From a virus (lineage: Duplodnaviria; Caudoviricetes): a stretch of 64,000 nt of DNA. Positions 1 through 64,000 of this stretch are shown here, one piece after another. How positions within the stretch are numbered: position 1 is the first letter of the stretch; each line of letters opens with the position of its first letter. Position numbers and translations under genes: made by a program. The notes under the pieces are model-generated. The model was not told the DNA's origin and searched no databases. It was given only the letters and a program-made list of their open reading frames with translations. The stretch lies in IMG/VR virus record IMGVR_UViG_3300025139_000012, positions 7,591 through 71,590 of that record; one strand, 5' to 3'.

Positions 1-899
1 AGAAGATGCTGTATGAGGATTTTTTCAAATGGGATACAGATATGAAATTTGATGTCGTGGTGGGGAACCCGCCATTTCAGGATGGCACCAAAGTCGGCGG
101 ACAAAATAAAATTTACAATTTAATTTGTAAGAAGGCTATTTCTGTATTAAATGATAATGGTATTATTTCATTCATTACTCCAACGTCTGTCTTAAAGAAA
201 AGCAAACGATTTTCTCTGATGAATTACAGCGGTGTGAAATTAGTTAATTTCACAGCTGACCAATTTTTTGATGTCGGGATTAATATTTGCAGATGGGTAA
301 TTGATAAAACATTCAAGAAAAATACAGTAACTATCATAAATCGTGATAAAACTAGAAATGTTCAATTAAGAAACACACCAATTTATGATTTTTCAACAGT
401 CGACGAATCGTTTACTAAGTTATATGCTGCTTTGAAAAAAGTGACTAATAGTCCAGACAAGCGTATGTTTCGTGAAAATAATTTCGGAGATGCTGTAAGC
501 AAAGCAAAAACTAAAGAATTTCAGCACAAATTATATTCAATTAACAAAAATGGTGATAAAGAAATATTTGGATATAGTAAACGTTTACCTTTCTTCGCTA
601 CACATAAAAAAATTATTATCCCAATGACTAAAACACTAACTACTGATTCTATTTTAGTGGACGTAGATGATTATTATGTTGCATATCTTTGCACTACAGT
701 AAAATCTAAAACTGAGATTGACAATATTAAATCGTTTATTTTATCTGATTATTTCAAAGAACACTCAGCCAAATGGAGAAAATTAGATGGCTATGGGTTT
801 AACTATGCATTAAAATATTTGCCGCCGTTTGACACATCTAAGACTTGGAAAAATAACGACGTTCAAGCATTCTTAGAAAAATTTAGTAATGTTAAATAA
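1..899 (+). CDS. N6-adenine DNA methyltransferase, gamma/Eco57I-like (5'-truncated by window edge)
   Basis: FDVVVGNPPF motif IV followed by a TRD-like region; collinear paralogue of 1082..2227, whose N-terminal ~90 aa would lie upstream of the window. Confidence 0.85.
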   Translation, partial: KMLYEDFFKWDTDMKFDVVVGNPPFQDGTKVGGQNKIYNLICKKAISVLNDNGIISFITPTSVLKKSKRFSLMNYSGVKLVNFTADQFFDVGINICRWVIDKTFKKNTVTIINRDKTRNVQLRNTPIYDFSTVDESFTKLYAALKKVTNSPDKRMFRENNFGDAVSKAKTKEFQHKLYSINKNGDKEIFGYSKRLPFFATHKKIIIPMTKTLTTDSILVDVDDYYVAYLCTTVKSKTEIDNIKSFILSDYFKEHSAKWRKLDGYGFNYALKYLPPFDTSKTWKNNDVQAFLEKFSNVK

Positions 900-1014
900 A
901 GTCATCCACCACGCCCGTAACCGCGAGTACATGAGCGGCAAGGGATGCGGCGTGCTACCAATTGGGCTTGCATCGCTGCAAAAAGCAGCCAAAACACTGC
1001 AAATTCAGGCATAA
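889..1014 (+). pseudogene. Truncated copy of the 5' end of the 2217..2759 MTase-like gene
   Basis: Reads MLNKVIHHARNREYMSG then diverges and stops after 41 aa; nt 902-940 are identical to 2230-2268. Confidence 0.8.
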
Positions 1015-1021
1015 CTGCTAG

Positions 1022-1050
1022 TTGACTTTCTACTGAAATAATGCTATAAT
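1022..1050 (+). promoter_or_regulatory. sigma70-type early promoter
   Basis: TTGACT-17 nt-TATAAT with TG extended -10, upstream of the 1082 MTase. Confidence 0.8.
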
Positions 1051-1081
1051 ATGGCATAATGTAACTATACGAGTTTATGAA

Positions 1082-2227
1082 ATGGCAATGATAGCGCGAA
1101 TTCAACCACTCAAGCAACTAGTCAACGAAATGCTTGATCAGTTCCCCAAGTCAGTGTGGCGCAGTAAAACCACTACCTTTCTTGATCCAGCCATTGGTGG
1201 TGGACAATTTGTTGCAGAAATTGAACGCCGCCTACGTGCAGCTGGCCATAGTGACGAAAATATCAAGTCCCGTGTATTTGGATTTGAATATTCATTGGCG
1301 CTCATTGACATGGCGATAAATATGAATAAGCTCGTGGGTACTTATAAGAAGATGTCATACGAGGATTTTTTCAAATGGGATACCGATATGAAATTTGATG
1401 TCGTGGTGGGGAACCCGCCATATCAAGACAATAGCACTCTAGATAATCAGCAAAACAAAATTTACAACCAGTTTTCAAAACAAGCATTGGAAATTTTAAG
1501 CAACACTGGTATAATGACATTTGTTACCCCAGTTGCAGTAGCCAATGGGTCAAAGCGATTTGCACTAACCGAAACTCCCGGTATAAAAGAAATTGATTTC
1601 ACTGCAGGTAAGCATTTTGATGTTGGGACTAAAATTTGCAAATGGGTCGTAGACCGTACTCACCGCGGCAATATCAAAGTAATATCAGAGTTGGGTATTT
1701 CATATGCCAAATTTGGGGATTCTATTTTTGATCCGTCAGTTACTGACACTGAATTTGCACAGTTGGCGCAAAAGTTACAAAAAATTCCTATTAGTAAAAG
1801 GGCGTTTAAACAAAATAATCATGGCCCTGCATATAGCAAAACAAAATCAAAACAACACATTTACCCTACCTACAAAGTAAAAGATGGAGAATTACTGTTA
1901 AGCGCGTTTAGCAAAAGAGAACCGTGGTTCTGTGGTAAAAGAAAAATGAGTATTTCGAGAAGTAAAAGTTTTAGGGAAGATATCATTCAAATTTCAGATT
2001 TAGATTTTGAAACACAGTATGTTACTGTAGAAATAGAGAACAATTCCCAAATTGAAAACATTAAATCGTTTTTGTTTTCTGAGTATTTTCTAGAACACAT
2101 GGATAAGTGGAAGAAATTATTTAATACTGGGTTTAATGATGCGTTAAAGTATGTGCCACCATTTGACAAAAATAAAAAATGGACCAACGAAGAAGTAAAG
2201 GGAATATTTGACAACTATGCTAAGTAA
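1082..2227 (+). CDS. N6-adenine DNA methyltransferase (gamma class) with C-terminal TRD
   Basis: Motif I FLDPAIGGGQF and motif IV FDVVVGNPPY in gamma order. Confidence 0.9.
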   Translation: MAMIARIQPLKQLVNEMLDQFPKSVWRSKTTTFLDPAIGGGQFVAEIERRLRAAGHSDENIKSRVFGFEYSLALIDMAINMNKLVGTYKKMSYEDFFKWDTDMKFDVVVGNPPYQDNSTLDNQQNKIYNQFSKQALEILSNTGIMTFVTPVAVANGSKRFALTETPGIKEIDFTAGKHFDVGTKICKWVVDRTHRGNIKVISELGISYAKFGDSIFDPSVTDTEFAQLAQKLQKIPISKRAFKQNNHGPAYSKTKSKQHIYPTYKVKDGELLLSAFSKREPWFCGKRKMSISRSKSFREDIIQISDLDFETQYVTVEIENNSQIENIKSFLFSEYFLEHMDKWKKLFNTGFNDALKYVPPFDKNKKWTNEEVKGIFDNYAK

Positions 2228-2759
2228 CATCATCCACCACGCCCGTAACCGCGAGTACATGAGCGGCATTGAACGCGACAAGTTAAGAATAAAATCCTCA
2301 GGTGAAGTTTTTACTCCAACACCACTGGTCCAAGAAATGCTGGATCAGTTACCACTTGAAGTTTTCACAGACCCTGAAAAAACCTTCCTTGACAACTCAT
2401 GTGGAGACGGCCAGTTCCTTAGTGAAGTTCTAATCAAGAAGATGGAGAATGGGGCAACGTTTGAGCAAGCGTTATCAACGATCTACGGCGTTGATCTCAT
2501 GCCTGACAATGTGCAGCTATGCCGTGACAGGCTGCTGTGCGGGCAAGAGCGCTTGCGCCATATAGTTGAAAAAAACATTGTTTGCCATGACGCATTAACA
2601 TATGACTACAGCTTCAACGGCACGAATTTTACTAACGCTGAACAGCTGGCGCAAAAACTCGGTCTTGAACCAGTGCAGCACAAGAAGCCGAAAAAAGTGA
2701 CCGAGAAGAAGAAAGAAGCTACAATTACCAACACAGGACTATTTTCAATCGAGGAATAA
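2217..2759 (+). CDS. Short MTase-like SAM-binding protein lacking the catalytic NPPY motif
   Basis: GEVFTP (motif X), FLDNSCGDGQFL (motif I), IYGVD (motif II); no (D/N)PP(Y/F); ATG 2217 overlaps the upstream gene end. Confidence 0.75.
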   Translation: MLSNIIHHARNREYMSGIERDKLRIKSSGEVFTPTPLVQEMLDQLPLEVFTDPEKTFLDNSCGDGQFLSEVLIKKMENGATFEQALSTIYGVDLMPDNVQLCRDRLLCGQERLRHIVEKNIVCHDALTYDYSFNGTNFTNAEQLAQKLGLEPVQHKKPKKVTEKKKEATITNTGLFSIEE

Positions 2760-2762
2760 TAT

Positions 2763-3452
2763 ATGGCCAAAAAAGCATTTAAAGTTGTCAGATTAACTAA
2801 CGGCATTAAAGTAGGAACAAAATTACCAAAACAATATTATGGTAATATAGGATTTAAAGCAGAAGATATGCTATTAGAAAACGGTTATACAATGTCAAGT
2901 GGGAGCGAGCCAGACATTGCTGCACTTGGACTTGAAGTAAAAACGCGAAACGAAGCTGCAACCTCTGCGCAAACAATTGCCACAATGACATTGAATCGTA
3001 TCATCGCCACACCATACGAAAATTCACCAATATGTGCAAAAATTCAGCAGCAATACAGAATTAAATATGATAACGACATCAGTGAAGTTACTTCTGCTGA
3101 AGTTTACGATTTTTCTGACCCAATTATCCAAGGGAAGATTAAATTGGGTTATGAAACTGCAAGGTCAGAAATCTCCGCCGGTAATAAGAGCAAATATATT
3201 TGCGGTACTGCTGGCATTGGCTATTTTGAGAAAAAGTCAAATAGTGACAACTCATACGGATTCAGAATTTCTGACTCATGCATGAAGAATCTAGAAAATC
3301 AGTCACAAACCACAAAAAAGTTTGCACACATTTTCGACTGCGATCAAAAGTCAAGCATCATTGGTGTGGCACTACCGGTTAGTGTTGGGTCTAAGAAAAG
3401 TAGAAAGCGGGCTGAAATATCTGCTGAAATTAACTCTACATTATTCAGCTAA
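2763..3452 (+). CDS. Putative MutH/Sau3AI-like PD-(D/E)XK endonuclease
   Basis: G..AEDML...EPDIAALGLEVKT resembles the MutH/Sau3AI E...PD...ExK site; directly follows the MTases. Confidence 0.55.
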   Translation: MAKKAFKVVRLTNGIKVGTKLPKQYYGNIGFKAEDMLLENGYTMSSGSEPDIAALGLEVKTRNEAATSAQTIATMTLNRIIATPYENSPICAKIQQQYRIKYDNDISEVTSAEVYDFSDPIIQGKIKLGYETARSEISAGNKSKYICGTAGIGYFEKKSNSDNSYGFRISDSCMKNLENQSQTTKKFAHIFDCDQKSSIIGVALPVSVGSKKSRKRAEISAEINSTLFS

Positions 3453-3500
3453 CTATGTTAAATTGAGAGACTACTCAAATTCTCTCATCTTGCATTTGGC

Positions 3501-3529
3501 TTGACAGTCAAGCCTTTTGGTGCTATAAT
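3501..3529 (+). promoter_or_regulatory. sigma70 early promoter (perfect consensus)
   Basis: TTGACA-17 nt-TATAAT with TG extension. Confidence 0.9.
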
Positions 3530-3560
3530 ACTCGCATAGTAGCAAAGAAAGGCACGTAAC

Positions 3561-3782
3561 ATGAAGTTCAAACAATCGCAGAAGTTCCGGGTTATTGTCA
3601 AGGGCGTCAGCGTTTACGTCACTGCCAAACAAATTATTTGGGGCATTGGCGACCAGATATCCACCAACGCCGCAGTGCATGCCGCATTTACCAGCCTGCA
3701 AAATATGAAGACTGATCAAAATGCTACCGTCGGTCTGTGCGCTCGTTACAACGATATTGACGTGCAGATTTCCATGATTTAG
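3561..3782 (+). CDS. Hypothetical early protein (73 aa)
   Basis: ORF just downstream of a consensus promoter, with GAAAGG RBS. Confidence 0.7.
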   Translation: MKFKQSQKFRVIVKGVSVYVTAKQIIWGIGDQISTNAAVHAAFTSLQNMKTDQNATVGLCARYNDIDVQISMI

Positions 3783-3812
3783 ATTATCCTATACCCATTG
3801 GCTAAGTACAGT

Positions 3813-5369
3813 ATGGATTATACTGTACTTAGAACACTAATGGCAGACAAGGAAAAATGGAGTAGTATTTGTCACCAAACTGAGTTTCTTGACCAAATTT
3901 ACACCAAGGTGAGTGGTAGGCAAAGAGTATGGCACGTTGAAAACAATATTTTCAATGCATTATCATGTCCAATGTGCGGTAAAATAGGTCTGGGGTTTAG
4001 CAACAAATTAAAACGATATTCAAATTATTGTAACAGCACCTGCGCCCAAAAAGATCCAGCTATTCGCAGCAAAACTGAATCTACCTGCTTTACAAAATAT
4101 GGAGTCAAATCAAACTTATGCCTTCCTGAAAACAAAGCGAAAGAGGAAGCCACTAAGTTATCAAAATACGGGTGCAAAAACTATACTCAGACTGCCGAAT
4201 TTAAATTAAAAGTAAAAGAGACCTCAATGCTGAGATATGGGGTTGAGAATCCATCGCAGTCGCAACAAGTTAAAGACAAAGTTAACAATACTTCCATGCG
4301 ACTCTATGGGCGTAAACGCTCTTCCCAATGTCATATTCCACTTGGCATAATCGATTTAAAAAATGACAAAACTGAAATGAGTCGGTGGTTTAACGAACTG
4401 AAAATGCCAGTGAGTGAAATAGCAAAAGTTCTTGGCATCAACGGTAGTCAGCTCACTGCGCATTTTAAAAACAATCTCAACATTGATATTACACGTCACG
4501 GTGTGTCGTGGCCAGAGCGGCAGATTCAAGAGTTTTTAACATCTATTGGTGTCACGTTTCAGACGTCAGACAGAAAGTTGTTGAAACCAAAAGAGTTGGA
4601 TATTGTAATACCAAGTGCAAAGGTAGCAATTGAATTGAACGGGGTTGCCTGGCATAGTGAAAATAGAGGTAAGGCTAAGACTTACCATTCCGGCAAAACA
4701 GTTGCCTGCGAAAAAATAGGATATAGGTTAGTCCATATATGGTCAACCGAATGGGCGGGTCAGCAAGAGTTAGTTAAATCAAGACTAAAATCAATCCTGG
4801 GTGTTAGCAGTAAGATAATGGCCCGCAAATGTCAAATCAAAATAGTATCAAGTCTTGATGCTAAAAATTTTCTAAATGCAACCCACATGCAGGGGTATTG
4901 TCAATCAACTATTAGGTATGGGTTATACTCAGATAACATGCTTGCCGCATTGATGACCTTTGGAAAATCAAGGTTTAACAAATCAGTCGAGTGGGAGTTA
5001 CTTAGGTATTGTACTGCGCGAGACGTTAACATTGTTGGCGGGCCATCAAAGTTATTTGCTCACTTCATCAAAATACACAATCCATCATCTGTTATATCAT
5101 ACTGCGATCGTAGATGGAATACCGGTAAGCTATATCAAAATTTAAATTTTGTTTTAAGTAGCATTAGCTCACCAAATTACTGGTATACCAAAAATCATGC
5201 CAAATTAGAATCACGAATGAAGTATCAAAAGCATAAATTGGCAAAACTGCTTGAAACATTTGACCCAGCACTGACTGAATGGGAAAATATGCAGGCCAAT
5301 GGCTATGATCGCATTTGGGACTGCGGTAATTCAGTTTGGATTTGGCAACGGCCATATGTTGTATTTTAA
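3813..5369 (+). CDS. Hef-like/Vsr-type (DUF559-like) endonuclease with KYG repeats and C-terminal GNAT-like domain (copy 1)
   Basis: CxxC ribbon, KYGVxN repeats, ELDI..AIELNGxxWHS nuclease motif, ELLRYC..GG.SKL..SYCDRRW tail; start ATG 3813 or TTG 3798. Confidence 0.75.
   Translation: MDYTVLRTLMADKEKWSSICHQTEFLDQIYTKVSGRQRVWHVENNIFNALSCPMCGKIGLGFSNKLKRYSNYCNSTCAQKDPAIRSKTESTCFTKYGVKSNLCLPENKAKEEATKLSKYGCKNYTQTAEFKLKVKETSMLRYGVENPSQSQQVKDKVNNTSMRLYGRKRSSQCHIPLGIIDLKNDKTEMSRWFNELKMPVSEIAKVLGINGSQLTAHFKNNLNIDITRHGVSWPERQIQEFLTSIGVTFQTSDRKLLKPKELDIVIPSAKVAIELNGVAWHSENRGKAKTYHSGKTVACEKIGYRLVHIWSTEWAGQQELVKSRLKSILGVSSKIMARKCQIKIVSSLDAKNFLNATHMQGYCQSTIRYGLYSDNMLAALMTFGKSRFNKSVEWELLRYCTARDVNIVGGPSKLFAHFIKIHNPSSVISYCDRRWNTGKLYQNLNFVLSSISSPNYWYTKNHAKLESRMKYQKHKLAKLLETFDPALTEWENMQANGYDRIWDCGNSVWIWQRPYVVF
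5225..5345 (+). repeat. 121-bp inverted repeat, left arm
   Basis: Reverse complement of 6634-6754 with one mismatch. Confidence 0.95.
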
Positions 5370-5384
5370 CAACAAAAATAATAG

Positions 5385-5413
5385 TTGACTTACCGCATGA
5401 TCTGCGTTATAAT
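5385..5413 (+). promoter_or_regulatory. sigma70 early promoter
   Basis: TTGACT-17 nt-TATAAT, followed by AGGAG RBS and ATG 5461. Confidence 0.85.
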
Positions 5414-5460
5414 ACTCGCATCAGTTAGTAAATCAGTTAGTTTATTTTTAGGAGTTCTAA

Positions 5461-6573
5461 ATGGCTACAGCCGCATCCCAGGTCAGTCAAAATCGTACAG
5501 TTACCGCAGTCGAGGCTCGTGCCAGCATCTTGCGGTGCTTCAAGAAACAACGACCTGTGTTCTTATGGGGCCCGATGGGTATTGGAAAAAGTGAGCTGGT
5601 CAGCGGCATTGCTGACGAGATGGGTGGATTGGTTATTGATCTGCGTATGGCTACGTTAGAACCCACTGACATCCGCGGGATTCCATATTTCAACAAAGAT
5701 ACTGGCACGATGAGCTGGGCTCCGCCCGTGGAACTGCCTAGCGAAGAACTTGCCGCACAGTACCCTATCGTGGTGCTTTTCTTGGACGAGATGAACTCCG
5801 CTGCCCCTGCTGTTCAAGCTGCAGCATATCAACTGATCTTGAATCGCCGCGTTGGTACTTACAAGCTGCCAAAGAATGTGGTGATGGTTGCTGCAGGTAA
5901 CCGCGAAAGTGACAAGGGTGTGACATATCGTATGCCTGCTCCGTTGTCCAATCGTTTCGTTCACTTGGAAATGTGTGTTGACTTTGACAGCTGGTTGAGC
6001 TGGGCAGTTAACAACCGTATCAACAAGGACGTGGTTGGTTTCATTACATTCAGTAAGCAAAGCCTGTTTGATTTTGATCCGCGTAGCCCAAGCCGTTCGT
6101 TCGCTACTCCACGTTCGTGGACTTTTGTGTCAGAACTGTTGGACGACGACACCCACGACAACACCACTACCGACTTGGTTGCTGGCTCCATTGGTGAAGG
6201 GTTGGCTGTGAAGTTCATGGCACACCGTAAGATCTCCAGTCAGTTGCCTGACCCGGTTGACATTTTGAATGGCAAAGTCAAGGAACTCAAGACCAAAGAA
6301 ATCAGTGCTATGTATTCGCTGGTTACTGCAATGTGCTACGAAATGCAGGACGCCAACAAAAAGCTCGCTGGCGACAAAACTGGCAAGTGGCACGACATGG
6401 CAGACTGCTTCTTCCGTTTCATGATGGACAATTTCACAACGGAGATTGTTGTAATGGGTGCGCGGGTAGGCCTAATTCTTTACAATTTGCCGTTTGTTCC
6501 GGGAAAGATGAAATCGTTTGATGAGTTCCATAAACGTTTTGGCCGCTTCATAATAGCCGCGAGTTCTAATTAA
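5461..6573 (+). CDS. MoxR-type AAA+ ATPase
   Basis: Walker A GPMGIGKS, Walker B LFLDEMN, AAGNR sensor 1, NRF arginine finger, TPRSW sensor 2. Confidence 0.9.
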   Translation: MATAASQVSQNRTVTAVEARASILRCFKKQRPVFLWGPMGIGKSELVSGIADEMGGLVIDLRMATLEPTDIRGIPYFNKDTGTMSWAPPVELPSEELAAQYPIVVLFLDEMNSAAPAVQAAAYQLILNRRVGTYKLPKNVVMVAAGNRESDKGVTYRMPAPLSNRFVHLEMCVDFDSWLSWAVNNRINKDVVGFITFSKQSLFDFDPRSPSRSFATPRSWTFVSELLDDDTHDNTTTDLVAGSIGEGLAVKFMAHRKISSQLPDPVDILNGKVKELKTKEISAMYSLVTAMCYEMQDANKKLAGDKTGKWHDMADCFFRFMMDNFTTEIVVMGARVGLILYNLPFVPGKMKSFDEFHKRFGRFIIAASSN

Positions 6574-6587
6574 ATTGGCAGATATAC

Positions 6588-6613
6588 AAGAAAGGGACCT
6601 AAGTCCCTTTCTT
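6588..6613. terminator. Probable bidirectional intrinsic terminator
   Basis: AAGAAAGGGAC-CTAA-GTCCCTTTCTT perfect hairpin between convergent genes. Confidence 0.8.
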
Positions 6614-6618
6614 CATGA

Positions 6619-8217
6619 TTATAATTTTTGTTTCCAAATCCAAACTGAATTACCGCAGTCCCAAATGCGATCATAGCCATTGGCCTGCATATTTTCCCAT
6701 TCAGTCAGTGATGGGTCAAATGTTTCAAGCAGTTTTGCCAATTTATGCTTTTGACAAACTTGCCTAGAAATTAAATCAGAATAATTTCGTGTGTATTTGT
6801 AATTTGGCGGTGAAGTGTGAGACATTGAAAATCCCAGCATACTGTATAAGTTACCAGTGTTAAATGTTAAATCGCAGTATGAAATAACCGAGGTAGGAGA
6901 GAATTCCTCTTTGAATTTAGCATATAGTTTACTGGCACCCCCAGTAATGTTTAGCCCGTGTTTAGAGCAATAGCGAAGCAATTCCCATTCCGCAGACTTA
7001 TTAAATCTAGACTTACCAAAAGTCATAACTCCAAGCAGTTCATGTTCAGAAGAGTGAATACCGTAGGCTACTTTTGCTGCTACATTACCTTGGATATGAT
7101 TCAAATTTAAAAAATTAGCCGCTACTGCCGACGTAATTCTTAACACTTGGCATTTTCTTGCCATTACTTTTTTATTTTCACCCAATGCTGACGTAATCCT
7201 TGATTTCACCAATTCTGGATTTTTATTCCATTGTGAGTGAAGAATGTGTATCAATCTATACCCAGCACTGTTTGCCAGTGTTGTTTTGTTTAAGTGGTAG
7301 TCACGATCTTTACCCTGCAATTCGGAATGCCAGTAGTCACCATTGATTTCAATCGCTACTTTTTTTTCTGGGATTACGATATCCAATTCCAGTGGATGAA
7401 TAATTCTCCTATCCCCAGTTATCACCTCAAAGCCTTTGCTCCTGATTAGATCAGCAATTTCAGTTTCAAGCTGTGAACTGTTGTGACCGTACGGAAAACA
7501 TGTAGGGCACCGCGGAATCTTCCCATTTGCCAGCCTTGCAGTAAATTTGGTTCCGCATGTTGAACACAACCATTCATATCGCCCAAAAACTCCATCATAA
7601 TTTTTAGTATCAAAATTTGGAATTAAATTATGCTGCAACAAATCTTGCAACTTTTGTGGTAACCATTTAACACGCTTTAGTTGATTCATGTTTTCAACTA
7701 AATTTTTGTTTTGATATGGATGATTTACCCCTGTCTTTTTTCTGTAAGTATCTCGCTGTTTTTCACGAATTGAGGCAACTTTGTTGACATTATCAACTCC
7801 GTAGGTAGCCAAACAAGTTTCCCTCCGTTTTTCAGTAGTTTCAGGTAGTTTACTGGTGTGAGTGACACCGTATTTTTCCATAGTTTCTTTCTGAATTTTA
7901 ACTCTTGCAGCAGCAGTGTTAAAGGCTTCACCTGCTCCATACTTTGCCATGTTAGTTGCGAATTTTTTGCTTTTGGTTGTTGGGGAGTTAGCACTGCATT
8001 TAGTGCTGCAAAAAAGCAGATATCCTTGAGCAAAATTTTTAAAGTGAGTCGGGGACTCACATACTAAGCATTTCTGAGGCCCAGGAAAATTATGAACAAT
8101 TTGATATAACTCTTCAGTGGGCAAGTTAACGTTGAACTTTTTAAGTCGAGCTGATGATAGTTTCCCACGAGAATCAAGCAAATTTTCAATAATCAACTGC
8201 GGTGTATAAATAATCAT
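6619..8217 (-). CDS. Hef-like/Vsr-type endonuclease with GNAT-like tail (copy 2)
   Basis: Same architecture as copy 1: AIEINGDYWHS, Zn ribbons, KYG repeats, ELLRYC..GGASKL..SYCD. Confidence 0.75.
   Translation of the reverse strand: MIIYTPQLIIENLLDSRGKLSSARLKKFNVNLPTEELYQIVHNFPGPQKCLVCESPTHFKNFAQGYLLFCSTKCSANSPTTKSKKFATNMAKYGAGEAFNTAAARVKIQKETMEKYGVTHTSKLPETTEKRRETCLATYGVDNVNKVASIREKQRDTYRKKTGVNHPYQNKNLVENMNQLKRVKWLPQKLQDLLQHNLIPNFDTKNYDGVFGRYEWLCSTCGTKFTARLANGKIPRCPTCFPYGHNSSQLETEIADLIRSKGFEVITGDRRIIHPLELDIVIPEKKVAIEINGDYWHSELQGKDRDYHLNKTTLANSAGYRLIHILHSQWNKNPELVKSRITSALGENKKVMARKCQVLRITSAVAANFLNLNHIQGNVAAKVAYGIHSSEHELLGVMTFGKSRFNKSAEWELLRYCSKHGLNITGGASKLYAKFKEEFSPTSVISYCDLTFNTGNLYSMLGFSMSHTSPPNYKYTRNYSDLISRQVCQKHKLAKLLETFDPSLTEWENMQANGYDRIWDCGNSVWIWKQKL
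6634..6754 (-). repeat. 121-bp inverted repeat, right arm
   Basis: Reverse complement of 5225-5345 with one mismatch. Confidence 0.95.
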
Positions 8218-8283
8218 GCTGACTGTCTCCTGTGACGTTAGAGTAGTCGGGGATTGCCGTCCCGTGGGCTACACTATTATTTA
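8218..8283 (-). promoter_or_regulatory. Late promoter (TAAATA) plus structured 5' leader of nuclease copy 2
   Basis: Minus strand: TAAATA..AGTGTAG-CCCAC-GGGA[CGGCAA]TCCC-CGA-CTACTCT-AAC-GTC[ACAGGA]GAC-AGTCAGC-ATG. Confidence 0.5.
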
Positions 8284-8314
8284 GTTTCTAAATCAAAGTA
8301 TGGTGAATTTATAT

Positions 8315-8343
8315 TTGACCCACTCTTTTTCATCTGTTACAAT
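8315..8343 (+). promoter_or_regulatory. sigma70 promoter
   Basis: TTGACC-17 nt-TACAAT with TG extension; ATG 6 nt after the -10 box suggests a leaderless mRNA. Confidence 0.65.
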
Positions 8344-8349
8344 GTAAAT

Positions 8350-8661
8350 ATGCCGCACACTTCAAACCCTATCCTAATAGGCAACACTGTTGAGTTACCA
8401 GACATTGATTATGATGATAGTCCAGTGTTGACTGGTGATCCGTTGAAAGATATGGTGTGGTGGACTGAAGATTTACGCACTATCCCGCTTGGCGAAATGA
8501 CACGGGACCACGTCAGAAATGCGTTACAGTGGTGTATCCGCAGGCAATCAACTGAAAAATTCACTCAATACGCTAAATTGTTAGCATGTAAGGACGGGTA
8601 CACTTACCAAGAGTGGATAACTGCGTTCACTGTACGGTTATTGGACCCAAATTTGGATTAG
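8350..8661 (+). CDS. Hypothetical protein (103 aa)
   Basis: ORF MPHTSNPIL... following the promoter; overlaps the convergent nuclease 3' end. Confidence 0.65.
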   Translation: MPHTSNPILIGNTVELPDIDYDDSPVLTGDPLKDMVWWTEDLRTIPLGEMTRDHVRNALQWCIRRQSTEKFTQYAKLLACKDGYTYQEWITAFTVRLLDPNLD

Positions 8662-10138
8662 TCCATACAAACTTGTAGTTGCCGCAATCATGAACTTTCA
8701 CATACCCGTTTTCACGCATAATTGAATCTTCAGTCAGGCTGGGATCATACCCCATTGACACTAACCGTTTTTTAGTGAAATTAGAACGATGGTACCGTTT
8801 GCTATTTTTAACATAGAAATAGCCAGCATTGCTTTCATTTGTTGTACAGTCAGTGAACCCTAGCTTTTGGTAAAGACCTCCATCGCTCCAGCAACGATTA
8901 GCATACGACACTACGCTTGACGGCGAGTGAGTTAAAACAAAATGTGAGAAAAGTTTCCCTGCGCCGCCAACTACGTTTCCAATTGAGCAAAAACGAATCA
9001 TTTCATAATTATGAGAAGTATACCGCGATCTTCCAAAACCCATAACTGCTACTAATTCTCCGGCGTACTTTAACCCATACCGCAATGGTGATGGGGTATA
9101 TCCTTGCAAATGATGGCTTTCCACAAAATCTTTGTATTCCAATAGGCCAATCTCGGATAGTACACATTTTCTAGCAAAAATTCTGTTTCCAACCCCCATC
9201 ACACTAGCTAACCTAGATTTAACAATGTCTGGATGCATCTTCCATTCGTCGTCAAATAATTGAATGAGGCGGATACCTTGTTGCTTACATTTTAAAAATT
9301 TGTCAACATGGTAGGTCGGTGTTCGAAATTTGTCTGAATGCCAGTATACCCCATTAAACTCTATTGCCACTTTTTTGCTTGGAATGTAAATGTCGATTTC
9401 GAGACCATCCAAAATTGTTCTGTCTCCGCTAATAGTTTGACATCCCAACTGTTCAACATACTGCCTTACTTCTTTTTCGCCAGTTGAAACTTGCGGCGGA
9501 AAACATGTTTTGCACCGAGGCACTTTTCCTGACTCAATTACTCCAGAAAAAATAGTGTCACAGTGAACGCATTTCCAAGAATACACATTTTTTCTCAATG
9601 ATCCTTTGTACTCCTGCCGTGTAAAGTTTGGTATGACATCAGCAGACATTCTAGATACTACTTGATTAAACCCAGCAGTTTCTTTTTTGTGTTGCATTTT
9701 AGTAAACACGTCAGAATAATCACGTTGCGACATTGTATCTTTTCGTTTTTGTTTAACAATATCTGATTTACTTGCATTTGAGCACCCGTATTTTTGTTGC
9801 CAAGTTGCAACTCGTTTTTGTACAAGATCCTGTATGTCAGTATGTTGAGAAGCGTATTCTGACATCTGATCTTTAAAGCATTGACAATTAGCTATTGAAC
9901 CGCAAAATCCAACCCCACTGTTGTCTTGTTTTATTTTTTTCAGATTCCCGTATTTACAGTTTAAATCAGGGCTTCCATCTAGTAAGTAAATACACCGCCC
10001 CTTTATGCTCATATCAGTAAAATTTCGAGTATTTTGCATTACCCATTCATAAAGGTCAGCATGTTTTTTAGATTTTAACACTTGCCCAAATATATTTGAG
10101 TGGGTTGAATCGAGTAAATTTTTAAGTCGTTCTAGCAT
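8627..10138 (-). CDS. Hef-like/Vsr-type endonuclease with GNAT-like tail (copy 3)
   Basis: EIDIY..AIEFNGVYWHS, CxxC ribbons, EMIRFC..GGAGKL..SYAN; GATAAATA upstream at 10173-10180. Confidence 0.75.
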   Translation of the reverse strand: MLERLKNLLDSTHSNIFGQVLKSKKHADLYEWVMQNTRNFTDMSIKGRCIYLLDGSPDLNCKYGNLKKIKQDNSGVGFCGSIANCQCFKDQMSEYASQHTDIQDLVQKRVATWQQKYGCSNASKSDIVKQKRKDTMSQRDYSDVFTKMQHKKETAGFNQVVSRMSADVIPNFTRQEYKGSLRKNVYSWKCVHCDTIFSGVIESGKVPRCKTCFPPQVSTGEKEVRQYVEQLGCQTISGDRTILDGLEIDIYIPSKKVAIEFNGVYWHSDKFRTPTYHVDKFLKCKQQGIRLIQLFDDEWKMHPDIVKSRLASVMGVGNRIFARKCVLSEIGLLEYKDFVESHHLQGYTPSPLRYGLKYAGELVAVMGFGRSRYTSHNYEMIRFCSIGNVVGGAGKLFSHFVLTHSPSSVVSYANRCWSDGGLYQKLGFTDCTTNESNAGYFYVKNSKRYHRSNFTKKRLVSMGYDPSLTEDSIMRENGYVKVHDCGNYKFVWTNPNLGPITVQ

Positions 10139-10198
10139 TTTAGTTGGTGAGTGGTAATATACTCTATGCTTTTATTTATCTTTCAGGCAAAAAAACCA

Positions 10199-10227
10199 TT
10201 GACTTTGTGATAATAATAGTGTATAAT
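10199..10227 (+). promoter_or_regulatory. sigma70 early promoter
   Basis: TTGACT-17 nt-TATAAT upstream of ATG 10262. Confidence 0.85.
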
Positions 10228-10261
10228 ACCTGCATACAGCAAATTTTATAAGGCTCATATT

Positions 10262-11512
10262 ATGGCAACTGCATCAGATACCACCAGTTCAGCAAAGCGC
10301 AAAGAATATACCCCAGTGCCTACTGACCCAGCGATGGATGCTCGAGCTGTTGAAAAGCTCGTGACCGCACGTATCGGACTGCTTTTGAAGGCTCCGTTCT
10401 TTGGTAATCTTGCAACCCGCTTGATTATTAAAAATGCCGACGAGTGGTTACCTACTGCCGCTACAGATGGACGTCATTTCTACTACAACTCACGGCTAAT
10501 TGACAAGATGCCGCTCAAGCAAGTTGAGTTCCTTTTTGGTCATGAAACTCTCCATAACGTTTTCGATCACATGGGCCGGCGTGGTGACCGTGATCCGCAG
10601 TTGTTTAACATTGCTGCTGATTACGCTGTGAATCAAGACTTGATGGATCAACGTATTGGCGAGAAGATCACTGTCGTTCCTATCCTGCTTGACTCCAAGT
10701 ACAAGGGCATGTCGTCTGAAGAGATTTACGACGAGCTGTACCAAAATGCTAAAAAGATCAATATTGATGACTTGCTTGATCAAATGCTGGATGAGCACCT
10801 GGACGGTGAGGGCGAGGGCGAAGATGGCGAAGGCAAGGGCCGTCCAAAGTTATCTGAAGAAGAAAAGAAAGCTATCCGTGACGAGCTCAAAGAAGCTGTT
10901 GTAAGTGCTGCCCAGGCATGTGGTGCTGGTAACTTGCCAGCTGGTGTGAAACGCATGCTAGCTGACATGACTGAGCCCAAGATGAACTGGCGCGAGCTGT
11001 TGCAACAACAGATTGAAAGTACCATCAAAGCTGACTACACTTTTATGAAGCCATCACGTCGCTCGTGGCATTTGGATGCTATCTTGCCTGGGCAAAATAA
11101 CGCTGAAATGATCGACATCTGTATTGCAGTTGACTTGTCGGGCTCGATTAGCGATAAACAATGTAAAGAGTTTTTCAGTGAAATTCATGGCATTATGCAG
11201 ATGTATGATGCCTTCAAGATCCACGTGTGGACCTTTGATACTGAAGTGTATAATCCAGCGATCTTTACGCAAGACAACATGGACGAACTGTTGACTTACG
11301 AACCGCAGGGTGGTGGTGGGACAGACTTTACTGTGAACTGGGACTTCATGAAGGAAAATGACATTGAACCTAAAAAGTTCATCATGTTTACTGACGGCTA
11401 TCCAGGAAGTTCATGGGGTGATTCCGAATATTGTGATACATGCTTCATTATCCACGGGTCAACTACCATTGAGCCTCCGTTCGGTACTTTTGCTTACTAT
11501 CAAGAAGACTAA
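10262..11512 (+). CDS. DUF2201-type metallopeptidase-VWA protein (MoxR partner)
   Basis: TAATDG, HETLH (HExxH), VWA MIDAS DLSGS, GGGTDF, FTDGY. Confidence 0.88.
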   Translation: MATASDTTSSAKRKEYTPVPTDPAMDARAVEKLVTARIGLLLKAPFFGNLATRLIIKNADEWLPTAATDGRHFYYNSRLIDKMPLKQVEFLFGHETLHNVFDHMGRRGDRDPQLFNIAADYAVNQDLMDQRIGEKITVVPILLDSKYKGMSSEEIYDELYQNAKKINIDDLLDQMLDEHLDGEGEGEDGEGKGRPKLSEEEKKAIRDELKEAVVSAAQACGAGNLPAGVKRMLADMTEPKMNWRELLQQQIESTIKADYTFMKPSRRSWHLDAILPGQNNAEMIDICIAVDLSGSISDKQCKEFFSEIHGIMQMYDAFKIHVWTFDTEVYNPAIFTQDNMDELLTYEPQGGGGTDFTVNWDFMKENDIEPKKFIMFTDGYPGSSWGDSEYCDTCFIIHGSTTIEPPFGTFAYYQED

Positions 11513-11922
11513 TGACTAGAATCAATCTTGTGCCAGTTGAAGAACTGTGCGACCAGCATCTGCTGGCCGAGCATCGTGAGCTAAAGCGTATCCCAAACTG
11601 TCTGCTAAAGGGTATACTGAAAACAGACTACGCAGACCGTCCATCAGTATTTACCCTTGGCAAGGGGCATGTCAAGTTTTTCACCAACAAGCTCGGCTGG
11701 CTGTGGCGCCGCTATAACCAGCTTCATGCCGAGTGTTTGGCTCGTGGGTTCAACGTTTCATACCAGTTCCGCAACTTGGAGCTCGAGTTTTACGGATTCA
11801 AGCTCAACGATGCTTGGACACCTACTGACGCGGATATTGCTGTTAGTAGGGCCAGAATTCAAGGCAAGATGCCGCCCAAACCCAGACACACGGAGGTTAC
11901 CGCCCATGCTCAAACACAATGA
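11512..11922 (+). CDS. denV: Pyrimidine-dimer DNA glycosylase / endonuclease V
   Basis: MTRINL..L.DQHLLAEHREL.RI and FTLGKGHVKFF match the T4 DenV signature. Confidence 0.93.
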   Translation: MTRINLVPVEELCDQHLLAEHRELKRIPNCLLKGILKTDYADRPSVFTLGKGHVKFFTNKLGWLWRRYNQLHAECLARGFNVSYQFRNLELEFYGFKLNDAWTPTDADIAVSRARIQGKMPPKPRHTEVTAHAQTQ

Positions 11923-12169
11923 AGTAAACCCGCTAGCAGTGCATCGTTTGCGCAGGGTAGAGTTTTGCCCTGCGCACTTCGTATCGCTGACAGTGACAGC
12001 CAGTCTACTACCAGTATTGAACTGGCTGCATGAAAACACTGATGGACGGTTCTACATTAACAACAGTGCGGGTGGAAACTTGACAGTTGGGTTTGAAAAT
12101 CACTCTGAAGCTACTTATTTTTCACTATTTCTTCCTCAAATAATTGCCGAAGAGTCAATATCTTACTAA
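11906..12169 (+). CDS. Hypothetical phage protein (87 aa)
   Basis: MLKHNEVNPL... with GGAGG RBS upstream; overlaps the denV end. Confidence 0.65.
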   Translation: MLKHNEVNPLAVHRLRRVEFCPAHFVSLTVTASLLPVLNWLHENTDGRFYINNSAGGNLTVGFENHSEATYFSLFLPQIIAEESISY

Positions 12170-12243
12170 AAAATTTAAAAAATTTCTGCTGCCTACCCAA
12201 GTAAGGTAAATACTAACACATATTTAACATTATAGGAGAAAAT

Positions 12244-12543
12244 ATGACAACCGATACAACAACTGAAACAACAACTGAAACAACAACTGAAACAACAACT
12301 GAAGCGCCTGGACTCACTATTCAAGACTTGACTATGGTACTTCAAATCGTTCAAGTCGCTGCTTCTCGTGGTGCGTTTAAAGCGGAGGAATTGTCAGCAG
12401 TTGGTGGATTGTATGACCGCGTGTTCAAGTTCTTAGATGCCGCTGGCGCATTGAAAAAGCCAGAAGCAGCGCAATCTGACACTGGCACTGCCGCAGCAGA
12501 GCCAACCCCAGAAGTTACCCCAGCAGCAACAGCCGCCGCTTAA
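12244..12543 (+). CDS. Hypothetical protein with TTTE repeats
   Basis: AGGAG RBS, TAAATA upstream (12207-12212); core LTIQDL..RGAFKAEEL..VG. Confidence 0.8.
   Translation: MTTDTTTETTTETTTETTTEAPGLTIQDLTMVLQIVQVAASRGAFKAEELSAVGGLYDRVFKFLDAAGALKKPEAAQSDTGTAAAEPTPEVTPAATAAA
12256..12303 (+). repeat. 12-bp in-frame tandem repeat (ACAACAACTGAA x4)
   Basis: Read directly from the sequence. Confidence 0.9.
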
Positions 12544-12558
12544 GGATAGGAGAACATT

Positions 12559-13347
12559 ATGCTCAAACATATTGGGTCACACAATGACCGTAAAGTAGTA
12601 GTTTTATTTAGGCAGGTCCCGGGTGAAGATCATATGTGTTTGATCGTTTACAGTGATCTCTTGCCAAGGTTGATTCACGATGAGGTTATGCGTTGCTTGG
12701 AAAGTGCGCCTGGACAGCAATCTGACAACCTTGCGGATGCCTTACATCGTATTTTAATGGCCGATGGGCGCAACGCTCTTGAAGTTATTCACAAGGAAGG
12801 CTTCATGAAGAAGGTGCAAACTTCGCAAGTCATCATGACGCCAACGCCGGCAGCAAGGATTCGCTTAGACGAGTTGAACAAACTATTGGCTGAAATGGCT
12901 CTGGGCGCTGATGCTGTTAAGCGTATGGCTGAGGTTGACTCACAGTCTGGGCTACAGCACAAGAAGCGTGACAACTCAACCCCACCACGCAATGTTGGCG
13001 AACCAGCTAACAAGGCGAAATCTGCTCCTGCAGTTCCAGCGTTGCAAGCTGGACTAAACGATGTATTGACTGACGAGGCGATTGCTGCTCAGCAAGTGAC
13101 TCAGGCTGCTCGTATGCGCAGTGAGGCAACATCTTTGCTAGCTGAAGCTGCTAGACTTGAATCTGAAGCAGCGGCGTTATCGCCTGCTGTAGCTAAAAAA
13201 CCAGCGAAAACTGTAAATACTGTTAGTGCTAAAAAAACTACAACCGCAGCTAAACCAGCTACTGTCAAGAGTAAAAGTGCTACTACAGCTATGAAGGCCA
13301 CAGCAAAAAATGTCAACACCAAAGAAACCAAGAAAACAAAAGTCTAA
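12559..13347 (+). CDS. Hypothetical protein with Lys/Ala/Thr-rich tail
   Basis: 262-aa ORF with AGGAG RBS. Confidence 0.8.
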   Translation: MLKHIGSHNDRKVVVLFRQVPGEDHMCLIVYSDLLPRLIHDEVMRCLESAPGQQSDNLADALHRILMADGRNALEVIHKEGFMKKVQTSQVIMTPTPAARIRLDELNKLLAEMALGADAVKRMAEVDSQSGLQHKKRDNSTPPRNVGEPANKAKSAPAVPALQAGLNDVLTDEAIAAQQVTQAARMRSEATSLLAEAARLESEAAALSPAVAKKPAKTVNTVSAKKTTTAAKPATVKSKSATTAMKATAKNVNTKETKKTKV

Positions 13348-13648
13348 AAAGATCAATGTTAGTGCTAGACAACACTGGGAAACAATCCTTCGTTCTGTAA
13401 CTAAGGAAGAAGTCCCAGTGGAAATGCTAGAATATCTAACAGTCAATCTGATTGACGGATCTAAAGTTAACATCAATATTAAACAGTTGATTGCTGAAGG
13501 TCGCAAACCAAAGGACATTGAATCTGAGATTAACCACAAACTAGATTCGCTTGATGCCATGGTTGAGGATGTAGATTTCTTTATCTGTATTGATTCAGTA
13601 GCCAGCGTCGTTCAACCCGTAACTGACAAAATCTTAAAGAATCTGTAA
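13310..13648 (+). CDS. Hypothetical protein
   Basis: 112-aa ORF tightly packed before thyA. Confidence 0.7.
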   Translation: MSTPKKPRKQKSKKINVSARQHWETILRSVTKEEVPVEMLEYLTVNLIDGSKVNINIKQLIAEGRKPKDIESEINHKLDSLDAMVEDVDFFICIDSVASVVQPVTDKILKNL

Positions 13649-13651
13649 ACT

Positions 13652-14530
13652 ATGAAGCAATATTTAGACGCGTTGTCAAACATTTTGACATTGGGTGACG
13701 TTCGTATGGATAGGACTGGGACGGGTACCATTGGGTTGTTCGGAACGCAACAACGATATGATCTTCGTGCTGGCTTCCCTGCAGTTACTACTAAGAAGCT
13801 AGCTTGGCGTGCAGTCGTTTCTGAACTGTTGTGGTTCATTGAAGGCAGTGGAGATGAGAGACGACTATGCGAGATCTTGCACGGAACTCGTGATGCAGAT
13901 AAGAAAACTATCTGGACTGGCAATGCGCAGGCTCCGTATTGGAAAGACAAGGCTAAGTTTAACGGTGACGTTGGGCGTATATATGGGGTTCAGTTTCGGC
14001 ATTGGCAGACTGGTAAGAAGCATTGGATTAGTTCAAGCGAAGAAGAGCCAGTTGAGATTGATCAACTAGCTAACTTGATTGACGGAATCAAGAAAGATCC
14101 ATACGGTCGCAGGCATATTTTGAGCGCGTGGAATCCTTCTGAGCTAGATCAAATGGCATTGCCACCATGTCATATTATGGCACAGTTTTATGTCAACTCT
14201 AAGAATGAACTTAGCTGCCATATGTATCAACGTTCAAATGATTTCTTCTTAGGTTGCCCGTTTAATATTGCGTCATATTCATTGCTTACCCACATGATTG
14301 CTCAAGTGTGCGGATTGGGGGTAGGAGAGTTTATTCATACAACGGGTGATGCTCACATATACAGCAACCACATTGAGCAGGTTAAAGAGCAGTTATCCCG
14401 TGAACCATTGCTGCTACCTATTCTTATAATGAATAAAGAGATAATGGATATCAACTCATTTAAAATGGATGACTTTAGTCTTGAGGGATACAAATGTCAC
14501 GACGCAATCAAAGCGCCAATGGCAGTGTGA
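13652..14530 (+). CDS. thyA: Thymidylate synthase
   Basis: DRTGTGT, ELLWF, MALPPCH (catalytic Cys), YQRSND, PFNIASY, GDAHIY. Confidence 0.97.
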   Translation: MKQYLDALSNILTLGDVRMDRTGTGTIGLFGTQQRYDLRAGFPAVTTKKLAWRAVVSELLWFIEGSGDERRLCEILHGTRDADKKTIWTGNAQAPYWKDKAKFNGDVGRIYGVQFRHWQTGKKHWISSSEEEPVEIDQLANLIDGIKKDPYGRRHILSAWNPSELDQMALPPCHIMAQFYVNSKNELSCHMYQRSNDFFLGCPFNIASYSLLTHMIAQVCGLGVGEFIHTTGDAHIYSNHIEQVKEQLSREPLLLPILIMNKEIMDINSFKMDDFSLEGYKCHDAIKAPMAV

Positions 14531-14531
14531 G

Positions 14532-14786
14532 GTGGCTAATCGTATCGTCATTAAAGAAATCGACATAGATTTCTTTAGCTTATTTCAAGCTAACCATCTT
14601 GAGCAGGCTAAAGAAGAGATGGATGAGATGGTCAGCAAGCACCATCCAGTGGGCAGATGGTGCAAAGAGCGTGGAATCAAGTTACAGCAAACGGTGCTAA
14701 CTAACGAATCTAAACAGATGCACAAAGTAATACTGTATGCTACAATGACTGATGTTCAGCAAACTGAATATGCCCTAAGATTTTAA
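14532..14786 (+). CDS. Hypothetical protein
   Basis: GTG start immediately after the thyA stop. Confidence 0.6.
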   Translation: MANRIVIKEIDIDFFSLFQANHLEQAKEEMDEMVSKHHPVGRWCKERGIKLQQTVLTNESKQMHKVILYATMTDVQQTEYALRF

Positions 14787-14788
14787 CT

Positions 14789-14826
14789 ATGAATATTTTT
14801 ATAACTGGAGGGGCAGGATTTATTAC
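14789..14826 (+). pseudogene. 5' stub of an NAD-dependent epimerase/dehydratase interrupted by an IS
   Basis: MNIFITGGAGFI is a Rossmann GxxGxxG start, cut at the IS left end; the remainder is absent from the window. Confidence 0.75.
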
Positions 14827-14875
14827 TGAGCGTAAAACCACTGGATCTTCAGTCCAGTGGATGTAAGCGAACAAA

Positions 14876-15000
14876 TCATCCTTGTTCAGCTATGTATTTG
14901 GCTATTGTTTCAGTTGATGCATCTCCTGTAGAACAAACAAAGTAACCAGATGACCAAAATATATGTTTCTCCCATTTGATGGTCTTTCTTAATTTTGTAT
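14876..15000 (-). pseudogene. tnpA: C-terminal remnant of an IS200-type Y1 transposase
   Basis: FWSSGYFVCSTG..STETIAKYIAEQG (catalytic YxxxQ helix); HUH half missing. Confidence 0.85.
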
Positions 15001-15042
15001 AAAAATATTTATGACAAAGAAACAGATCAGATAAATAATAGC

Positions 15043-16233
15043 ATGAAACAACTACTCGCATACAAATACCGGATTTACCCAACGGAAGACCAACAAGTCC
15101 TTCTGAGTAAAACCTTTGGATGTAAACGAGTGATCTTTAACCATTATTTGGTAGAGCAGCAAGTTAGATACAAAAACAAAGAAAAGAACCTGAGCAATTT
15201 TGATATCAACAAAGACATCACCCAACTAAAAGACACGAAGGTGTGGTTAAGGGAAGTAGATTCAATTGCCCTACAAATGGCAGCAGAAGACCTGTCAGTT
15301 GCTTACGATAACTTCTTCAAATCAATAACTGGTAAGAGAAAAGGGCCTAAAATATCCTTGCCAAAATTCAAAAACAAGAATTCCCGTCAGTCATACAGAA
15401 CACGTGGTGTTCGCATAAATGAAGATGGATCATTACAGATTCCAAAATTGAAAGCAGTAAAAGCAGTAGTTCACAGAGAAATTCCAGTTGATTCGGTAAT
15501 CAAATCAACAACTATTTCAAAGAATCCTGATGGAAGATACTACGCATCAATTTTAGTTGAAACAGAAGTATCATTACAACCAATCTCTTTAAAAGAGATT
15601 GGGTGTGACTTAGGTCTTAAGGATTTGCTCATCACAAGTGATGGGGTAAAATTCAAGAGACCAAATGATTTGCCAAACATTGTAAAAACCAAACAATTGT
15701 TGAAGGTAAATCAAAAGCAGTTTGCAAGAACTGATAAAAGCAGCAAGAATCACGAGCTCCTGCGCCTGCAGGTAGCACGTCTTTACTCGAAATTGACACG
15801 GCAGAGAAACGAATACTATCATCTGGTATCAAGATATTTGGTTGATAATTATGACTCTATCTATGTCGAAAACCTTTCAAGTAAAAATATGCTCCAAAAC
15901 AGGAAGTTGAGTCGAGCAATTCATGAAGTGGCGTGGGCTACACTAACTAATATGATTTCTTACAAGTCAAACAGTGCAGGCAGAACATACCATCGAATCG
16001 ATAGGTGGTATCCAAGCAGTAAAACCTGTAGTTCCTGCGATCACAAACTTGAAAAGCTGGATCTTGGAACCAGAGAATGGACTTGTCCAAATTGCGGAAC
16101 CCATCATGATCGTGATATAAATGCTGCTAAGAATATCCTCCGTGTCGGTCAACTTGACTGCTACGGGGAAGCAATGAAGTCGCAAGCAACAGGCGATTTG
16201 GAAAACTCCATTGGCCCTACAGAAAATGACTAG
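15043..16233 (+). CDS. tnpB: RNA-guided endonuclease TnpB, family A
   Basis: AYKYRIYP, RuvC GCDLG / VENL / DRDINAA, zinc finger; GATAAATA at 15030-15037. Confidence 0.93.
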   Translation: MKQLLAYKYRIYPTEDQQVLLSKTFGCKRVIFNHYLVEQQVRYKNKEKNLSNFDINKDITQLKDTKVWLREVDSIALQMAAEDLSVAYDNFFKSITGKRKGPKISLPKFKNKNSRQSYRTRGVRINEDGSLQIPKLKAVKAVVHREIPVDSVIKSTTISKNPDGRYYASILVETEVSLQPISLKEIGCDLGLKDLLITSDGVKFKRPNDLPNIVKTKQLLKVNQKQFARTDKSSKNHELLRLQVARLYSKLTRQRNEYYHLVSRYLVDNYDSIYVENLSSKNMLQNRKLSRAIHEVAWATLTNMISYKSNSAGRTYHRIDRWYPSSKTCSSCDHKLEKLDLGTREWTCPNCGTHHDRDINAAKNILRVGQLDCYGEAMKSQATGDLENSIGPTEND

Positions 16234-16317
16234 TAAAATCGAGAGACCTGACATATGCTTGTCAGTTGGTCATAGGAGTGGGCAAGCTACACGATCTTTA
16301 GTCGTGTAGCAGTTGAC

Positions 16318-16600
16318 CCTTCTTCTAAAACTTGTTCTTGTTGTAGCCATAAACTAGAATCTTTAGATCTATCTATAAGAGAATGGACATGCCCTAGTTG
16401 TGGTACTGTTCACGATAGAGATCTAAATGCTTCAGTAAACATTTTGAATAAAGGTCTAGATGATCTTTATAGTTTAACATCGGACGAATTAGCCGATTAC
16501 AGACGTCGAGAGTCAGTAAATCCTAAAGTAGAAATACCAAAGGTAGATTCATTGAAACGTCTAGTCAGTTTTATAGATTTTTATAAAACGGCATAATTAT
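16318..16600 (+). mobile_element. tnpB: 3' remnant of TnpB family B (zinc finger, RuvC-III and omegaRNA end)
   Basis: Encodes PSSKTCSCC...DRDLNAS...FIDFYKTA*; near-identical to the reverse complement of 45210-45492. Confidence 0.9.
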
Positions 16601-17279
16601 TAGAATACGCGCTCGCATAAGGGGCTGCCGCAGTAGTTGTTTTGGCTATTTGCGCCGAGGTAGTAAGTTGTCGATATCCAACTGCTGTTGACGAGTTAGA
16701 AGCATTGTATACCGTTAAATTAGCCAGAGTGTTAATAGTTCCCGCTAAACTAGAGCTACGAGTGTTGCCGCCCAACGATGATGCAGAGCATACAAAGTTA
16801 ATCCTGCCGCCAGCGTTGAAAAAATATCTTGCGTGTTGAGCAGATGCAAAACTAACATTGGTGTCTACGAACTGTGACGGTGCAGATGAGTATGGTGCAT
16901 TAGTAGAGTTAAAAGTGTTAGCTGTTCCAGTGATAGTAGTGCCAAGGGTAGCGGCAGATGCCCTGTTAGTATATACAGAGTTAACGCTTGATTGCAGCGT
17001 GCTCAAGTATGTAACAATTGACCCAGCGGTTGGCGCTGCGATTCCAGTTCCTGAACCTGATTGGTGTGTTTTGACAGCATTGAGCTTGTTAATCAATGTT
17101 GCCCACTGTGTTGCTGTTACAATGATGCCAGGGGCTACGGCTGGGACGGCTACGACAGGCACTTGTCCGTAACCAGCATCCCCATAACCAACGCCAAGAA
17201 CAGTGTTTAACTAGTTTGCTCCGTTGATAAGATTATTGTAATCTGCAGCTTGAATCAGGCCGCCTGTTGCGTATGTCAT
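16601..17279 (-). pseudogene. Tail-fibre-like structural gene with in-frame TAG, 3'-truncated by IS
   Basis: ATG 17279 MTYATGGLIQAADYNN..., TAG at 17211-17213, frame continues (LNTVLGVGYGDAGYGQ...ARYFFNAGG) into the family B right end. Confidence 0.7.
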
Positions 17280-17303
17280 ATTACATTTCCCGTATGTTTA
17301 CAT

Positions 17304-19256
17304 TTATATGACCACCGATACCACGGCTGAAATTTTAGACTCATTTTCGTCTACTTTATCCTCAAGAGCGCGTCCTAATACAGTATAAGTTGATGCTTCA
17401 CCTTGTTTCGCTGCTCTGGCTACACCATTTCCTGCGCTTACTAAGCGATCGCCCTTGCTTACTGTTCCGACAACTCTAACCAAAATCCTACCTTGAAGTG
17501 CTACGGGCGGGTGGGTCATGTCAGAGCCAGCGCCATTATTCATCAAATAAGCTGGGTCTTGGCTTATAACTCCAAACACTTGATCACTTAGATCATCATT
17601 ACAGATCGTTATTTCGTGTGTTCCACCAAGCATCACCACCGTTCCTGGCTCGTAGACTGTATCAGCAGCGTATCTTTCTGCCAAGTCAGCGTAGTTTGCG
17701 GTCGTCGCGTTTCCGTTAAATGTCGTAGCATACATTGATGCCCATTTTAACGAAGGTGAACCCACATTATACGTGTTATTACTAGCTGGGAGAATGTTTG
17801 TTGTTATTGTTGTTAAACCAGTGGAGGTCGAAATCTTGCTATCAACATACTGTCTAGTAGCTGCCATTAGTGGATAGCTACCAGTTGATGGGTCATTTCC
17901 AATGAATACATATCCAGCGGAACTTAAAGTAAGTGCGGTCTGCAATGTATTCCCAGAGTCTTTTACTTTAAAGATTACGTCATTTGTAGCAATATTGCTA
18001 GATAAAATAACATTAGCACCAGCACCACCTGCGGTTATAGTAAAACTTGAGTTTAAACCAGCAGTGAACACTCCCTCAACTGTGAGGTTAGTGTTCATTA
18101 TTTGTGGTGCAGTTTTAGTAACATAGTTTGATGCTAACACACCGCCCAAACTTAACGAGTTAGTTGCAGTTCCCTTAAAATTGTTAGCGTAAATATCTTT
18201 AAAAGGAACTACCGCAGATCCAAAATCTCTTGTGCCAGCACCATCTGCAGTAATGATGCCAGTAATAGTGTTTGACCCAGTGCGACTTAAAATTGAGCTG
18301 GATGTTCCGCTCGTTACTGAGTTAACGTAGGAAACGGTTGCTGCTTCAGCTAACCCCAAAGATCCCTTTAGCCAAACGTTGCCCGTAGTTTTGTCAACTC
18401 TAATAGACTCAGTAGATTGTCCAAACATTTTAACTTTCAAATCTTTGCCAGCAGTCAATGAAGTTATATTTACGTTCGCGGAGTCCGACGCAACTTGTAA
18501 ATCGCTTGTTAGTCCGACACCAGCCGTATTAGTAAAAGTTACAGCGCCAGCTACTGTGCCACCCAAGTTTTTGTTTAGATAATCAGTTCCGGCAACACCA
18601 GCTAAGTTAATAGCATCTGCTGCTTTGCCATTAAATATGGGAGCAGATTGCCCAGATGCAGGGACAGTAGTCAAGTTAAATCCAGGAACAATATTTAAAA
18701 ACCCAGGAATAGTGTTACTCTGAAACGAATCTGGACTAATAATTGCTACTACATTGTTATCAATATAAAATTTAACGACGTGATGGTTTGAGGCATCAAC
18801 AGTAGAAACCATGTCCTCAGGGTAAGCCCCAGTTTTACCAAAATTTGCCGAAGCTACAGGGCCGACAAGAGTCCACCCATCAGGATTTGGGGCAGCACTT
18901 GATTTAACAAATAACTGATTAAGAGCTGAATTCCACCATACATCACCAATAACAGGGTTTGCTGGGGCGGTTTCGCTAGTAGTTGAGCCGGCAACTGATT
19001 TCCAAACCGTGCCGTTTCTAACTTTAAGAACCTTGCTAGTGAAATCCCACCAAATTTGACCTTCCAACGGATGTGGGGGCTCAGTAGTATTTGAAAAATT
19101 TTCTAAAAGGTGAACAAAGTTTTCGTTTAGGAATAATCCGTATCCAGCATAATTTTTACCAACTAATGTAATACTAGTTGATAGTTTTGCGTCCACTGTG
19201 CCGTCAAATACAGTCTGTAATGGGGTGCCGTTTGTTTTTGTAATGTTGTAACTCAT
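17304..19256 (-). CDS. Tail fibre / baseplate gp10-like protein with C-terminal chaperone (peptidase G2-like) domain
   Basis: N-terminal LVGKNYAGYG..NENFVHLLENF; C-terminal TANYADLAERY..GTV..PAYLMN. Confidence 0.75.
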   Translation of the reverse strand: MSYNITKTNGTPLQTVFDGTVDAKLSTSITLVGKNYAGYGLFLNENFVHLLENFSNTTEPPHPLEGQIWWDFTSKVLKVRNGTVWKSVAGSTTSETAPANPVIGDVWWNSALNQLFVKSSAAPNPDGWTLVGPVASANFGKTGAYPEDMVSTVDASNHHVVKFYIDNNVVAIISPDSFQSNTIPGFLNIVPGFNLTTVPASGQSAPIFNGKAADAINLAGVAGTDYLNKNLGGTVAGAVTFTNTAGVGLTSDLQVASDSANVNITSLTAGKDLKVKMFGQSTESIRVDKTTGNVWLKGSLGLAEAATVSYVNSVTSGTSSSILSRTGSNTITGIITADGAGTRDFGSAVVPFKDIYANNFKGTATNSLSLGGVLASNYVTKTAPQIMNTNLTVEGVFTAGLNSSFTITAGGAGANVILSSNIATNDVIFKVKDSGNTLQTALTLSSAGYVFIGNDPSTGSYPLMAATRQYVDSKISTSTGLTTITTNILPASNNTYNVGSPSLKWASMYATTFNGNATTANYADLAERYAADTVYEPGTVVMLGGTHEITICNDDLSDQVFGVISQDPAYLMNNGAGSDMTHPPVALQGRILVRVVGTVSKGDRLVSAGNGVARAAKQGEASTYTVLGRALEDKVDENESKISAVVSVVI

Positions 19257-19298
19257 ATATTTTTAATCCTGCGTATACTTATTTATCTGTCAAAAAGG

Positions 19299-21302
19299 TT
19301 ATGACCTGCCAACCGAAATTTCAACTACTCCGTAATCTCCATCAAAGTTTTCCAATGATTTACCTAATACCGTGCCACACTCAGGACGATTGTTTACTCT
19401 AGCCCTCCCATCTTCAGCACTTACTAGCAAATCTCCTTTACAAACAGGGCCAACTACTTTAACTGGGCACCGTCCTTGAAGTGCCAATGCCACTACAAAC
19501 TCGCCTTCACAATTACTATTCATTAAATGAGCTGGGTTTGTTGACACGACTCCAGCAACTGAGTGCAAATCATTGACAGTAGATTTAGTTACCTCAAACT
19601 CACCACCAAACACTAACACTGTGCCTGACTCGTATTGAAAATCTGCCACATAGTTTTCTGCTAAGTCGGCGTAGTTTGCCGTTGTTGCATTACCGTTAAA
19701 TGTCGTCGCATAAACTGTACGGAAGGAGTTTGTCACTGACCCAATGTCAAGTAACGCAGATGATGTTGTTGCTATACCACCAGATGCGATAGTAATTTTG
19801 GCAAAATGTGGGTCCACTAACAACGCATACTGAGTCAAATCTTGCGCTGTGCCTGACACCACATTGTTTACTAGTGTAGAAACAAAGGCAGTTGTTGCTA
19901 TTCTTGTTGAGTTGTCAGTCGTAACAGGTGTGGGTGATGTTGGTGAGCCGCTAAACGATGGACTAACCAGTGGGGCTTTGTTACTCAACGCGGTATTTAC
20001 GTCGGTGCCAAAACTAGCACTATTATTAACTGCTTGGCTTAGTGCCGACAAAGTATTTAGTGTTGGGGTAGTGCCTAGCAGAGTTGATACTGCAGTATTG
20101 ATATTTTGCTGGCGTGTCGTAGCTTCAATTTGAATGTTAGTATCAACATAGAGTTTAGTTACTGCTTGATTATTTGCTGTAACCGCACCACTTAAAGTAA
20201 GGCTGTTAAAGGCACCAATGCCCGACACTACTTCATCCGTCGACACCCCCTGTGAGTGTAAGAACGCTACTTTAGCACTTGGAGAACCAATGGAATATTG
20301 CCCGTTAGCGTCAAATGTTATGCTACTTGATAACGCGCTTGAGCCATCAAGTGGGTAATACTGTTGTAAAGATGTATTAAGTGAGCTGTCAACATATTGT
20401 TTAGTCGCTACTCCAAGAGAGTTAGTTGGGTTGCCAGCAACTAGTACACTCCCGTTCGCACCAACAATAGTCAACGAATCAGTAATAGTACCATTTGGCA
20501 ATGTTACACTCATTACCACGTCGCGGTTGGGTACGTTTCCTACCAGCTTAACCGCGTTACTTACGACTTTGATCGTAAAATCACTAGATGCGCCAATGGT
20601 AATACCGTCATTTGACAAAGTAGAGATAGGATAGTTTGATGATGATGCTACATCTGATCGCAAATAGTTTGCAGCCAAAACCCCGCCCAAGCTGAGGGCG
20701 TTTTCGCTGTTGCCGTAGTAGGTATACGATGTTTTTAAGTTGATGCCGGGCTTAATCGTTGAAAATCCCGCAATATCAGTAGTCGTAAATGTAGGGTCTT
20801 TACTGACGACTGCCATGTCTACTCCTCCAACACTAAGTATTGATACTACATGCGGTTGGGCCAAGTTATCATTTACTGTAACTGCTCGTTCACCGGTTTG
20901 ACCTTGTGCCGACGTAAATATTGGGCCAACCGTGTCCCATGATGAACCGTTGAACACCTTTAACTGTTGAGTAGTTGGGTCCCACCATAGTTCACCATTG
21001 CTAACAGTAGTAGGAGCAAGAGTAGTGTTACTAGTTCCACTTACCATTCTCCATCCAGTACCCGATCTTACAAGCAGTTTCTTGTTAACTTTATCCCACC
21101 ATAACTGCCCTTCCACTGAACCCGATGGCGCGACCGGGCTTGCAAAATTTTCAAGCAAGTGAAGGAAGTTTTCATTTTGTGGCTCACCATACCCAGCATA
21201 GTTTTTACCGATGAGAGTTAAACTGGTGCTGTTATCTACTGTCCCGTTCGCAACAATAATAGGAGTAGTTGATGAGTCGTAAAAGTTAATGGTGAATGAC
21301 AT
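19299..21302 (-). CDS. Tail fibre / baseplate gp10-like paralogue
   Basis: Same N- and C-terminal modules; ATKQYVD and STRIATTAFV fibre motifs. Confidence 0.75.
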   Translation of the reverse strand: MSFTINFYDSSTTPIIVANGTVDNSTSLTLIGKNYAGYGEPQNENFLHLLENFASPVAPSGSVEGQLWWDKVNKKLLVRSGTGWRMVSGTSNTTLAPTTVSNGELWWDPTTQQLKVFNGSSWDTVGPIFTSAQGQTGERAVTVNDNLAQPHVVSILSVGGVDMAVVSKDPTFTTTDIAGFSTIKPGINLKTSYTYYGNSENALSLGGVLAANYLRSDVASSSNYPISTLSNDGITIGASSDFTIKVVSNAVKLVGNVPNRDVVMSVTLPNGTITDSLTIVGANGSVLVAGNPTNSLGVATKQYVDSSLNTSLQQYYPLDGSSALSSSITFDANGQYSIGSPSAKVAFLHSQGVSTDEVVSGIGAFNSLTLSGAVTANNQAVTKLYVDTNIQIEATTRQQNINTAVSTLLGTTPTLNTLSALSQAVNNSASFGTDVNTALSNKAPLVSPSFSGSPTSPTPVTTDNSTRIATTAFVSTLVNNVVSGTAQDLTQYALLVDPHFAKITIASGGIATTSSALLDIGSVTNSFRTVYATTFNGNATTANYADLAENYVADFQYESGTVLVFGGEFEVTKSTVNDLHSVAGVVSTNPAHLMNSNCEGEFVVALALQGRCPVKVVGPVCKGDLLVSAEDGRARVNNRPECGTVLGKSLENFDGDYGVVEISVGRS

Positions 21303-21316
21303 ATTTTATCTATACT

Positions 21317-21964
21317 TTATTGTGACTGGCCATGCCAGTAAATACCCTTGACTGTACGGTAATTCTCTAAAGTTGGAGTATCAGGCACAGTATTAACTAT
21401 ATTTATCAAAGTTCGCAATGTTTTGCGTTTCTGCTCAATGAATCTCACATACGCATCTCCCAACTGCTGAATTTGCTGCTTGCTATGCTCACGCAATGCC
21501 CATGTCGAGTCAATATTTTCCGCTTCAGCGCAGGTCACGCTAAATCTCCAATCCACGGTTGCATAAGGCGACAGTGATGAGGATACTGCCGCTTGTATAT
21601 TTTGCTGATCTAGCAGTTGAGAAGGGTAAAAATGAGGAGTTCCTAGAACTGACGACACTAGTCCGCTCTTGCAAACAAAGTCACATTCAGCGTAAAGTTC
21701 TTTTATTTTGTTTGCCTTAGCGGAAGTAACACTTGGGAGAGAGGTAATCTCTGAAGTTTGCGGTTTGAAATATAAATCTTGCTCAGGTAGCACTCCCATC
21801 TTTATTCCACTAAAATACGAAATAACCATATTGGCTGCATTGAGATCGTAGATTGGTTTATATGAATCTGAATAGGCCGCACAATTTGGGTCAGATGGAT
21901 GTGTATACGAAACTATACGCATTGTCATTGGATCTACAACTACTGTTAAAAATATGTTATTCAT
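21317..21964 (-). CDS. Tail-fibre assembly-like protein (DUF4376-like)
   Basis: SSVLGTPHFYPS..DQQN..W..REHS.QQIQQLG pattern; follows a fibre gene. Confidence 0.6.
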   Translation of the reverse strand: MNNIFLTVVVDPMTMRIVSYTHPSDPNCAAYSDSYKPIYDLNAANMVISYFSGIKMGVLPEQDLYFKPQTSEITSLPSVTSAKANKIKELYAECDFVCKSGLVSSVLGTPHFYPSQLLDQQNIQAAVSSSLSPYATVDWRFSVTCAEAENIDSTWALREHSKQQIQQLGDAYVRFIEQKRKTLRTLINIVNTVPDTPTLENYRTVKGIYWHGQSQ

Positions 21965-24166
21965 TTATTCACCTTTAAGCGTAAACCATGTAGAATTTTC
22001 CATCATGGACAACGTAGCATAGCTTTGACTTGCTGCACCATACACTTGGAGCGTGAATCTATACTTAAATCCAGCTGGCAATGCTGGTTGTAGAGTGTTA
22101 TTATACTGCGATACCGCAATTCCGTTTTCTGTCATCCCAGGCAATACTGTAGCATTAGGAAATGTTGCTACAAGTTCCCTTTTTAGTTGCTCTCCTGATA
22201 CTGATGTTGTTTCTGTAGAAATACTCTTAAATCCGTTAAGCTGCCCAGTGCTATCTGTTACCTTACCCCATGTGTTATCTTCGTGCGTATCGTATACTTC
22301 CCAAATTCCAGTGGCAGCATTTAACTTCTCTACTTTCAAATAGTAAGCAATACTAAATGGTACTGAATTGGACAATGCCACCATTGATGAATTATGAATT
22401 ACCACCCTAGTAGGTTGATCACATTTAAATTCATAGTAGGCCGGGCAACAAATTGTTGACACATATCGCTTAGAGGTCAATGTTTCAGTGTAAGTTTGAT
22501 AAAGCGGGTGATTCCTGTACGTCATACTTGTCGAATCAATAAACTGATTAGAATAGTTTAGATTATTATTGTTCCAGTGTGTTGCTCCAACACTGGCTAC
22601 TCCGCTGAGCCACCAACTCAAATAAGTTGTTGAGTCGTAAACTTTAGAAGTTAAGGTTGGGTTGTTTACGTTAGGAACCGAAGCTACAATATTTGTTACC
22701 CTACCCTTAGTATCAACTGTAATTTTCTGTATAGCAGTGTACTCACCTGCAGCCACTGGTGATGTGGCTAAACTTACCACCACATCACCCCCTGATGTAG
22801 AAGTAGTAGATCCTGGGACTAATGCTAACTCGACTTCACCAGGAGTTCCATAATACGACTTTATTTTTGCAGTAATAGTTGAGTCAATATTTTTGTTAAC
22901 CCATTTTGTACCGTTAAACACTAGTGCTTCGTTGGTAGCTGGCGCAGTAAGGGTAGAGTTAGCGGCAGTAAAAGTAACCCCCTGTGAGCCAACTACATCA
23001 GACACAGCCGATTTGACAAATGCCGTAGTAGCTAGTCGGGTTGAGTTATCAGTTATAGGTAGCGGGGTAACTAGTGTCGGAGTACCAACAAAATTCGGGC
23101 TGTTAATATTAGCTTTAGTTAGCAAAGAGTTAGCAGCAGTTGTATAATAGTTCGCATCATTATTAATCGCATCAGACAACTTACGCAAAGTATTGAGAGT
23201 TGCCCCGTTAACTAGGTTGGATATTTTAGTGTTAGTATCGTTAGTAACTTGAGTAGTAACTGCTGATGCTGAAAGGTCTAAATACTGCTTTGTTATAAGG
23301 GCACTTGGACTATTAGGTGATGATGAGGCTAGCGTTACTTGATTAGCATGAGAATCAAACAATAAAGTACCAGCAGTATTAGATATAATCAAATCTCCAA
23401 GCAGTGTGGTAATGCTTTTATCGTTACCCACGCTTTCCAGTATTAGCGGTGCTGCTGAACTTACTTGAAGTGTTTTTGCGCCAAGATTACCGGTGAAAGT
23501 AACGTCTGGTGTAAACTTGTTAATATAATCTGCTCCAGGAAGTCCTAATAGGTTATCAGCATTGGTAGCAGTACCTTGAATTTTTATACCAGAAACTAAA
23601 TTTATTCCGGGGATTATTTTAGTAAGGCCAAGATATATTCCATTTAATGTAAACTCAGCGTCTTTACTTAACACCGACAGAACATTTCCCCCAACTTTAA
23701 GTAGAGATACTTTATGTGTTATGTTAGCATTGTCAATTAGTGTGTGGGATTCAAAAATTGTGTTAATATCCCCGGCTTTACTTCCTGGACCAATCAAGAC
23801 CCATTCACTAGCATCGTTTAATACATATAGTTGCTGATCACTATTGTTCCACCAAAATTCACCAGGTTTAGCGGTTAGCGGGGCCGCTGATGAAATAAGT
23901 GAGTTCGAAATGATTTTGAACTCAGTTCCATTAAATGCCTTAAGTTGCTTATTGCCTGAATCCCACCAAAGTTGCCCTTCTATCGGAAAAGTAGGGGCGG
24001 TCGTATTAGCGTGATGTTCAAGTAATCGCAGAAAGTTATTTCCAATCAGCTGTCCATAATTGTGAAAATTTTGACCAATCAGTGAAATACCTAAGGTAGT
24101 GTCAAGGGCTCCTTCACCTAATGTAGCGTATCGTCTTCCATCTGTGTATGTAATATCATATGCCAT
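21965..24166 (-). CDS. Tail fibre protein (paralogous N-terminus, unique C-terminal region)
   Basis: LIGQNFHNYG..NNFLRLLE, GQLWWDS, STRLATTAFV, ITVDTKGRVT. Confidence 0.75.
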   Translation of the reverse strand: MAYDITYTDGRRYATLGEGALDTTLGISLIGQNFHNYGQLIGNNFLRLLEHHANTTAPTFPIEGQLWWDSGNKQLKAFNGTEFKIISNSLISSAAPLTAKPGEFWWNNSDQQLYVLNDASEWVLIGPGSKAGDINTIFESHTLIDNANITHKVSLLKVGGNVLSVLSKDAEFTLNGIYLGLTKIIPGINLVSGIKIQGTATNADNLLGLPGADYINKFTPDVTFTGNLGAKTLQVSSAAPLILESVGNDKSITTLLGDLIISNTAGTLLFDSHANQVTLASSSPNSPSALITKQYLDLSASAVTTQVTNDTNTKISNLVNGATLNTLRKLSDAINNDANYYTTAANSLLTKANINSPNFVGTPTLVTPLPITDNSTRLATTAFVKSAVSDVVGSQGVTFTAANSTLTAPATNEALVFNGTKWVNKNIDSTITAKIKSYYGTPGEVELALVPGSTTSTSGGDVVVSLATSPVAAGEYTAIQKITVDTKGRVTNIVASVPNVNNPTLTSKVYDSTTYLSWWLSGVASVGATHWNNNNLNYSNQFIDSTSMTYRNHPLYQTYTETLTSKRYVSTICCPAYYEFKCDQPTRVVIHNSSMVALSNSVPFSIAYYLKVEKLNAATGIWEVYDTHEDNTWGKVTDSTGQLNGFKSISTETTSVSGEQLKRELVATFPNATVLPGMTENGIAVSQYNNTLQPALPAGFKYRFTLQVYGAASQSYATLSMMENSTWFTLKGE

Positions 24167-24170
24167 AGTA

Positions 24171-24782
24171 TTATCCGATATTGCTTAAATTAGTTAACGA
24201 ACTGATACGTATAGTGTAGTCGATTTGAATCAATCTATTTGCTGATTTTTGAACGGGGTGAAAAATTACATGAGTAAGTAACTTGTTGTATGTATTGGTT
24301 GATTTATCATACCCACGAATTCCCAACTCATCAAAAACATAAGTGCTTTCTAAATTTTGGCTGTTGTCGAATGCTGCTTGGCCAGCGGGTTCACCATAAT
24401 CTAATAGGCAGGTCATAAACACATCAGTGTAAATAGCACCGGGGGTATGCCTAATTTCCATTCTGTTTCTAGCGCGATCAACATTGTTGGCACTGGTGTC
24501 GTCAATGATTTTTTGGTACGTTTGATTGTATAACTTAGCGGTTGATCCTACAGAGTTTGGAGGAGAGTAAGTAATAACTCCTGTTGGATCAACGCTGGTC
24601 CCACCATTACCAAACGCCATAACGTACATATATGCATCGCCTTTGTTAGCAACACTATAAGCTAATGATTCAGAAAAGTTTTCGTAATGAATGCTATTTT
24701 TACGATCAACCAAAACTTCGTTAGTAGTTGGATCAGTAATCTTCACAAATCCTTCTAGCTTAATTCCAAAACAGTCATTCAT
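24171..24782 (-). CDS. Virion structural protein (baseplate/fibre attachment)
   Basis: MAFGNGGT, VFDELG, LLTHVIFHPVQKS..RLIQIDYT; operon context. Confidence 0.7.
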   Translation of the reverse strand: MNDCFGIKLEGFVKITDPTTNEVLVDRKNSIHYENFSESLAYSVANKGDAYMYVMAFGNGGTSVDPTGVITYSPPNSVGSTAKLYNQTYQKIIDDTSANNVDRARNRMEIRHTPGAIYTDVFMTCLLDYGEPAGQAAFDNSQNLESTYVFDELGIRGYDKSTNTYNKLLTHVIFHPVQKSANRLIQIDYTIRISSLTNLSNIG

Positions 24783-24783
24783 T

Positions 24784-24951
24784 TTATGCCCTACCTTCTA
24801 TAATAACTTTGCCAGATTCTGGATCATACACTTTGATCATATCCTCAACATTTAACCCAGCAATAACATCTGGCTTCTTCTCATTTCGAATAGGAGTTTT
24901 CAATAAATGTTTGCTATCTTCAGTTAACGGTGATTTGTTTTGAGTATTCAT
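24784..24951 (-). CDS. Small protein (55 aa) not in the ORF track
   Basis: MNTQNK...IKVYDPESGKVIIEGRA*; GATAAATA at 24957-24964; resembles the N-terminus of the next gene (VKITDPTTNEVLV). Confidence 0.7.
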   Translation of the reverse strand: MNTQNKSPLTEDSKHLLKTPIRNEKKPDVIAGLNVEDMIKVYDPESGKVIIEGRA

Positions 24952-24972
24952 ATTGTTATTTATCCTAAGGTT

Positions 24973-27900
24973 TCACACAGATATTGATACTGGACCAGCC
25001 GGAGATTGCTGAAGGAATACTGATTGTGGTGATGTTTGCTGCAACAATCCAGTTCCATCATTGGTGTATCCTGTTATCCCAACACCCGATAATGCTGTGT
25101 ACCAGGCCGTAGTGGCTGATCCTGCTGGCAATTGTTGTTCTGCGCTGATATCAGACACTTTCGTACCAACTGGATATTCAGCCCCAATGCCTGTTCCTGC
25201 GACACCACGGCGTAGTTGTCCTAGTGTATTAGTTATCGGATCTATGGTGTAGTAGGTTATTCTCTCACCGTTAATGTAAATCACCCCTGGTGTTCTAAGC
25301 AGCAAGCTAGGAATGGGCAGTGCCGACACATCGGCTACATGAATCACTGGGTTCGCATCAACTGGGGGCCATACTAAGGGCTCAGTTAATACGGTCGTGT
25401 TCCTCTCACTAACACGAGTAATATCCCAGTTTATTGATTCGCGGTCAAAAGTTGCTACCCCATCGTCAAACTCAGTATGCAGCTCGTTAAAGGTAGTTTG
25501 TGCTTCATCAAAGTTTTCGCTAGATCCGTCAAACATGGTGACAGAATCAATATCAAACGATGTGAAGTAATCTTGAATCATCCCTGATGAGATTCTAAAT
25601 CCAACTGGAGGTAGTGTTCCGGTGTCTTTATTAATAACTGTGATGTAAAGGGTATCATACATCATACCTGGCAGCATTTCCTCAGGTGCGTGACTAGTAT
25701 ACGCTGAAATAAACTTACCGCTGTCAACTATGCTGCTATAATCCGTGCTAGTTCCTAGCTCTAAATCTGTGAAATAGCTTTCAATGATCGCATCGTAATC
25801 TTCTTCACCCAATCTGTTACCGTCAAGCGTGTTTCCTGGGTAGCTAACACCGCCAAATAATCGTTCTGGGATATTTGGAGCCATGCCAGGAGTAGGTTGA
25901 TAATATGCCGAAGATCTGTCCACTGCTGTAGTTAACCCATGATCAGCCACTTCAGTAAACTGGGTTATATTAAAGAAATCACCGCTGTTAATGCTGTTGT
26001 TGGCTTGGTAAACTACGTGCTGAAATGTGACATAGTTGTTGGCGTTATAATCCGTGTTCGCTTGCCATGGTGTGATATCTGTGGAATAGCTTACTCTATC
26101 AAGTTTAATCACAGTGTCAAATGTTCTGACATTACTATTGCCCATAACAGCATAGCATGCCGCCACTCCACCTTCAATGTTACTATTATCGACACCGCCA
26201 CCAGTGACAACAATGGTTGGCCTAGAGGTATATCCAGATCCGTGGGAGTCAACGTTTACCTTTAGCACCGTACCAGTTGCAAAGCTCACAACTGCAGTAA
26301 GTTTTGCGTGCCTAATATCACCATCAGGCAACCCACCGCCGGTAACCGTTAGGATAGGTGGGACTATATATCCAATGCCCGGAGTCTCAACGGTTACAGA
26401 TTGTATATGATATGTATTATTAGTCCTCCAAGATAAATATTCATCTCTTGACGCAATGATCCCAGCATCCCTAGCATGCTCGCCGTTTGGACTACGCCAT
26501 GTTTGTAAGTCTGTATCGTAATACGATGGTAAGTCAAAATCTGTCGCAGTAATATTGCCCGTGTCATACCCGTCATAGTTTGTAACAAACTCACGGATCT
26601 TAGTGCGGTAGGGTTTTATTTCGTTTATGTAATCGCTAAGGTATGTTTGGTTGTCACGAACATAGCTAGGGTATTGCGCAAGTTGGCGCAAGTTATGGAG
26701 AACTGAAATAAAGCTAGATTTAAACACCCAATCAACCAGTCGCTGTTCTGACAGAATATACTGTAGCATCATGAAGAACATTTTTGTAAACTCTGTTGAT
26801 AGTGTGTTTACAAATATTGAATCTCGCAATGCGTATAATATGTTTCTAAGTTCTACACCGGGGTTTAAATCAAACTTAACTGAATCAAAGTTGTCGTTAT
26901 CAAAGCCGATTTTGTTAGTATTGTGCGACCATAGTGCGTCAGACAGTTGGATAGTTCCGTTTTGAATTCCTACTACAGTAGTAGATAGATCATAGTTAAC
27001 AGAAAATACTTTAAACTTGCCGCCGCCACTATCGCGAACACGAATAGTATCGTTCGGAGCTAAGGTTAACTTAGCCATGTCTTTAATAGTGTCAACGGTA
27101 TATGTTGGTTTTATTGTAAAATCATATCCTGGCAGATACCAATCAGCATAATCCCAATAATCAGCAGTGCGATAACTTTGTGTCCTAGCTAGTTTAAACA
27201 CTGGTGTCGTTTGATCTAATATTCCAAGGTCATTTTTTTCGTAGTCAACCTCGTAAATAGTCCATTCATTATCAAAGTTAGCGTCGGCCATAACTAATAT
27301 GCTTTGTCCGAATGATGTTTTAACCGTCGCTATATTATCAGGATCATTCAATGATGCCAGTGTGTAAACTGGTTTCCGCAATGCGGTCATATCTAAATAT
27401 GATAGTTCTTCGTACGAGTCAACTATCATAGAGTTTCCTTGCTCATCCCAAGTAAACGGAATCTTATCAGCAGACGTCAACTGAGTTAAATCAAACTCTT
27501 CAGCAGCAGGAACATCTTTAAGCACGGCGTTAACATATTGAACAATATTTTTAACACCTTGCAGTTTGTTTACTAGCAGTGTTTGGCGTGGTCTAATAGA
27601 GATGCCATACCGTTCTGCTTCCGTTAATCTATAATCAGGAACAATGTTGCCGTTCTGATCTTCACCAGCCAAACTATCTATTAGCTTTTCAACAATATTT
27701 GATGGCAACTCGCTAGTCAATGCTGTTTCATTTACTAACTTGAACTCGTTGTGAATCAATGTATCAGTGTTAAGTAAATCATACCCTACATGAAAAATAG
27801 TAGAATCGGCTGAAATATACTTTGCGATGTTAAACAATGACACGGCATTATTTTTAATATAAGCAGCGTAAGGAATATCTTGTTGAGTTGGGTAGGCAAT

Positions 27901-30681
27901 AAACTTAGATATTTCAAGTATGCTACTATTTCTAAATGGTAGTAGTGAGTCAAACGTTTCTTTGTTTTTAACCCAGAAATAGTATGTTGTGGTTATTAGT
28001 CCAGTTGCTTGGTGGACATTCATCTGAACAACATATTTACTGTCATCGGTGTATTTAGGAACGCCATCACCACTATATTCTGACGGTTTTACTTTACTTG
28101 AAACCCACTCATATACATCTACCGTCGATCCTGGAAACATTTTTCCCCAGTTTCTAGTGCGGTAATCCAATGATCCTTGCTCATACTCTATATACCGCAC
28201 GGAGTCTATATCCCACCATACTTTACCTACCTGTTGACTTCCCCAGCAATAGATGTCAGTAGTTGGATCAGTGTTGTTATACGCTGCGGGGTCAAACGAT
28301 GTTTTAAACTCTATATCGTCCTCGGCTACACCAAGCAGCTTACCCTTAGCTGGATCATAAATGTCCAAGTGCGCAAGAATATTCTGCTGTTTTTGGTTGT
28401 AAATATAGTTTCTAGTGACTGACTTATAATCAACTCTTGGTTCCTGTTTCCTAATCAACTGCCAAGACTGAGACAAATATTTATTTTCAAAAATAGCTAC
28501 TTTACCACCATTAATAGTATTGCCATCAAAGTTTGGCGACCCAACAAAAATACACCCATTGCCAGCAGCAAGTGATTTACCAAAGGTATCTAAGTTTTTA
28601 ATACCAGATTCGCCGAGTTCTTGACTATATGAATAAACTGTGGTGCTATTCCCAGCAAGAAGGTCATATAAATAGACTGCCCCGGAATTTCTTACATAAT
28701 CACTGACTGTCGTAGTACTATTATCAAGCATAAAATACGATCCGTCCTGTGACGCCCTCGACACAGAGTATGCATCTGAACTTGATACTGTTAGATGCTT
28801 AGTTTTAGTATCTACTGCTATGGTAGTACCAAAATGTTCGATATCATGTTGGAACGGTTTTTTAATTAGTTGAACAAATTTAAATTTCCAGTTGCTATTA
28901 TTAAGTGGAATATCTAATAGATATCTATGAACTGCTCCATAATAATACCGTTCATCTGGAATAGCCCACCCTGGTGCTCCAACTAATAACTCAGTACCAC
29001 CTAATGTTAAGAGCAGTGATTCGCCAAACCTGCCATCTATTAGATGCTCATTTGGCTGTAAAACGTCTCTAAGTGTGTACGAGTCTGCCAGAATAGAGTA
29101 TATGTAAACTGCTCCACACTGCGAGGTTGAGTTATACTCAGATTTTGGTGACCCAACGAATAAGTAGTTTCCGTTATAGCTGCATGCCAATGATGCCCCA
29201 AACTCTCCGCTGTTATCCCCAATTATTGAGTAAGCTAGCGTAAACTCATCAGCAAAGTTTTTTCTATAACATTGTACTTTTCCTGCGTTTGGTGCGCTTG
29301 CAAACAGCCACATTCCATCACTACTAATAGAAATAGTGTTGCCAAACCCACTTTTTTCATATTCTAGTTGTATAACTGCTGATGACCCAGTGGTTTGACC
29401 TGCGCTGTTAATAGTTGGAACGACAGTTATTGTCGGGGGAACTATATACCCCAAGCCAAGGTTTAATAGTTTTACGTCGTGAATGATATACGGGCGTAGA
29501 CTTGAAAAGGTTGGTGTAAACACTGTTTCAATTCCGATGCCATTAGTCAATGCGTTACCATTAGTTACGGACACCGTTGGTGCTGATGAGTACCCATAGC
29601 CCCCAGAGATCATATTAACACCAATAATGTTTATTGGAGCAAGAATTTTTGCTGTGGCAGAAGTTGTGGCTGGTCCAGTGCCGGTTATTGTTACTACAGG
29701 GTCAGTTAAATATCCATCACCAGGATTTATTAAACTTATTCCTGTAATAGTGCTCCTAGTATTGAAATAACTTGAAGACACTGAATAACTAATGCCACTG
29801 CCAGTGGTATCGCCCACTGCATTAGTGATAGTGACCGTAATTCCCGACGCTGGGCCATACCCTGAGTTAGCTGAAACATCAATACCAGTGATTTCAAAAT
29901 ATGCTGGGGTGTTATTTGCAGACGCTACTGCAGTTGCCGCAGTAGTTGAGCTACCAACAAAGCTAACTGCTGGAGGTTTGGAATACCCTGCCCCGGCGGA
30001 ATCTAACACTATACCTGTCATAGTAAAGCTAGTATCTTCAATGGATGCAGTTGCTTTCGCTTGCCGTGTAAAATCAGTGTACCAGTTGCTTTTATACAGA
30101 TACGAATATGCCGCGGTTTCAGTAGTCGAGGCTGAATCAACTGTGCTTTCTTTTGCCCCATTTGTCAAGTAATTTGTAACTATTATAGGAGTAAAGTGTA
30201 CCTCAGATTTTGTGTCACCAATGATGCAAGCTCTCCCTGCATTATTAACTAAAGAGGTCCATCTCGCATTGCGAGGCAGTATGGAAGATGTCCATACTGC
30301 TAAATCTGATGTCGAATATAACAAATTTTCAGTATCTGTATTCGCTACTCCTCCAATTGCCACCGGATTGCTATATATTGTACGAGTGGCAAGTATTTTA
30401 TATTCGCCGTTAACTAATGAAATAGAGTTAAATCGTGTTATCTCAGAAATTTGTGTAGACGATGGAATGTTAAAGTACTCAATACCATCAGTTATTAGTG
30501 AGTAATCCCAAGTATCGCCATCAATTGATGTCATCAAATAATAATGATGGTACATTACATAGTGTTGAGGATTACCATCATTGAACTCTTGCTGTGTTTC
30601 TAACGTCGCAACGAAGTTTCCATCTAGTGTGGTTAAATTGGAAACTTCCCATCCAAATAAATTTTCCCCGGGCATTGGCAT
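24973..30681 (-). CDS. Giant baseplate wedge-like protein, C-terminal part
   Basis: 1902 aa; Asp-box repeats, GxGY..P repeats, FG-GAP-like blades, YINEIKPYRTKIREF; own GATAAATA at 30711-30718. Confidence 0.75.
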   Translation of the reverse strand: MPMPGENLFGWEVSNLTTLDGNFVATLETQQEFNDGNPQHYVMYHHYYLMTSIDGDTWDYSLITDGIEYFNIPSSTQISEITRFNSISLVNGEYKILATRTIYSNPVAIGGVANTDTENLLYSTSDLAVWTSSILPRNARWTSLVNNAGRACIIGDTKSEVHFTPIIVTNYLTNGAKESTVDSASTTETAAYSYLYKSNWYTDFTRQAKATASIEDTSFTMTGIVLDSAGAGYSKPPAVSFVGSSTTAATAVASANNTPAYFEITGIDVSANSGYGPASGITVTITNAVGDTTGSGISYSVSSSYFNTRSTITGISLINPGDGYLTDPVVTITGTGPATTSATAKILAPINIIGVNMISGGYGYSSAPTVSVTNGNALTNGIGIETVFTPTFSSLRPYIIHDVKLLNLGLGYIVPPTITVVPTINSAGQTTGSSAVIQLEYEKSGFGNTISISSDGMWLFASAPNAGKVQCYRKNFADEFTLAYSIIGDNSGEFGASLACSYNGNYLFVGSPKSEYNSTSQCGAVYIYSILADSYTLRDVLQPNEHLIDGRFGESLLLTLGGTELLVGAPGWAIPDERYYYGAVHRYLLDIPLNNSNWKFKFVQLIKKPFQHDIEHFGTTIAVDTKTKHLTVSSSDAYSVSRASQDGSYFMLDNSTTTVSDYVRNSGAVYLYDLLAGNSTTVYSYSQELGESGIKNLDTFGKSLAAGNGCIFVGSPNFDGNTINGGKVAIFENKYLSQSWQLIRKQEPRVDYKSVTRNYIYNQKQQNILAHLDIYDPAKGKLLGVAEDDIEFKTSFDPAAYNNTDPTTDIYCWGSQQVGKVWWDIDSVRYIEYEQGSLDYRTRNWGKMFPGSTVDVYEWVSSKVKPSEYSGDGVPKYTDDSKYVVQMNVHQATGLITTTYYFWVKNKETFDSLLPFRNSSILEISKFIAYPTQQDIPYAAYIKNNAVSLFNIAKYISADSTIFHVGYDLLNTDTLIHNEFKLVNETALTSELPSNIVEKLIDSLAGEDQNGNIVPDYRLTEAERYGISIRPRQTLLVNKLQGVKNIVQYVNAVLKDVPAAEEFDLTQLTSADKIPFTWDEQGNSMIVDSYEELSYLDMTALRKPVYTLASLNDPDNIATVKTSFGQSILVMADANFDNEWTIYEVDYEKNDLGILDQTTPVFKLARTQSYRTADYWDYADWYLPGYDFTIKPTYTVDTIKDMAKLTLAPNDTIRVRDSGGGKFKVFSVNYDLSTTVVGIQNGTIQLSDALWSHNTNKIGFDNDNFDSVKFDLNPGVELRNILYALRDSIFVNTLSTEFTKMFFMMLQYILSEQRLVDWVFKSSFISVLHNLRQLAQYPSYVRDNQTYLSDYINEIKPYRTKIREFVTNYDGYDTGNITATDFDLPSYYDTDLQTWRSPNGEHARDAGIIASRDEYLSWRTNNTYHIQSVTVETPGIGYIVPPILTVTGGGLPDGDIRHAKLTAVVSFATGTVLKVNVDSHGSGYTSRPTIVVTGGGVDNSNIEGGVAACYAVMGNSNVRTFDTVIKLDRVSYSTDITPWQANTDYNANNYVTFQHVVYQANNSINSGDFFNITQFTEVADHGLTTAVDRSSAYYQPTPGMAPNIPERLFGGVSYPGNTLDGNRLGEEDYDAIIESYFTDLELGTSTDYSSIVDSGKFISAYTSHAPEEMLPGMMYDTLYITVINKDTGTLPPVGFRISSGMIQDYFTSFDIDSVTMFDGSSENFDEAQTTFNELHTEFDDGVATFDRESINWDITRVSERNTTVLTEPLVWPPVDANPVIHVADVSALPIPSLLLRTPGVIYINGERITYYTIDPITNTLGQLRRGVAGTGIGAEYPVGTKVSDISAEQQLPAGSATTAWYTALSGVGITGYTNDGTGLLQQTSPQSVFLQQSPAGPVSISV

Positions 30682-30737
30682 ATTAAACGTTTACCTGTGT
30701 GACTTTATTATATTTATCCTGCCAGAATATAGTGATT

Positions 30738-32288
30738 TCATAGGTTATTTGCCTTCGCCCACGCCATTGATGTTCCAGCTGGCCATCCGTATAATGCATC
30801 TATATCTGCTGCTGTTTTGCCTATACTCATTGCGTACTGCCAAAGTGTCAGTTCAGATGATCTGCCATTTCTTACTGCAGGATCATTTGCATACGCATTT
30901 ACTGCTACTTTAGTCCATGCAGGCGTCGCGGGAGTTGCGGCCGTTGTGGCGGGTATTGATGTAGTAACTGGAGTAGGAACTGGTGTAGGAACTGGTGTGG
31001 GTTTCGGAGTTATACTACTAGTCGCAGCAGGTGGTACATAATTAGATGAGTTTGAACTTTGTAAATCTGGTATGTTTGCTCTAGCCCACGCCATTGATGT
31101 TCCAGCTGGCCATCCGTATAATGCATCTATATCTGCTGCTGTTTTGCCTATACTCATTGCGTACTGCCAAAGTGTCAGTTCAGATGATCTGCCATTTCTT
31201 ACTGCAGGATCATTTGCATACGCATTTACTGCTACTTTAGTCCATGGAATATTCACTGTGGTTAGACTATTCCAATCAAACTCCGGTTCTGTGTTAGCTA
31301 TCCACGGTTTAATAAATGGGCTTATATTTCCCCCACCATCCCACAGAAGTTTAATGCGGGAATTTGATCTTCGAATTTCATTTATTGTCTGTATAAAAAT
31401 ACTATTTTTTACTATTGGAATCTGAGTGGCAGGGTCAGTACTGACACTTTTTATCCATGCATCCTTTACTGTTCCTTGACCTAAGGTATTGGGTTGTGCC
31501 GCTAACCAATTTATATATTGTTGCTGCTCTGGAACTGTAATAGCTGCAGCACTTCCATTTTGCACAATGTCTGGGGTCGCTAAGTGGGCTGCATCTTCGC
31601 CGCTACCCGGGCTTCTTGGTGTTGCAGGGGTAGATGCATCAGGTCCGCTTCCTGGTGTAAATCCGCTTCCTGGTGTAAATGCAGTATATCGATATATTGG
31701 TATTGATACGGGCCTGAAATACTTTTTATTTTCAAACAAGAAATTAACTTTAAGAGAAGTTGAAGTAGTTGACGTCGATAGCGGAGTGATATCCAATGGT
31801 CCAGAGTATGCGCCAGATGAGTCAAGATATATATGCTTTTCTCCTGGGGTGATCACTACTGGGGGTATTGTTGGATTACCTGCCGCTGTTGTTGCAACCC
31901 ACTCGGGTTCAGTTAACACTTTATTCAAATTAGTAAGGTCAGATAGTCTTGTGATGACATAATTTTTATACCCTACTACTCTATTACCGATTAATTTTGC
32001 AATAACATCAGCAGTTGAATACCCAGATGCTGTACTTAGATTATTTGTCGAATACTCAGTAATGTCTATATATTCTTGCATTGTAATGCCCGGCGCATCA
32101 TCCGCGGTTAGCAGCATTAAATCAGCAGCAATCTTTGAAACTACCTGAGAAGGTGAATAAGGTGGTGTTACATACGCGTTACTTACAAACTCCTTAATTG
32201 TTAGTCCAGTGTCAATTTTAACACGAAATGCATCAAAAGTGACCACTGTGTTTGTTATTTTACTTTTAAATGCTGCAATTAGTTTCAT
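30738..32288 (-). CDS. Hypothetical protein with a duplicated 54-aa domain and Pro/Thr linker
   Basis: 516-aa ORF; WTKVAVNAYANDP...GTSMAWA occurs twice. Confidence 0.75.
   Translation of the reverse strand: MKLIAAFKSKITNTVVTFDAFRVKIDTGLTIKEFVSNAYVTPPYSPSQVVSKIAADLMLLTADDAPGITMQEYIDITEYSTNNLSTASGYSTADVIAKLIGNRVVGYKNYVITRLSDLTNLNKVLTEPEWVATTAAGNPTIPPVVITPGEKHIYLDSSGAYSGPLDITPLSTSTTSTSLKVNFLFENKKYFRPVSIPIYRYTAFTPGSGFTPGSGPDASTPATPRSPGSGEDAAHLATPDIVQNGSAAAITVPEQQQYINWLAAQPNTLGQGTVKDAWIKSVSTDPATQIPIVKNSIFIQTINEIRRSNSRIKLLWDGGGNISPFIKPWIANTEPEFDWNSLTTVNIPWTKVAVNAYANDPAVRNGRSSELTLWQYAMSIGKTAADIDALYGWPAGTSMAWARANIPDLQSSNSSNYVPPAATSSITPKPTPVPTPVPTPVTTSIPATTAATPATPAWTKVAVNAYANDPAVRNGRSSELTLWQYAMSIGKTAADIDALYGWPAGTSMAWAKANNL
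30757..31246. repeat. Identical 163-bp direct repeat (30757-30919 and 31084-31246)
   Basis: Manual alignment, no mismatch seen. Confidence 0.92.
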
Positions 32289-32804
32289 AATTATGCCGTT
32301 TTATAAAAATCTATAAAACTGACTAGACGTTTCAATGAATCTACCTTCGGTATTTCTACTTTAGGATTTACTGACTCTCGACGTCTGTAATCGGCTAATT
32401 CGGCCGATGTTAAACTATAAAGATCATCTAGACCTTTATAGAGTATGTTTACTGAAGCATTTAGATCTCGATCATGTTTAGTACCACAGCTAGGACATGT
32501 CCAATCTCTAGTAGATAGGTCTTTAATGAACTTTTCGTCTTGTGGTAAACAAGGACCAATAAAATTATGATTGAAAGATGCAACAAATTGATTCCAGATA
32601 TATCTAACCGCACCAAAGTTACGGTCCAGAAAACTAGACTGTTCCTTAGTGGGATAGATTCGGTATTTGAATGATTTTAGAACTAATTGAGTCATAAATT
32701 ATATTGGATTATATAGTTTAGTTAATGTTTTAAGTTTACCATATATAAATTATATTGAAGTTATATGGTTATTTATGGTAATTTATGGTAATTAAAATTT
32801 AGTC
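32287..32804 (-). mobile_element. tnpB: Internally deleted TnpB family B element (mini-tnpB ORF 32291..32695)
   Basis: N-terminal ~60 aa fused in frame to the C-terminal ~70 aa of the 45214..46449 protein; shares its AT-rich leader and GGCATAATTAT end. Confidence 0.9.
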
Positions 32805-32825
32805 ATATTATTTCCTGTAGCCGCA

Positions 32826-33155
32826 TTAAACTTCAGTTGAGGTGTAAACAACAGTATCGTTTTTAACACCACCAGAAATTGAGACTGTCAAGTCAACTTG
32901 AGTTCCAGCATTGATGGCCGGTGGTACAATTGACACGTTAAGAGAGTTACTAGGATTTGTAATTGGCGGGGGCAGTGGTGCAGTAGTCCTGGAAGATGCT
33001 ACTGCCACGGGTTGCCCGGGTGGGGTAACCTGTATTGAATTCCACGTTGTTAAATCTGCCGTAGCGGACGCAAATATTATTGGTGAATTTACTAATCCAA
33101 ATGTCTTTTGAATTAGACTTTTCGTACCGTTGCTAAAAATTTTGTTGCTATTCAT
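32826..33155 (-). CDS. Small ORF, probable fragment of the giant baseplate protein
   Basis: Asp-box-like ATADLTTWN; starts 8 nt after the stop of the 2894-aa ORF. Confidence 0.55.
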   Translation of the reverse strand: MNSNKIFSNGTKSLIQKTFGLVNSPIIFASATADLTTWNSIQVTPPGQPVAVASSRTTAPLPPPITNPSNSLNVSIVPPAINAGTQVDLTVSISGGVKNDTVVYTSTEV

Positions 33156-33163
33156 AAGTTCAC

Positions 33164-36100
33164 CTACCAGTAATATGCTCTAACAGGAAACACTGATTCT
33201 GCCGCGGCAGGCAATATTGTTATTGCTTGCCAAATAATTCCATCGTCTGATGTAAGCAGTGTATCGGTTTCGGTTTCGTTGAGTTGGGTAATAGCAAACT
33301 TATTATTAACATAGGTAATATCTAGATTATTTATGACTGACAAATCTAATGTCTCTAATATCGGTTTCATATTAGTTTCTTGTGCAGTCCATGTTTTACC
33401 ATCTTCTGTAGATATTAGCCAAATAGTATTTGATGTAATAGCAGCGTAATCTGGTGGTATCGACCGTTGACAAGCTAGCGCATACAATTTATTATTTGCA
33501 ATGATTGGCACACCCAAGAAAAGTTCTTTCCCATTGTTATCAATTATCATGTTTTCTACCCAATTCACACCATTGGATGAAATGTACAAACTATGCTCTG
33601 CATTGACACCCAAATCAACCAACACGTAAACACCAGCAAACAAAGTTGCATACGGATTAAAGAAAGATTTAGAAACCGCGTTTGTGATCCATGAATTATT
33701 AAGAGTTAACGAACCAGCAGCGCCTAGCACAGTCGCGACCCCTGATTTAATGATAGTTGACGCAATATTTTCAAACGTCGTGCCGCCACCATAAACTTCA
33801 ATCACTGGGGTGTCTAAGTATCCTGCTCCCGGATCAGTAAGGGTGATTCCTGATATTTCGTAAAACCCAGTGCTTGGGTTGAGTGCGCCTTCAATAGATG
33901 CTCGAGATGTGTCTGTCGAAGCACCGAATATTTGAGCATATGGCTTACTAGTGTATCCCAGCCCTACGTCAGTTAGCGCCACCGAGGCTAACTTAGCACC
34001 AACCAATGTTCCAGTGACGTGGGCGGCTGCCCCTGAGCCGTCGCCAGTAAACACTATAAATGGTGGCTTTTGATAACCATCCCCAGCATTGACCATTGTG
34101 ACACCTGTCACTGAACCTGTTGCCGCCGAGACATAATTTCCTAAAATAACTGCGTTAGCCTGTATCCCTAAGGGATCTGTTGGTGCGCTGATGACAACTT
34201 CTGGTGGAAGAGTGTAATTGCTGCCGAGCGAGGTCAAGGTGATTTCTATTGATCCAAACGACTCTGGCACTGCCACTACTGTTAACGATGCAGTTGCTTG
34301 AATACCGCCAGAAACTTCTGGTGCAGCAATAGATACAGTTGGTACAGTATCATACAGATTATCAGGTACAGTCAAAGTTATGTCATCCACTGGAATGCCA
34401 GTTAGCGGCACAGCTCTTTCTGTTATCAGCTCAGCACGAGCGCCAGTTCCACCGCCCCCCGCAATATTGACAGTAAAGTTATCTAGACACGTATAACCGC
34501 TTACTCCGCTGCTATTAAATCCTAAGTTCGCCGCTGACAACGCAGTTGATGCATCAACAAACTCACCAACAATCTCTATTTCTAAGTTTTTTCCAGAATC
34601 AACGTAATACGATCCAGACCCATTATCTGAATAATAATACCCCGGTGTAATGACAATTTCAGGTATAGAGGTGTAGTTGACCCCAGGGCTTACTAATGTT
34701 GCTCCAGTAATTTTTATGCCTGCGGTGTCATACAATGTATTCTTTTGAACACCGCTACCTTCGACACCAAGCAAATAAGTAAGGATGCTACTTTGTGTAG
34801 TTGCAGAATAATACTCTAAGTTATCTGAACTTATTGCAATAGACTTATCACCAATGGCAATAGCTTTTCCAAATATATCCGCACTTCTATAATGCTCAGT
34901 ATCAGTAGTGCCTGGACTTATTTCATAAAGCCCCAAATAGTTTTTAATAAATGGTCTAGGTAATTTTCCAATTTGACCAGGAGATCCAACTATGACGATA
35001 GACCCATCTTCATTTGATGCAATAGTAGACCCATACTGCTCACTTAGTGACAACGGAATTGGTTTATTGTCGACTCCTAGCTCATTTAAGTCTGAAGAAT
35101 ATTTCCACGGGCTTGTTTTGTTGTACACTGCCCATCCGTTGATTGTATTTTTGTCAGCCCATACTTTGTCACCATCTTTCCAACTAAACTTCGGAGTAAG
35201 ATTAGCTACTTCAATCAACTCGTCAACACGCATGCTTGACAGATTAAACAGAGTTCCATATCCTTCCATATTTGGCGTTGAAATCATTGTTGCTTCAAGG
35301 CTTGAAGAAATCGTAGCATACACAGTATGCATACTAGTGATGCGATATACACGGTAAAAGTTATCAACATCAGCGGAGAAGTTTTTAATAACAAATACTT
35401 CACCAACCGATAGCTTGTGCGGTAGATCTGTTGTAAACTCAGCAATTCCATCTAAGTTATAGTCAGCATTGGTAATATGTATTTGAGATTCAGACACGCG
35501 CAAAACATCCCAATCCCCGTCTAAGTTTTTAGCTACCCAAATCTTGAATCCACTGTATACTTTTGAGGCTAAGTCGCCAATGAAGGCTGGGTTTGACAAA
35601 TCAAAAATTGTAGCATCTATGTCATCTAAATGAACATACCCTGCTGACGGGAAATCGTTTTCTGAGTTTACCGAATCATCTCTATCATTTAGGAAGTTTG
35701 GTCTGAAAGTTAGCGGCTTTTTATACAATGTGTTATAGTACATTGTCACAGAGTTTTCAGATTGCAACTCATCACCTGGATTCTGCAAGTTAAATGCTAC
35801 TGGATCTTGTTTAAACAATGCTTCGCCTAGCTGCACTTCTAGGAACTGGTTGCTTTCAAGAGCACCATACTCTCCAACACGGAATGCCCATTCTTCAGTT
35901 ACCGCAATTTTACCAGTGATATGATTTATTGACAAATCGCCCAAAGCAGAAATAGCAGCATGTGTGCCTTTGTCTTTAATAAATCCTTGATAGAATTTGG
36001 ATTGAGATGTTGGGGAAATACCCAAATCTATTAGGTAGCTTCTAGATTGATTTCCTATTAGGCCATCACTTAGTGAATTTAAGTTGTTATCTTGAACCTG

Positions 36101-39100
36101 CCCATCAATGTCATACATGTTTTCAAATCTACCAGCACCATATGCCAGATTTGGAATAATTCCAGATTTGAAAAAAGTAGAATCCACCTGCTTCCATTTT
36201 GTAAAGTCAAAGTTATCGCTGGCAAGAATCTTAGCCAAGGCCGTATAAATGTTTCCTTTGTATTGAACAATCTCGCCCTTGTTGTAATCTCTAAATACTT
36301 CCCAGCCAGCTATATCTGCATTGGTATGCATAAATCCTGGAAGGCTTAGTTGCCCTGTCCAGTTATCTGTCTTATTGCCAATGAGTTTTAGCCTATATTG
36401 TCGATTTCCCAATGCAGGTGCATAGATAATATCTTTAAACTCAGTTTGATTGTCAAATATCAGCACATGCTCATACTGAACTAATGCTAACGACACTAGG
36501 CCAATGGTTCGATCCGCAGGAGTAGTTATTGAAAACACCCCGTCATTGCGCACAATAGAACTTTGTTTAGGCGGGATAAAGTTAAATCCAACGTCAAGTA
36601 TCTTAGATCCTAATCTAGAGTTTTCAATCTTATCTACTACTGCAGCCGGGTGTATTACCGTAAACTCATTCAATAATGGTGATAGCACCAGTAAACTACC
36701 ATTTCCCCATCCTTGCTGCGCCCAAGTTAAAAATTCCTTGACCGATAACTCCCAATTTCGTTCTTCACCGAGTGATTGATCAAATGTTTTAAACTGGAGT
36801 CCAAGTGATATCAAATATCTACCATAACTCACAATGAAGTCAACAACTTGTTGTGTATTTCTAAATTCTTGTCCATAAGGAATATCTACTACTGCATCTT
36901 CCCATCCCTCATAAATTGTGCCAGCTAAATTTAAAACTGTTACTGTATGTTTAGCCGATGCGGTATTACTTGGTATAATCTTGAATATTGGGTTAGATAC
37001 ATTATACCCCGAAACAGTAAACCCAGCCGGAGTAGAGGTTATAACTAACGCACTATAGTTAATGACTGATACTGGTGACGATTTATGTAGATATACCTTG
37101 TAGTTTTCATCAGGTATTACTACTGAATTATTAGCACTGTTTGGATTACTTTGCTCAGCATAAATTTTCAAATAGTTTTTATCAGTGAATCCTGCTACCT
37201 TATAGCCAAGATTGATTGACACTCTGTCTACATATTTGTGAAGTAGCGTACTAGGATTAACACCACGACTAGTAGCATAATCAACAATCCAGTTAGTATA
37301 TCCTGCATTGCGCATTATTGTGTCGTCAATGTTTTCACCGTTGAAAACAAAATCCAATGGTGTTATTTTTTGTTTTGTATCTTCAATGAAAAACTGATTA
37401 GTTGCTGGGTGGCGGCGATATTTTTGTATGCTGGCCAAACTTCCAAAATATACACTAGGACGCATTAACGCAATCGCTTGCTGCACTGCGAAAGGATAGT
37501 CACTACTTCTTCTCCAAGCAGATTCAATCGGTCCAACATCACCCATGTTAAATGGAGCTTTTGCAGTGCCAGTGTCAGGCACATGTGTCAAAAACGATAC
37601 TGGTGAGCGTAGTTCCCCAGAATCAGTGACTGGAATAATGTTAGTGACGCCGGGTCTTGCATACAGTTTGTTAATGCCTGCGCGTGGGCCTTCACGAATC
37701 AACCCTTGCTCTAGATCTCCCCATAGCACCAAGTTGCCGCCAGTGTAAGGGGCTACTCCGTAATATGTTTCCCACCATTCAGGTTTTTCTGAGAACCCAA
37801 GTGATTCCCATGGCCTAGTGTGCGGGGCGTCAGTGCCATACAAGAACAAAAATATACCTCTCCAATATCCCGGTAATACAGTATTGTTTAGTCTAAGATC
37901 AGCATTGAAAATACGGTTGCTAGAGTAGTTCCAAGTGAAAAAGTTTTTTTCATCAAACCAGTCATTTGTAGTTATAGCGACACGGTTTGACCCCAACCAT
38001 TGAGTATAACTACTGCTAATAATATTGTCAAATTCTGATTTGATATATCCAGTATTCCTGAATCGCTCTGGCACAATGCTGTTAATGTCAAATACTAACG
38101 GGTCATATGTTGCTTTAATGTTGTTGTATATTCTTTTCTCTAATTCAAGCAGTAACTCGTCGCGAACATCTCCAAATGCCGGAGTTATGCTGCCATCATG
38201 CCCACGAATTACTTGTATAGGGGTAAGGTAGGTGTCGTCAATAAATATCTCTGGAGTAAACTTGGGGTATAGCCCTAGTTTTGTTGGAGTTTCTGGGACA
38301 TAGCAACCATCAGTATTAGCATAAATTACAATGTTAATAACATCATCGTATTCAAGCAAGTGTTTAAACACAATAGACGGCCTAGTTTTGCTAAACTCAT
38401 AGTCATGATTTTTAATCAGCTGAATCCCGTTTACATATACTAATATTGCTTGATTACTGAGTTTTGTGTCATCAAATATCGTCGGAATTTCGTATTCCAA
38501 GATTTCAGTTGCTAACACTGTGTACTCGATAACTTTCTTATTTTGGTCATATGGCACCATGTCAGAGTAGTACCATGGCATTTGAATATTGTTAACTGCA
38601 TTTATTTTGAGCATAATAGCGTCAACAGTTGCAGGTACATTACCGCGATTTGCTGCAATTTCTCCAGCATTTTCAAGGAACTTATATTTAAACTTTGAAT
38701 ATTCAAACTGTGCAGCACGTATACTATCCATGAAACTTACTTCATCATTCAATAAGAATAATGAACTGTAAATCATCGGAGAACTATGCTGCAAAATATT
38801 CCCACCACGAGATTTAATGTCTAGATCTCGCAGGTTATTGCTTGCCAATGGAACACCAACTAGTTCAGGGGACTTCTCTGCTATTTTTAAGACATGCTTA
38901 CGCATTTGTCCCAACGTAATATGCGAAAAAGATTCATTCAGTGCATTTAGCTCCAAATTCTCTGGTATTTCGTAATATCCAATATTAGATGATGTAGTAG
39001 AGTAGATTAAAAAATCTACCCTGTCATCTTTTACGATAGGGTATTTTACATACAATGTCAGCACTGCTGGAACACCACTAGAAACATCCCCTACTTTAAC

Positions 39101-41848
39101 GATCTCATATTGTGTATTGTTTTCTGAATCGCGTTCTTGTATCAACGTACCATTAATATACAAAAATACTGAAGGCATATTGGTAAGGTTAGTTGGAGTT
39201 ATATCTATCTCATAATATGATGTAACTCCGTCGCAAATATTAGAAAACAGCTGATATTGTTTTGTATTTTGATCTTCAGTTACCCAAACATTTTTCTTAT
39301 TAAGCTGAAATCTTGAAGCGATAACTGGTACAAATCCAGTATTCAGTTTGATTGAAGTTGTGGTAATGCCAGACAAGTAGTTGAATGAATCTGCGTCAAC
39401 ATTGTTTGTAAACAAGATGTCACCAGTATTAGCAATGCTGCGATATGCTATTGGGAACCCCAACACCGAGTCCGTAACCCCACTACCTAAGGTATAAGAA
39501 AATATTGGCGAGCCCGCAAACTCAGTGTTTGCATACACAGTTTGATCGGAAAAACTAACCAGATTTTCATCCACAACATCAAACAGTGGCATGGTGTTGA
39601 TATTTGTTTTTTGCTGCGCATGTGTCCAAGTGTTGCCGTTGAACCAAAAACTGTGGCCAAGCGTAATACCAATCGTTGGACTCATGACGCCGTCTAAGGA
39701 TATGTCAGATATAGTTTTAAAATTCGAGGCTCCCACTGCAGTAATATCTATCTGCCGGTTATTGTGATTATAAGTAGCTTCATATGGGGTGGTGCTTAGT
39801 AAAGGTATCAATGGCAGTGTTATTCCCATTCTTGGGGTAACTACATCATACGGCGAAATATCACCCACTTTTACTAAGTGTACTCTTACTTCATCGTTAA
39901 CCGAAACTATCCTTACTTTATAAATCCTATTTCTTACGGTCGGATCTTTATCATTGGCAAAAATGACGGTCATCCCATCAGAAAACTTTAGATCAGTGAA
40001 ATATGTTGAGATGGTGCCTTCAATATATACCAACGCATCAGTAATGGAAAAATCAACAACATCAATGGCATGCCCACCAATCCTACCGTTGTTAAACAAC
40101 TGTAAATCTGGGTCAAACTCGATAATAGGTCTAGTAGCTCTGAGTGCTTGATTATAGTCAGGGTCAACATTGTTAAATATAGCAGATTGCAAAATAATAT
40201 CTTGGTGGAACCATCTATTACTTCTTGACCACGCATTAGCATCAACTGACGACCTGTTGATAGTAATATAGTCTGGATTCGTCGGTCCGTTTAAAATTTG
40301 ATCAAAGTTGTCAATACTATAACCATAAATATCAAACGGAATAGTTGTAATACCTTTAAAATCCAACTCCGGAGTTTGCATCAAATCAGTTTTGACTAAT
40401 CTAATAGATTTTCCAACTCCTTCAACATAATAAAAATTGTTAATATAACTTGCTGGTGTCACCGCAGCGTTAAATTTAATTTTCATTCCGTTGGACAGTG
40501 TCAGCGTCTTTTCCCCAACTTTTATTGAGTACTGTTTTTTACCAATAATATCGGTCACATCAATTATAGATGAAGTATCATTTACTAGTTTTATTTGCCC
40601 GTAAAACCGTTGATCAGTTCCGTCATTGAAAAATAACAAATCTTTTTCAGCAGTTAGAGCTGGAACTAATTCAATAGTAGACAAATCCTTGCGATAAAAA
40701 TCTCTGCCTGCGTTTTCATTACCGGTAGTGATGTGTATTTTGTTTGAAACTGGAAATGTTGCATTCCAATCGATGTTAACAATATAATCGCCGTCATCAG
40801 TAGGTTCAAGATTTATTTGCCATATATCAAATTGTTTTGATTGTGGTATATCTTGTCCTTCATCATATTTTTCTACTCCGTAGTCAGCACGATTATATAC
40901 TCCAGCATCATTCCAAGTTGTTGGCTCTATTAGATTTTGAAGGAATATAATTCGTGGAGTATTTTGTAATAGGGAGGCGTCAGTTATACCGTCAATGCCC
41001 CCAAATTTCGCAACTATGTTGCTCCACAGTTGTGAATCAATCTGATCATAAGTTAGGTTAGTAGCCAACGATCTGTCAGATTCTGACAGCGGGAGTGTAG
41101 GCATACGCTTGAAAAAGTCTTGAGCGTCTGCTTGAGGAACAGTGAAGGTGACAACACCGTTGTCAGCACCATTACGATCTACCCCCAACACGTCACGGGT
41201 TGAAATATTTCTTTGGTATCGTTGCTTTCCAGCTAGTCCTGGCTCAGTTTGAATCCAAAAATTTGACCCAGGTTGGTTAAGTTGAAATGTATAGGTGCCA
41301 CCGCGAGCAAGAGTAATAGTTGGATTTTCAACACTACCAAATCCAGATATTTGATACGCGCCAAGTCTGTCATTACGAGTAACTACAAAGTCATCAAATA
41401 AGTTTACTGCGCCTGTGTATATTTCTATTGCGGCAGGCCCTTCAGGTATCCAGTAATACTGGTTAAAGTTTATCAGTTTGTCAAAATCTATCATCCCATC
41501 ATATGAGTATGCTTCATTTTCAAACAACCTAGAGTGATTTGAAATATTACCGCCATAGTAATAGATTTTGTTTAGTAAATCAGTGTAACTAGCAAAAAAC
41601 TTGACATTTTTAATCTCGTCTGTTACTACAACGGACGGTTCAAGCTGATACTGGGTTCTGTTGCGAGAATTCTCAGGCAAGTAGTTGTCAGTTTTGTTAA
41701 AGGTCGGTGCAAACTTTCTACCTATATATCCATTCAGTTTCTTAAACTGCGGCTCAGTGACTAACTGATCAAGAGTAGCATTCAAAAATTTCTGATTTGC
41801 TGGGGTCTTAAAGACGTCTGGTAAAAAGTTGATTGTTCTTGTTGTCAT
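33164..41848 (-). CDS. Giant baseplate wedge protein (gp7-like), N-terminal part
   Basis: 2894 aa directly after the gp6-like gene; MTTRTINFLP..NQKFLNATLDQL; ends in GxGY and Asp-box repeats. Confidence 0.75.
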   Translation of the reverse strand: MTTRTINFLPDVFKTPANQKFLNATLDQLVTEPQFKKLNGYIGRKFAPTFNKTDNYLPENSRNRTQYQLEPSVVVTDEIKNVKFFASYTDLLNKIYYYGGNISNHSRLFENEAYSYDGMIDFDKLINFNQYYWIPEGPAAIEIYTGAVNLFDDFVVTRNDRLGAYQISGFGSVENPTITLARGGTYTFQLNQPGSNFWIQTEPGLAGKQRYQRNISTRDVLGVDRNGADNGVVTFTVPQADAQDFFKRMPTLPLSESDRSLATNLTYDQIDSQLWSNIVAKFGGIDGITDASLLQNTPRIIFLQNLIEPTTWNDAGVYNRADYGVEKYDEGQDIPQSKQFDIWQINLEPTDDGDYIVNIDWNATFPVSNKIHITTGNENAGRDFYRKDLSTIELVPALTAEKDLLFFNDGTDQRFYGQIKLVNDTSSIIDVTDIIGKKQYSIKVGEKTLTLSNGMKIKFNAAVTPASYINNFYYVEGVGKSIRLVKTDLMQTPELDFKGITTIPFDIYGYSIDNFDQILNGPTNPDYITINRSSVDANAWSRSNRWFHQDIILQSAIFNNVDPDYNQALRATRPIIEFDPDLQLFNNGRIGGHAIDVVDFSITDALVYIEGTISTYFTDLKFSDGMTVIFANDKDPTVRNRIYKVRIVSVNDEVRVHLVKVGDISPYDVVTPRMGITLPLIPLLSTTPYEATYNHNNRQIDITAVGASNFKTISDISLDGVMSPTIGITLGHSFWFNGNTWTHAQQKTNINTMPLFDVVDENLVSFSDQTVYANTEFAGSPIFSYTLGSGVTDSVLGFPIAYRSIANTGDILFTNNVDADSFNYLSGITTTSIKLNTGFVPVIASRFQLNKKNVWVTEDQNTKQYQLFSNICDGVTSYYEIDITPTNLTNMPSVFLYINGTLIQERDSENNTQYEIVKVGDVSSGVPAVLTLYVKYPIVKDDRVDFLIYSTTSSNIGYYEIPENLELNALNESFSHITLGQMRKHVLKIAEKSPELVGVPLASNNLRDLDIKSRGGNILQHSSPMIYSSLFLLNDEVSFMDSIRAAQFEYSKFKYKFLENAGEIAANRGNVPATVDAIMLKINAVNNIQMPWYYSDMVPYDQNKKVIEYTVLATEILEYEIPTIFDDTKLSNQAILVYVNGIQLIKNHDYEFSKTRPSIVFKHLLEYDDVINIVIYANTDGCYVPETPTKLGLYPKFTPEIFIDDTYLTPIQVIRGHDGSITPAFGDVRDELLLELEKRIYNNIKATYDPLVFDINSIVPERFRNTGYIKSEFDNIISSSYTQWLGSNRVAITTNDWFDEKNFFTWNYSSNRIFNADLRLNNTVLPGYWRGIFLFLYGTDAPHTRPWESLGFSEKPEWWETYYGVAPYTGGNLVLWGDLEQGLIREGPRAGINKLYARPGVTNIIPVTDSGELRSPVSFLTHVPDTGTAKAPFNMGDVGPIESAWRRSSDYPFAVQQAIALMRPSVYFGSLASIQKYRRHPATNQFFIEDTKQKITPLDFVFNGENIDDTIMRNAGYTNWIVDYATSRGVNPSTLLHKYVDRVSINLGYKVAGFTDKNYLKIYAEQSNPNSANNSVVIPDENYKVYLHKSSPVSVINYSALVITSTPAGFTVSGYNVSNPIFKIIPSNTASAKHTVTVLNLAGTIYEGWEDAVVDIPYGQEFRNTQQVVDFIVSYGRYLISLGLQFKTFDQSLGEERNWELSVKEFLTWAQQGWGNGSLLVLSPLLNEFTVIHPAAVVDKIENSRLGSKILDVGFNFIPPKQSSIVRNDGVFSITTPADRTIGLVSLALVQYEHVLIFDNQTEFKDIIYAPALGNRQYRLKLIGNKTDNWTGQLSLPGFMHTNADIAGWEVFRDYNKGEIVQYKGNIYTALAKILASDNFDFTKWKQVDSTFFKSGIIPNLAYGAGRFENMYDIDGQVQDNNLNSLSDGLIGNQSRSYLIDLGISPTSQSKFYQGFIKDKGTHAAISALGDLSINHITGKIAVTEEWAFRVGEYGALESNQFLEVQLGEALFKQDPVAFNLQNPGDELQSENSVTMYYNTLYKKPLTFRPNFLNDRDDSVNSENDFPSAGYVHLDDIDATIFDLSNPAFIGDLASKVYSGFKIWVAKNLDGDWDVLRVSESQIHITNADYNLDGIAEFTTDLPHKLSVGEVFVIKNFSADVDNFYRVYRITSMHTVYATISSSLEATMISTPNMEGYGTLFNLSSMRVDELIEVANLTPKFSWKDGDKVWADKNTINGWAVYNKTSPWKYSSDLNELGVDNKPIPLSLSEQYGSTIASNEDGSIVIVGSPGQIGKLPRPFIKNYLGLYEISPGTTDTEHYRSADIFGKAIAIGDKSIAISSDNLEYYSATTQSSILTYLLGVEGSGVQKNTLYDTAGIKITGATLVSPGVNYTSIPEIVITPGYYYSDNGSGSYYVDSGKNLEIEIVGEFVDASTALSAANLGFNSSGVSGYTCLDNFTVNIAGGGGTGARAELITERAVPLTGIPVDDITLTVPDNLYDTVPTVSIAAPEVSGGIQATASLTVVAVPESFGSIEITLTSLGSNYTLPPEVVISAPTDPLGIQANAVILGNYVSAATGSVTGVTMVNAGDGYQKPPFIVFTGDGSGAAAHVTGTLVGAKLASVALTDVGLGYTSKPYAQIFGASTDTSRASIEGALNPSTGFYEISGITLTDPGAGYLDTPVIEVYGGGTTFENIASTIIKSGVATVLGAAGSLTLNNSWITNAVSKSFFNPYATLFAGVYVLVDLGVNAEHSLYISSNGVNWVENMIIDNNGKELFLGVPIIANNKLYALACQRSIPPDYAAITSNTIWLISTEDGKTWTAQETNMKPILETLDLSVINNLDITYVNNKFAITQLNETETDTLLTSDDGIIWQAITILPAAAESVFPVRAYYW

Positions 41849-41871
41849 TGGTTTACAGTGTAGTAATGTAT

Positions 41872-44800
41872 TTACCCTGCTACGTTCGCGTTAAGAGTTG
41901 CTGCAGTGATTGCGCTGATAATCTCAACGTTAGCGACTGTAGCAGAGCTAGTTAAGATCTCGTTAGCTTCAGCATTGATCTGATACAGGTTACCAAAAAG
42001 TGATTTTGCATCAACAGGCACGATAATAATAGATGAGGCGGCTGGACTTAATGTCGAGTGAAGATACGCACTTAGCTCACTAAAGTAGAACGACTCTCCA
42101 AAATCCCAATTTGCTGTATCAAAGTAGCTGTTCACTGCTGCTATCACACGCGATTTAATTTCATTATCACTTATGTTTACTGACGCGTTTTTAACTACTT
42201 TAAATGTCGCTTGTAACGACAACTCGGCAGTGGGTCCAAATAAGGGCTTAAACTTTGCAGAGCTTAACACTATTGTATCGCTTATTGCCTTTAATTTTTG
42301 TAAGCCAGTGTATTCTAACGATAGCTCCTCAGTAGTTGGGGGCAATGGCTCTTCAATTTTTCCAGTCGTATCTTTAATCCAAAGATTATACGCTTCCGCA
42401 TACTCCTTAGTTAACACATAAATATCAATGATATTATTTGGGCTTGGATCTATTCTATTATTTCCAGGGCTGTTATGCGTATATTGGAAATACAGGTTGT
42501 CTCTACCGTTCTTAGCCACGTAATCAGTAGATCTTACCAATGAGTAAGCGCCTTGAAGATTCATTAACACATAAAATTCTGGTGTGGTTGATTGAATATA
42601 AAATACTTGCCCCTCGCTGTATTGAGAAATAGGTATCTCTAAAACACTAGTATATAATGTATCAACTAAAGAAGAGTCGAATGACTCCCATTGAATAAAA
42701 CTATCATAACTAATAATTTTCTTGAAAAATACAATATTGCTGCTGTCTACTAAACTTTTGTAAATGTATGGATCATCAGGAATTCCATCAGCATTGGTAT
42801 CAGTAAAAGTCAGGGTTACTTTATTTTGATTTACATACCCATCTGCCTCTGTAATATTAGACAGTATGTTCATGCGGTAATCCAACCCCATTGGCAACGA
42901 AGTCAGTGGTTGTGCATTTACTTTTAAAAACTTAATATTGTCTTGAATAACAGTATTAGTTTTGCTGTCATATACTTTGACTTTATTGTCGTAATAAAAC
43001 TTCGTTTCCTTCTTGCTTTCAAATATATATGATAGTCCGCGCCAGTATACCGAATACCCTACGTTAGCAACGTTTTCAAATCTAATAATCCAGTTGTTGT
43101 CATATACATTGCCAATGGTTAACTCCCAAATACTCTGCTCCGCATTATAGTTCAGATAAAAGTTAGATTTCACAGCAACAGCAGTAACCATTTCTTGAAT
43201 AGTCAATGTAGTTAATGTGTTGCTATATCTTGGTATAATGGAATGAACAGCCGCACCCGTCGGAACTTTGATACTTAATGTCACTGGCCCTTGGCCATTT
43301 AACATAGTACCAATACCACCATTGGTGCCGTCACCAAGCACAGCAACTACTGAAGCATATATGTATAACTTGTCTCCATCAAATCTTGGGGAACCCCGAA
43401 GGATTACGTTTTGCGCATTAAAGTATTTTCCTGTTCCAGCAGTGAATTTAATCAATGCCCCGACTTTAATATGTGACCCAGCAGTGCTGGTAATATTTCC
43501 AAGTTGAAGTATTTGCCCAGTCAACATATTTTTAAAATACCCAGTGCTACCGCCAATATTTAATGAACTCATTACCCATTCTGCGTTCGGATATTGATAG
43601 GCAGTTACTTCATCGTAGTAGCGATGAAGTAGTTCGCGTGTGTTCAAAATATTTGACACAGTGTCACTGATGATTTGCCCGATAGTGTTCGTATTCAAGA
43701 AAGACAGTTTTAGTTCGTAGTCTTGAGCAGTTTTGTACAGAACACCATCCTGAGCAAAGATGTTTGTACTTGAATATTTCCCGCTGCTATCGTTTACATC
43801 AATGAATCTGCTTACCCCACTACTTGATCTGTTAACTGCTTTTACTTTAGATATATTAGCATAGTTTGTGTATGGTACAATATTGTAATCCTCACCCGTG
43901 ACCATTCTACCTTGAGTGTAGTATTGTTGTGGCGCTTTTTGCCTAATCTCTTCAGATGTTTCGCTAGCAGTAGCATTAGACACGGTGTAGTTCAATGATG
44001 CGAAGATCGACAAGGTCTCGACATTTCCAGCTCGTGACACATAGGGAATCGAGAATGAAGTATTTTGAATGTCAGTTGGTAAAATTTTGTATGCCTGGGC
44101 GTTCCCTGTTCTAAAATACAATCTAAAGTTTCCAACAGGTATATTCGAAAATGCTCCATCTCCAAACACTAAGTCAATGTTATCGTTAACAGTAGTATTG
44201 ATTTGGAATAGATTTTTATCTACGGATTTGTTATATATTACATTGATGCCAGCAACCGTTGGTACAGGTGTCCATTTAACATCAACTGCACCATTTACAT
44301 CTAATGAGTATAGCCATACATCTGAGTTGTTGATTCCATTATACCCAACTGTTAATACACGGTTAGCCAAAGATTCTTCAAGGTTGAAATCTAGTGTGCT
44401 CAATGCTCCTTGCTTAAAATATAGGAAGAATCCAGTGTTTATGCTACCGTTGCCTTGGTTATCGTTGCGATATAACAGATTAAATCTGTTATTTGCTATA
44501 GGTGGTACTTCATAAATGTATTGCTGCCCAACGGAGGTGACACTGACGATCTCAAATGGTGTTTGAGCTCCATTGACAATGGCGTTAAACGCGAATGTTG
44601 GCTGAGTATTTGTTGTTAAGTTAACGGTATATTCAGAATTCATTATTCCATTGATTAACTGTGAATTCCCTGATTTACCAATGGTTTGATTATCTATTAG
44701 AGCAGCGTTAATAATGATCGTAAACTGCTCTAACCAGTTGTTATTTGTAGTGTCGTTCCAAGTGATAGGAAGCCCAGTAATACTTACTCCAGTGGAATCA

Positions 44801-45189
44801 GTTAACTTTTCGCTAGTAGCAATGGATTCAATCTTAAGAAATCCTGACGCAGGTATGCTTCGTTTCGGACTGTAGTTAATCAGTCTAGCCAGTTTCAAAA
44901 TACTGTCACGACGTTCTGCCGTGTCAATGAAACTCTCCCTTGCGTTTAAGTCTGATCTGAATGCTAAACTTTGCCCCAAAAATGCTATCAAATCAATCAG
45001 CGCAATGTATTCACTTGATTCAATGAAATCGTTAAAATCCTCTGGATAATACAGTTTCAAATAGTCGATCATACTCTTGCGCAGAGTCTCGAAATCGTAA
45101 GATTGAAAATCTGCTTCGCGGAAGGTCTGGTATATTTTTTTCCAATCCTCTGCGGCTAATAAACTGTGCTGACGTGATGATGAAGACAT
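41872..45189 (-). CDS. Baseplate wedge subunit (T4 gp6-like)
   Basis: DFETLRKSMIDYL, ESFIDTAERRDSILKLARLINY, FGDG, RMVTGEDY. Confidence 0.85.
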   Translation of the reverse strand: MSSSSRQHSLLAAEDWKKIYQTFREADFQSYDFETLRKSMIDYLKLYYPEDFNDFIESSEYIALIDLIAFLGQSLAFRSDLNARESFIDTAERRDSILKLARLINYSPKRSIPASGFLKIESIATSEKLTDSTGVSITGLPITWNDTTNNNWLEQFTIIINAALIDNQTIGKSGNSQLINGIMNSEYTVNLTTNTQPTFAFNAIVNGAQTPFEIVSVTSVGQQYIYEVPPIANNRFNLLYRNDNQGNGSINTGFFLYFKQGALSTLDFNLEESLANRVLTVGYNGINNSDVWLYSLDVNGAVDVKWTPVPTVAGINVIYNKSVDKNLFQINTTVNDNIDLVFGDGAFSNIPVGNFRLYFRTGNAQAYKILPTDIQNTSFSIPYVSRAGNVETLSIFASLNYTVSNATASETSEEIRQKAPQQYYTQGRMVTGEDYNIVPYTNYANISKVKAVNRSSSGVSRFIDVNDSSGKYSSTNIFAQDGVLYKTAQDYELKLSFLNTNTIGQIISDTVSNILNTRELLHRYYDEVTAYQYPNAEWVMSSLNIGGSTGYFKNMLTGQILQLGNITSTAGSHIKVGALIKFTAGTGKYFNAQNVILRGSPRFDGDKLYIYASVVAVLGDGTNGGIGTMLNGQGPVTLSIKVPTGAAVHSIIPRYSNTLTTLTIQEMVTAVAVKSNFYLNYNAEQSIWELTIGNVYDNNWIIRFENVANVGYSVYWRGLSYIFESKKETKFYYDNKVKVYDSKTNTVIQDNIKFLKVNAQPLTSLPMGLDYRMNILSNITEADGYVNQNKVTLTFTDTNADGIPDDPYIYKSLVDSSNIVFFKKIISYDSFIQWESFDSSLVDTLYTSVLEIPISQYSEGQVFYIQSTTPEFYVLMNLQGAYSLVRSTDYVAKNGRDNLYFQYTHNSPGNNRIDPSPNNIIDIYVLTKEYAEAYNLWIKDTTGKIEEPLPPTTEELSLEYTGLQKLKAISDTIVLSSAKFKPLFGPTAELSLQATFKVVKNASVNISDNEIKSRVIAAVNSYFDTANWDFGESFYFSELSAYLHSTLSPAASSIIIVPVDAKSLFGNLYQINAEANEILTSSATVANVEIISAITAATLNANVAG

Positions 45190-45209
45190 CGCTTTGATCC
45201 TTGACTATG

Positions 45210-46524
45210 ATAATTATGCCGTTTTATAAAAATCTATAAAACTGACTAGACGTTTCAATGAATCTACCTTTGGTATTTCTACTTTAGGATTTACTGACTC
45301 TCGACATCTGTAATCGGCTAATTCGGCCGATGTTAAACTATAAAGATCATCTAGACCTTTATAGAGTATGTTTACTGAAGCATTTAGATCTCGATCATGT
45401 TTAGTATTGCAACTAGGACACGTCCATTCTCTTATAGAGAGATCTAAAGATTCTAGTTTATGACCACAACAAGAACAAGTTTTAGAAGAAGGAAACCAAG
45501 TATCTATTTGATGGAACGTTTTACCGTACCAGTTAGATTTATAGCTGACCATTCCGATTAAAGTAGACCAAGAAGCATCTTGAATTGACTTAGATAATTT
45601 TCTATTCTTAATCATATTCTTGACTTTAAGTGATTCCATAATTATGGTATCATAGTTATTTACTAACCAAGTTGATAGATTATCATAAATAAACTTTCTT
45701 TGGTTAGTTACTTTTAGATAAAGTCTAGCCACTTTAAGTTTCATCTGTTTGTATCTGGATGAATCTTTAACTTTCTTACTAAATGCTCTTTGAGTTATTT
45801 TTAGTTTCGTTTGGGTTTTACGAAACCATCTAGGATTACTGATTTTCATGCCTGTTGAACAGATAAGTAAATCTTTTAAACCCAGATCAATACCAATACT
45901 CCTACCGGTATTTTGTTTCAGCTCTATAGGTTCTTCAACTAGAACCGAAACAAAATATTGGTTGGCTTTATTCTTTGATACTGTTACCGATTTCAACAAT
46001 CCAGAAAATTTTCTATCGATAACTAGTTTAATAGGCGACATCTTTGGTAATTTGATTCTAGAAGTCTCAAAATTTATACAGGAATTAAATTTTAGACATT
46101 GACCTGGAATTTTAAATGAATCATTAGAAACTCCTTTTTTCTTGAACTTTGGTCTACCTAATTTGACTGCTCTCTTTTTAGAAAAGAATTGCTTCTTGAA
46201 TTCAACCCAGTCCATTCTTTTCTGTTGTAGACCGTAACTAATTACTTCAGTCAAGAATTCTTTTCCGGGTAGGTCTTTAATGAACTTTTCGTCTTGAGGC
46301 AAACAAGGACCAATAAAATTATGATTGAAAGATGCAACGAATTGGTTCCAGATATATCTAACCGCTCCAAAGTTACGGTCTAGAAAACTAGTCTGTTCCT
46401 TAGTGGGATAGATTCGGTATTTGAATGCTTTTAGAACTAATTGAGTCATAAATTATATTATATAGTTTATTTAATGTTTTAAGTTTACTATATAAATTAT
46501 ATTGAAGTTATATAGTTATTTATC
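45210..46524 (-). mobile_element. TnpB family B element, intact copy (no transposase gene)
   Basis: AT-rich leader and GGCATAATTAT end shared with three other copies; inserted between gp25 and gp6; left boundary approximate. Confidence 0.8.
45214..46449 (-). CDS. tnpB: RNA-guided endonuclease TnpB, family B
   Basis: AFKYRIYP, RuvC GIDLG / MESL / DRDLNAS intact, zinc finger. Confidence 0.93.
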   Translation of the reverse strand: MTQLVLKAFKYRIYPTKEQTSFLDRNFGAVRYIWNQFVASFNHNFIGPCLPQDEKFIKDLPGKEFLTEVISYGLQQKRMDWVEFKKQFFSKKRAVKLGRPKFKKKGVSNDSFKIPGQCLKFNSCINFETSRIKLPKMSPIKLVIDRKFSGLLKSVTVSKNKANQYFVSVLVEEPIELKQNTGRSIGIDLGLKDLLICSTGMKISNPRWFRKTQTKLKITQRAFSKKVKDSSRYKQMKLKVARLYLKVTNQRKFIYDNLSTWLVNNYDTIIMESLKVKNMIKNRKLSKSIQDASWSTLIGMVSYKSNWYGKTFHQIDTWFPSSKTCSCCGHKLESLDLSIREWTCPSCNTKHDRDLNASVNILYKGLDDLYSLTSAELADYRCRESVNPKVEIPKVDSLKRLVSFIDFYKTA

Positions 46525-46544
46525 GTTGCGATAATATTAGTATA

Positions 46545-46901
46545 TTACTTTGACTGTGCAAAGTTGACGTAGAGAACATCCTTCTGATCAGTTTCAACAA
46601 AGGTTAGCTCTATTTTCACTTGAATTCCGTGTTGGTATTCAGTTAGGGTAATATTGTTTGCGACGAGTCTAGGGTCAGAGTTAACTATTTTAGTCACGTC
46701 TTTTGATATCGCGTCTCTGAGTTCGTCCGTTAGCTGGTCAAACAACACACCCCATATTATGGTTCCAAAGTTAGGGTCCATGATTTTTTCACCTTTTTTA
46801 ATAAAAAGGTGATTCATTAAATCCTGCTTCGCCAGCTCAAAGTCGTGTATTACAAACTTCTTGCTGCGGTTAACTGTCGAAAACCCATTATAGAGTGCCA
46901 T
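46545..46901 (-). CDS. Baseplate wedge protein (gp25-like)
   Basis: KGEKIMDPNFGT..LF and DPRL GPW/gp25 signature. Confidence 0.88.
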   Translation of the reverse strand: MALYNGFSTVNRSKKFVIHDFELAKQDLMNHLFIKKGEKIMDPNFGTIIWGVLFDQLTDELRDAISKDVTKIVNSDPRLVANNITLTEYQHGIQVKIELTFVETDQKDVLYVNFAQSK

Positions 46902-46904
46902 ATG

Positions 46905-48965
46905 CTATCCTGATGTTGGTGGATTGTTTTTAGCAGCGGCCGTCACTACTGCATATTTACCATTGTTATAGTATTTATCGCCCGTCGTACCATTGGCATC
47001 TTGCCCACCACCGCCCTTGGCCCATTTGCTTGCACCACCAGCACCAAGTAAGTGGGCAACTGACAATTTACCAGCAATGTCTGCTGGACTAGAATCAGAG
47101 GTAACAGTTTTACTTTTCAAAAGTTGTTTATAGTTGTTTTCTAAGTTAGTATCCATAACTTTTTCTTGAACCGCTTGATTTGCTTTAAAATCTGCTATAC
47201 TATGAATACCATCTTTACCAGTCCAGTTGTCTGGGTTATTCATGTTGGCAACACTTTGTTTAACCCCTGGCTTCATATATCCTTGACCTGCCAGCGCGGC
47301 TGATCCAAACTGGTATTTTCCAACATAACCAAACTGATTTTCTGCATCATACTTACCACCCGACTCTGTTTTAGCTAACTGTGCTTTTAACGCCGCAACG
47401 TCAGACGGGTTCATCTTACCAATACTATCAACTCCTGGTGTTTGCTTTAAAATATCGTCGTTAGTAATAGTTGGTTTAAGTACCCCTTGCCCGCTAGCAC
47501 CAGCAGGGCCAGCACCAGGTGCTCCACCACTGGCAGCACTACTTCCACCACTGGCAGCACTACTTCCACCACTGGCAGCACTACTTCCACCACTGGCATG
47601 TTTGACCCATGGCTCATGCGCGGTCAGTTCAGCTACAGTAGAAGTTATTGATGAATTAACTTTATACTTGTAAATCGGCGCGGGTTTTGTCGGAATTGTT
47701 TCTTTAAACGTGTTGATTGGTATATTGCCCGGAGTAGGAACGCTAGGGGCGGGCATTGTGTTGAGATAAATTTTGCCACCAGTTGAAAGAATCAAGTCCC
47801 CACCATTGGCCCAAGATCCAGTTGTAGCTGATTGTAACTTTAAAGTGCTACCCGAAGACAACTCAGTCTCTTGCCCAAACATCTTCAAGGTAGTTGTTCC
47901 TTTGATGGAAAAGTCTTTTGTTTGCTCATGTATCGAAGTGCCAGCCCACATCGTAATATTCTCTTTAGCATGCATATGAATGTCTTTTTCAGCATGAAGA
48001 TTAAGAGTTCCATTGGACCGCACATTTACGTCAGATTCTGAAAATACATGAATCTTGCCGTCATCAGTGAACTCCATCCATACAGTGCCCGACGAGTTGC
48101 TAATGTAGATCACTTTTTCACTATCGTTCATTAGAATCTGGTGGCCGGCAGCCGTTCTCAACCGTATTAGGTCATTTTGGTCGCTTTCATCTCCGTCATC
48201 CATTACAAACGTATGCCCACCGAGTCTGTTTTCAACAGCCTGAGTGTCTTTATCTTTATCTGGTCCGTCGCGGCCTGGCGTGCTAATACCAAACACCCTA
48301 CTTGGGCTTTCACGTTGCGAACTGCTAGTTAATACACCGCGTTTTTTATCGTTCTCCAATCCTTCTTTAAGAAGGTGAAGGAACTGTGGCTCATGTATTG
48401 GTTTGGGGATAGTTAGAAACTCATTTTCTCTGCTAATATTTCCTTCATTAGCGTCGTTATATTCTACTACAGGATATGGCGGTTGATCTACCGCCGCTGC
48501 CAACGCTGCATCATCAGGTAGTTTTAAAAAGTTAGATCCAGCAATACCCGGAATAGCATAGTGAGTTAGCTCAGGCATTACGCAAGCGAACCAAAACCCG
48601 CGTGAAATTTTGCCACCAACGAAAGTTACTAGCACAAAGTTTCCTATGTCAGGTGGAGTAAACCACATTCCATAAGTATGGTTTACTGTCTTGAACGTGT
48701 TTTCTTTGTTTTTAGCAGACCTGACGCCAGGCCAGCGCGATGCTCCCAAGTAGGGACTTGCATACTGAACTGTTATCCAGTGTGACGGCTGCCCTTCGAG
48801 GCCACCAAATTCTTCAATGAATACCTCTATTCTGCCAGACCTATTAGCGTCAACATTATTTTTAACGACCCCAATATACGGTCCGGGACTTAAGAGTGTT
48901 CCAGGAATTGACGCTGGATTGACCCATTTTGGTGTTTTAGTTCCTACTCTATTATTTGAAGCCAT
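46905..48965 (-). CDS. Baseplate hub/spike (gp5/VgrG-like) with C-terminal lysozyme-like domain
   Basis: OB-fold D..RSGRIEVFI...PPDIG..VLV.F; beta-helix repeats; ESGGKY..N..GYVGKYQFG. Confidence 0.82.
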   Translation of the reverse strand: MASNNRVGTKTPKWVNPASIPGTLLSPGPYIGVVKNNVDANRSGRIEVFIEEFGGLEGQPSHWITVQYASPYLGASRWPGVRSAKNKENTFKTVNHTYGMWFTPPDIGNFVLVTFVGGKISRGFWFACVMPELTHYAIPGIAGSNFLKLPDDAALAAAVDQPPYPVVEYNDANEGNISRENEFLTIPKPIHEPQFLHLLKEGLENDKKRGVLTSSSQRESPSRVFGISTPGRDGPDKDKDTQAVENRLGGHTFVMDDGDESDQNDLIRLRTAAGHQILMNDSEKVIYISNSSGTVWMEFTDDGKIHVFSESDVNVRSNGTLNLHAEKDIHMHAKENITMWAGTSIHEQTKDFSIKGTTTLKMFGQETELSSGSTLKLQSATTGSWANGGDLILSTGGKIYLNTMPAPSVPTPGNIPINTFKETIPTKPAPIYKYKVNSSITSTVAELTAHEPWVKHASGGSSAASGGSSAASGGSSAASGGAPGAGPAGASGQGVLKPTITNDDILKQTPGVDSIGKMNPSDVAALKAQLAKTESGGKYDAENQFGYVGKYQFGSAALAGQGYMKPGVKQSVANMNNPDNWTGKDGIHSIADFKANQAVQEKVMDTNLENNYKQLLKSKTVTSDSSPADIAGKLSVAHLLGAGGASKWAKGGGGQDANGTTGDKYYNNGKYAVVTAAAKNNPPTSG
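47523..47598 (-). repeat. 21-bp in-frame tandem repeat (ASGGSSA linker)
   Basis: TCCACCACTGGCAGCACTACT x3.6 on the + strand. Confidence 0.9.
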
Positions 48966-48968
48966 AAA

Positions 48969-50915
48969 TTATTTTTCTGGTTGTATTGGTGATCTAACTA
49001 AATGCAGAGTTTGAGTAAACTGTCCACGTTGAAATTCGCTTGTAACGGTAAGAACTTTATAATACCCTGAAAATACACTTGAAGTATATTTCGATTGTTT
49101 TGGATCTTCTAACCCGGTTGAATCATCATAATCGCTCGGGGTTAAAAAAGTTAAGTTACAATAAATTTCTTCATTGTCAGTGACGATTCCACCGTCAGTA
49201 GTAGTTTCTCCAGATGCTAATGTATGTAAAATATCATCTTGCTTAATGAACGCAGGGTCGCCTATTATTTTTAAATCAACACTAAGCATATCACCCGCGG
49301 CACTAGATAACATCTGAGCTTGAAGTTCACCAACCTTTCTTTCAGTCGAGTTTAACTCGTTTGACGCGGTGGACGCTGAGTTGGCAGAGTAATGAAGCTG
49401 TGGCTTGAGAGCATCATTTTCATTGCTTTGCCCAGGCTTACTATCTTTATAATTCGCGGATTTTGACTTTTCGTCGGTCCCTTTCTTATCTGAGGTTGGT
49501 GTTCCATTCACATTATTCAAATTTGTATTTTTAGCCGAGTCAACAGTAAAATAAGTTGTATCAAACGTCATGTCTAAATCTATTACATCATCATTTTTAC
49601 CAGTAAAAATGTAGTTGTAATCTTTAACTGATTTGGTTGGAGTTGTTTTTGCAGCAAATCTGTTTTCAGTGTTTGGCGCTTTAAATTTTTTTATAACATA
49701 AATGTACTCTTTAGCAAAAGTTTTGCGAATTTTATCGTAAGCGCGCAATTTAACTTTTGGAATAATCTTGAACCAATCTATAAACCCAGTCTTATTTGTC
49801 GGCTCTTCAGAAACTTGATCGCGTATGTACTTACTGTTTCGCATTGCAATACCAATTACCTCAGTTACCGATGTACCTTGATTAATTGGAATAAGAACTT
49901 CATCACCTTCGGCTGTATGCCTTGCTGTTGCTACCCCAGTTTGTTTATCAGTAGTTTGCTTCATTTCGATGGCATCTTTAGCAATTTCAGCTGCTTTAGG
50001 GAAAGTTGAATCTTTGAAAGATTTATCAACTTCAAAAGATATAACATCCGCTACCTCAATTAATCCTTCTAACTGCAAGGTATCATTCCACTTATTTACG
50101 GCTTCCGCATAACTAGTGATTTGAACTGGTGCCGGAGTTACTCCAACAAAAGCAGCTAAATCTTTTTTAGATTTTTCTACTCTTGCTGATGCAGCAGAAT
50201 CATTGAGAGTTGATCGTTGAGATCGTTGAGCGCTAGTGACTGCATTTTGCAAAGCAACACGTTTAGAAACTACTTCACCAACTTGAGCTAAATTGCCAGG
50301 ATCGTGAGCATGGGCATTAAAAAATTCACCAATTGTTTTGGCCATTACTTCAAGTTTAACGGGAGTAGTGACCGCAGTCTCCTCAAAAGCAGTGTGGCCA
50401 TACGGTGTTGCAGATATTTCATAAACCCCACCTTTATTAGTAACCTTCATTTTAAATTCAAGAAACCGTATCGGTATCCTTTTAGTTATATCAGTTATTT
50501 GTGTCGGAATCCCGTCATCTTTAGAACCAAAAAAATCAATTTGCAGTATAAACGGCATTGTTTTAAAATTCTCAGCACCAAGGCTGCTTGCTACATCAAT
50601 AATACGATTGAGTAAGGTAAGCCCATATGGTTCAATAATTGTAAAATTAAGAGTGATAGCATTAGTATTTCTAGTAGTAGCACTCATCCCAGTTACAGTT
50701 TCTATTGAAAGTTTGTCAAAGTAAAAATCCTCATGGAAATTTGGGTCACGCGGGAAACTGCTACCACGAGCACCACCACTGGAAATTAAAACATTAGTGG
50801 GTTTGTACCCATCTGGTGAATCAACTAAATCATTATATTTAGAAGGACTTATTGCGTGTAAACTTAATCGGTAAGTGTAGGTAGCATAATCATGCAAAAC
50901 ATTTCTATCAGCCAC
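48969..50915 (-). CDS. Baseplate hub protein (gp27-like)
   Basis: Lies between the gp53- and gp5-like genes; IIGDP and FSGYYKVLTV.SEF..GQFTQTL. Confidence 0.65.
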   Translation of the reverse strand: MADRNVLHDYATYTYRLSLHAISPSKYNDLVDSPDGYKPTNVLISSGGARGSSFPRDPNFHEDFYFDKLSIETVTGMSATTRNTNAITLNFTIIEPYGLTLLNRIIDVASSLGAENFKTMPFILQIDFFGSKDDGIPTQITDITKRIPIRFLEFKMKVTNKGGVYEISATPYGHTAFEETAVTTPVKLEVMAKTIGEFFNAHAHDPGNLAQVGEVVSKRVALQNAVTSAQRSQRSTLNDSAASARVEKSKKDLAAFVGVTPAPVQITSYAEAVNKWNDTLQLEGLIEVADVISFEVDKSFKDSTFPKAAEIAKDAIEMKQTTDKQTGVATARHTAEGDEVLIPINQGTSVTEVIGIAMRNSKYIRDQVSEEPTNKTGFIDWFKIIPKVKLRAYDKIRKTFAKEYIYVIKKFKAPNTENRFAAKTTPTKSVKDYNYIFTGKNDDVIDLDMTFDTTYFTVDSAKNTNLNNVNGTPTSDKKGTDEKSKSANYKDSKPGQSNENDALKPQLHYSANSASTASNELNSTERKVGELQAQMLSSAAGDMLSVDLKIIGDPAFIKQDDILHTLASGETTTDGGIVTDNEEIYCNLTFLTPSDYDDSTGLEDPKQSKYTSSVFSGYYKVLTVTSEFQRGQFTQTLHLVRSPIQPEK

Positions 50916-50916
50916 A

Positions 50917-51222
50917 TTAAATTCCTAAATCAGTGAAAAGAGTAGCTTTATCTGGCAAAATTATAGTATTACCAACAGTAAAATCAAATAGCGGGTCTTT
51001 AAGAACATCTGGGTTTCTCATTGCAAATACCCACCACAATCTAGTATCACCATATAAATCGTAGGCAAGTAAATCAGGACGATAATCATATATTTTAGCA
51101 ATCGTGTAGGATTTATCAGATTTTAGTTGCGTTATATTTCTAGGGACCATTACGTCTAGAAATTGCCCAAACAATTTTGTTTTTGCGTATGGACTAAATT
51201 TGGAATATGCCACGGTAGCCAT
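50917..51222 (-). CDS. Baseplate wedge protein (gp53/LysM-like)
   Basis: YRPDLLAYDLYGD..LWWVFA.RN. Confidence 0.85.
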   Translation of the reverse strand: MATVAYSKFSPYAKTKLFGQFLDVMVPRNITQLKSDKSYTIAKIYDYRPDLLAYDLYGDTRLWWVFAMRNPDVLKDPLFDFTVGNTIILPDKATLFTDLGI

Positions 51223-52352
51223 TAAATGAATCCTTTCCCAAGTAACCCGCCAGCAGCAAATTGCTTTAAATCAAAACTAGTCATTGCATTTCTGCTGTAT
51301 AGTGGTTGCAGTGTAATAGTTAGTGTACTTAGCGTTGGAATCCAAGTTCCGTCAACATTAATGTAATCTTTGTCCTCGGGCATAGTGTGTTGCATTGAGG
51401 TCAATACACAAGGCACGTTTGGAAAATATTCAGCCCCATACCCAGATAGTTTTAACATTGGGGGCGGAGTTCCGGCCAAAGCATCGTTTCCCCAAAACAT
51501 TTTAGTAGCTGCCCTAAACAAGTATAACCCAGCTAGTAGGTATGCCCCGTCTTCAGTGCTTTGAACTGGAAACTCACCAGTTATTTGTATTGCAGCTACT
51601 TCACTACTTTCAAAAAACTGCATAGCATAGTTGCTATGGGTAGGTGATAGTGATGAATATTTGGCAGTGTGAGTTATATTAATTTGTGGAGTTACAGGAA
51701 ATATAAAACCGCCCGTTTTTTCAAGTGGTATAAGTACCCCGCCACTGAATAATGACGGATCAAACAGCGAGACTTTTAATCTCCAATCATCAGAGTTGCT
51801 GCCGGCAGAGCCACTGGTACTTCCATCTGGGTTAGACCACTTAGCTACTGCGTCGGACGGGGCCGATAGTGTAGACGGAATTGGAACGCCGCCTGCTTGT
51901 ATCCTTCCAGCAGAGATGTTTGATACTGCAGAAAGTGCGCCGCTTACCCCAGATCCTTTGATTAACGATTGCGCTGCGTTCGCTGCGGCAGGGCTTCCTG
52001 GAGTAAATAGTGCTGCTACTTTATTTTTAACGTTTGATATCCCATTACCAATGTTGGCGACAGAATCTGAAATACCATTTTTAATATTTGCTCCAAGCGT
52101 GGTTATACCTCCGCCTAAGCTAGATCCCATATTTTTAAGACTGTCACTTGAAGTGAAAGAGCTTCCCTCCATCCTAGCCATGATATAAGGATCATTCGGA
52201 TCAGCACCACCTATCCAAGTTTTTTGGTCGTCGGTTAACACCCTTGCATCAGAGTATCCGCTACCCTTTGCCACCTCATATGGATCTTCAGCAATAAACG
52301 GATCTGCTGGAGAGTTTGGGCTAGCTATAGCTGATGTTTCTTCATTTGCCAT
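51222..52352 (-). CDS. Baseplate/tail-tube junction protein (gp48/gp54-like)
   Basis: FPVTPQI..Y..THSNY and GTPPP.LKLSGYG; first gene of the late operon. Confidence 0.6.
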   Translation of the reverse strand: MANEETSAIASPNSPADPFIAEDPYEVAKGSGYSDARVLTDDQKTWIGGADPNDPYIMARMEGSSFTSSDSLKNMGSSLGGGITTLGANIKNGISDSVANIGNGISNVKNKVAALFTPGSPAAANAAQSLIKGSGVSGALSAVSNISAGRIQAGGVPIPSTLSAPSDAVAKWSNPDGSTSGSAGSNSDDWRLKVSLFDPSLFSGGVLIPLEKTGGFIFPVTPQINITHTAKYSSLSPTHSNYAMQFFESSEVAAIQITGEFPVQSTEDGAYLLAGLYLFRAATKMFWGNDALAGTPPPMLKLSGYGAEYFPNVPCVLTSMQHTMPEDKDYINVDGTWIPTLSTLTITLQPLYSRNAMTSFDLKQFAAGGLLGKGFI

Positions 52353-52385
52353 AGTTATTCGTCAAAGTTAGTAAAAAGGTGGTAG

Positions 52386-52421
52386 TTGTCATATCATTTC
52401 GCTTGCTATATGATATTTATC
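52386..52421. promoter_or_regulatory. Overlapping divergent promoters: sigma70 (+) for the late sigma gene and GATAAATA (-) for the tail operon
   Basis: TTGTCA-17 nt-TATGAT at 52386-52414; TATTTATC at 52414-52421. Confidence 0.6.
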
Positions 52422-52458
52422 TTTGTTAAAATAGTAGTATATTAAAGGACCGTGTCTC

Positions 52459-53478
52459 ATGTCATCACTAATCGTACCAACTAAAAAAATAAACTATCTG
52501 AACAACAAAGACATTCTTAAAGAGATTCACAAAAGCAAAACCACATACTGTATCTTTACTAAACCCGAATACGCTGATTACGATATTATTATACGTGATT
52601 TAGCTGACATTCCAGGATTGTTAAAAGAAAAAACTGAAACTCGCATTATTGTTGATGAGGACACAGGCGAGTCAGAATCAGTTACTGCTACTTTTCCGCC
52701 AGAAGCACTTGCTGCTAGGGCAACTCGTCTTACTCGAATATCTCAAGAACTTGAGCTTATGGCAGGTAAAAAACCTAGAAACGAGCTGGCTGTTGTATCT
52801 GTCGACAGTATTAAACCGCAAGATGTTATTTTTCGGCTGATGACATGGAATCATATACCACTTGCTGCTCCTACTGTTCCGAAAATCATAAAGGGTAACA
52901 AGGTCAAAGGAAAGGTCGAATCAGTTATTGATGATCCAGAAATTTTTGACGACGGATTGGGCGAGCTGGATGTTGATTTGCCAGCAGCATTAGCTACTCC
53001 AACACCGAAAAAGTATGTCAAGGTAAACTTTCCATCATTTCAGCATTACAAGCTAGACGACAACTTGGTTCCGCAGTTAGTTGGTAAAAGTCATTGGCAA
53101 GGTGACATCAATACTGGAGAGTTTTGCAGGACGCATGGGCAGATTACCAACAAACTCGCCACTATGTATATGAAGCTATGCGAGAGGTATGTTACAAGAT
53201 CAAACTGGCGCGGTTACTCATACCGTGACGAAATGCAAGCGCAGGCTATCCTTCAACTTACACAGGTTGGGCTACAGTTTGATGAATCAAAATCGCAGAA
53301 TCCATTTGCGTATTACACATCAGCTATCACTAATAGCTTTACAAGGATACTAAATATAGAAAAGCAGAATCAAAATATTAGAGACGATATTTTGGAAATG
53401 AACTCACTAAACCCATCTTATACTCGGCAAGGGATGGGTGGCAATCAAAGCTATGACTCAACTGGCGATTACGATTAA
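52459..53478 (+). CDS. Late-transcription sigma factor (T4 gp55-like)
   Basis: YLNNKDIL, NWRGYSYRDEM, FDESKSQNPFAYYT..ITNSF; upstream of gp47/gp46 as in T4. Confidence 0.85.
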   Translation: MSSLIVPTKKINYLNNKDILKEIHKSKTTYCIFTKPEYADYDIIIRDLADIPGLLKEKTETRIIVDEDTGESESVTATFPPEALAARATRLTRISQELELMAGKKPRNELAVVSVDSIKPQDVIFRLMTWNHIPLAAPTVPKIIKGNKVKGKVESVIDDPEIFDDGLGELDVDLPAALATPTPKKYVKVNFPSFQHYKLDDNLVPQLVGKSHWQGDINTGEFCRTHGQITNKLATMYMKLCERYVTRSNWRGYSYRDEMQAQAILQLTQVGLQFDESKSQNPFAYYTSAITNSFTRILNIEKQNQNIRDDILEMNSLNPSYTRQGMGGNQSYDSTGDYD

Positions 53479-55195
53479 AGACTTTCAAGATAGAAAATAC
53501 TTATCCCTAAAGCATCTAATAGATTCAGAGTTATGGGATTCTATCTTTAAAAATTATTATGACTATGGAATTTTGAATCCCAGACAACTTATTTTTCATG
53601 CTAGCAATGATATTGGTGAAATACCACTGTGTATTTGCGGAAATAAGTTAAAATGGAATCCAGACGATAGAGCATATCGTAAGTTTTGCTGTTCAAAATG
53701 TGCTGGATTACACTCGGTTGAAAAAAATAAAGCTACTAACTTAAAAAAATATGGGGTAGAGTGGGCATCGCAGCGTGGAGATCATAGTGAGAAAATCATT
53801 GAAGCGTCTTTAAGAAAATTTGGGACCACTCACTATAGTCAAACACAAGAGTTTCATGACCGTGTTATTTCTTCAAATGTTAAAAAGTTTGGAGTAGCAT
53901 ATCCAGCACAGAGCAAGAATGTTAAAGAAAGAATCGAGCAAATTACTATTGAAAAATATGGTGTTGCTTCAAATTTTCAAAGAGCAGATGTTAAAGAGAA
54001 AATCAAAGCAGCTAACTTGACAAAATATGGCAAGGAAAATGTGTTGAGCTGCCCTGAAATTCGTGATAAAGTTGCTGCCACTAATTTAAGTAGATATGGA
54101 GTTAAAGTTCCACTACAAAATGCAAACCTCGCAGCTAAGGCTGGAGATACCAGGAAAAGTAACTATTATGCCCCATCTGTTTTAGAAAAATTAAATAACG
54201 CAGACTGGCTTGCATCATCAAATCTAGTGAAGACAATCGGCGAGCTCGCGTCTGAGCTAGGTGTAAGCAGTAGTAATCTAAACAAATACTTTCATAAGCA
54301 TAGTTTGCCCATTGTAGCTCATACCGCAACCGAACTGGAACGTAAGTTCAAAAGTTACTTTGAATCAAAAAATATTTCAGTTGAACTCCATAATAGAAGT
54401 GTTATATCTCCAAAAGAAGTTGATGTGTATTTTCCAGATTTTAAGTTAGGAATTGAAGTGAATGGGGGATATTGGCATTCAGAGCAGTTTGTCAAAAGTC
54501 AAAGTTATCATTTAAACAAAATCATTGCTTCTGAAAAAGCTGGAATTACGCTAATGCAGTTTTGGGATTGGGAGTTGAATGACAAATGGGATATTATCAT
54601 CAGCAGGATTGAACACCTGATGAAATTGTCAACCAAAGTTTTCGCAAGAAAGTTGTCACTAATCAGCCTCAACAGTGAAAGCAAAAGAGAGTTTCTGGAT
54701 CAAAATCATATTCAAGGCGACTGTGTCAGTAGCGTGAACTACGGGCTAATAAATGAGAATGGAGAATTATTTATGGTCGCCACCTTTGGTAAAAGTAGAT
54801 TCACAAAAAAAGCATCTTACGAGTTACTTAGGTTATCTGCTAAGAAAAAATATGCTGTTATTGGTGGGGCATCAAAATTGATCAAACACTTTATTTCAGC
54901 ACAAATGAAAGATGATGAAACAATGATCAGTTATTGTCACCGCAGATTTAGTTCTGGCCGTGTGTATTCTGCTTGCGGATTTACTGCAACTCATACTACT
55001 GCTCCAGGATATGTGTATACAAAAGCAGGTAGGCTAGTGGGATCAAGAAATGCTTGGCAAAAACATAAGTTAAAAGACAAACTTCTTGTTTTTGATCCGC
55101 AAAAATCTGAAGTAGAAAATATGAATCAAAATGGATTCTATCGTGCGTTTGATTCTGGGCAAATTGTATTTGCTTTCACTAACCAACGAGTTTAA
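53453..55195 (+). CDS. Hef-like/Vsr-type endonuclease with GNAT-like tail (copy 4)
   Basis: Six K(Y/F)G repeats, EVDVY..GIEVNGGYWHS, ELLRL..GGASKL..SYCH; start 53453 or 53438. Confidence 0.75.
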   Translation: MTQLAITIKDFQDRKYLSLKHLIDSELWDSIFKNYYDYGILNPRQLIFHASNDIGEIPLCICGNKLKWNPDDRAYRKFCCSKCAGLHSVEKNKATNLKKYGVEWASQRGDHSEKIIEASLRKFGTTHYSQTQEFHDRVISSNVKKFGVAYPAQSKNVKERIEQITIEKYGVASNFQRADVKEKIKAANLTKYGKENVLSCPEIRDKVAATNLSRYGVKVPLQNANLAAKAGDTRKSNYYAPSVLEKLNNADWLASSNLVKTIGELASELGVSSSNLNKYFHKHSLPIVAHTATELERKFKSYFESKNISVELHNRSVISPKEVDVYFPDFKLGIEVNGGYWHSEQFVKSQSYHLNKIIASEKAGITLMQFWDWELNDKWDIIISRIEHLMKLSTKVFARKLSLISLNSESKREFLDQNHIQGDCVSSVNYGLINENGELFMVATFGKSRFTKKASYELLRLSAKKKYAVIGGASKLIKHFISAQMKDDETMISYCHRRFSSGRVYSACGFTATHTTAPGYVYTKAGRLVGSRNAWQKHKLKDKLLVFDPQKSEVENMNQNGFYRAFDSGQIVFAFTNQRV

Positions 55196-55203
55196 AATAG
55201 CGT

Positions 55204-56220
55204 ATGAGTAATTTATTTAAAAAAGCGATTGTCTTTACTGATTTGCATCTAGGTTTGAAATCAAATAGTGAAGCCCACAATAATGACTGTCTTGAATTTG
55301 TAAATTGGTTTATCGAGACCGCAAAAAAAGAAAACTGTGAGACTTGTTTCTTCCTTGGCGATTATCATAACAACCGTGCAAGTATGAATATCCGAACTAT
55401 GACCTATGCTGTAAAGATATTAGAACTTCTCGGAGAAAATTTCTCTCAAGTGTTTTTTATACCAGGAAACCATGATCAATTTTTCAGAGATCGTCGCGAT
55501 ATTCAATCAGCCGAGTGGGCTAGGCATATCCCAAACATTACCATTGTCAATGAGTTTTTTAAAGACAGTGATGTAAGCATTGTTCCGTGGCTAGTTAAAG
55601 ACGAACATAAGAAAATTGAAAAGATCAATGCCAAATATTGTTTTGGACACTTTGAGTTGCCGCATTTCTATATGAATGCGCAAATTCAGATGCCGGATCA
55701 TGGTGAAATACAGCAGGATCATTTCAAAGGTGTCGAGCAAGTGTTTAGCGGGCACTTTCATAAACGGCAAAATGGAAAGAATATAAACTACATTGGCAAC
55801 TGTTTCCCGCATAACTACAGTGATGTCGGAGACGATGAGCGTGGGTGTATGGTGTTAGAGTGGGGTGGGGAGCCAGAATATTTTTCGTGGCCAGATCAGC
55901 CCAGATATCGTATCTACCAACTTAGCCACCTCTTGAACAAGGCTGAAACTATTTTGAAGCCAAAAATGCATGTCCGTGTTAACTTGGACATTGACATTAG
56001 TTATGAAGAGGCTACTTTTGTGAAGGAAACTTTTGTTGACACTTATAAACTGCGAGAGCTTACGATGATTCCAGTGAAAAAAGATGTGTCCTCAGATGTT
56101 GTAACGCCAGGTAGTATTCAGTTTTTATCAGTGGATCAGATTGTTAACGCTGAAATTTCGCAGATTAAAAGCGATCATTACGATCCAAAAGTGTTGATTG
56201 ATATTTACAGGAATCTCTAA
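55204..56220 (+). CDS. Recombination nuclease (gp47/Mre11/SbcD-like)
   Basis: DLH, GD, GNHD, GHFH metallophosphoesterase motifs. Confidence 0.92.
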   Translation: MSNLFKKAIVFTDLHLGLKSNSEAHNNDCLEFVNWFIETAKKENCETCFFLGDYHNNRASMNIRTMTYAVKILELLGENFSQVFFIPGNHDQFFRDRRDIQSAEWARHIPNITIVNEFFKDSDVSIVPWLVKDEHKKIEKINAKYCFGHFELPHFYMNAQIQMPDHGEIQQDHFKGVEQVFSGHFHKRQNGKNINYIGNCFPHNYSDVGDDERGCMVLEWGGEPEYFSWPDQPRYRIYQLSHLLNKAETILKPKMHVRVNLDIDISYEEATFVKETFVDTYKLRELTMIPVKKDVSSDVVTPGSIQFLSVDQIVNAEISQIKSDHYDPKVLIDIYRNL

Positions 56221-56222
56221 AA

Positions 56223-58022
56223 TTGTTTACGATAAAAAATCTCACTACAAAAAATTTCATGTCAGTTGGGAATAATACCCAGGCTATAAACTTTGATAGA
56301 AAAGATTTAACTTTGGTGTTGGGTGAAAACTTAGACTTAGGCGGTGATGATGCTGGGTCACGTAATGGGGCTGGTAAGTCTGTTATCGTTAACGCTTTGA
56401 GTTATGCCTTGTTTGGGCAGGCAATAAACGACATTCGTCGTGACAACTTGATCAACCGGACTAATGCTAAGGGCATGCTTGCTACGATTGACTTTGTTAA
56501 GGATGGGGTCACTTACAGGATTGAACGCGGGCGTAAACCCAATGTCTTGAAGTTTTACAAGGGAGATGTCGCGTTTGCAGCGCAGGATGATGATGCTCAA
56601 GGTGATTCTCGTGAGACCCAGGCTGAGATTGATCGTATCTTAGGTATGTCGCATGATATGTTCAAGAATGTGGTCGCGTTGAACACTTACACTGAACCGT
56701 TCTTGAGCCTCAGAGCTAACGATCAACGCACAATCATTGAGCAGTTGCTTGGCATAACAGTGCTGAGTGAGAAGTCGGATGCTCTTAAAGAGCAGATTCG
56801 CGCTACCAAGGACACGATTTCAGCAGAAGAACAGCGTATCAAAGCGTGTGTTGAGGCAAACAAGAAAATAGAAGAGCAGGTCGCCGCTCTCAAGAAGCGT
56901 AGCGCACAGTGGGAAGCGAAACATGAGGTCGATATCGCTGATTTGTCAAGTTCTTTGGAAGAATTGCTCAAGGTAGACATTGATGCTGAGATTGATACAC
57001 ACGCTGCTAACGATGAGATAGCGTTGGCAGTGAAAAAACTTGACGATCATAAGAAAGCGTTGACTCGCACTGCCACAGAGCTTACCCGCGAAGAGCGAAC
57101 ACGAGACACTACTACAGCAGAAATCACAGCACTCAAGGATCACAAGTGCCACGCTTGCGGGCAGGATTTGCACGATGGCAAGCAAGAGGAGATCTTGAAG
57201 CGTAAGATCGCGGTGTTGGAAGAGGCTGAGGCTCAGATCGTGGAACTTTTGGAAGCAAAAGTCAAGATAAACGAGCAGATTGCGGCAATTGGGAGCGTTG
57301 GGACTGCAAAGAGCACGTTTTACAAAAAAATCGTTGACGCTCATAATCATAAGAGCTCAGTTCAGCACCTCACACAGCAGCTCGAGGGCAAACTTGGTGA
57401 GGTCAATCCATACAGTGAGCAGATCCAGGAGATGGAGGAGGCCGCACTCATCGTCGTGGACTATACGACCATTGACGCTGCTTCAAAGCTCAAGGATCAT
57501 CAAGAGTTCCTGCTCAAGCTCCTCACTAACAAGGACAGTTTCATCCGCAAACGGATTATCGATCAGAATCTTACCTACCTCAACGCACGGCTCTCTTACT
57601 ACCTTGAAAAAATAGGGCTACCACACACGGTAGTGTTCCAGAGTGATCTTACAGTCAGCATTGAAGAGTTTGGCCGTGAGCTTGATTTTTACAACCTTAG
57701 CCGCGGTGAGATGACACGGGTCATCTTATCGTTGAGCCTGTCGTTCCGCGACGTATGGGAATCAGCACACGAGGCAGTCAACCTTCTGTTCATTGATGAG
57801 ATGATTGACAACGGGCTGGACTCAAGTGGCGTTGAAAGCGTAATGGGCGTTCTCAAGCGGATGGCCCGAGATTCACAGAAGAGTATTTGGCTGATCTCAC
57901 ACAAGGATGAGCTTATCAGTCGTGTCGGGAACATTTTGAAGGTCCAGAAAGAGGGTGGGTTTACACAGTATATTACTGACGACACAGAAGATGCTAATGA
58001 AGAAGCAGTAGTAGTTGAGTGA
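56223..58022 (+). CDS. Recombination ATPase (gp46/Rad50/SbcC-like)
   Basis: NGAGKS Walker A, CHAC zinc hook, LSRGE signature, LFIDE Walker B, ISH. Confidence 0.92.
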   Translation: MFTIKNLTTKNFMSVGNNTQAINFDRKDLTLVLGENLDLGGDDAGSRNGAGKSVIVNALSYALFGQAINDIRRDNLINRTNAKGMLATIDFVKDGVTYRIERGRKPNVLKFYKGDVAFAAQDDDAQGDSRETQAEIDRILGMSHDMFKNVVALNTYTEPFLSLRANDQRTIIEQLLGITVLSEKSDALKEQIRATKDTISAEEQRIKACVEANKKIEEQVAALKKRSAQWEAKHEVDIADLSSSLEELLKVDIDAEIDTHAANDEIALAVKKLDDHKKALTRTATELTREERTRDTTTAEITALKDHKCHACGQDLHDGKQEEILKRKIAVLEEAEAQIVELLEAKVKINEQIAAIGSVGTAKSTFYKKIVDAHNHKSSVQHLTQQLEGKLGEVNPYSEQIQEMEEAALIVVDYTTIDAASKLKDHQEFLLKLLTNKDSFIRKRIIDQNLTYLNARLSYYLEKIGLPHTVVFQSDLTVSIEEFGRELDFYNLSRGEMTRVILSLSLSFRDVWESAHEAVNLLFIDEMIDNGLDSSGVESVMGVLKRMARDSQKSIWLISHKDELISRVGNILKVQKEGGFTQYITDDTEDANEEAVVVE

Positions 58023-58079
58023 AAAAATATTTCACTCGATTAAATCGAGGATAAATCAGTTTAACAAAGGGTATTTATT

Positions 58080-58265
58080 ATGACAACACACGAACAAATC
58101 GCAACTGCTTACGCAGCGTATCTTGAAGAATCAGCTAAGTTTGAAGAAAAGGGCGTGAAAGCGGCTGCCGCCAGAGCTAGGGCTGCTCTTGGTGACTTGG
58201 GCAAGCTCACAAAAGTGCGACGCGGTGAGATTCAGGACAAGAAAAATCTGATGTCTGCAAAGTAA
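58080..58265 (+). CDS. Small basic Hc1/histone-like protein
   Basis: KFEEKGVKAAAARAR.AL..L.KL.K.RR.EIQ pattern. Confidence 0.65.
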   Translation: MTTHEQIATAYAAYLEESAKFEEKGVKAAAARARAALGDLGKLTKVRRGEIQDKKNLMSAK

Positions 58266-58283
58266 AAGACTAAATAGATACTG

Positions 58284-58817
58284 ATGAGCACAGTAACTCC
58301 TAAAGTCAACGGCAAAAGTAAAGGTTCCTCGTATGAGCGCAAGATATCTAACTTGCTATCATCTCGCTTCGAAAAGGTAACTGGAATTTCATCCGCTTTC
58401 CGTAGGAATACAGATTCTGGCTCATTTTTTGGTGGTTCAAATCAACGCCGAGTCGTGACACATGATTTAAACCACGCTAACTTTGGAGATTTGATTTGCC
58501 CAGATGGATTCAAATACTCCGTTGAGTGTAAAAACTATAAAGCAGGCCCCACGTTCGCTGCCATTGTGAAGGGTAAAGTCGCACAATGGGACACGTGGAT
58601 TAAGCAAGCAACTCAGGACGCTAGAAATAGCAAAAAAGAAATGCTTCTTATAATCAAATACAACGGGACTGACGATCTTGTATTTGTTGAAAAACGTCAA
58701 CCAACTTTAAACCCACTATTTTATTACAACCAAGTTTTCGGCTACAGGTTAAAAGATTTTTTAGCCCAATCTGATGACAAATTTTTTCCTTATGGATTAG
58801 AAAAATATTACTACTAA
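58284..58817 (+). CDS. Holliday junction resolvase-like PD-(D/E)XK nuclease
   Basis: SKGSSYER, SG, GDL, VECKNY. Confidence 0.75.
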   Translation: MSTVTPKVNGKSKGSSYERKISNLLSSRFEKVTGISSAFRRNTDSGSFFGGSNQRRVVTHDLNHANFGDLICPDGFKYSVECKNYKAGPTFAAIVKGKVAQWDTWIKQATQDARNSKKEMLLIIKYNGTDDLVFVEKRQPTLNPLFYYNQVFGYRLKDFLAQSDDKFFPYGLEKYYY

Positions 58818-59088
58818 ATTTAAATTACCATAAATAGTCATATAACTTTAATATAATTTATATGGTGATCTTAAAATAACTAGAATGACTTTGTGGAACT
58901 GGAGGTAAAATTAAATTTCACAAAATGAGTTTTGAGTAAAGGTCTAAATGATCTTTACTCACTTACATCGGAAGAATTATCCGATTACAGACGTAGAGAG
59001 TCAGTAAATCCTAAGGTAGAAATACCAAAGGTAGATTCGTTGAAACGTCTAGTCAGTTTTATAGATTTTTATAAAACGACATAATTAT
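58813..59088 (+). mobile_element. Non-coding TnpB family B remnant (leader plus omegaRNA end)
   Basis: 58813-58880 matches the family B leader; 58938-59088 matches its 3' end, finishing ACATAATTAT. Confidence 0.85.
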
Positions 59089-59098
59089 TGTATATATT

Positions 59099-59834
59099 TC
59101 GCTATCAGAGACCATCTCTTATTATTTTTGAAAAAAGCCCAGCCACAAAGGCACATGCACACAGCGGGCTAGTACACCTGTTTAAGTATTAGTAGAGAAA
59201 TGGATTTGCACAGAGTCTGACCTGTATCTGTGTGGCAAGGCCCTCATTGGTGGTGTGGCCCACTGCTGTAAGCGAACTCTACGCGAGCTATTACACTGCG
59301 ATGAGCAGTCCTACCTTTGTGTAAGAAGCAAAGGAACCATAAAAAATATCATCCCCAAGGTGGCGTTGAGTGCCTGAAAAACTGGTCACACGTTGGAGCG
59401 ATGTTTTAGTAATAGTTTAACAGGTTTTACCAAAGCGGCCGGTGGTTCATAATAGACGGTATATCCCACTGGGTTAGCGGCAGATCATTTTCCTAATATA
59501 TTTGATCATGCTTGGTGCGTAAAGTAACGGTTTACTCCTTTACTCGTACCACTAACGAACGCGCTTCGTGCCAGGAAAAATAATATTTCGGGTGAGTAAT
59601 ATATTTTTCTGGTTGAGAGTGACATAGTCAATCCCCTCCATTAAAACGAAGATATAGGTGCAAGGGCGACAGGTAAATTGCAAAGCGTAGAGTCAAGAAG
59701 GCTCAAATCATGATTTGATTTGATTTTCTTTGACTCACATTTGCCGTGCTGGCTCTTGGTAATTGGCAATACTGGTCGCTACTTTCAGTAGCTCGCAAAA
59801 ACCGCTCAGGTGTCGGTTATGTAAATGATAGCGA
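59099..59834 (+). ncRNA. Putative large structured non-coding RNA of unknown class
   Basis: No ORF >=60 aa; closing helix 59099-59107/59826-59834; many internal helices with G.U pairs that favour the + strand. Confidence 0.6.
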
Positions 59835-59892
59835 TAACGTGTTTATATAACATTATTCAATTTAAATCATCCTAAATCCAAAAACTAAAAAG

Positions 59893-59946
59893 GACTGAGC
59901 TATCGCGACGCGATAGCGAAAGTCAGGTGATGCGTTAAGCATCACC
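59893..59946 (+). other. Two adjacent strong hairpins
   Basis: GACT-GA-GCTATCGC[GAC]GCGATAGC-GAA-AGTC, then GGTGATGC[GTTAA]GCATCACC. Confidence 0.7.
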
Positions 59947-59972
59947 ATTAAAAATATCCCACCGTTAGACAA

Positions 59973-60212
59973 ATGGCTAAATACGAGATGAGTAATAACC
60001 TATTTTCTTTCGAAGATGATGTAAAAGAAATCAACCGCAAAGCCTACCGAGTAAATCTCAATGTCCCCGGAAGGGATATAAAAAAGGTCAAAGCGTTGGG
60101 TGCTAGGTGGGATAGCGAGAATCGTATCTGGTACGTATTAAAAAAATTCAACGATAACATGTTTCCATTTTCAGCATGGATAACAACTGTTGGAAACCCC
60201 CACAGTAAATAA
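59973..60212 (+). CDS. DUF5710-like small protein
   Basis: LNVP..D...VKALGARWD...WYV. Confidence 0.7.
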   Translation: MAKYEMSNNLFSFEDDVKEINRKAYRVNLNVPGRDIKKVKALGARWDSENRIWYVLKKFNDNMFPFSAWITTVGNPHSK

Positions 60213-60224
60213 TACTGCAGGATT

Positions 60225-60443
60225 TTAGAAAAACGGAAGACCTGACCGTTTTGTAGTTTCTAAATTTTCGTTGATGAGTTTATTGAGATTTTCTCTCTCA
60301 GAGACTGAGAGAAGCATTGCATCATCGTAGCTAAGGCCCCCGCGCATAAACCAGCTTAACTTCATTGCCTCGCTCTTTAAGGCTTTTGCCTCTTTCTCCA
60401 TTTTGCTGATATAACTGGCAATTCTATCAGCAGGCATGGACAA
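60225..60443 (-). CDS. Baseplate hub assembly protein (gp51-like)
   Basis: LSWFMRGGLSY..A..LS..ERE; follows the gp26-like gene. Confidence 0.6.
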   Translation of the reverse strand: MSMPADRIASYISKMEKEAKALKSEAMKLSWFMRGGLSYDDAMLLSVSERENLNKLINENLETTKRSGLPFF

Positions 60444-60448
60444 AAGCC

Positions 60449-61285
60449 TTAGGCGAAAAAATGGGAATGATCGAAGGTAAGATTAACTGAAAAATCTTTC
60501 TCACACTCACTGCATACAACCTTCACAGGTTTAATCTTCGCAGTTTCAGCAAAATCTTCAAGTATTTTTTTCACTTGGTTAGTAACATTCTTGCCACTGT
60601 TCTTGTAAAACTCGTTAATAAACACTGGGTTATCTACTTTAACATTGTCTTGGGTTAAGATATATTCTGTAGAGTCAACATACATTTGGTTCGAAAGATC
60701 AACAATCGTGTTCAAATGTTGCGAAAACAATGAAGTTCGCTCAGAATCTGCCAACTCTGTATTTTGAATAGTGTTAATTAACTTTTGCTCTTCAAAAGCA
60801 ACTAAATTTGCTTTATTCATTTGAAAATATTGACGCGGCTTAAACTTGAAAGTTAACCCGTCAATAGTAAAGGATTTATTGAAATCAGGAACAGTAATAT
60901 TTGCCAACACATTATGCAAGTCAATTCCGTAAGTATTTTCACCTTTACAATGTGGGCATGTAGTTTCAATATCCATGGTATTGGAGTAACTTGCGATTCT
61001 GATAGCAATAAGCACAGAATCAACGTCAACACTGGGCATTTTCCATGCATCTTTGATTTCTGGGATGCAAGATTGAATAACTGAAGTTACTCCACTACCA
61101 TTTAACAGCGCATCGGGGGTGCGTATAATAACTTCATCTCTAGTTGTCATTGAATACACGGGCAACTCTCCAGTTACTGGTAAGTCTAACGCACCTTCTG
61201 GCCAAAAAGCACCGTTGCTTGGCAACTTAAAGTGAATAACGGGTTGTCTAAAGTGTTTCGCAAGAGGATTTTGATTTTCAGTCAT
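60449..61285 (-). CDS. Baseplate hub subunit (T4 gp26-like)
   Basis: LPSNG.FW, MTTRDE, IAIRIASY, two CxxC. Confidence 0.75.
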   Translation of the reverse strand: MTENQNPLAKHFRQPVIHFKLPSNGAFWPEGALDLPVTGELPVYSMTTRDEVIIRTPDALLNGSGVTSVIQSCIPEIKDAWKMPSVDVDSVLIAIRIASYSNTMDIETTCPHCKGENTYGIDLHNVLANITVPDFNKSFTIDGLTFKFKPRQYFQMNKANLVAFEEQKLINTIQNTELADSERTSLFSQHLNTIVDLSNQMYVDSTEYILTQDNVKVDNPVFINEFYKNSGKNVTNQVKKILEDFAETAKIKPVKVVCSECEKDFSVNLTFDHSHFFA

Positions 61286-61294
61286 TTTTTCGCC

Positions 61295-61321
61295 TATAAA
61301 TATATGGTATAGTCATATTTA
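61295..61321. promoter_or_regulatory. Crossed divergent late promoters
   Basis: TATAAATA (+, 61295-61302) and TAAATA (-, 61316-61321) in a 50-bp gap. Confidence 0.6.
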
Positions 61322-61335
61322 GTGAGTAAAAATAT

Positions 61336-64000
61336 ATGGATGAAGAAAAAATTGCAGCGTTAACCGCAGCCATCGAAGCACTGACACTTAAAATGGAAGC
61401 TATGGGTGTTGCTAGTGATACGGCGAAAAATATCACTAGTGCTGGCACCAGTTTTGTTAATGCCACACGCAAAGCAGCTAAGGATATTGATAACCTGCGA
61501 AAAGCAGGGAAATCTGAAGCCGAGATAGCGAAAAAGTTATCTGAAGAGCTAGCTGCACTTACTGCTGATTATAAAGCCGGCGCAATCACCTTAGAGGAAT
61601 TTAACAAAAAGGCTGCTGTATTTAAGACAAGTTTGGGCAATCTTTCCGAAGCTCTTGACGAAACAACAAAAAAAGAAATTCAGCGTGACCTAGACGAAGC
61701 TGAAGCCGTTAATACTAGACTTGCTGCAAATAAAGTAATGGTGTCGTCTATTAATCAGACGATGAAATCACTAGTTGTAGCAACGTTTACAGCGTCAACA
61801 TCAATTTTAAAAGCTGTTCAATCTGGCGGCGACGGTATTGCCGTAGCTAACTCAATTTTAAACGCAGAGATAACTGCTGGTCAACAGTCATTTAACGCAT
61901 TATCGAGTGGAGTTAAAACAACTGCAGACGCATTTTCTAAAATGCCTGGTAAAGTTGGATTACTTGCGACCGGTATTTCGGCTCTTACCTCAGTATTCCA
62001 AAATGTAGCTGATGCTACTGTAGCATATGAAAAAGCAAGATTGGACATAATGAATGTTCAAGCCACTAAGGTAATGTCTAGCTTTATGGCTATTTCATCA
62101 ACTGGTGCAAACTTTGCCGCCGGCATGGATGAACTAAAAGGAATTGTTGCTGAGACTGGGGTGTCAATGGACACTCTATCCAAAATACAAAAAACTAACG
62201 CTGAAACTATATCTGGTGCTGGTATAGGGATGCAAGCCGGGTTTAGAAAACTTGCTAAAACTTTTGCTGGTGCTGAGGGAAATCAGCTAAAATCAAGTTT
62301 GCTAAATTTAGGATTTAGTATTGAAGAGCAAGGGGAAGTAGTAGCTAAGACAATGGAACAAATGCGTCGCTCTGGTCGCGATATGTCCACTGTATCTCAA
62401 TCTGACATAGCTAGTAGTACTCGTGACTATGCGGAAAATTTAAGGACAATATCGGCTATTACTGGGCAGGATGCTAAAGCAAAAATGCAGCAAGCAAGGG
62501 ATGCTGCCACTAATGCTGCGGTTGAAAATAAAATACGCAAGATGACCCGTGACGGCGATGTAAAAGCTCGCGAAAAATTTCAGCGAGATTATGCTATTGC
62601 TGCGTCAAAGGGATTAGAAAAAGCGTTTCTTCAACAGTTTGCAACTAGCGATATGAATGGGCGCGGCGGCATTGTAACAGATATAAGCTCTGCCATTGTA
62701 ATGAATCAAACTGGATCTGAGCAGTCAGTTAAAGATCTAGTTGCAAATACACATAACAAAGATTACGCAGGGTCAAACACTGAAGCAGCTAGATTAAGTG
62801 GTAAACTTGGGGGAGAACTTAACAGTGATACTGCGGTGACAAATATGTCCAGTCTAGGCCTTGCTCAAATGCTGGGAACAAATACTGGGGCTGCTGGGGC
62901 TGCAAGTGAGTTGTATAGCAATGTGCAAAAAGAATCTCTTAAAGGAGCAACATCTTCTGAGGCGGCAGTTGCAGCGCAGCAAGAAGTAGTTAAGTCGATG
63001 CAGACTCTTTCTAAGACTACTCAAGATTTAAATGATATACAGATTAAAGGTGAGCAAGCTAGAGCAAAACTAGAGGGCGATTTATTTGCCAATCTTGAAG
63101 AGTACACTGCTAAAATGAAATCGGCGCTAGAAAATGCAGGAATGCTAGCAGATTTAAAACCAGTAGATAAAACATCTATGGTACTGTCTAGTGTAGCAAC
63201 GGGTATAGGTAGCCTAGTTACTGGGCTATTAGAGTTCAAAGCTGCATCACTTTTACTCGGAACAAGAACCGCATCAGTGACCGGAGTGTTTGGCACCTTA
63301 GGCGGAACGCTAACTTCAGCTTCCGTGACAATAGCAGGAGCAGCTAGCTCAGCTGGAGCAGCACTAACAGCAGCAGGTTCCACAATAGTTGGTGCTGCAT
63401 CAAGTGCTGCTACTACCCTTAGCGGCGCAATGTCTACTGCAGGAACTGCAATCGCCGGAGCGTCAGCAGGAACAGTAGCACTAGCAGCAGTATCAGCCAC
63501 CGCAGCCGCCGCTGGTTTGCAAGCTGCAAATAGCGTATGGGACGGCGGAGACGGGGCAAACTTTTTAAATGACGCTCTTAATTCAGCGTTACAAAAAGCA
63601 TTTGATGTAGATAGCCTTGGCATATTCGCATACAATTTGTCTCACACAGACCCACTAAGTAACGCCGAGCAAAAACAAGATACCAAAACACCAACAAATA
63701 AAGAATCTGATAAATCAACAGCTAATATCGTCGCTGCAATAGACAAAAATAAACCTATTGACCCAGCCCAATCGACAGCTAATATTGTTGCTGCAATAGA
63801 CAAAAATAAACCTATTGACCCAGCCCAATCGACAGCTAATATCGTCGCTGCAATAGACAAAAATAAACCTATTGATCCAGCTCAATCGACAGCCAATATT
63901 GTTGCTGCGATAGACAAAAATAAACCTATTGACCCAGCTCAATCGACAGCCAATATTGTTGCTGCGATAGACAAAAATAAACCTATTGATCCAGCTCAAT
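61336..64000 (+). CDS. Tape-measure-like protein (runs off the window; absent from the ORF track, presumably because it has no stop)
   Basis: MDEEKIAALTAAIEALTLKM...; spot-checked open frame, Ala/Gly/Ser-rich helical sequence, divergent from the gp26-like gene. Confidence 0.75.
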   Translation, partial: MDEEKIAALTAAIEALTLKMEAMGVASDTAKNITSAGTSFVNATRKAAKDIDNLRKAGKSEAEIAKKLSEELAALTADYKAGAITLEEFNKKAAVFKTSLGNLSEALDETTKKEIQRDLDEAEAVNTRLAANKVMVSSINQTMKSLVVATFTASTSILKAVQSGGDGIAVANSILNAEITAGQQSFNALSSGVKTTADAFSKMPGKVGLLATGISALTSVFQNVADATVAYEKARLDIMNVQATKVMSSFMAISSTGANFAAGMDELKGIVAETGVSMDTLSKIQKTNAETISGAGIGMQAGFRKLAKTFAGAEGNQLKSSLLNLGFSIEEQGEVVAKTMEQMRRSGRDMSTVSQSDIASSTRDYAENLRTISAITGQDAKAKMQQARDAATNAAVENKIRKMTRDGDVKAREKFQRDYAIAASKGLEKAFLQQFATSDMNGRGGIVTDISSAIVMNQTGSEQSVKDLVANTHNKDYAGSNTEAARLSGKLGGELNSDTAVTNMSSLGLAQMLGTNTGAAGAASELYSNVQKESLKGATSSEAAVAAQQEVVKSMQTLSKTTQDLNDIQIKGEQARAKLEGDLFANLEEYTAKMKSALENAGMLADLKPVDKTSMVLSSVATGIGSLVTGLLEFKAASLLLGTRTASVTGVFGTLGGTLTSASVTIAGAASSAGAALTAAGSTIVGAASSAATTLSGAMSTAGTAIAGASAGTVALAAVSATAAAAGLQAANSVWDGGDGANFLNDALNSALQKAFDVDSLGIFAYNLSHTDPLSNAEQKQDTKTPTNKESDKSTANIVAAIDKNKPIDPAQSTANIVAAIDKNKPIDPAQSTANIVAAIDKNKPIDPAQSTANIVAAIDKNKPIDPAQSTANIVAAIDKNKPIDPAQ
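63715..63999 (+). repeat. 57-bp in-frame tandem repeat (STANIVAAIDKNKPIDPAQ, at least 5 copies)
   Basis: Five consecutive units differing only at synonymous positions. Confidence 0.93.

What the first reader, a model, noticed from the sequence alone, without database searches (positions are those of the whole stretch)
16318..59108. One intact TnpB-B plus three remnants that keep the omegaRNA end: a dispersed multi-guide system
Seen: four copies share a highly similar 3'-terminal ~150 nt ending CATAATTAT (ends at 16600+, 32287-, 45210-, 59088+), but only one encodes a full RuvC nuclease. Two remnants also keep the leader with ATAAATA. The predicted guides differ: TAGAATACGCGCTCGCATAA (tail gene), GAAACTAATTGCAGCATTTA (start of the 516-aa gene), CATAGTCAAGGATCAAAGCG (gp6 RBS region) and TGTATATATTTCGCTATCAG (5' end of the putative ncRNA). 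No family B transposase or IS605-type left hairpin is visible. Inference: remnants supply guides in trans to one late-expressed nuclease that cuts empty alleles of competing phages at several loci, like a CRISPR array scattered across the genome.
Basis: partly seen in the sequence, partly recalled or inferred. Interest (0 to 1): 0.78.

Follow-up and report, generated by a model that had tools for sequence, protein, structure and literature searches.

The report
Phage TnpB transposon with guide-only minis
A fragment of a very large phage carries one working copy of a small RNA-guided-nuclease transposon and three cut-down copies that keep its guide-RNA part; this arrangement is already described for bacterial transposons and is well documented here in a virus.

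Summary
Four copies of a 152-nt segment all end in ...CATAATTAT, at 16600(+), 32287(-), 45210(-) and 59088(+). Only 45214-46449(-) encodes a full TnpB, with the RuvC D-E-D residues and the zinc finger intact. The segment is a structured RNA under selection: 43 conserved pairs, 10 of them with compensatory changes. Synonymous divergence is about five times lower where the tnpB gene overlaps it. In the remnants it differs at 2/152 positions, against 12-18% just upstream. The family is mobile. Related aquifer phage contigs give 28 distinct right-end flanks. Insertions lie 3' of RTAT (11 of 12 left-end flanks, 5 of 6 empty sites), without a target duplication in the one fully resolved case. A syntenic relative lacks the intact copy and shows ATAT next to the predicted protospacer. 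So this is an IS200/IS605-type, tnpB-only OMEGA element with PATE/MITE-like derivatives of two subfamilies. One further fragment, which has lost its left end, abuts a second element (TnpB-A). No intact TnpA was found. Use of the remnant guides in trans by the one nuclease is plausible and fits the conservation, but is not shown. The idea is already in print for bacterial PATEs. The CRISPR-array and phage-competition reading remains inference.

The parts
45210..46539 (-). Full-length element B45 (alpha subfamily). It comprises a degenerate left end, the leader, tnpB-B and a right end ending ...CATAATTAT at 45210. The left boundary is uncertain: 46539 after ATAC, or 46509 after TATAT.
   Evidence: The syntenic record G001 has 78 nt in place of window 45213-46544.
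45214..46449 (-). tnpB-B, 411 aa. It has D188, E272 and D354 in the RuvC motifs, and CxxC at residues 325 and 344.
   Evidence: Pfam PF12323, PF01385 and PF07282. E 2.6e-61 to PDB 8h1j TnpB, with the motifs aligned. Residue positions. dN/dS is 0.07-0.09 against beta homologues.
45210..45361 (-). omegaRNA scaffold of B45, 152 nt in four helices. It overlaps the last 49 codons of tnpB-B.
45190..45209 (-). Predicted guide of B45. It covers the RBS and start region of the 1105-aa baseplate wedge gene (41872-45189).
   Evidence: The G001 allele has ATAT followed by a 17/20 match.
32287..32804 (-). B32: an internally deleted alpha mini-element of 518 nt. It keeps the left end, the leader and the first ~60 codons, fused in frame to the last ~75 codons (134-aa ORF at 32291-32695). 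It is flanked on the 5' side by AATAT.
   Evidence: Repeats D2 and D3. The same derivative lies at two other loci (L041 and L043 types).
32287..32438 (-). omegaRNA scaffold of B32
   Evidence: 187.5 bits. It differs from B45 at 2/152 positions, against 10/84 just upstream.
32267..32286 (-). Predicted guide of B32. It is the start of the 516-aa ORF (30738-32288), whose ATG uses the last two bases of the right end.
58809..59088 (+). B58: a beta-subfamily mini-element of 280 nt, made of left end, shortened leader and scaffold. It is flanked on the 5' side by AAATAT.
   Evidence: Orthologous copies lie in G001/L006 and L089. Full-length beta relatives are L064, L071 and L090.
58937..59088 (+). omegaRNA scaffold of B58 (beta type)
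   Evidence: 194.2 bits
59089..59108 (+). Predicted guide of B58, at the start of an ORF-poor 1.36-kb stretch
16318..16600 (+). B16: the 283-nt 3' fragment of an alpha copy. It has no left end and starts exactly where the right end of element TnpB-A stops.
   Evidence: Inverted repeats I1 and I2
16449..16600 (+). omegaRNA scaffold of B16
   Evidence: 188.5 bits. It differs from B45 at 2/152 positions, against 17/131 upstream.
16601..16620 (+). Predicted guide of B16. It lies in the 3' end of the convergent 193-aa ORF at 16581-17162, which has no family match.
14818..16317 (+). Neighbouring element TnpB-A, a different family. It holds a Y1 tnpA remnant at 14882-14995(-) and tnpB-A at 14995-16233(+), and its own right end finishes ...CAGTTGAC. 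It is not part of family B, but it explains the truncation of B16.
   Evidence: A mini-A with the same ends lies in L003/G002.

Best explanation
The four loci are copies of one IS200/IS605-type, tnpB-only (IS1341-like) OMEGA element family living in a large T4-like phage.

- One copy is full length and encodes a TnpB that looks catalytically intact.
- Two are internally deleted, protein-less or nearly protein-less PATE/MITE-like derivatives of two subfamilies. They keep the left end, the leader and the complete 152-nt omegaRNA scaffold.
- One is a 3' fragment that lost its left end and lies next to another element.

Shown:
- The scaffold is a four-helix RNA under purifying selection.
- The family inserts 3' of RTAT, without a target duplication in the one fully resolved case.
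- The right end finishes in TTAT, so a filled site does not present the TAM.
- Related phages are polymorphic for presence or absence at the same sites.

Inferred: transcripts that run through a scaffold into its 3' flank are bound and trimmed by TnpB-B. For the remnants the nuclease has to come in trans from the single intact gene. The complexes cut RTAT-flanked copies of that flank, meaning the empty allele left after excision or the empty allele of a co-infecting relative. Recombination with the filled genome then restores or spreads the element. This is transposon retention and homing at four loci, not a host-serving immune array.
For: Identity of the nuclease:
- Pfam HTH_OrfB_IS605, OrfB_IS605 and Cas12f1-like_TNB domains are present.
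- E is 2.6e-61 and 3.1e-61 to the solved TnpB chains 8h1j and 8bf8/8exa over residues 6-365. The GxDxG, E and HDRD motifs and both CxxC pairs align.
- dN/dS is 0.07-0.09 against three beta homologues over the first 362 codons.

The scaffold is an RNA:
- RNAalifold on 20 sequences gives 43 pairs, 10 of them with both-side changes.
- 98.4% of cells are paired. 0 of 500 shuffles reach the observed covariation, and slid controls give 0-2 compensated pairs against 10.
- The minimum free energy is -39.5 kcal/mol, z = -4.43, and 0 of 200 shuffles fold as well.
- dS falls from 0.89-1.03 in the gene body to 0.17-0.21 in the last 50 codons.

The remnants keep it:
- Scaffold differences are 2/152, against 17/131, 10/84 and 15/84 just upstream.
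- Among 7 distinct beta minis, pairwise difference is 0.014 in the scaffold with 0 gapped columns of 152. In the leader it is 0.060 with 33 gapped columns of 104.
- The beta deletion junction lies at the foot of helix 1.

Mobility and TAM:
- There are 28 distinct 20-nt right flanks among 64 right-end instances.
- 11 of 12 distinct left flanks end in RTAT.
- 5 of 6 empty sites have R-T-A-Y next to the protospacer.
- One site (rf4) has both flanks aligned to the base: a 302-nt mini lies between ...AAATAT and the flank.

Empty allele of the intact copy: G001 is syntenic at 86-89% identity on both sides. It has 78 nt instead of 1333, with ATAT followed by 17/20 of the guide.

Orientation: 4 of 4 scaffolds point the same way as the gene immediately upstream, so read-through transcription could supply the precursors.

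Precedent: PATEs that encode omegaRNAs needing TnpB in trans (PMC10055086, Discussion passage).
Against: - No RNA ends, no loading and no cleavage were observed.
- The RNA-library contigs that cross right end-flank junctions could be read-through mRNA or carried-over DNA.
- The sigma-70-type promoter scans are not above shuffles: 5 against 2.4, 4 against 3.3, and 8 against 5.8.
- No intact TnpA was found in this record or in 10 related virus records, one of them 100% complete. What mobilises the family is therefore unknown.
- The low scaffold divergence may be partly gene conversion. B16's last 175 nt are identical to a mini in other contigs, while its upstream part is about 20% different. The mini N-terminal parts show reticulate shared polymorphisms.
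- B58 is of the beta subfamily. Whether the alpha nuclease (88% aa identity to beta) accepts it was not tested.
- A truncated 105-nt remnant that cannot form the scaffold also persists in at least 6 contigs, so plain debris exists in the family.
- The left boundary of B45 is ambiguous.
- The G001 protospacer has mismatches at guide positions 12, 16 and 20.
Confidence: 0.7

Rival explanations
1. Plain transposon debris. The remnants are recent deletion products and fragments with no function of their own. Their scaffolds look conserved only because they are young, are homogenised by gene conversion with full-length copies, or are needed as the DNA right end for transposition.
For: - Reticulate shared polymorphisms link minis and full-length genes.
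- B16 is mosaic: its last 175 nt are identical to a foreign mini while its upstream part is divergent.
- A 105-nt remnant without a foldable scaffold persists in several contigs.
- Promoter scans are not above chance.
Against: - Within the same mini copies the leader varies 4 times more than the scaffold and carries all the indels.
- The conserved block spans 152 nt and four helices with compensatory changes. From memory, this is far more than the ~50-60 nt right end that a Y1 transposase needs.
- Two independent deletion types (alpha and beta) both spare the whole scaffold.
Confidence: 0.2
2. The set is a domesticated, phage-serving dispersed guide array. One late-expressed nuclease uses four guides to destroy or convert competing phages that lack the insertions, giving the phage itself a competitive benefit.
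For: - Related phages differ in occupancy at the same sites. G001 lacks B45 but has B58, and L003-type contigs are empty where L063 carries minis.
- The window's stretch is held by 18 DNA runs labelled aquifer metagenome at half of its sampled words or more.
- Guides lie at gene starts of structural genes.
- The B45 left end is degenerate, as if immobilised.
- Homing endonucleases are known to mediate phage competition (abstract of PMC11620839, from the listing; review passages).
Against: - The family is still transposing to new sites, with 28 distinct flanks. That is selfish spread, not a fixed array.
- The copy number is specific to this clade. A complete 178-kb relative has 2 scaffold hits and an 82%-complete 292-kb one has 1.
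- There is no evidence on timing of expression or on benefit to the phage.
- No excess identity was seen around the shared B58 insertion: about 91% against 86-89% elsewhere. This was not examined with a sliding window.
Confidence: 0.25
3. The 134-aa in-frame fusion ORF of the alpha mini (HTH part plus C-terminal zinc-finger and RuvC-III part) is the selected product, for example a regulator or decoy of TnpB. The scaffold would then be conserved as its coding sequence.
For: - The ORF is intact at 3 of 3 alpha-mini loci.
- B32 and L041 differ at 22 nt but only 2 aa.
- 11 of 14 differences in the first 177 nt are at third codon positions.
Against: - Many of those differences are shared with full-length genes in a reticulate pattern, as expected from gene conversion.
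- Beta minis and B16 keep the scaffold without such an ORF.
- Only 1 of 16 database hits (one cluster, 14 member sequences, 3 contigs) covers the whole mini protein.
- In the scaffold-overlapping codons dN/dS is 0.46-0.68 with depressed dS. That points to RNA-level rather than protein-level constraint.
Confidence: 0.07

Closest known systems
ISDra2-type TnpB/omegaRNA (IS200/IS605 family OMEGA system; PDB 8h1j, 8exa)
   Same: - The domain order is the same, and the RuvC D-E-D residues and zinc finger align at E ~1e-61.
- The omegaRNA overlaps the 3' end of tnpB and ends at the right end, with the guide taken from the flank.
- A short 5' TAM is defined by the left-end flank.
- The one fully resolved insertion has no target duplication.
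   Different: - The TAM is RTAT here. From memory, it is TTGAT in ISDra2.
- No tnpA accompanies family B.
- The element resides in a phage structural gene cluster.
- Activity was not tested.
PATE-like non-autonomous IS200/IS605 derivatives that encode omegaRNAs (Geobacillus stearothermophilus; Meers et al. preprint PMC10055086, passages read)
   Same: The minimal elements keep both ends and the omegaRNA but no nuclease gene. They are scattered at many sites and are proposed to depend on TnpB (and TnpA) supplied in trans.
   Different: - Here they sit in a virus genome, in two subfamilies.
- One type keeps an open 134-aa fusion ORF.
- One copy lacks the left end.
- Relatives with filled and empty sites are available from related contigs.
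Free-standing and intron-borne homing endonucleases of large phages (marker exclusion, interference between co-infecting phages; review PMC13565253 passages; abstract of PMC11620839)
   Same: The predicted outcome is the same: the allele that lacks the element in a co-infecting relative is cut, and it is repaired from the element-bearing genome.
   Different: - Recognition would be RNA-guided and programmable by the flank, not protein-based.
- One nuclease could serve several loci.
- Nothing of this is demonstrated here.
Phage VIPR systems with solo/orphan vrRNAs (bioRxiv 10.64898/2026.10.15.759431, abstract only)
   Same: Stand-alone guide RNA genes in viral genomes are used by an RNA-guided protein encoded elsewhere, in conflicts between viral elements.
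   Different: - According to the abstract, VIPR silences transcription with non-contiguous recognition.
- No homology to it was tested or is claimed.
- The present nuclease has an intact RuvC site.

Membership tests
IS200/IS605-family TnpB (OMEGA) element | TnpB protein with an N-terminal HTH/WED part, a RuvC-like OrfB_IS605 core and a zinc-ribbon TNB domain | tested here: met
   PF12323 (E 4.7e-14), PF01385 (5.3e-23) and PF07282 (7.4e-24), all above the curated cut-offs.
IS200/IS605-family TnpB (OMEGA) element | Intact RuvC catalytic D-E-D and CxxC...CxxC zinc finger | tested here: met
   D188, E272, D354 and the CxxC pairs at 325 and 344 align with the same motifs of solved TnpB 8h1j. That these are the catalytic residues of ISDra2 TnpB is recalled, not tested.
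IS200/IS605-family TnpB (OMEGA) element | Structured omegaRNA overlapping the 3' end of tnpB and ending at the right end | tested here: met
   43 pairs, 10 of them compensated. z = -4.43. dS drops about five-fold in the last 50 codons. There is no Rfam family match, so the assignment rests on position and covariation, not on homology to a curated omegaRNA model.
IS200/IS605-family TnpB (OMEGA) element | Insertion 3' of a short conserved motif (TAM) without target-site duplication, and a right end whose last bases differ from the TAM | tested here: met
   RTAT in 11 of 12 left flanks and R-T-A-Y in 5 of 6 empty sites. One site is resolved on both sides to the base. The right end finishes TTAT or TTAC.
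IS200/IS605-family TnpB (OMEGA) element | Y1 (HUH) TnpA transposase, in the element or in the genome | tested here: not met
   Only a 36-position C-terminal remnant is present, inside the other element TnpB-A. No serine recombinase was found. 0 of 10 related virus records have a Y1 gene other than that same remnant. The record is only 21% complete, and tnpB-only elements are, from memory, the majority of the family, so this does not exclude membership.
IS200/IS605-family TnpB (OMEGA) element | Subterminal hairpins at both ends | tested here: inconclusive
   Right end: helix 4 (12 pairs) lies 8 nt from the tip. Left end: an imperfect palindrome lies about 30 nt from the tip in all three left ends, with one compensatory change between B45 and B32. 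It is significant only in B45 (z -3.9; B58 -0.7, B32 -1.5).
IS200/IS605-family TnpB (OMEGA) element | RNA-guided, TAM-dependent DNA cleavage | not testable with these tools
   Needs an interference or in vitro cleavage assay.
PATE/MITE-like non-autonomous derivative | Short element that keeps both transposon ends, lacks the nuclease gene, and occurs at several unrelated sites | tested here: met
   B32 type: 3 loci share the same deletion junction. B58 type: 5 distinct right flanks and 7 distinct sequences of 280-311 nt. B16 does not qualify, because it has no left end.
CRISPR array | Clustered direct repeats separated by acquired spacers, with adaptation genes | tested here: not met
   The copies lie 13-16 kb apart on both strands. 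Each 'spacer' is the resident flank of its own insertion. The resemblance is functional analogy only.

The most novel reading that the evidence does not exclude
In this uncultured large phage lineage, one TnpB nuclease is loaded in trans with guide RNAs from protein-less mini-elements of two subfamilies scattered through the structural gene cluster. The phage thereby cuts, and converts or excludes, co-infecting relatives at several loci at once. That would be an RNA-programmed, multi-locus form of phage marker exclusion. The minis spread as guide cassettes, and gene conversion with full-length copies keeps them matched to the nuclease.
Probability: 0.3. Interest if true: 0.75.

Novelty: new member of a known kind. 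Interest (0 to 1): 0.5.

Why it matters
TnpB genes without a transposase are common in phage genomes, but what they do there is largely untested. This clade offers a natural experiment:
- an apparently intact nuclease;
- a well-defined scaffold RNA;
- a TAM deduced from real empty sites;
- guide-only derivatives at several loci;
- related phages that differ in occupancy at those loci.

That makes the proposed RNA-guided homing between co-infecting phages, and the trans use of guide-only elements, directly testable with a handful of constructs. As a kind of element it is not new.

Tried and rejected
- GenBank phages. Megablast of 20 kb found nothing. Distant blastn of the element found one weak 164-nt match in a Campylobacter phage transposase. 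No annotated relative is therefore available.
- Rfam. No family reaches gathering score in the window. Only two chance-level matches appear in 58800-60500.
- tRNAs. None in the window.
- Empty sites for B32 and B16. A search with the 516-aa neighbour found no relative in viral contigs. The 292-aa neighbour is a widely conserved protein whose 80 loci are at most 76% identical and were not syntenic enough to use. Two more records were searched with window 14000-33900 and matched only the elements; three metagenome handles were not held. The empty alleles of these two sites therefore remain unknown.
- Promoters. Sigma-70-type scans around three copies are not above shuffles. The phage may use other promoters.
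- RNA evidence. All four runs are contigs, so starts, ends, strand and level cannot be read. Depth in the bin holding the B58 right end and its flank is higher in RNA run X19 (142.8) than in neighbouring bins, and higher relative to the DNA runs. Depth is one figure per contig and the element is repeated, so I do not count this as evidence of expression. The bins without cover in X20 mean nothing.
- A joint in X19. It replaces 58809-59081 by 21 other letters, but has only 29 letters on its shorter side. This is below the tool's own threshold, so it is reported only as something noticed.
- Mini ORF as a protein family. Only one cluster covers the whole 134 aa.
- Guide of TnpB-A against tnpB-B. 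It matches 20/20, but A's TAM cannot be read from two copies, so no conclusion was drawn.
Supplements of the papers were not requested. The supplementary figures of the Meers et al. preprint on PATEs may bear on how similar those elements are.

Full report
**Setting.** The window is bases 7591-71590 of a 71,590-nt virus record that CheckV rates 21% complete, so it is a fragment of a genome of a few hundred kb. The region holds a T4-like structural cluster. It contains a baseplate wedge subunit (41872-45189), a gp25-like protein (46545-46901), a baseplate hub/lysozyme, tail-fibre-like proteins and two very large virion proteins. It also holds an HNH homing endonuclease, an SbcC-like nuclease subunit and a PDDEXK nuclease. 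No close relative exists among GenBank phages.

**The observation.** The repeat finder links 16318-16600, 32287-32522, 45210-45492 and 58937-59088 at 90-95% identity. BLAST of the last 156 nt of the intact copy finds 4 of 4 places in the whole record. A covariance model finds exactly these four at 186-194 bits, with the next hit at 17 bits. In the alignment, all four run together to ...CATAATTAT and share nothing beyond it. The stop codon of the intact gene lies 4 nt before that end.

Only 45214-46449(-) is a whole TnpB. It aligns to solved TnpB structures at E ~1e-61 over residues 6-365, with the GxDxG, E and HDRD motifs and both CxxC pairs in place. In this protein these are D188, E272, D354, C325 and C344. 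Against three homologues of a sister subfamily its dN/dS is 0.07-0.09, so it is a gene under selection and not a relic.

**What the remnants are.**
- B32 (32287-32804) has the left end, the leader and the first ~60 codons joined in frame to the last ~75 codons.
- B58 (58809-59088) has a left end and a leader that match full-length elements of a second subfamily, beta (L064, L071, L090; 88% aa identity to TnpB-B for the L011 copy). They are joined directly to the last 152 nt.
- B16 (16318-16600) is only the last 283 nt. It starts at the base where the right end of a different element stops. That element, TnpB-A (14818-16317), has its own tnpB and a 36-position remnant of a Y1 tnpA on the other strand.

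**The 152 nt are a structured RNA.** Twenty homologous ends (four from the window, sixteen from related contigs, down to ~78% identity) fold into four helices. There are 43 pairs, and 10 of them show changes on both sides. On the same alignment 98.4% of cells are paired. No shuffle out of 500 reaches the observed covariation or the number of compensated pairs, and sliding the partners by 1-3 columns leaves 0-2 compensated pairs. The single sequence folds at -39.5 kcal/mol, z -4.43.

Inside the full-length genes, synonymous divergence between subfamilies is 0.89-1.03 over the first 362 codons. It is only 0.17-0.21 over the last 50 codons, where dN/dS rises to 0.46-0.68. This is the signature of a second, non-protein constraint on that stretch. 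Rfam has no matching family, so the name omegaRNA rests on position, structure and the homology of the protein.

**Do the remnants keep it under constraint?** Among the three alpha copies of the window, the scaffold differs at 2 of 152 positions. The stretch just upstream differs at 17/131, 10/84 and 15/84. Among seven distinct beta minis from different sites, pairwise difference is 0.014 in the scaffold with no gapped column. In the leader it is 0.060, with 33 of 104 columns gapped. Both deletion types spare the whole scaffold, and the beta junction lies at the foot of helix 1.

Against a simple reading, copies clearly exchange sequence. B16's last 175 nt are identical to a mini found in other contigs, while its upstream part is far more divergent. 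The N-terminal parts of minis and full-length genes share polymorphisms in a reticulate pattern. A 105-nt stump that cannot form the scaffold also persists.

**Mobility, target and empty sites.** Pattern scans of viral and metagenome contigs, together with a protein-based scan, gave 64 right-end instances with 28 distinct 20-nt flanks. Reading together, these break down as:
- 9 full-length copies;
- 3 alpha minis;
- 5 beta minis;
- 3 fragments without a left end;
- 8 cut by a contig or locus end.

Twelve distinct left flanks end in ATAT (10), GTAT (1) or TAGT (1). Six right flanks also occur without the element in other contigs. There the bases next to the protospacer are GTAT, ATAC, ATAT, TTAT, ATAT and ATAT. 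The TTAT case belongs to the 105-nt stump, whose left side is not homologous. For one site, both flanks align to the base and a 302-nt mini sits between ...CAAATAT and the flank, with no duplication. The right end itself finishes TTAT (or TTAC), that is, with a pyrimidine where the TAM has a purine. This would spare filled sites. That inference is modelled on the TAM/TEM distinction described by Meers et al..

For the intact copy, record G001 matches the window on both sides at 86-89% identity. It has 78 nt where the window has 1333, with ...ACTATAT directly before a 17/20 match to the predicted guide. G001 does carry B58. The left boundary of B45 is ambiguous, because its left tip is degenerate and G001's spacer resembles part of it.

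**What moves it?** No Y1 or serine transposase gene is present in the record, apart from the remnant in TnpB-A. None is present in 10 related virus records, including a complete 178-kb genome that carries a B-like tnpB. Precise RTAT-linked insertions argue for Y1-type transposition supplied from elsewhere (host or co-resident element); this is inference. Copy number is a clade feature: the complete relative has 2 scaffold hits and an 82%-complete 292-kb relative has 1.

**Expression.** All four scaffolds point the same way as the gene just upstream, so read-through could feed them. Promoter scans are uninformative. Four runs on record as metatranscriptomic hold parts of the stretch. Contigs of two of them cover much of 44500-60500, and some run from a right end into the flank of other copies of the family. 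Contigs cannot show RNA ends or exclude DNA.

**Comparison with what is known.** The element meets the tested features of an IS200/IS605-family TnpB element except for the presence of TnpA, and tnpB-only members are common. Protein-less derivatives that keep the ends and the omegaRNA are described as PATE-like elements. In the passage I read, the authors state that these need TnpB in trans (PMC10055086). A 2026 review lists homing into coinfected phages or plasmids as a theoretical mode (PMC13565253). Solo guide RNAs in phage conflicts are reported for the unrelated VIPR systems (abstract only). Five full-text searches turned up no paper describing guide-only TnpB derivatives scattered in a phage genome. 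This is a statement about those searches, not about the whole literature.

**Verdict.** The best reading is a mobile OMEGA element family with guide-only derivatives. Trans use of the guides is likely but unproven, and the phage-competition function is an attractive inference. It is a new member of a known kind, and it makes a good natural test system.

Noticed in passing
window 14818-16337 and 45473-45492: The other element, TnpB-A, ends at 16317. Its predicted guide (16318-16337, the start of the B16 fragment) matches 20/20 an internal site of the intact tnpB-B gene. A might therefore target B copies, but A's TAM cannot be read from the two copies available.
   Followed up: partly
L082:9300-10754 (also L061): A full-length B-like element is followed directly by the last 437 nt of another B-like copy. 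This is the same 'element plus 3' fragment of a second element' layout as TnpB-A plus B16. It may reflect insertion into a copy followed by mobilisation from the first left end to the second right end.
   Followed up: no
window 32291-32695; L041:3001-3405; L043:3001-3405: The 134-aa fusion ORF of the alpha mini is open at 3 of 3 loci. Its differences are mostly at third codon positions (11 of 14 for B32 against L041 in the first 177 nt). Many are shared with full-length genes in a reticulate pattern, which suggests gene conversion.
   Followed up: partly
window 59089-60448: A 1.36-kb stretch has no ORF above 79 aa, no tRNA and no Rfam match. It begins at the B58 guide. Contigs of an RNA-library run cover part of it at higher depth than the neighbouring genes. 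Its nature is unknown.
   Followed up: partly
window 58808/59082: One contig of RNA-library run X19, from a strain a few percent different, has 21 other letters in place of 58809-59081. It lacks the B58 mini but keeps its last 7 bases. Only 29 letters lie on the shorter side of the joint, so this is weak. If real, the present junction may have arisen by a deletion between two TAATTAT repeats.
   Followed up: no
L063:2306-2607 versus L085:4490-4791: Two beta minis share the same right flank but have different left flanks. This is either recombination between copies at different loci or a metagenome misassembly at the repeat.
   Followed up: no
window 53438-55195: A 585-aa HNH homing endonuclease (phrog_3339, E 2.4e-119) lies among nuclease genes. 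It is a second, protein-guided homing system in the same region.
   Followed up: no
window 30748-30919 / 31075-31246; 63656-63997; 5225-5349 / 6630-6754; 1-82 / 1347-1428: Other repeats are present: a 172-nt direct repeat (98%) inside the 516-aa ORF, five 57-nt-spaced tandem units in the last ORF, a 125-nt inverted repeat (98%) flanking 5350-6629, and duplicated gene starts near the window's beginning.
   Followed up: no

Follow-up and report, generated by a model that had tools for sequence, protein, structure and literature searches.

A TnpB transposon remnant followed by a probable large structured RNA in the longest ORF-free gap of a giant T4-like phage window

The window analyzed here is a stretch of 64,000 nucleotides (64 kb; positions 7,591 to 71,590 of the IMG/VR virus record IMGVR_UViG_3300025139_000012) from a giant T4-like phage of the class Caudoviricetes; all coordinates below are those of the window. 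The longest segment of the window without any ORF of at least 60 aa is 58818-59972 (1155 nt), where an earlier note, made from the sequence alone, had placed a candidate novel structured RNA of about 735 nt (59099-59834). The order along the locus is the PDDEXK_15 gene, a mini-transposon, the candidate RNA, the DUF5710 gene and, on the minus strand, the gp26/51-like genes, so that the candidate RNA is bounded by a transposon end on the left and by an intact small gene on the right. The protein-coding genes are the following:

58284-58817 (+): small nuclease gene, 177 aa, preceding the RNA slot; PDDEXK_15 (Pfam PF24608, E 4.9e-24), also matching phrog_244, the RusA-like resolvase of PHROG (E 6.7e-20)
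59973-60212 (+): DUF5710 gene, 79 codons, directly after the candidate RNA (Pfam PF18974, E 2.2e-11)
60225-61285 (-): gp26/gp51-like genes for baseplate-hub chaperones, running towards the RNA (PF12322 T4_baseplate, E 5.1e-15)

In the gp26/gp51-like genes, a slippery run lies immediately ahead of the stop, and the -1 frame runs on into a 72-codon ORF.

Two basic observations of the earlier note on the gap hold. The ORF-free stretch, put at about 880 nt, measures 888 nt between the stop of a 50-codon frame (59084) and the next gene (59973), and the element is richer in G+C than the flanking intergenic DNA (0.475-0.495 across 59100-59399 vs 0.255-0.295 at 58700-59099 and 0.37 at 59700-59999). 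The gap is a composite of two unrelated elements, a TnpB mini-transposon (58822-59088) and, after it, a probable folded RNA of ~870 nt.

The first of these elements is an internally deleted copy, ~270 bp long, of a TnpB transposon that is present in four copies within the window, at least one of which has an intact tnpB (a 411-aa frame at 45214-46449 on the minus strand). Its parts, and the segment directly outside it, are:

58822-58885 (+): left-end-like part of the remnant, with an approximate left boundary; shares 84-85% identity with the left portions of two further transposon copies, at 32785-32719(-) and 46526-46477(-)
58930-59088 (+): tnpB tail and right end, with the last 50 codons at 58932-59084 and the right end at 59088
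59089-59108 (+): would-be guide segment, predicted from the TnpB guide-RNA layout with an assumed length of ~20 nt

The tail is encoded at 13 IMG/VR loci and forms the C-terminus of TnpB wherever the upstream frame is present. The TnpB frames that bear it are of 408-437 aa (L015, L016 and L018-L020), 362 aa (L011) or, internally deleted, 134 aa (L012-L014). Six of these frames (L011, L012, L015, L016, L018 and L019) were included in a Pfam scan: HTH_OrfB_IS605, OrfB_IS605 and Cas12f1-like_TNB are found in all four scanned frames of 408-437 aa, OrfB_IS605 and Cas12f1-like_TNB in the L011 frame, and HTH_OrfB_IS605 with a partial TNB in the L012 frame. The three other copies of the tail in the window are ~90% identical to 58930-59088, the codon changes between transposon copies include synonymous ones, and every copy diverges right after the same final bases, that is, at a sharp common right end. 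Within the remnant, the DNA depth reaches 10-18 times the flanking level, and several contigs diverge at 59088/59089; the remnant explains these assembly breaks. It also redefines the left border of the second element, which the earlier note had drawn at 59099 by a terminal helix: the border is the transposon end at 59088, the 5' arm of that helix lies 11-19 nt beyond it, and position 59099 falls inside the would-be guide.

In TnpB guide RNAs, as described in three reports (PMC10055086, PMC10690162, PMC11061315), the scaffold lies within the right end of the transposon and the guide directly outside. The segment 58930-59108 resembles this layout in that, as in omega RNAs or reRNAs, including the RAGATH-18-derived reRNA of IS607 TnpB (Ren et al. 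2024, PMC11061315), the scaffold would overlap the 3' end of tnpB, and in its high nucleotide conservation across copies; it differs in that tnpB itself is deleted in the 58822-59088 copy. The model of the IS607-type reRNA, RAGATH-18, does not reach its gathering score of 44.9 bits in the remnant; its sub-threshold matches, at 58990-59051 (20.1 bits) and at 45247-45308 on the minus strand (16.1 bits), correspond in relative position between two transposon copies and are no more than a lead. The last 50 tnpB codons of the remnant would double as a guide-RNA scaffold, and the resulting RNA would carry 59089-~59108 as its guide and would direct TnpB supplied by an intact copy against phage genomes without the insertion. 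The 736-nt element at 59099-59834 is not part of the transposon, and no counterpart follows the other TnpB copies.

The second element, 59089-~59963, is most likely a structured RNA encoded on the plus strand because of its inverted repeats and folding, the pair-sparing pattern of substitutions between strains, its near-invariant core and its depth in the RNA library X19. Its predicted parts are:

59089-59963 (+): candidate large structured ncRNA, whole extent, proposed from the lack of ORFs, folding and repeats, the substitution pattern and synteny; ends approximate and predicted
59136-59170 (+): 5' hairpin containing a compensatory strain change
59175-59206 (+): 5' strands of three long-range helices that pair with 59630-59660 and close a ~486-nt core domain (59175-59660)
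59219-59478 (+): near-invariant core, from the strain comparison
59479-59613 (+): variable peripheral hairpins, from strain variants and the minimum-free-energy (MFE) fold
59630-59660 (+): 3' strands of the long-range helices in the MFE fold; the contig depth in X19 drops about here
59661-59834 (+): 3' domains of the MFE fold, with the nested helices 59661-67/59752-58 and 59672-78/59739-45, a hairpin at 59690-59736, a hairpin domain at 59759-59820 and the 59826-34 arm of the terminal helix
59881-59963 (+): candidate 3' module, made up of a stem enclosing a conserved loop, another hairpin and an A-rich tail, and resembling a module shared by the slot RNAs of related phages

The three long-range helices of the MFE fold (59175-81/59654-60, 59186-93/59640-47 and 59202-06/59630-34) have pair probabilities of 0.91-0.94. 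The eight local stems listed in the earlier note are all present in this fold, and two of the note's long-range helices, 59276-284/59685-693 and 59283-290/59789-796, consist of Watson-Crick pairs as stated (9/9 and 8/8, respectively). The other two fare less well. The terminal helix 59099-107/59826-834 exists, with 9/9 Watson-Crick pairs, but its conservation is not supported: in one strain variant, 59808-59887 is replaced by 89 other letters, which removes the 3' arm. Similarly, 14 of the 16 pairs of the helix 59176-191/59410-425 are present, but this helix is disfavored because the strain substitution U59187C would break the pair with A59414, a base within the invariant core; in the alternative helix 59186-93/59640-47, A59646G compensates for the same change.

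The sequence contains 13 perfect 8-mer inverted repeats, compared with 4.5 +/- 2.7 in 300 dinucleotide shuffles (13 is reached in 2/300), and four perfect 9-mer repeats, compared with 1.16 (four are reached in 19/300). The MFE of 59099-59834 on the plus strand is -224.3 kcal/mol, with z = -4.25 against 20 shuffles, and the plus strand is more stably folded than the minus strand (z = -2.35). Thus, the expectation that the region folds better than shuffled controls is borne out, but the advantage over the phage's own background is only moderate and not exceptional, with composition-corrected z of -2.14 (plus) and -1.88 (minus); among 166 other windows of 736 nt, three on the plus strand and four on the minus strand fold lower than 59099-59834. 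For the domain 59175-59660, z is -2.29 (plus) and -1.12 (minus) against 100 shuffles, and z in nine control windows lies between +1.31 and -2.81, the latter value coming from a coding control. With folding only about 2 sd better than the phage background, the segment could be regarded as filler, that is, decayed or mosaic intergenic DNA left from lost genes or mobile DNA beside a transposon remnant, with helices that are chance or leftover and any transcription being read-through from the remnant's guide-RNA promoter. Such an explanation would also fit a site that takes up mobile DNA, given the mini-transposon, the extra DUF5710 gene and the strain swaps at 59479-59600 and 59808-59887. We consider it unlikely, given the excess of inverted repeats and the differences between strains.

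These differences were read from contigs, not from reads, and were compared with the pairs of the window-only MFE fold; 21 substitutions in 59089-59834 were available, among 41 listed of the 463 differences over a 5-kb stretch. They comprise two compensatory pairs, four one-sided changes that keep a pair, three changes that break one and 10 changes at unpaired positions. The substitutions avoid the predicted pairs: under random placement, at least two compensatory pairs are expected with P = 0.0086 and three or fewer broken pairs with P = 0.00085. The first compensatory pair, C59138U with G59168A, turns a C-G into a U-A pair within the 5' hairpin and is found on a single variant contig. The second, U59187C with A59646G, turns a U-A into a C-G pair across 460 nt in the helix 59186-93/59640-47; here, the two changes are on different contigs and their linkage is assumed. 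Of the other changes, C59647U yields a G.U pair in the same long-range helix and C59667U and G59701A keep pairs in the 3' domains, whereas A59663C and U59678G break pairs unless accompanied by unseen changes of their partners. One variant contig skips 59479-59600. In a divergent variant, read by eye from the loose end at 59601, the hairpin at 59570-59613 is retained, but its G.U is shifted.

Conservation of the core far exceeds that of the neighboring genes. Only two differences are listed in the 260 nt of 59219-59478, compared with 11 substitutions and one indel in 59138-59218; in 59964-61096 (1133 nt), there are 168 differences and seven gaps, so that the adjacent genes differ by ~15% between strains. 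Neither this contrast nor the pair-sparing pattern is expected of filler, but the invariance of the core could instead reflect a recent recombination tract. Two near-identical IMG/VR contigs, L002 (ending at 59087) and L008 (ending at 59347), contribute no variation.

Three of the four one-sided pair-keeping changes create G.U pairs that are possible solely on the plus strand, and these bear on the alternative, raised in the earlier note, of a structured replication origin. Replication could start either from an RNA primer held in a persistent hybrid, as with ColE1 RNA II and T4 origin transcripts, or through inverted repeats in the DNA. The position between recombination and baseplate-hub genes would suit an origin, by analogy with T4 ori(uvsY), which adjoins genes 25/26/51, and so would the A-T-rich flanks around a G+C-richer center. 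The one-sided G.U changes, which exist only in a plus-strand RNA, speak against a purely DNA-level element and make that version less likely, but not against an RNA pre-primer. The cumulative GC skew shows no turn at the locus, a sigma-70-type consensus scan yields nine sites vs 5.2 +/- 2.5 expected, and the DNA run X1 shows no depth peak, judged from contig depths only. Altogether, an origin appears quite improbable.

The structured RNA reading gains further weight from related phages, in which the slot, defined as the space from a small nuclease gene to the gp26/gp51-like genes, is occupied by a covarying RNA of ~440 nt (54 loci). Most of the 53 spacers examined are ~650-700 nt long and are 66-94% conserved among one another. 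The gene ahead of the slot encodes PDDEXK_15 in 3/10 tested relatives and a SegE-like GIY-YIG protein in 7/10. Directly 3' of the nuclease gene and on the same strand, 8/12 scanned loci contain the Rfam family Polynucleobacter-1 (RF01718; 94-119 bits), which makes up the first third of this slot RNA; the ~300 further nt covary as well, and in 14 sequences of relatives, compensatory changes are found in 43/99 predicted pairs over the whole ~440 nt. The 5' domain of this RNA comes in at least three non-homologous types. The candidate RNA of the window occupies the same position, 3' of a small nuclease gene on its strand and convergent with gp26/gp51-like genes, and the presence of a proven structured RNA in the same slot of the relatives is another argument against filler.

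The comparison of syntenic regions proposed in the earlier note thus yields a covarying RNA in the slot of the relatives, but profile and blastn searches detect no similarity of the window sequence to it. The Rfam model of RF01718 has no match at its threshold of 37 bits anywhere in the window, nor does it match 58700-60100 when E is relaxed to 10. A model of the six-helix 5' domain of RF01718 built from 15 phage relatives (R2) reaches at best 2.0 bits (E 0.73) in 59089-59972 and finds nothing when 59089-59200 is searched alone. Sequence profiles of the relatives' RNA, for all relatives and for each of the three types (nhmmer), have no match in the window, and neither does blastn of the middle part against 44 sequences of relatives' spacers. 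The only similarity comes from the shared 3' module, modeled from 22 relatives (R1): the match at 59881-59963 is weak (13.3 bits) but ranks first within the 1631-nt spacer 58818-60448 (E 0.035), whereas over the 64 kb it ranks second (E 1.4), behind an unrelated site with 13.7 bits; these E-values come from a short calibration and are rough. Two further candidates were rejected. An RF01718 domain interrupted within its second helix by ~470 inserted nt was suggested by a P1-like hairpin that, together with the bases after it, looks similar by eye, but R2 is negative; and a hammerhead-like conserved loop in the relatives' 3' module has misfitting core bases (by eye) and no Rfam ribozyme match.

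In L003 and L004, the closest relatives by the nuclease protein (54-55% identity), there is no such spacer. PA5oct, the closest cultured relative (49.6% for the Rad50-like protein), contains 1.5 kb between the resolvase and baseplate-hub genes in which all ORFs are tiny, with no RF01718 and no convincing R1 match; the four published ncRNAs of PA5oct, as given in Table 1 of PMC7318152, are located elsewhere in the genome.

The slot in the relatives also bears on a third alternative, that the structure serves as a long cis-acting leader of the DUF5710 gene (59973-60212), forming its 5' untranslated region and controlling its translation or stability. This is very improbable: the RNA and DUF5710 share a strand, the RNA would end about 10 nt ahead of the start codon, bases around that start can pair with bases just upstream (by eye), and Polynucleobacter-1 was scored as a likely cis-regulator in the table entry of Weinberg et al. 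2010 (PMC2864571), but ~870 nt are out of proportion to a 79-codon gene, and in the relatives the slot RNA is followed by opposite-strand genes with no DUF5710 gene in the spacers examined, so that a leader role is not the general function of the family.

For 59089-59972 itself, all searches failed to identify a homologue beyond the same phage species, as would also be expected of filler. A blastn search of 58800-60000 against 50,697 INPHARED phage records found nothing related. In IMG/VR, the exact 18-mer 59436-59453 matched the self-like L024 and, by chance, L023, and the 18-mer 59265-59282 had no matches. The 18-mer 59422-59439 had 38 chance loci in JGI metagenomes, none alignable at E 1e-4, and an 18-mer search of GTDB genomes returned six loci, all chance matches in coding DNA of unrelated MAGs. 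No homologue was detected by blastn and nhmmer at the 13 TnpB loci, by BLAST of five whole records of relatives or, at E <=1, by R1 over four records. The Rfam check called for in the earlier note was negative as well: no Rfam 15 family reaches its gathering score anywhere in the window, and nothing meaningful appears at E up to 10 over 58700-60100. The lack of hallmarks of tRNA, tmRNA, RNase P and group II introns also holds, with 0 tRNA/tmRNA genes found by ARAGORN and no Rfam match to RNase P or to group I or group II introns, and the flanks, a transposon end and an intact small gene, are not exons of a split gene; GOLLD, ROOL, OLE and HEARO have no match in Rfam 15 either.

The depths in metagenomic libraries are a weak sign of transcription. 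In the RNA library X19, contigs over 59089-~59637 have a depth of 65-73 vs 11.9 for the same strain downstream; the contig of depth 65.6 ends near 59637, and the one of depth 11.9 begins at 59607. The DNA run X1 is flat (contig depths of 105-135 vs ~140), and in X20, the other RNA library, enrichment is slight (4-6 vs ~3). However, contig depth is a poor gauge of RNA level, and the X19 depth declines away from the remnant (205, then 73-103, 38 and 12), as read-through into filler would. Coverage gaps in RNA contigs were excluded from the evidence, as were the small-share wastewater runs X23 and X24, of which X23 matched the transposon part alone.

Several known RNAs invite comparison. GOLLD, ROOL, OLE and HEARO are RNAs of 600-900 nt with many helices and with no or only partly known function, some of them phage-borne. 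The window RNA is of the same size class, but those classes were defined by covariation over a wide phylogenetic range, whereas the window RNA is seen in one phage species only. The small stable RNAs of phage T4 (species 1 and 2, rnaC/rnaD) and ColE1 RNA II, a ~550-nt folded transcript that acts as a replication pre-primer, are likewise structured RNAs encoded by a phage or plasmid without a protein product, but differ from the window RNA in size and genomic context. The closest counterpart is the Polynucleobacter-1/~440-nt RNA of giant freshwater T4-like phages, which is found in the same slot and on the same strand, at the end of an operon of Mre11/Rad50-like genes, and is also multi-hairpin and ORF-free. 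The window RNA is about twice as long and lacks the RF01718 domain, and its locus has a preceding transposon remnant and a following DUF5710 gene.

Taken together, the reading of the gap to which we give somewhat better than even chances is that 58822-59088 is the transposon remnant and 59089-~59963 the phage's own ncRNA locus, which would hold an enlarged, divergent variant of the slot RNA. The candidate RNA is plausibly a version, enlarged and specific to this lineage, of an orphan RNA locus already known from phages. The proposal of a large ncRNA, possibly of a new class, stands in so far as a structured RNA is the best reading and no Rfam family matches, but the status of a new class is uncertain because the slot of the relatives holds a known orphan RNA (RF01718 plus ~300 covarying nt). 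A possible but doubtful variant is that the slot holds an essential RNA in which the fold matters and not the sequence, and that the groundwater lineage swapped or rebuilt the ~440-nt form into an ~870-nt new class; if true, this would be a new class of large structured phage RNAs of GOLLD/ROOL size, with a new core domain that hardly varies from strain to strain, and one RNA architecture would have taken the place of another at a constant locus.

Under the favored reading of an enlarged slot RNA, the RNA would be read on the plus strand, either at the end of the recombination operon, which comprises Mre11/Rad50-like genes, Hc1 and the nuclease, or from a promoter within the remnant. It would adopt a multi-domain fold, with the ~486-nt core (59175-59660) closed by long-range helices around the near-invariant center, to which variable peripheral hairpins and a further 3' domain are added, and would finish in a two-hairpin module whose probable role is to define or protect the 3' end. 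Such an RNA would be an enlarged, sequence-divergent form of a modular slot RNA whose 5' domain differs between lineages. Our guess is that it is a stable RNA acting through its fold, as a protein scaffold or decoy or as a replication pre-primer, and not a ribozyme; nothing supports the ribozyme considered possible in the earlier note.

The locus touches on two different aspects of giant phage biology. The remnant shows a guide-RNA transposon multiplying inside a giant phage of lytic type, and its would-be guide is directed at the very start of the RNA locus, so that transposon homing among co-infecting phage strains becomes testable here. As for the RNA, few large structured RNAs without known function exist, and new biology has followed from every one discovered. 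If the candidate is real, this would be a single phage locus with interchangeable domains, of three 5' types in the relatives and with a fourth, much larger form here; the role of the conserved 3' module would be narrowed, and natural variants would become available to probe Polynucleobacter-1, an orphan RNA that has been on record since 2010 but still lacks an explanation.

The window comes from a 71.6-kb IMG/VR virus record, estimated to be 21% complete, of a giant T4-like phage; in a comparison of Rad50-like proteins, the PA5oct group comes nearest among cultured phages (49.6% identity). The largest ORF-free gap of the window separates a small nuclease gene from a DUF5710 gene.

Features around the largest ORF-free gap
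55204-56220, Mre11-like gene
56223-58022, Rad50-like gene
58080-58265, Hc1-like histone gene
58284-58817, small PDDEXK_15 / RusA-like nuclease gene
58818-59972, ORF-free gap, 1155 nt
59973-60212, DUF5710 gene
60225-61285, opposite strand (-), gp26/gp51-like baseplate-hub genes

The gp51-like frame stops just past the slippery run 60455-60461 (six T plus one C, minus strand), where a -1 slip reads on into a frame of 72 codons (60225-60443), a chaperone frameshift of the gp26/gp51 type.

At the beginning of the gap, 58822-59088, lies a TnpB transposon copy shortened to ~270 bp by internal deletion, as indicated by relatives of its TnpB tail, a common right end, further copies in the window and left-end matches. 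Relatives of the 50-codon frame 58932-59084 are encoded in 13 IMG/VR loci; wherever the upstream frame is present, this tail is the C-terminus of a TnpB frame (408-437 aa in L015, L016 and L018-L020; 362 aa in L011; 134 aa, internally deleted, in L012-L014). Among six of these frames scanned against Pfam, all four of 408-437 aa contain HTH_OrfB_IS605, OrfB_IS605 and Cas12f1-like_TNB, that of L011 contains the latter two domains, and that of L012 HTH_OrfB_IS605 and a partial TNB. The final few bases are common to all TnpB copies, which diverge directly thereafter. Three more copies in the window are ~90% identical to 58930-59089, two of them with left-end matches to 58821-58882, and the differences between copies in the tnpB tail are synonymous codon changes. 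When public runs were aligned to 57000-62000, DNA depth over 58837-59170 was 10-18 times that of the flanks, and several contigs switched to differing sequence exactly at 59088/59089.

Copies of the TnpB transposon in the window
14995-16601, +, right-end module at 16442-16601 (+)
32287-32785, -, ~500-bp span, internally deleted, right-end module at 32438-32287 (-)
45210-46526, -, intact 411-aa tnpB frame at 45214-46449 (-), right-end module at 45361-45210 (-)
58822-59088, +, ~270 bp, internally deleted

One transposon is present in four copies inside 64 kb of a giant phage, and in one copy the tail stands apart, after a frame of 412 aa; the ~160-nt right-end module of the transposon, ~90% identical across copies, also occurs in many other contexts, as judged by DNA depth in the aquifer runs. 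A contig from the RNA library X19 joins 58808 to 59082, with 273 nt skipped and 21 other letters between, and may represent a strain without the mini transposon, the joint lying off the exact transposon ends and one side comprising 29 letters only.

What the remnant retains is its left end together with the tail of tnpB, which doubles as guide-RNA scaffold. Matches to RAGATH-18 at 58990-59051 (20.1 bits) and at the corresponding position of another copy (16.1 bits), both below the Rfam threshold, fit the role of RAGATH-18 as scaffold of IS607-type TnpB guide RNAs that is reported in PMC11061315. Going by how such RNAs are known to be arranged, the remnant's RNA would have 59089-~59108 as its guide. 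The helix that the earlier note had taken to close its ~735-nt RNA is a real complementarity, and its 5' arm lies inside this would-be guide. Nothing like 59085-59972 follows the transposon end in any of the 13 TnpB loci, and the structured stretch thus lies outside the transposon.

In related phages, the spacer between the small nuclease gene and the gp26/gp51-like genes, here called the slot, encodes a structured RNA. Alignment of the gp51-like protein yielded 54 IMG/VR loci (29-100% identity), of which 52, together with L006, were examined. In most of these 53 loci the slot spans ~650-700 nt, with 66-94% nucleotide identity among relatives, and in 8 of 12 loci scanned it starts, directly after the nuclease gene and on the same strand, with the Rfam Polynucleobacter-1 RNA (RF01718; 94-119 bits). 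With its 141 positions, this motif covers only the initial third of a longer RNA of ~440 nt: the conserved non-coding part extends ~440-460 nt, and in an alignment of 14 sequences (L093:5052-5495(-), L006:6055-6513(-) and 12 other loci), compensatory changes occur along the whole RNA, at 43 of 99 predicted pairs. The conserved 3' tail is able to pair with an internal conserved run. A table in Weinberg et al. 2010 (PMC2864571) lists Polynucleobacter-1, an orphan motif, as a likely RNA, likely cis-regulatory, from Burkholderiales and from fresh water or estuary; a full-text literature search by name found no other paper.

The slot RNA is modular. At least two additional 5' domains, ~95-130 nt long and unrelated in sequence to RF01718, precede the same middle and 3' parts (type 2 in L085, L086, L007, L103 and L114; type 3 in L076, L079 and L082), and no Rfam match was found for them in L076, L086, L103 and L114. 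Common to all types is a 3' module in which a covarying stem encloses a conserved loop and is followed by another covarying hairpin and an A-rich tail. The nuclease gene is also swapped (SegE-like GIY-YIG in 7 and PDDEXK_15 in 3 of 10 loci tested), in agreement with the nuclease gene and the slot RNA being independent neighbours. In PA5oct itself (75667-77179), ~1.5 kb with four annotated ORFs of 38-50 codons lie between the RusA-like resolvase and baseplate-hub genes; this stretch has no meaningful Rfam match at E <=1 and is absent from the four published ncRNAs of the phage.

In the window, a model of the shared 3' module matches 59881-59963 with 13.3 bits, the best score within the 1631-nt spacer (E 0.035) and the second over the whole window (E 1.4; both E-values are rough); the small loop hairpin is ~11 nt longer than in the relatives. 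The RF01718 domain is absent by the Rfam model and counted absent by our own model (best 2.0 bits), and sequence profiles of the relatives' RNA have no match in the window. The Rfam search proposed earlier returned no Rfam 15 family at gathering score across the whole window, and no meaningful match within 58700-60100 when E-values up to 10 were allowed; as the earlier note had it, no tRNA or tmRNA gene was found. No homologue of the structured stretch beyond its own species was detected by blastn against phage records, in related records and loci, or by scanning IMG/VR, JGI metagenomes and GTDB genomes for exact 18-mers, where the only matches were due to chance; two near-identical IMG/VR contigs end at 59087 and 59347.

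The gap does show the rise in G+C reported before, all four proposed long-range complementarities are present, and the eight local stems recur in the predicted fold. Thermodynamics lend moderate support to a structured RNA at 59089-59963. The 736-nt element (-224.3 kcal/mol) is predicted to fold better than 20 shuffles (z = -4.25; minus strand, -2.35), but compared by composition regression with 166 further stretches of 736 nt from this phage, z is only -2.14 (+) and -1.88 (-). For the 59175-59660 domain, z against 100 shuffles is -2.29 (+) and -1.12 (-), with nine control windows ranging from +1.31 to -2.81. Perfect 8-mer inverted repeats number 13 against a shuffle mean of 4.5 (~3x; reached in 2 of 300 shuffles). 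One 8-mer and its complement occur five times in or just past the gap region (59099, 59827, 59899-59917, 60111 and 61524), against 1.19 expected over the whole window (five reached in 1 of 100 shuffles), and the RNA 5' end could pair alternatively with 59827-34 or 59912-19.

Natural variation is better evidence than thermodynamics. A second strain is present in the aquifer runs, and we considered the best-supported 41 of 463 contig differences over a 5-kb stretch; 21 of these are substitutions within 59089-59834, which were compared with a fold whose prediction used only the window sequence. Among those listed, C59138U and G59168A are mutually compensatory partners in a local hairpin on one contig, and U59187C and A59646G are compensatory partners 460 nt apart, on two variant contigs whose linkage is assumed. 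Four one-sided substitutions keep their pairs, three of them by creating G.U pairs, in place of which the minus strand would have C.A mismatches; another three substitutions break pairs and 10 fall at unpaired positions. With random placement in the same covered segments, at least two compensatory pairs arise in 0.86% of trials and at most three broken pairs in 0.085%. These data favour three predicted helices, 59175-59206/59630-59660, that would close a ~486-nt core, and argue against the helix 59176-191/59410-425 proposed previously. Among the differences listed, 59219-59478, within the core, has 2 in 260 nt, the 81 nt of 59138-59218 carry one indel and 11 substitutions, and entirely different sequence takes the place of 59479-59600 and of 59808-59887; in the genes downstream, 1133 nt contain 168 differing positions plus 7 gaps. 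A fixed core with swappable peripheral hairpins is the pattern typical of large RNAs, although the fixed part could also look so because of a recent recombination tract. Contig depth in X19 is 65-73 over 59089-~59637 versus 11.9 further on in the same strain, with flat depth in the DNA run X1 and little enrichment in the RNA library X20, a weak hint of transcription.

On balance, 59089-59963 (+) is probably a functional structured RNA. That it is junk or read-through, with homologues confined to the species on one side and a strain variation that spares predicted pairs on the other, appears doubtful. A replication origin, the alternative raised in the earlier note, is unlikely, with G.U changes that keep pairs on the plus strand only speaking against a purely DNA-level element, and a leader of the DUF5710 gene, which starts directly downstream, is less likely still, given that no DUF5710 gene follows the RNA in the relatives' slot. 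Nothing in any of the data points to the ribozyme suggested earlier. True homology of the stretch to the relatives' slot RNA is less certain than its being a functional RNA. Since the stretch occupies the slot from which other phages of this group encode a proven structured RNA, carries a weak copy of the 3' module and has a predicted plus-strand fold that is respected by within-species variation, we take 59089-59963 to be an enlarged, divergent variant of the relatives' modular slot RNA.
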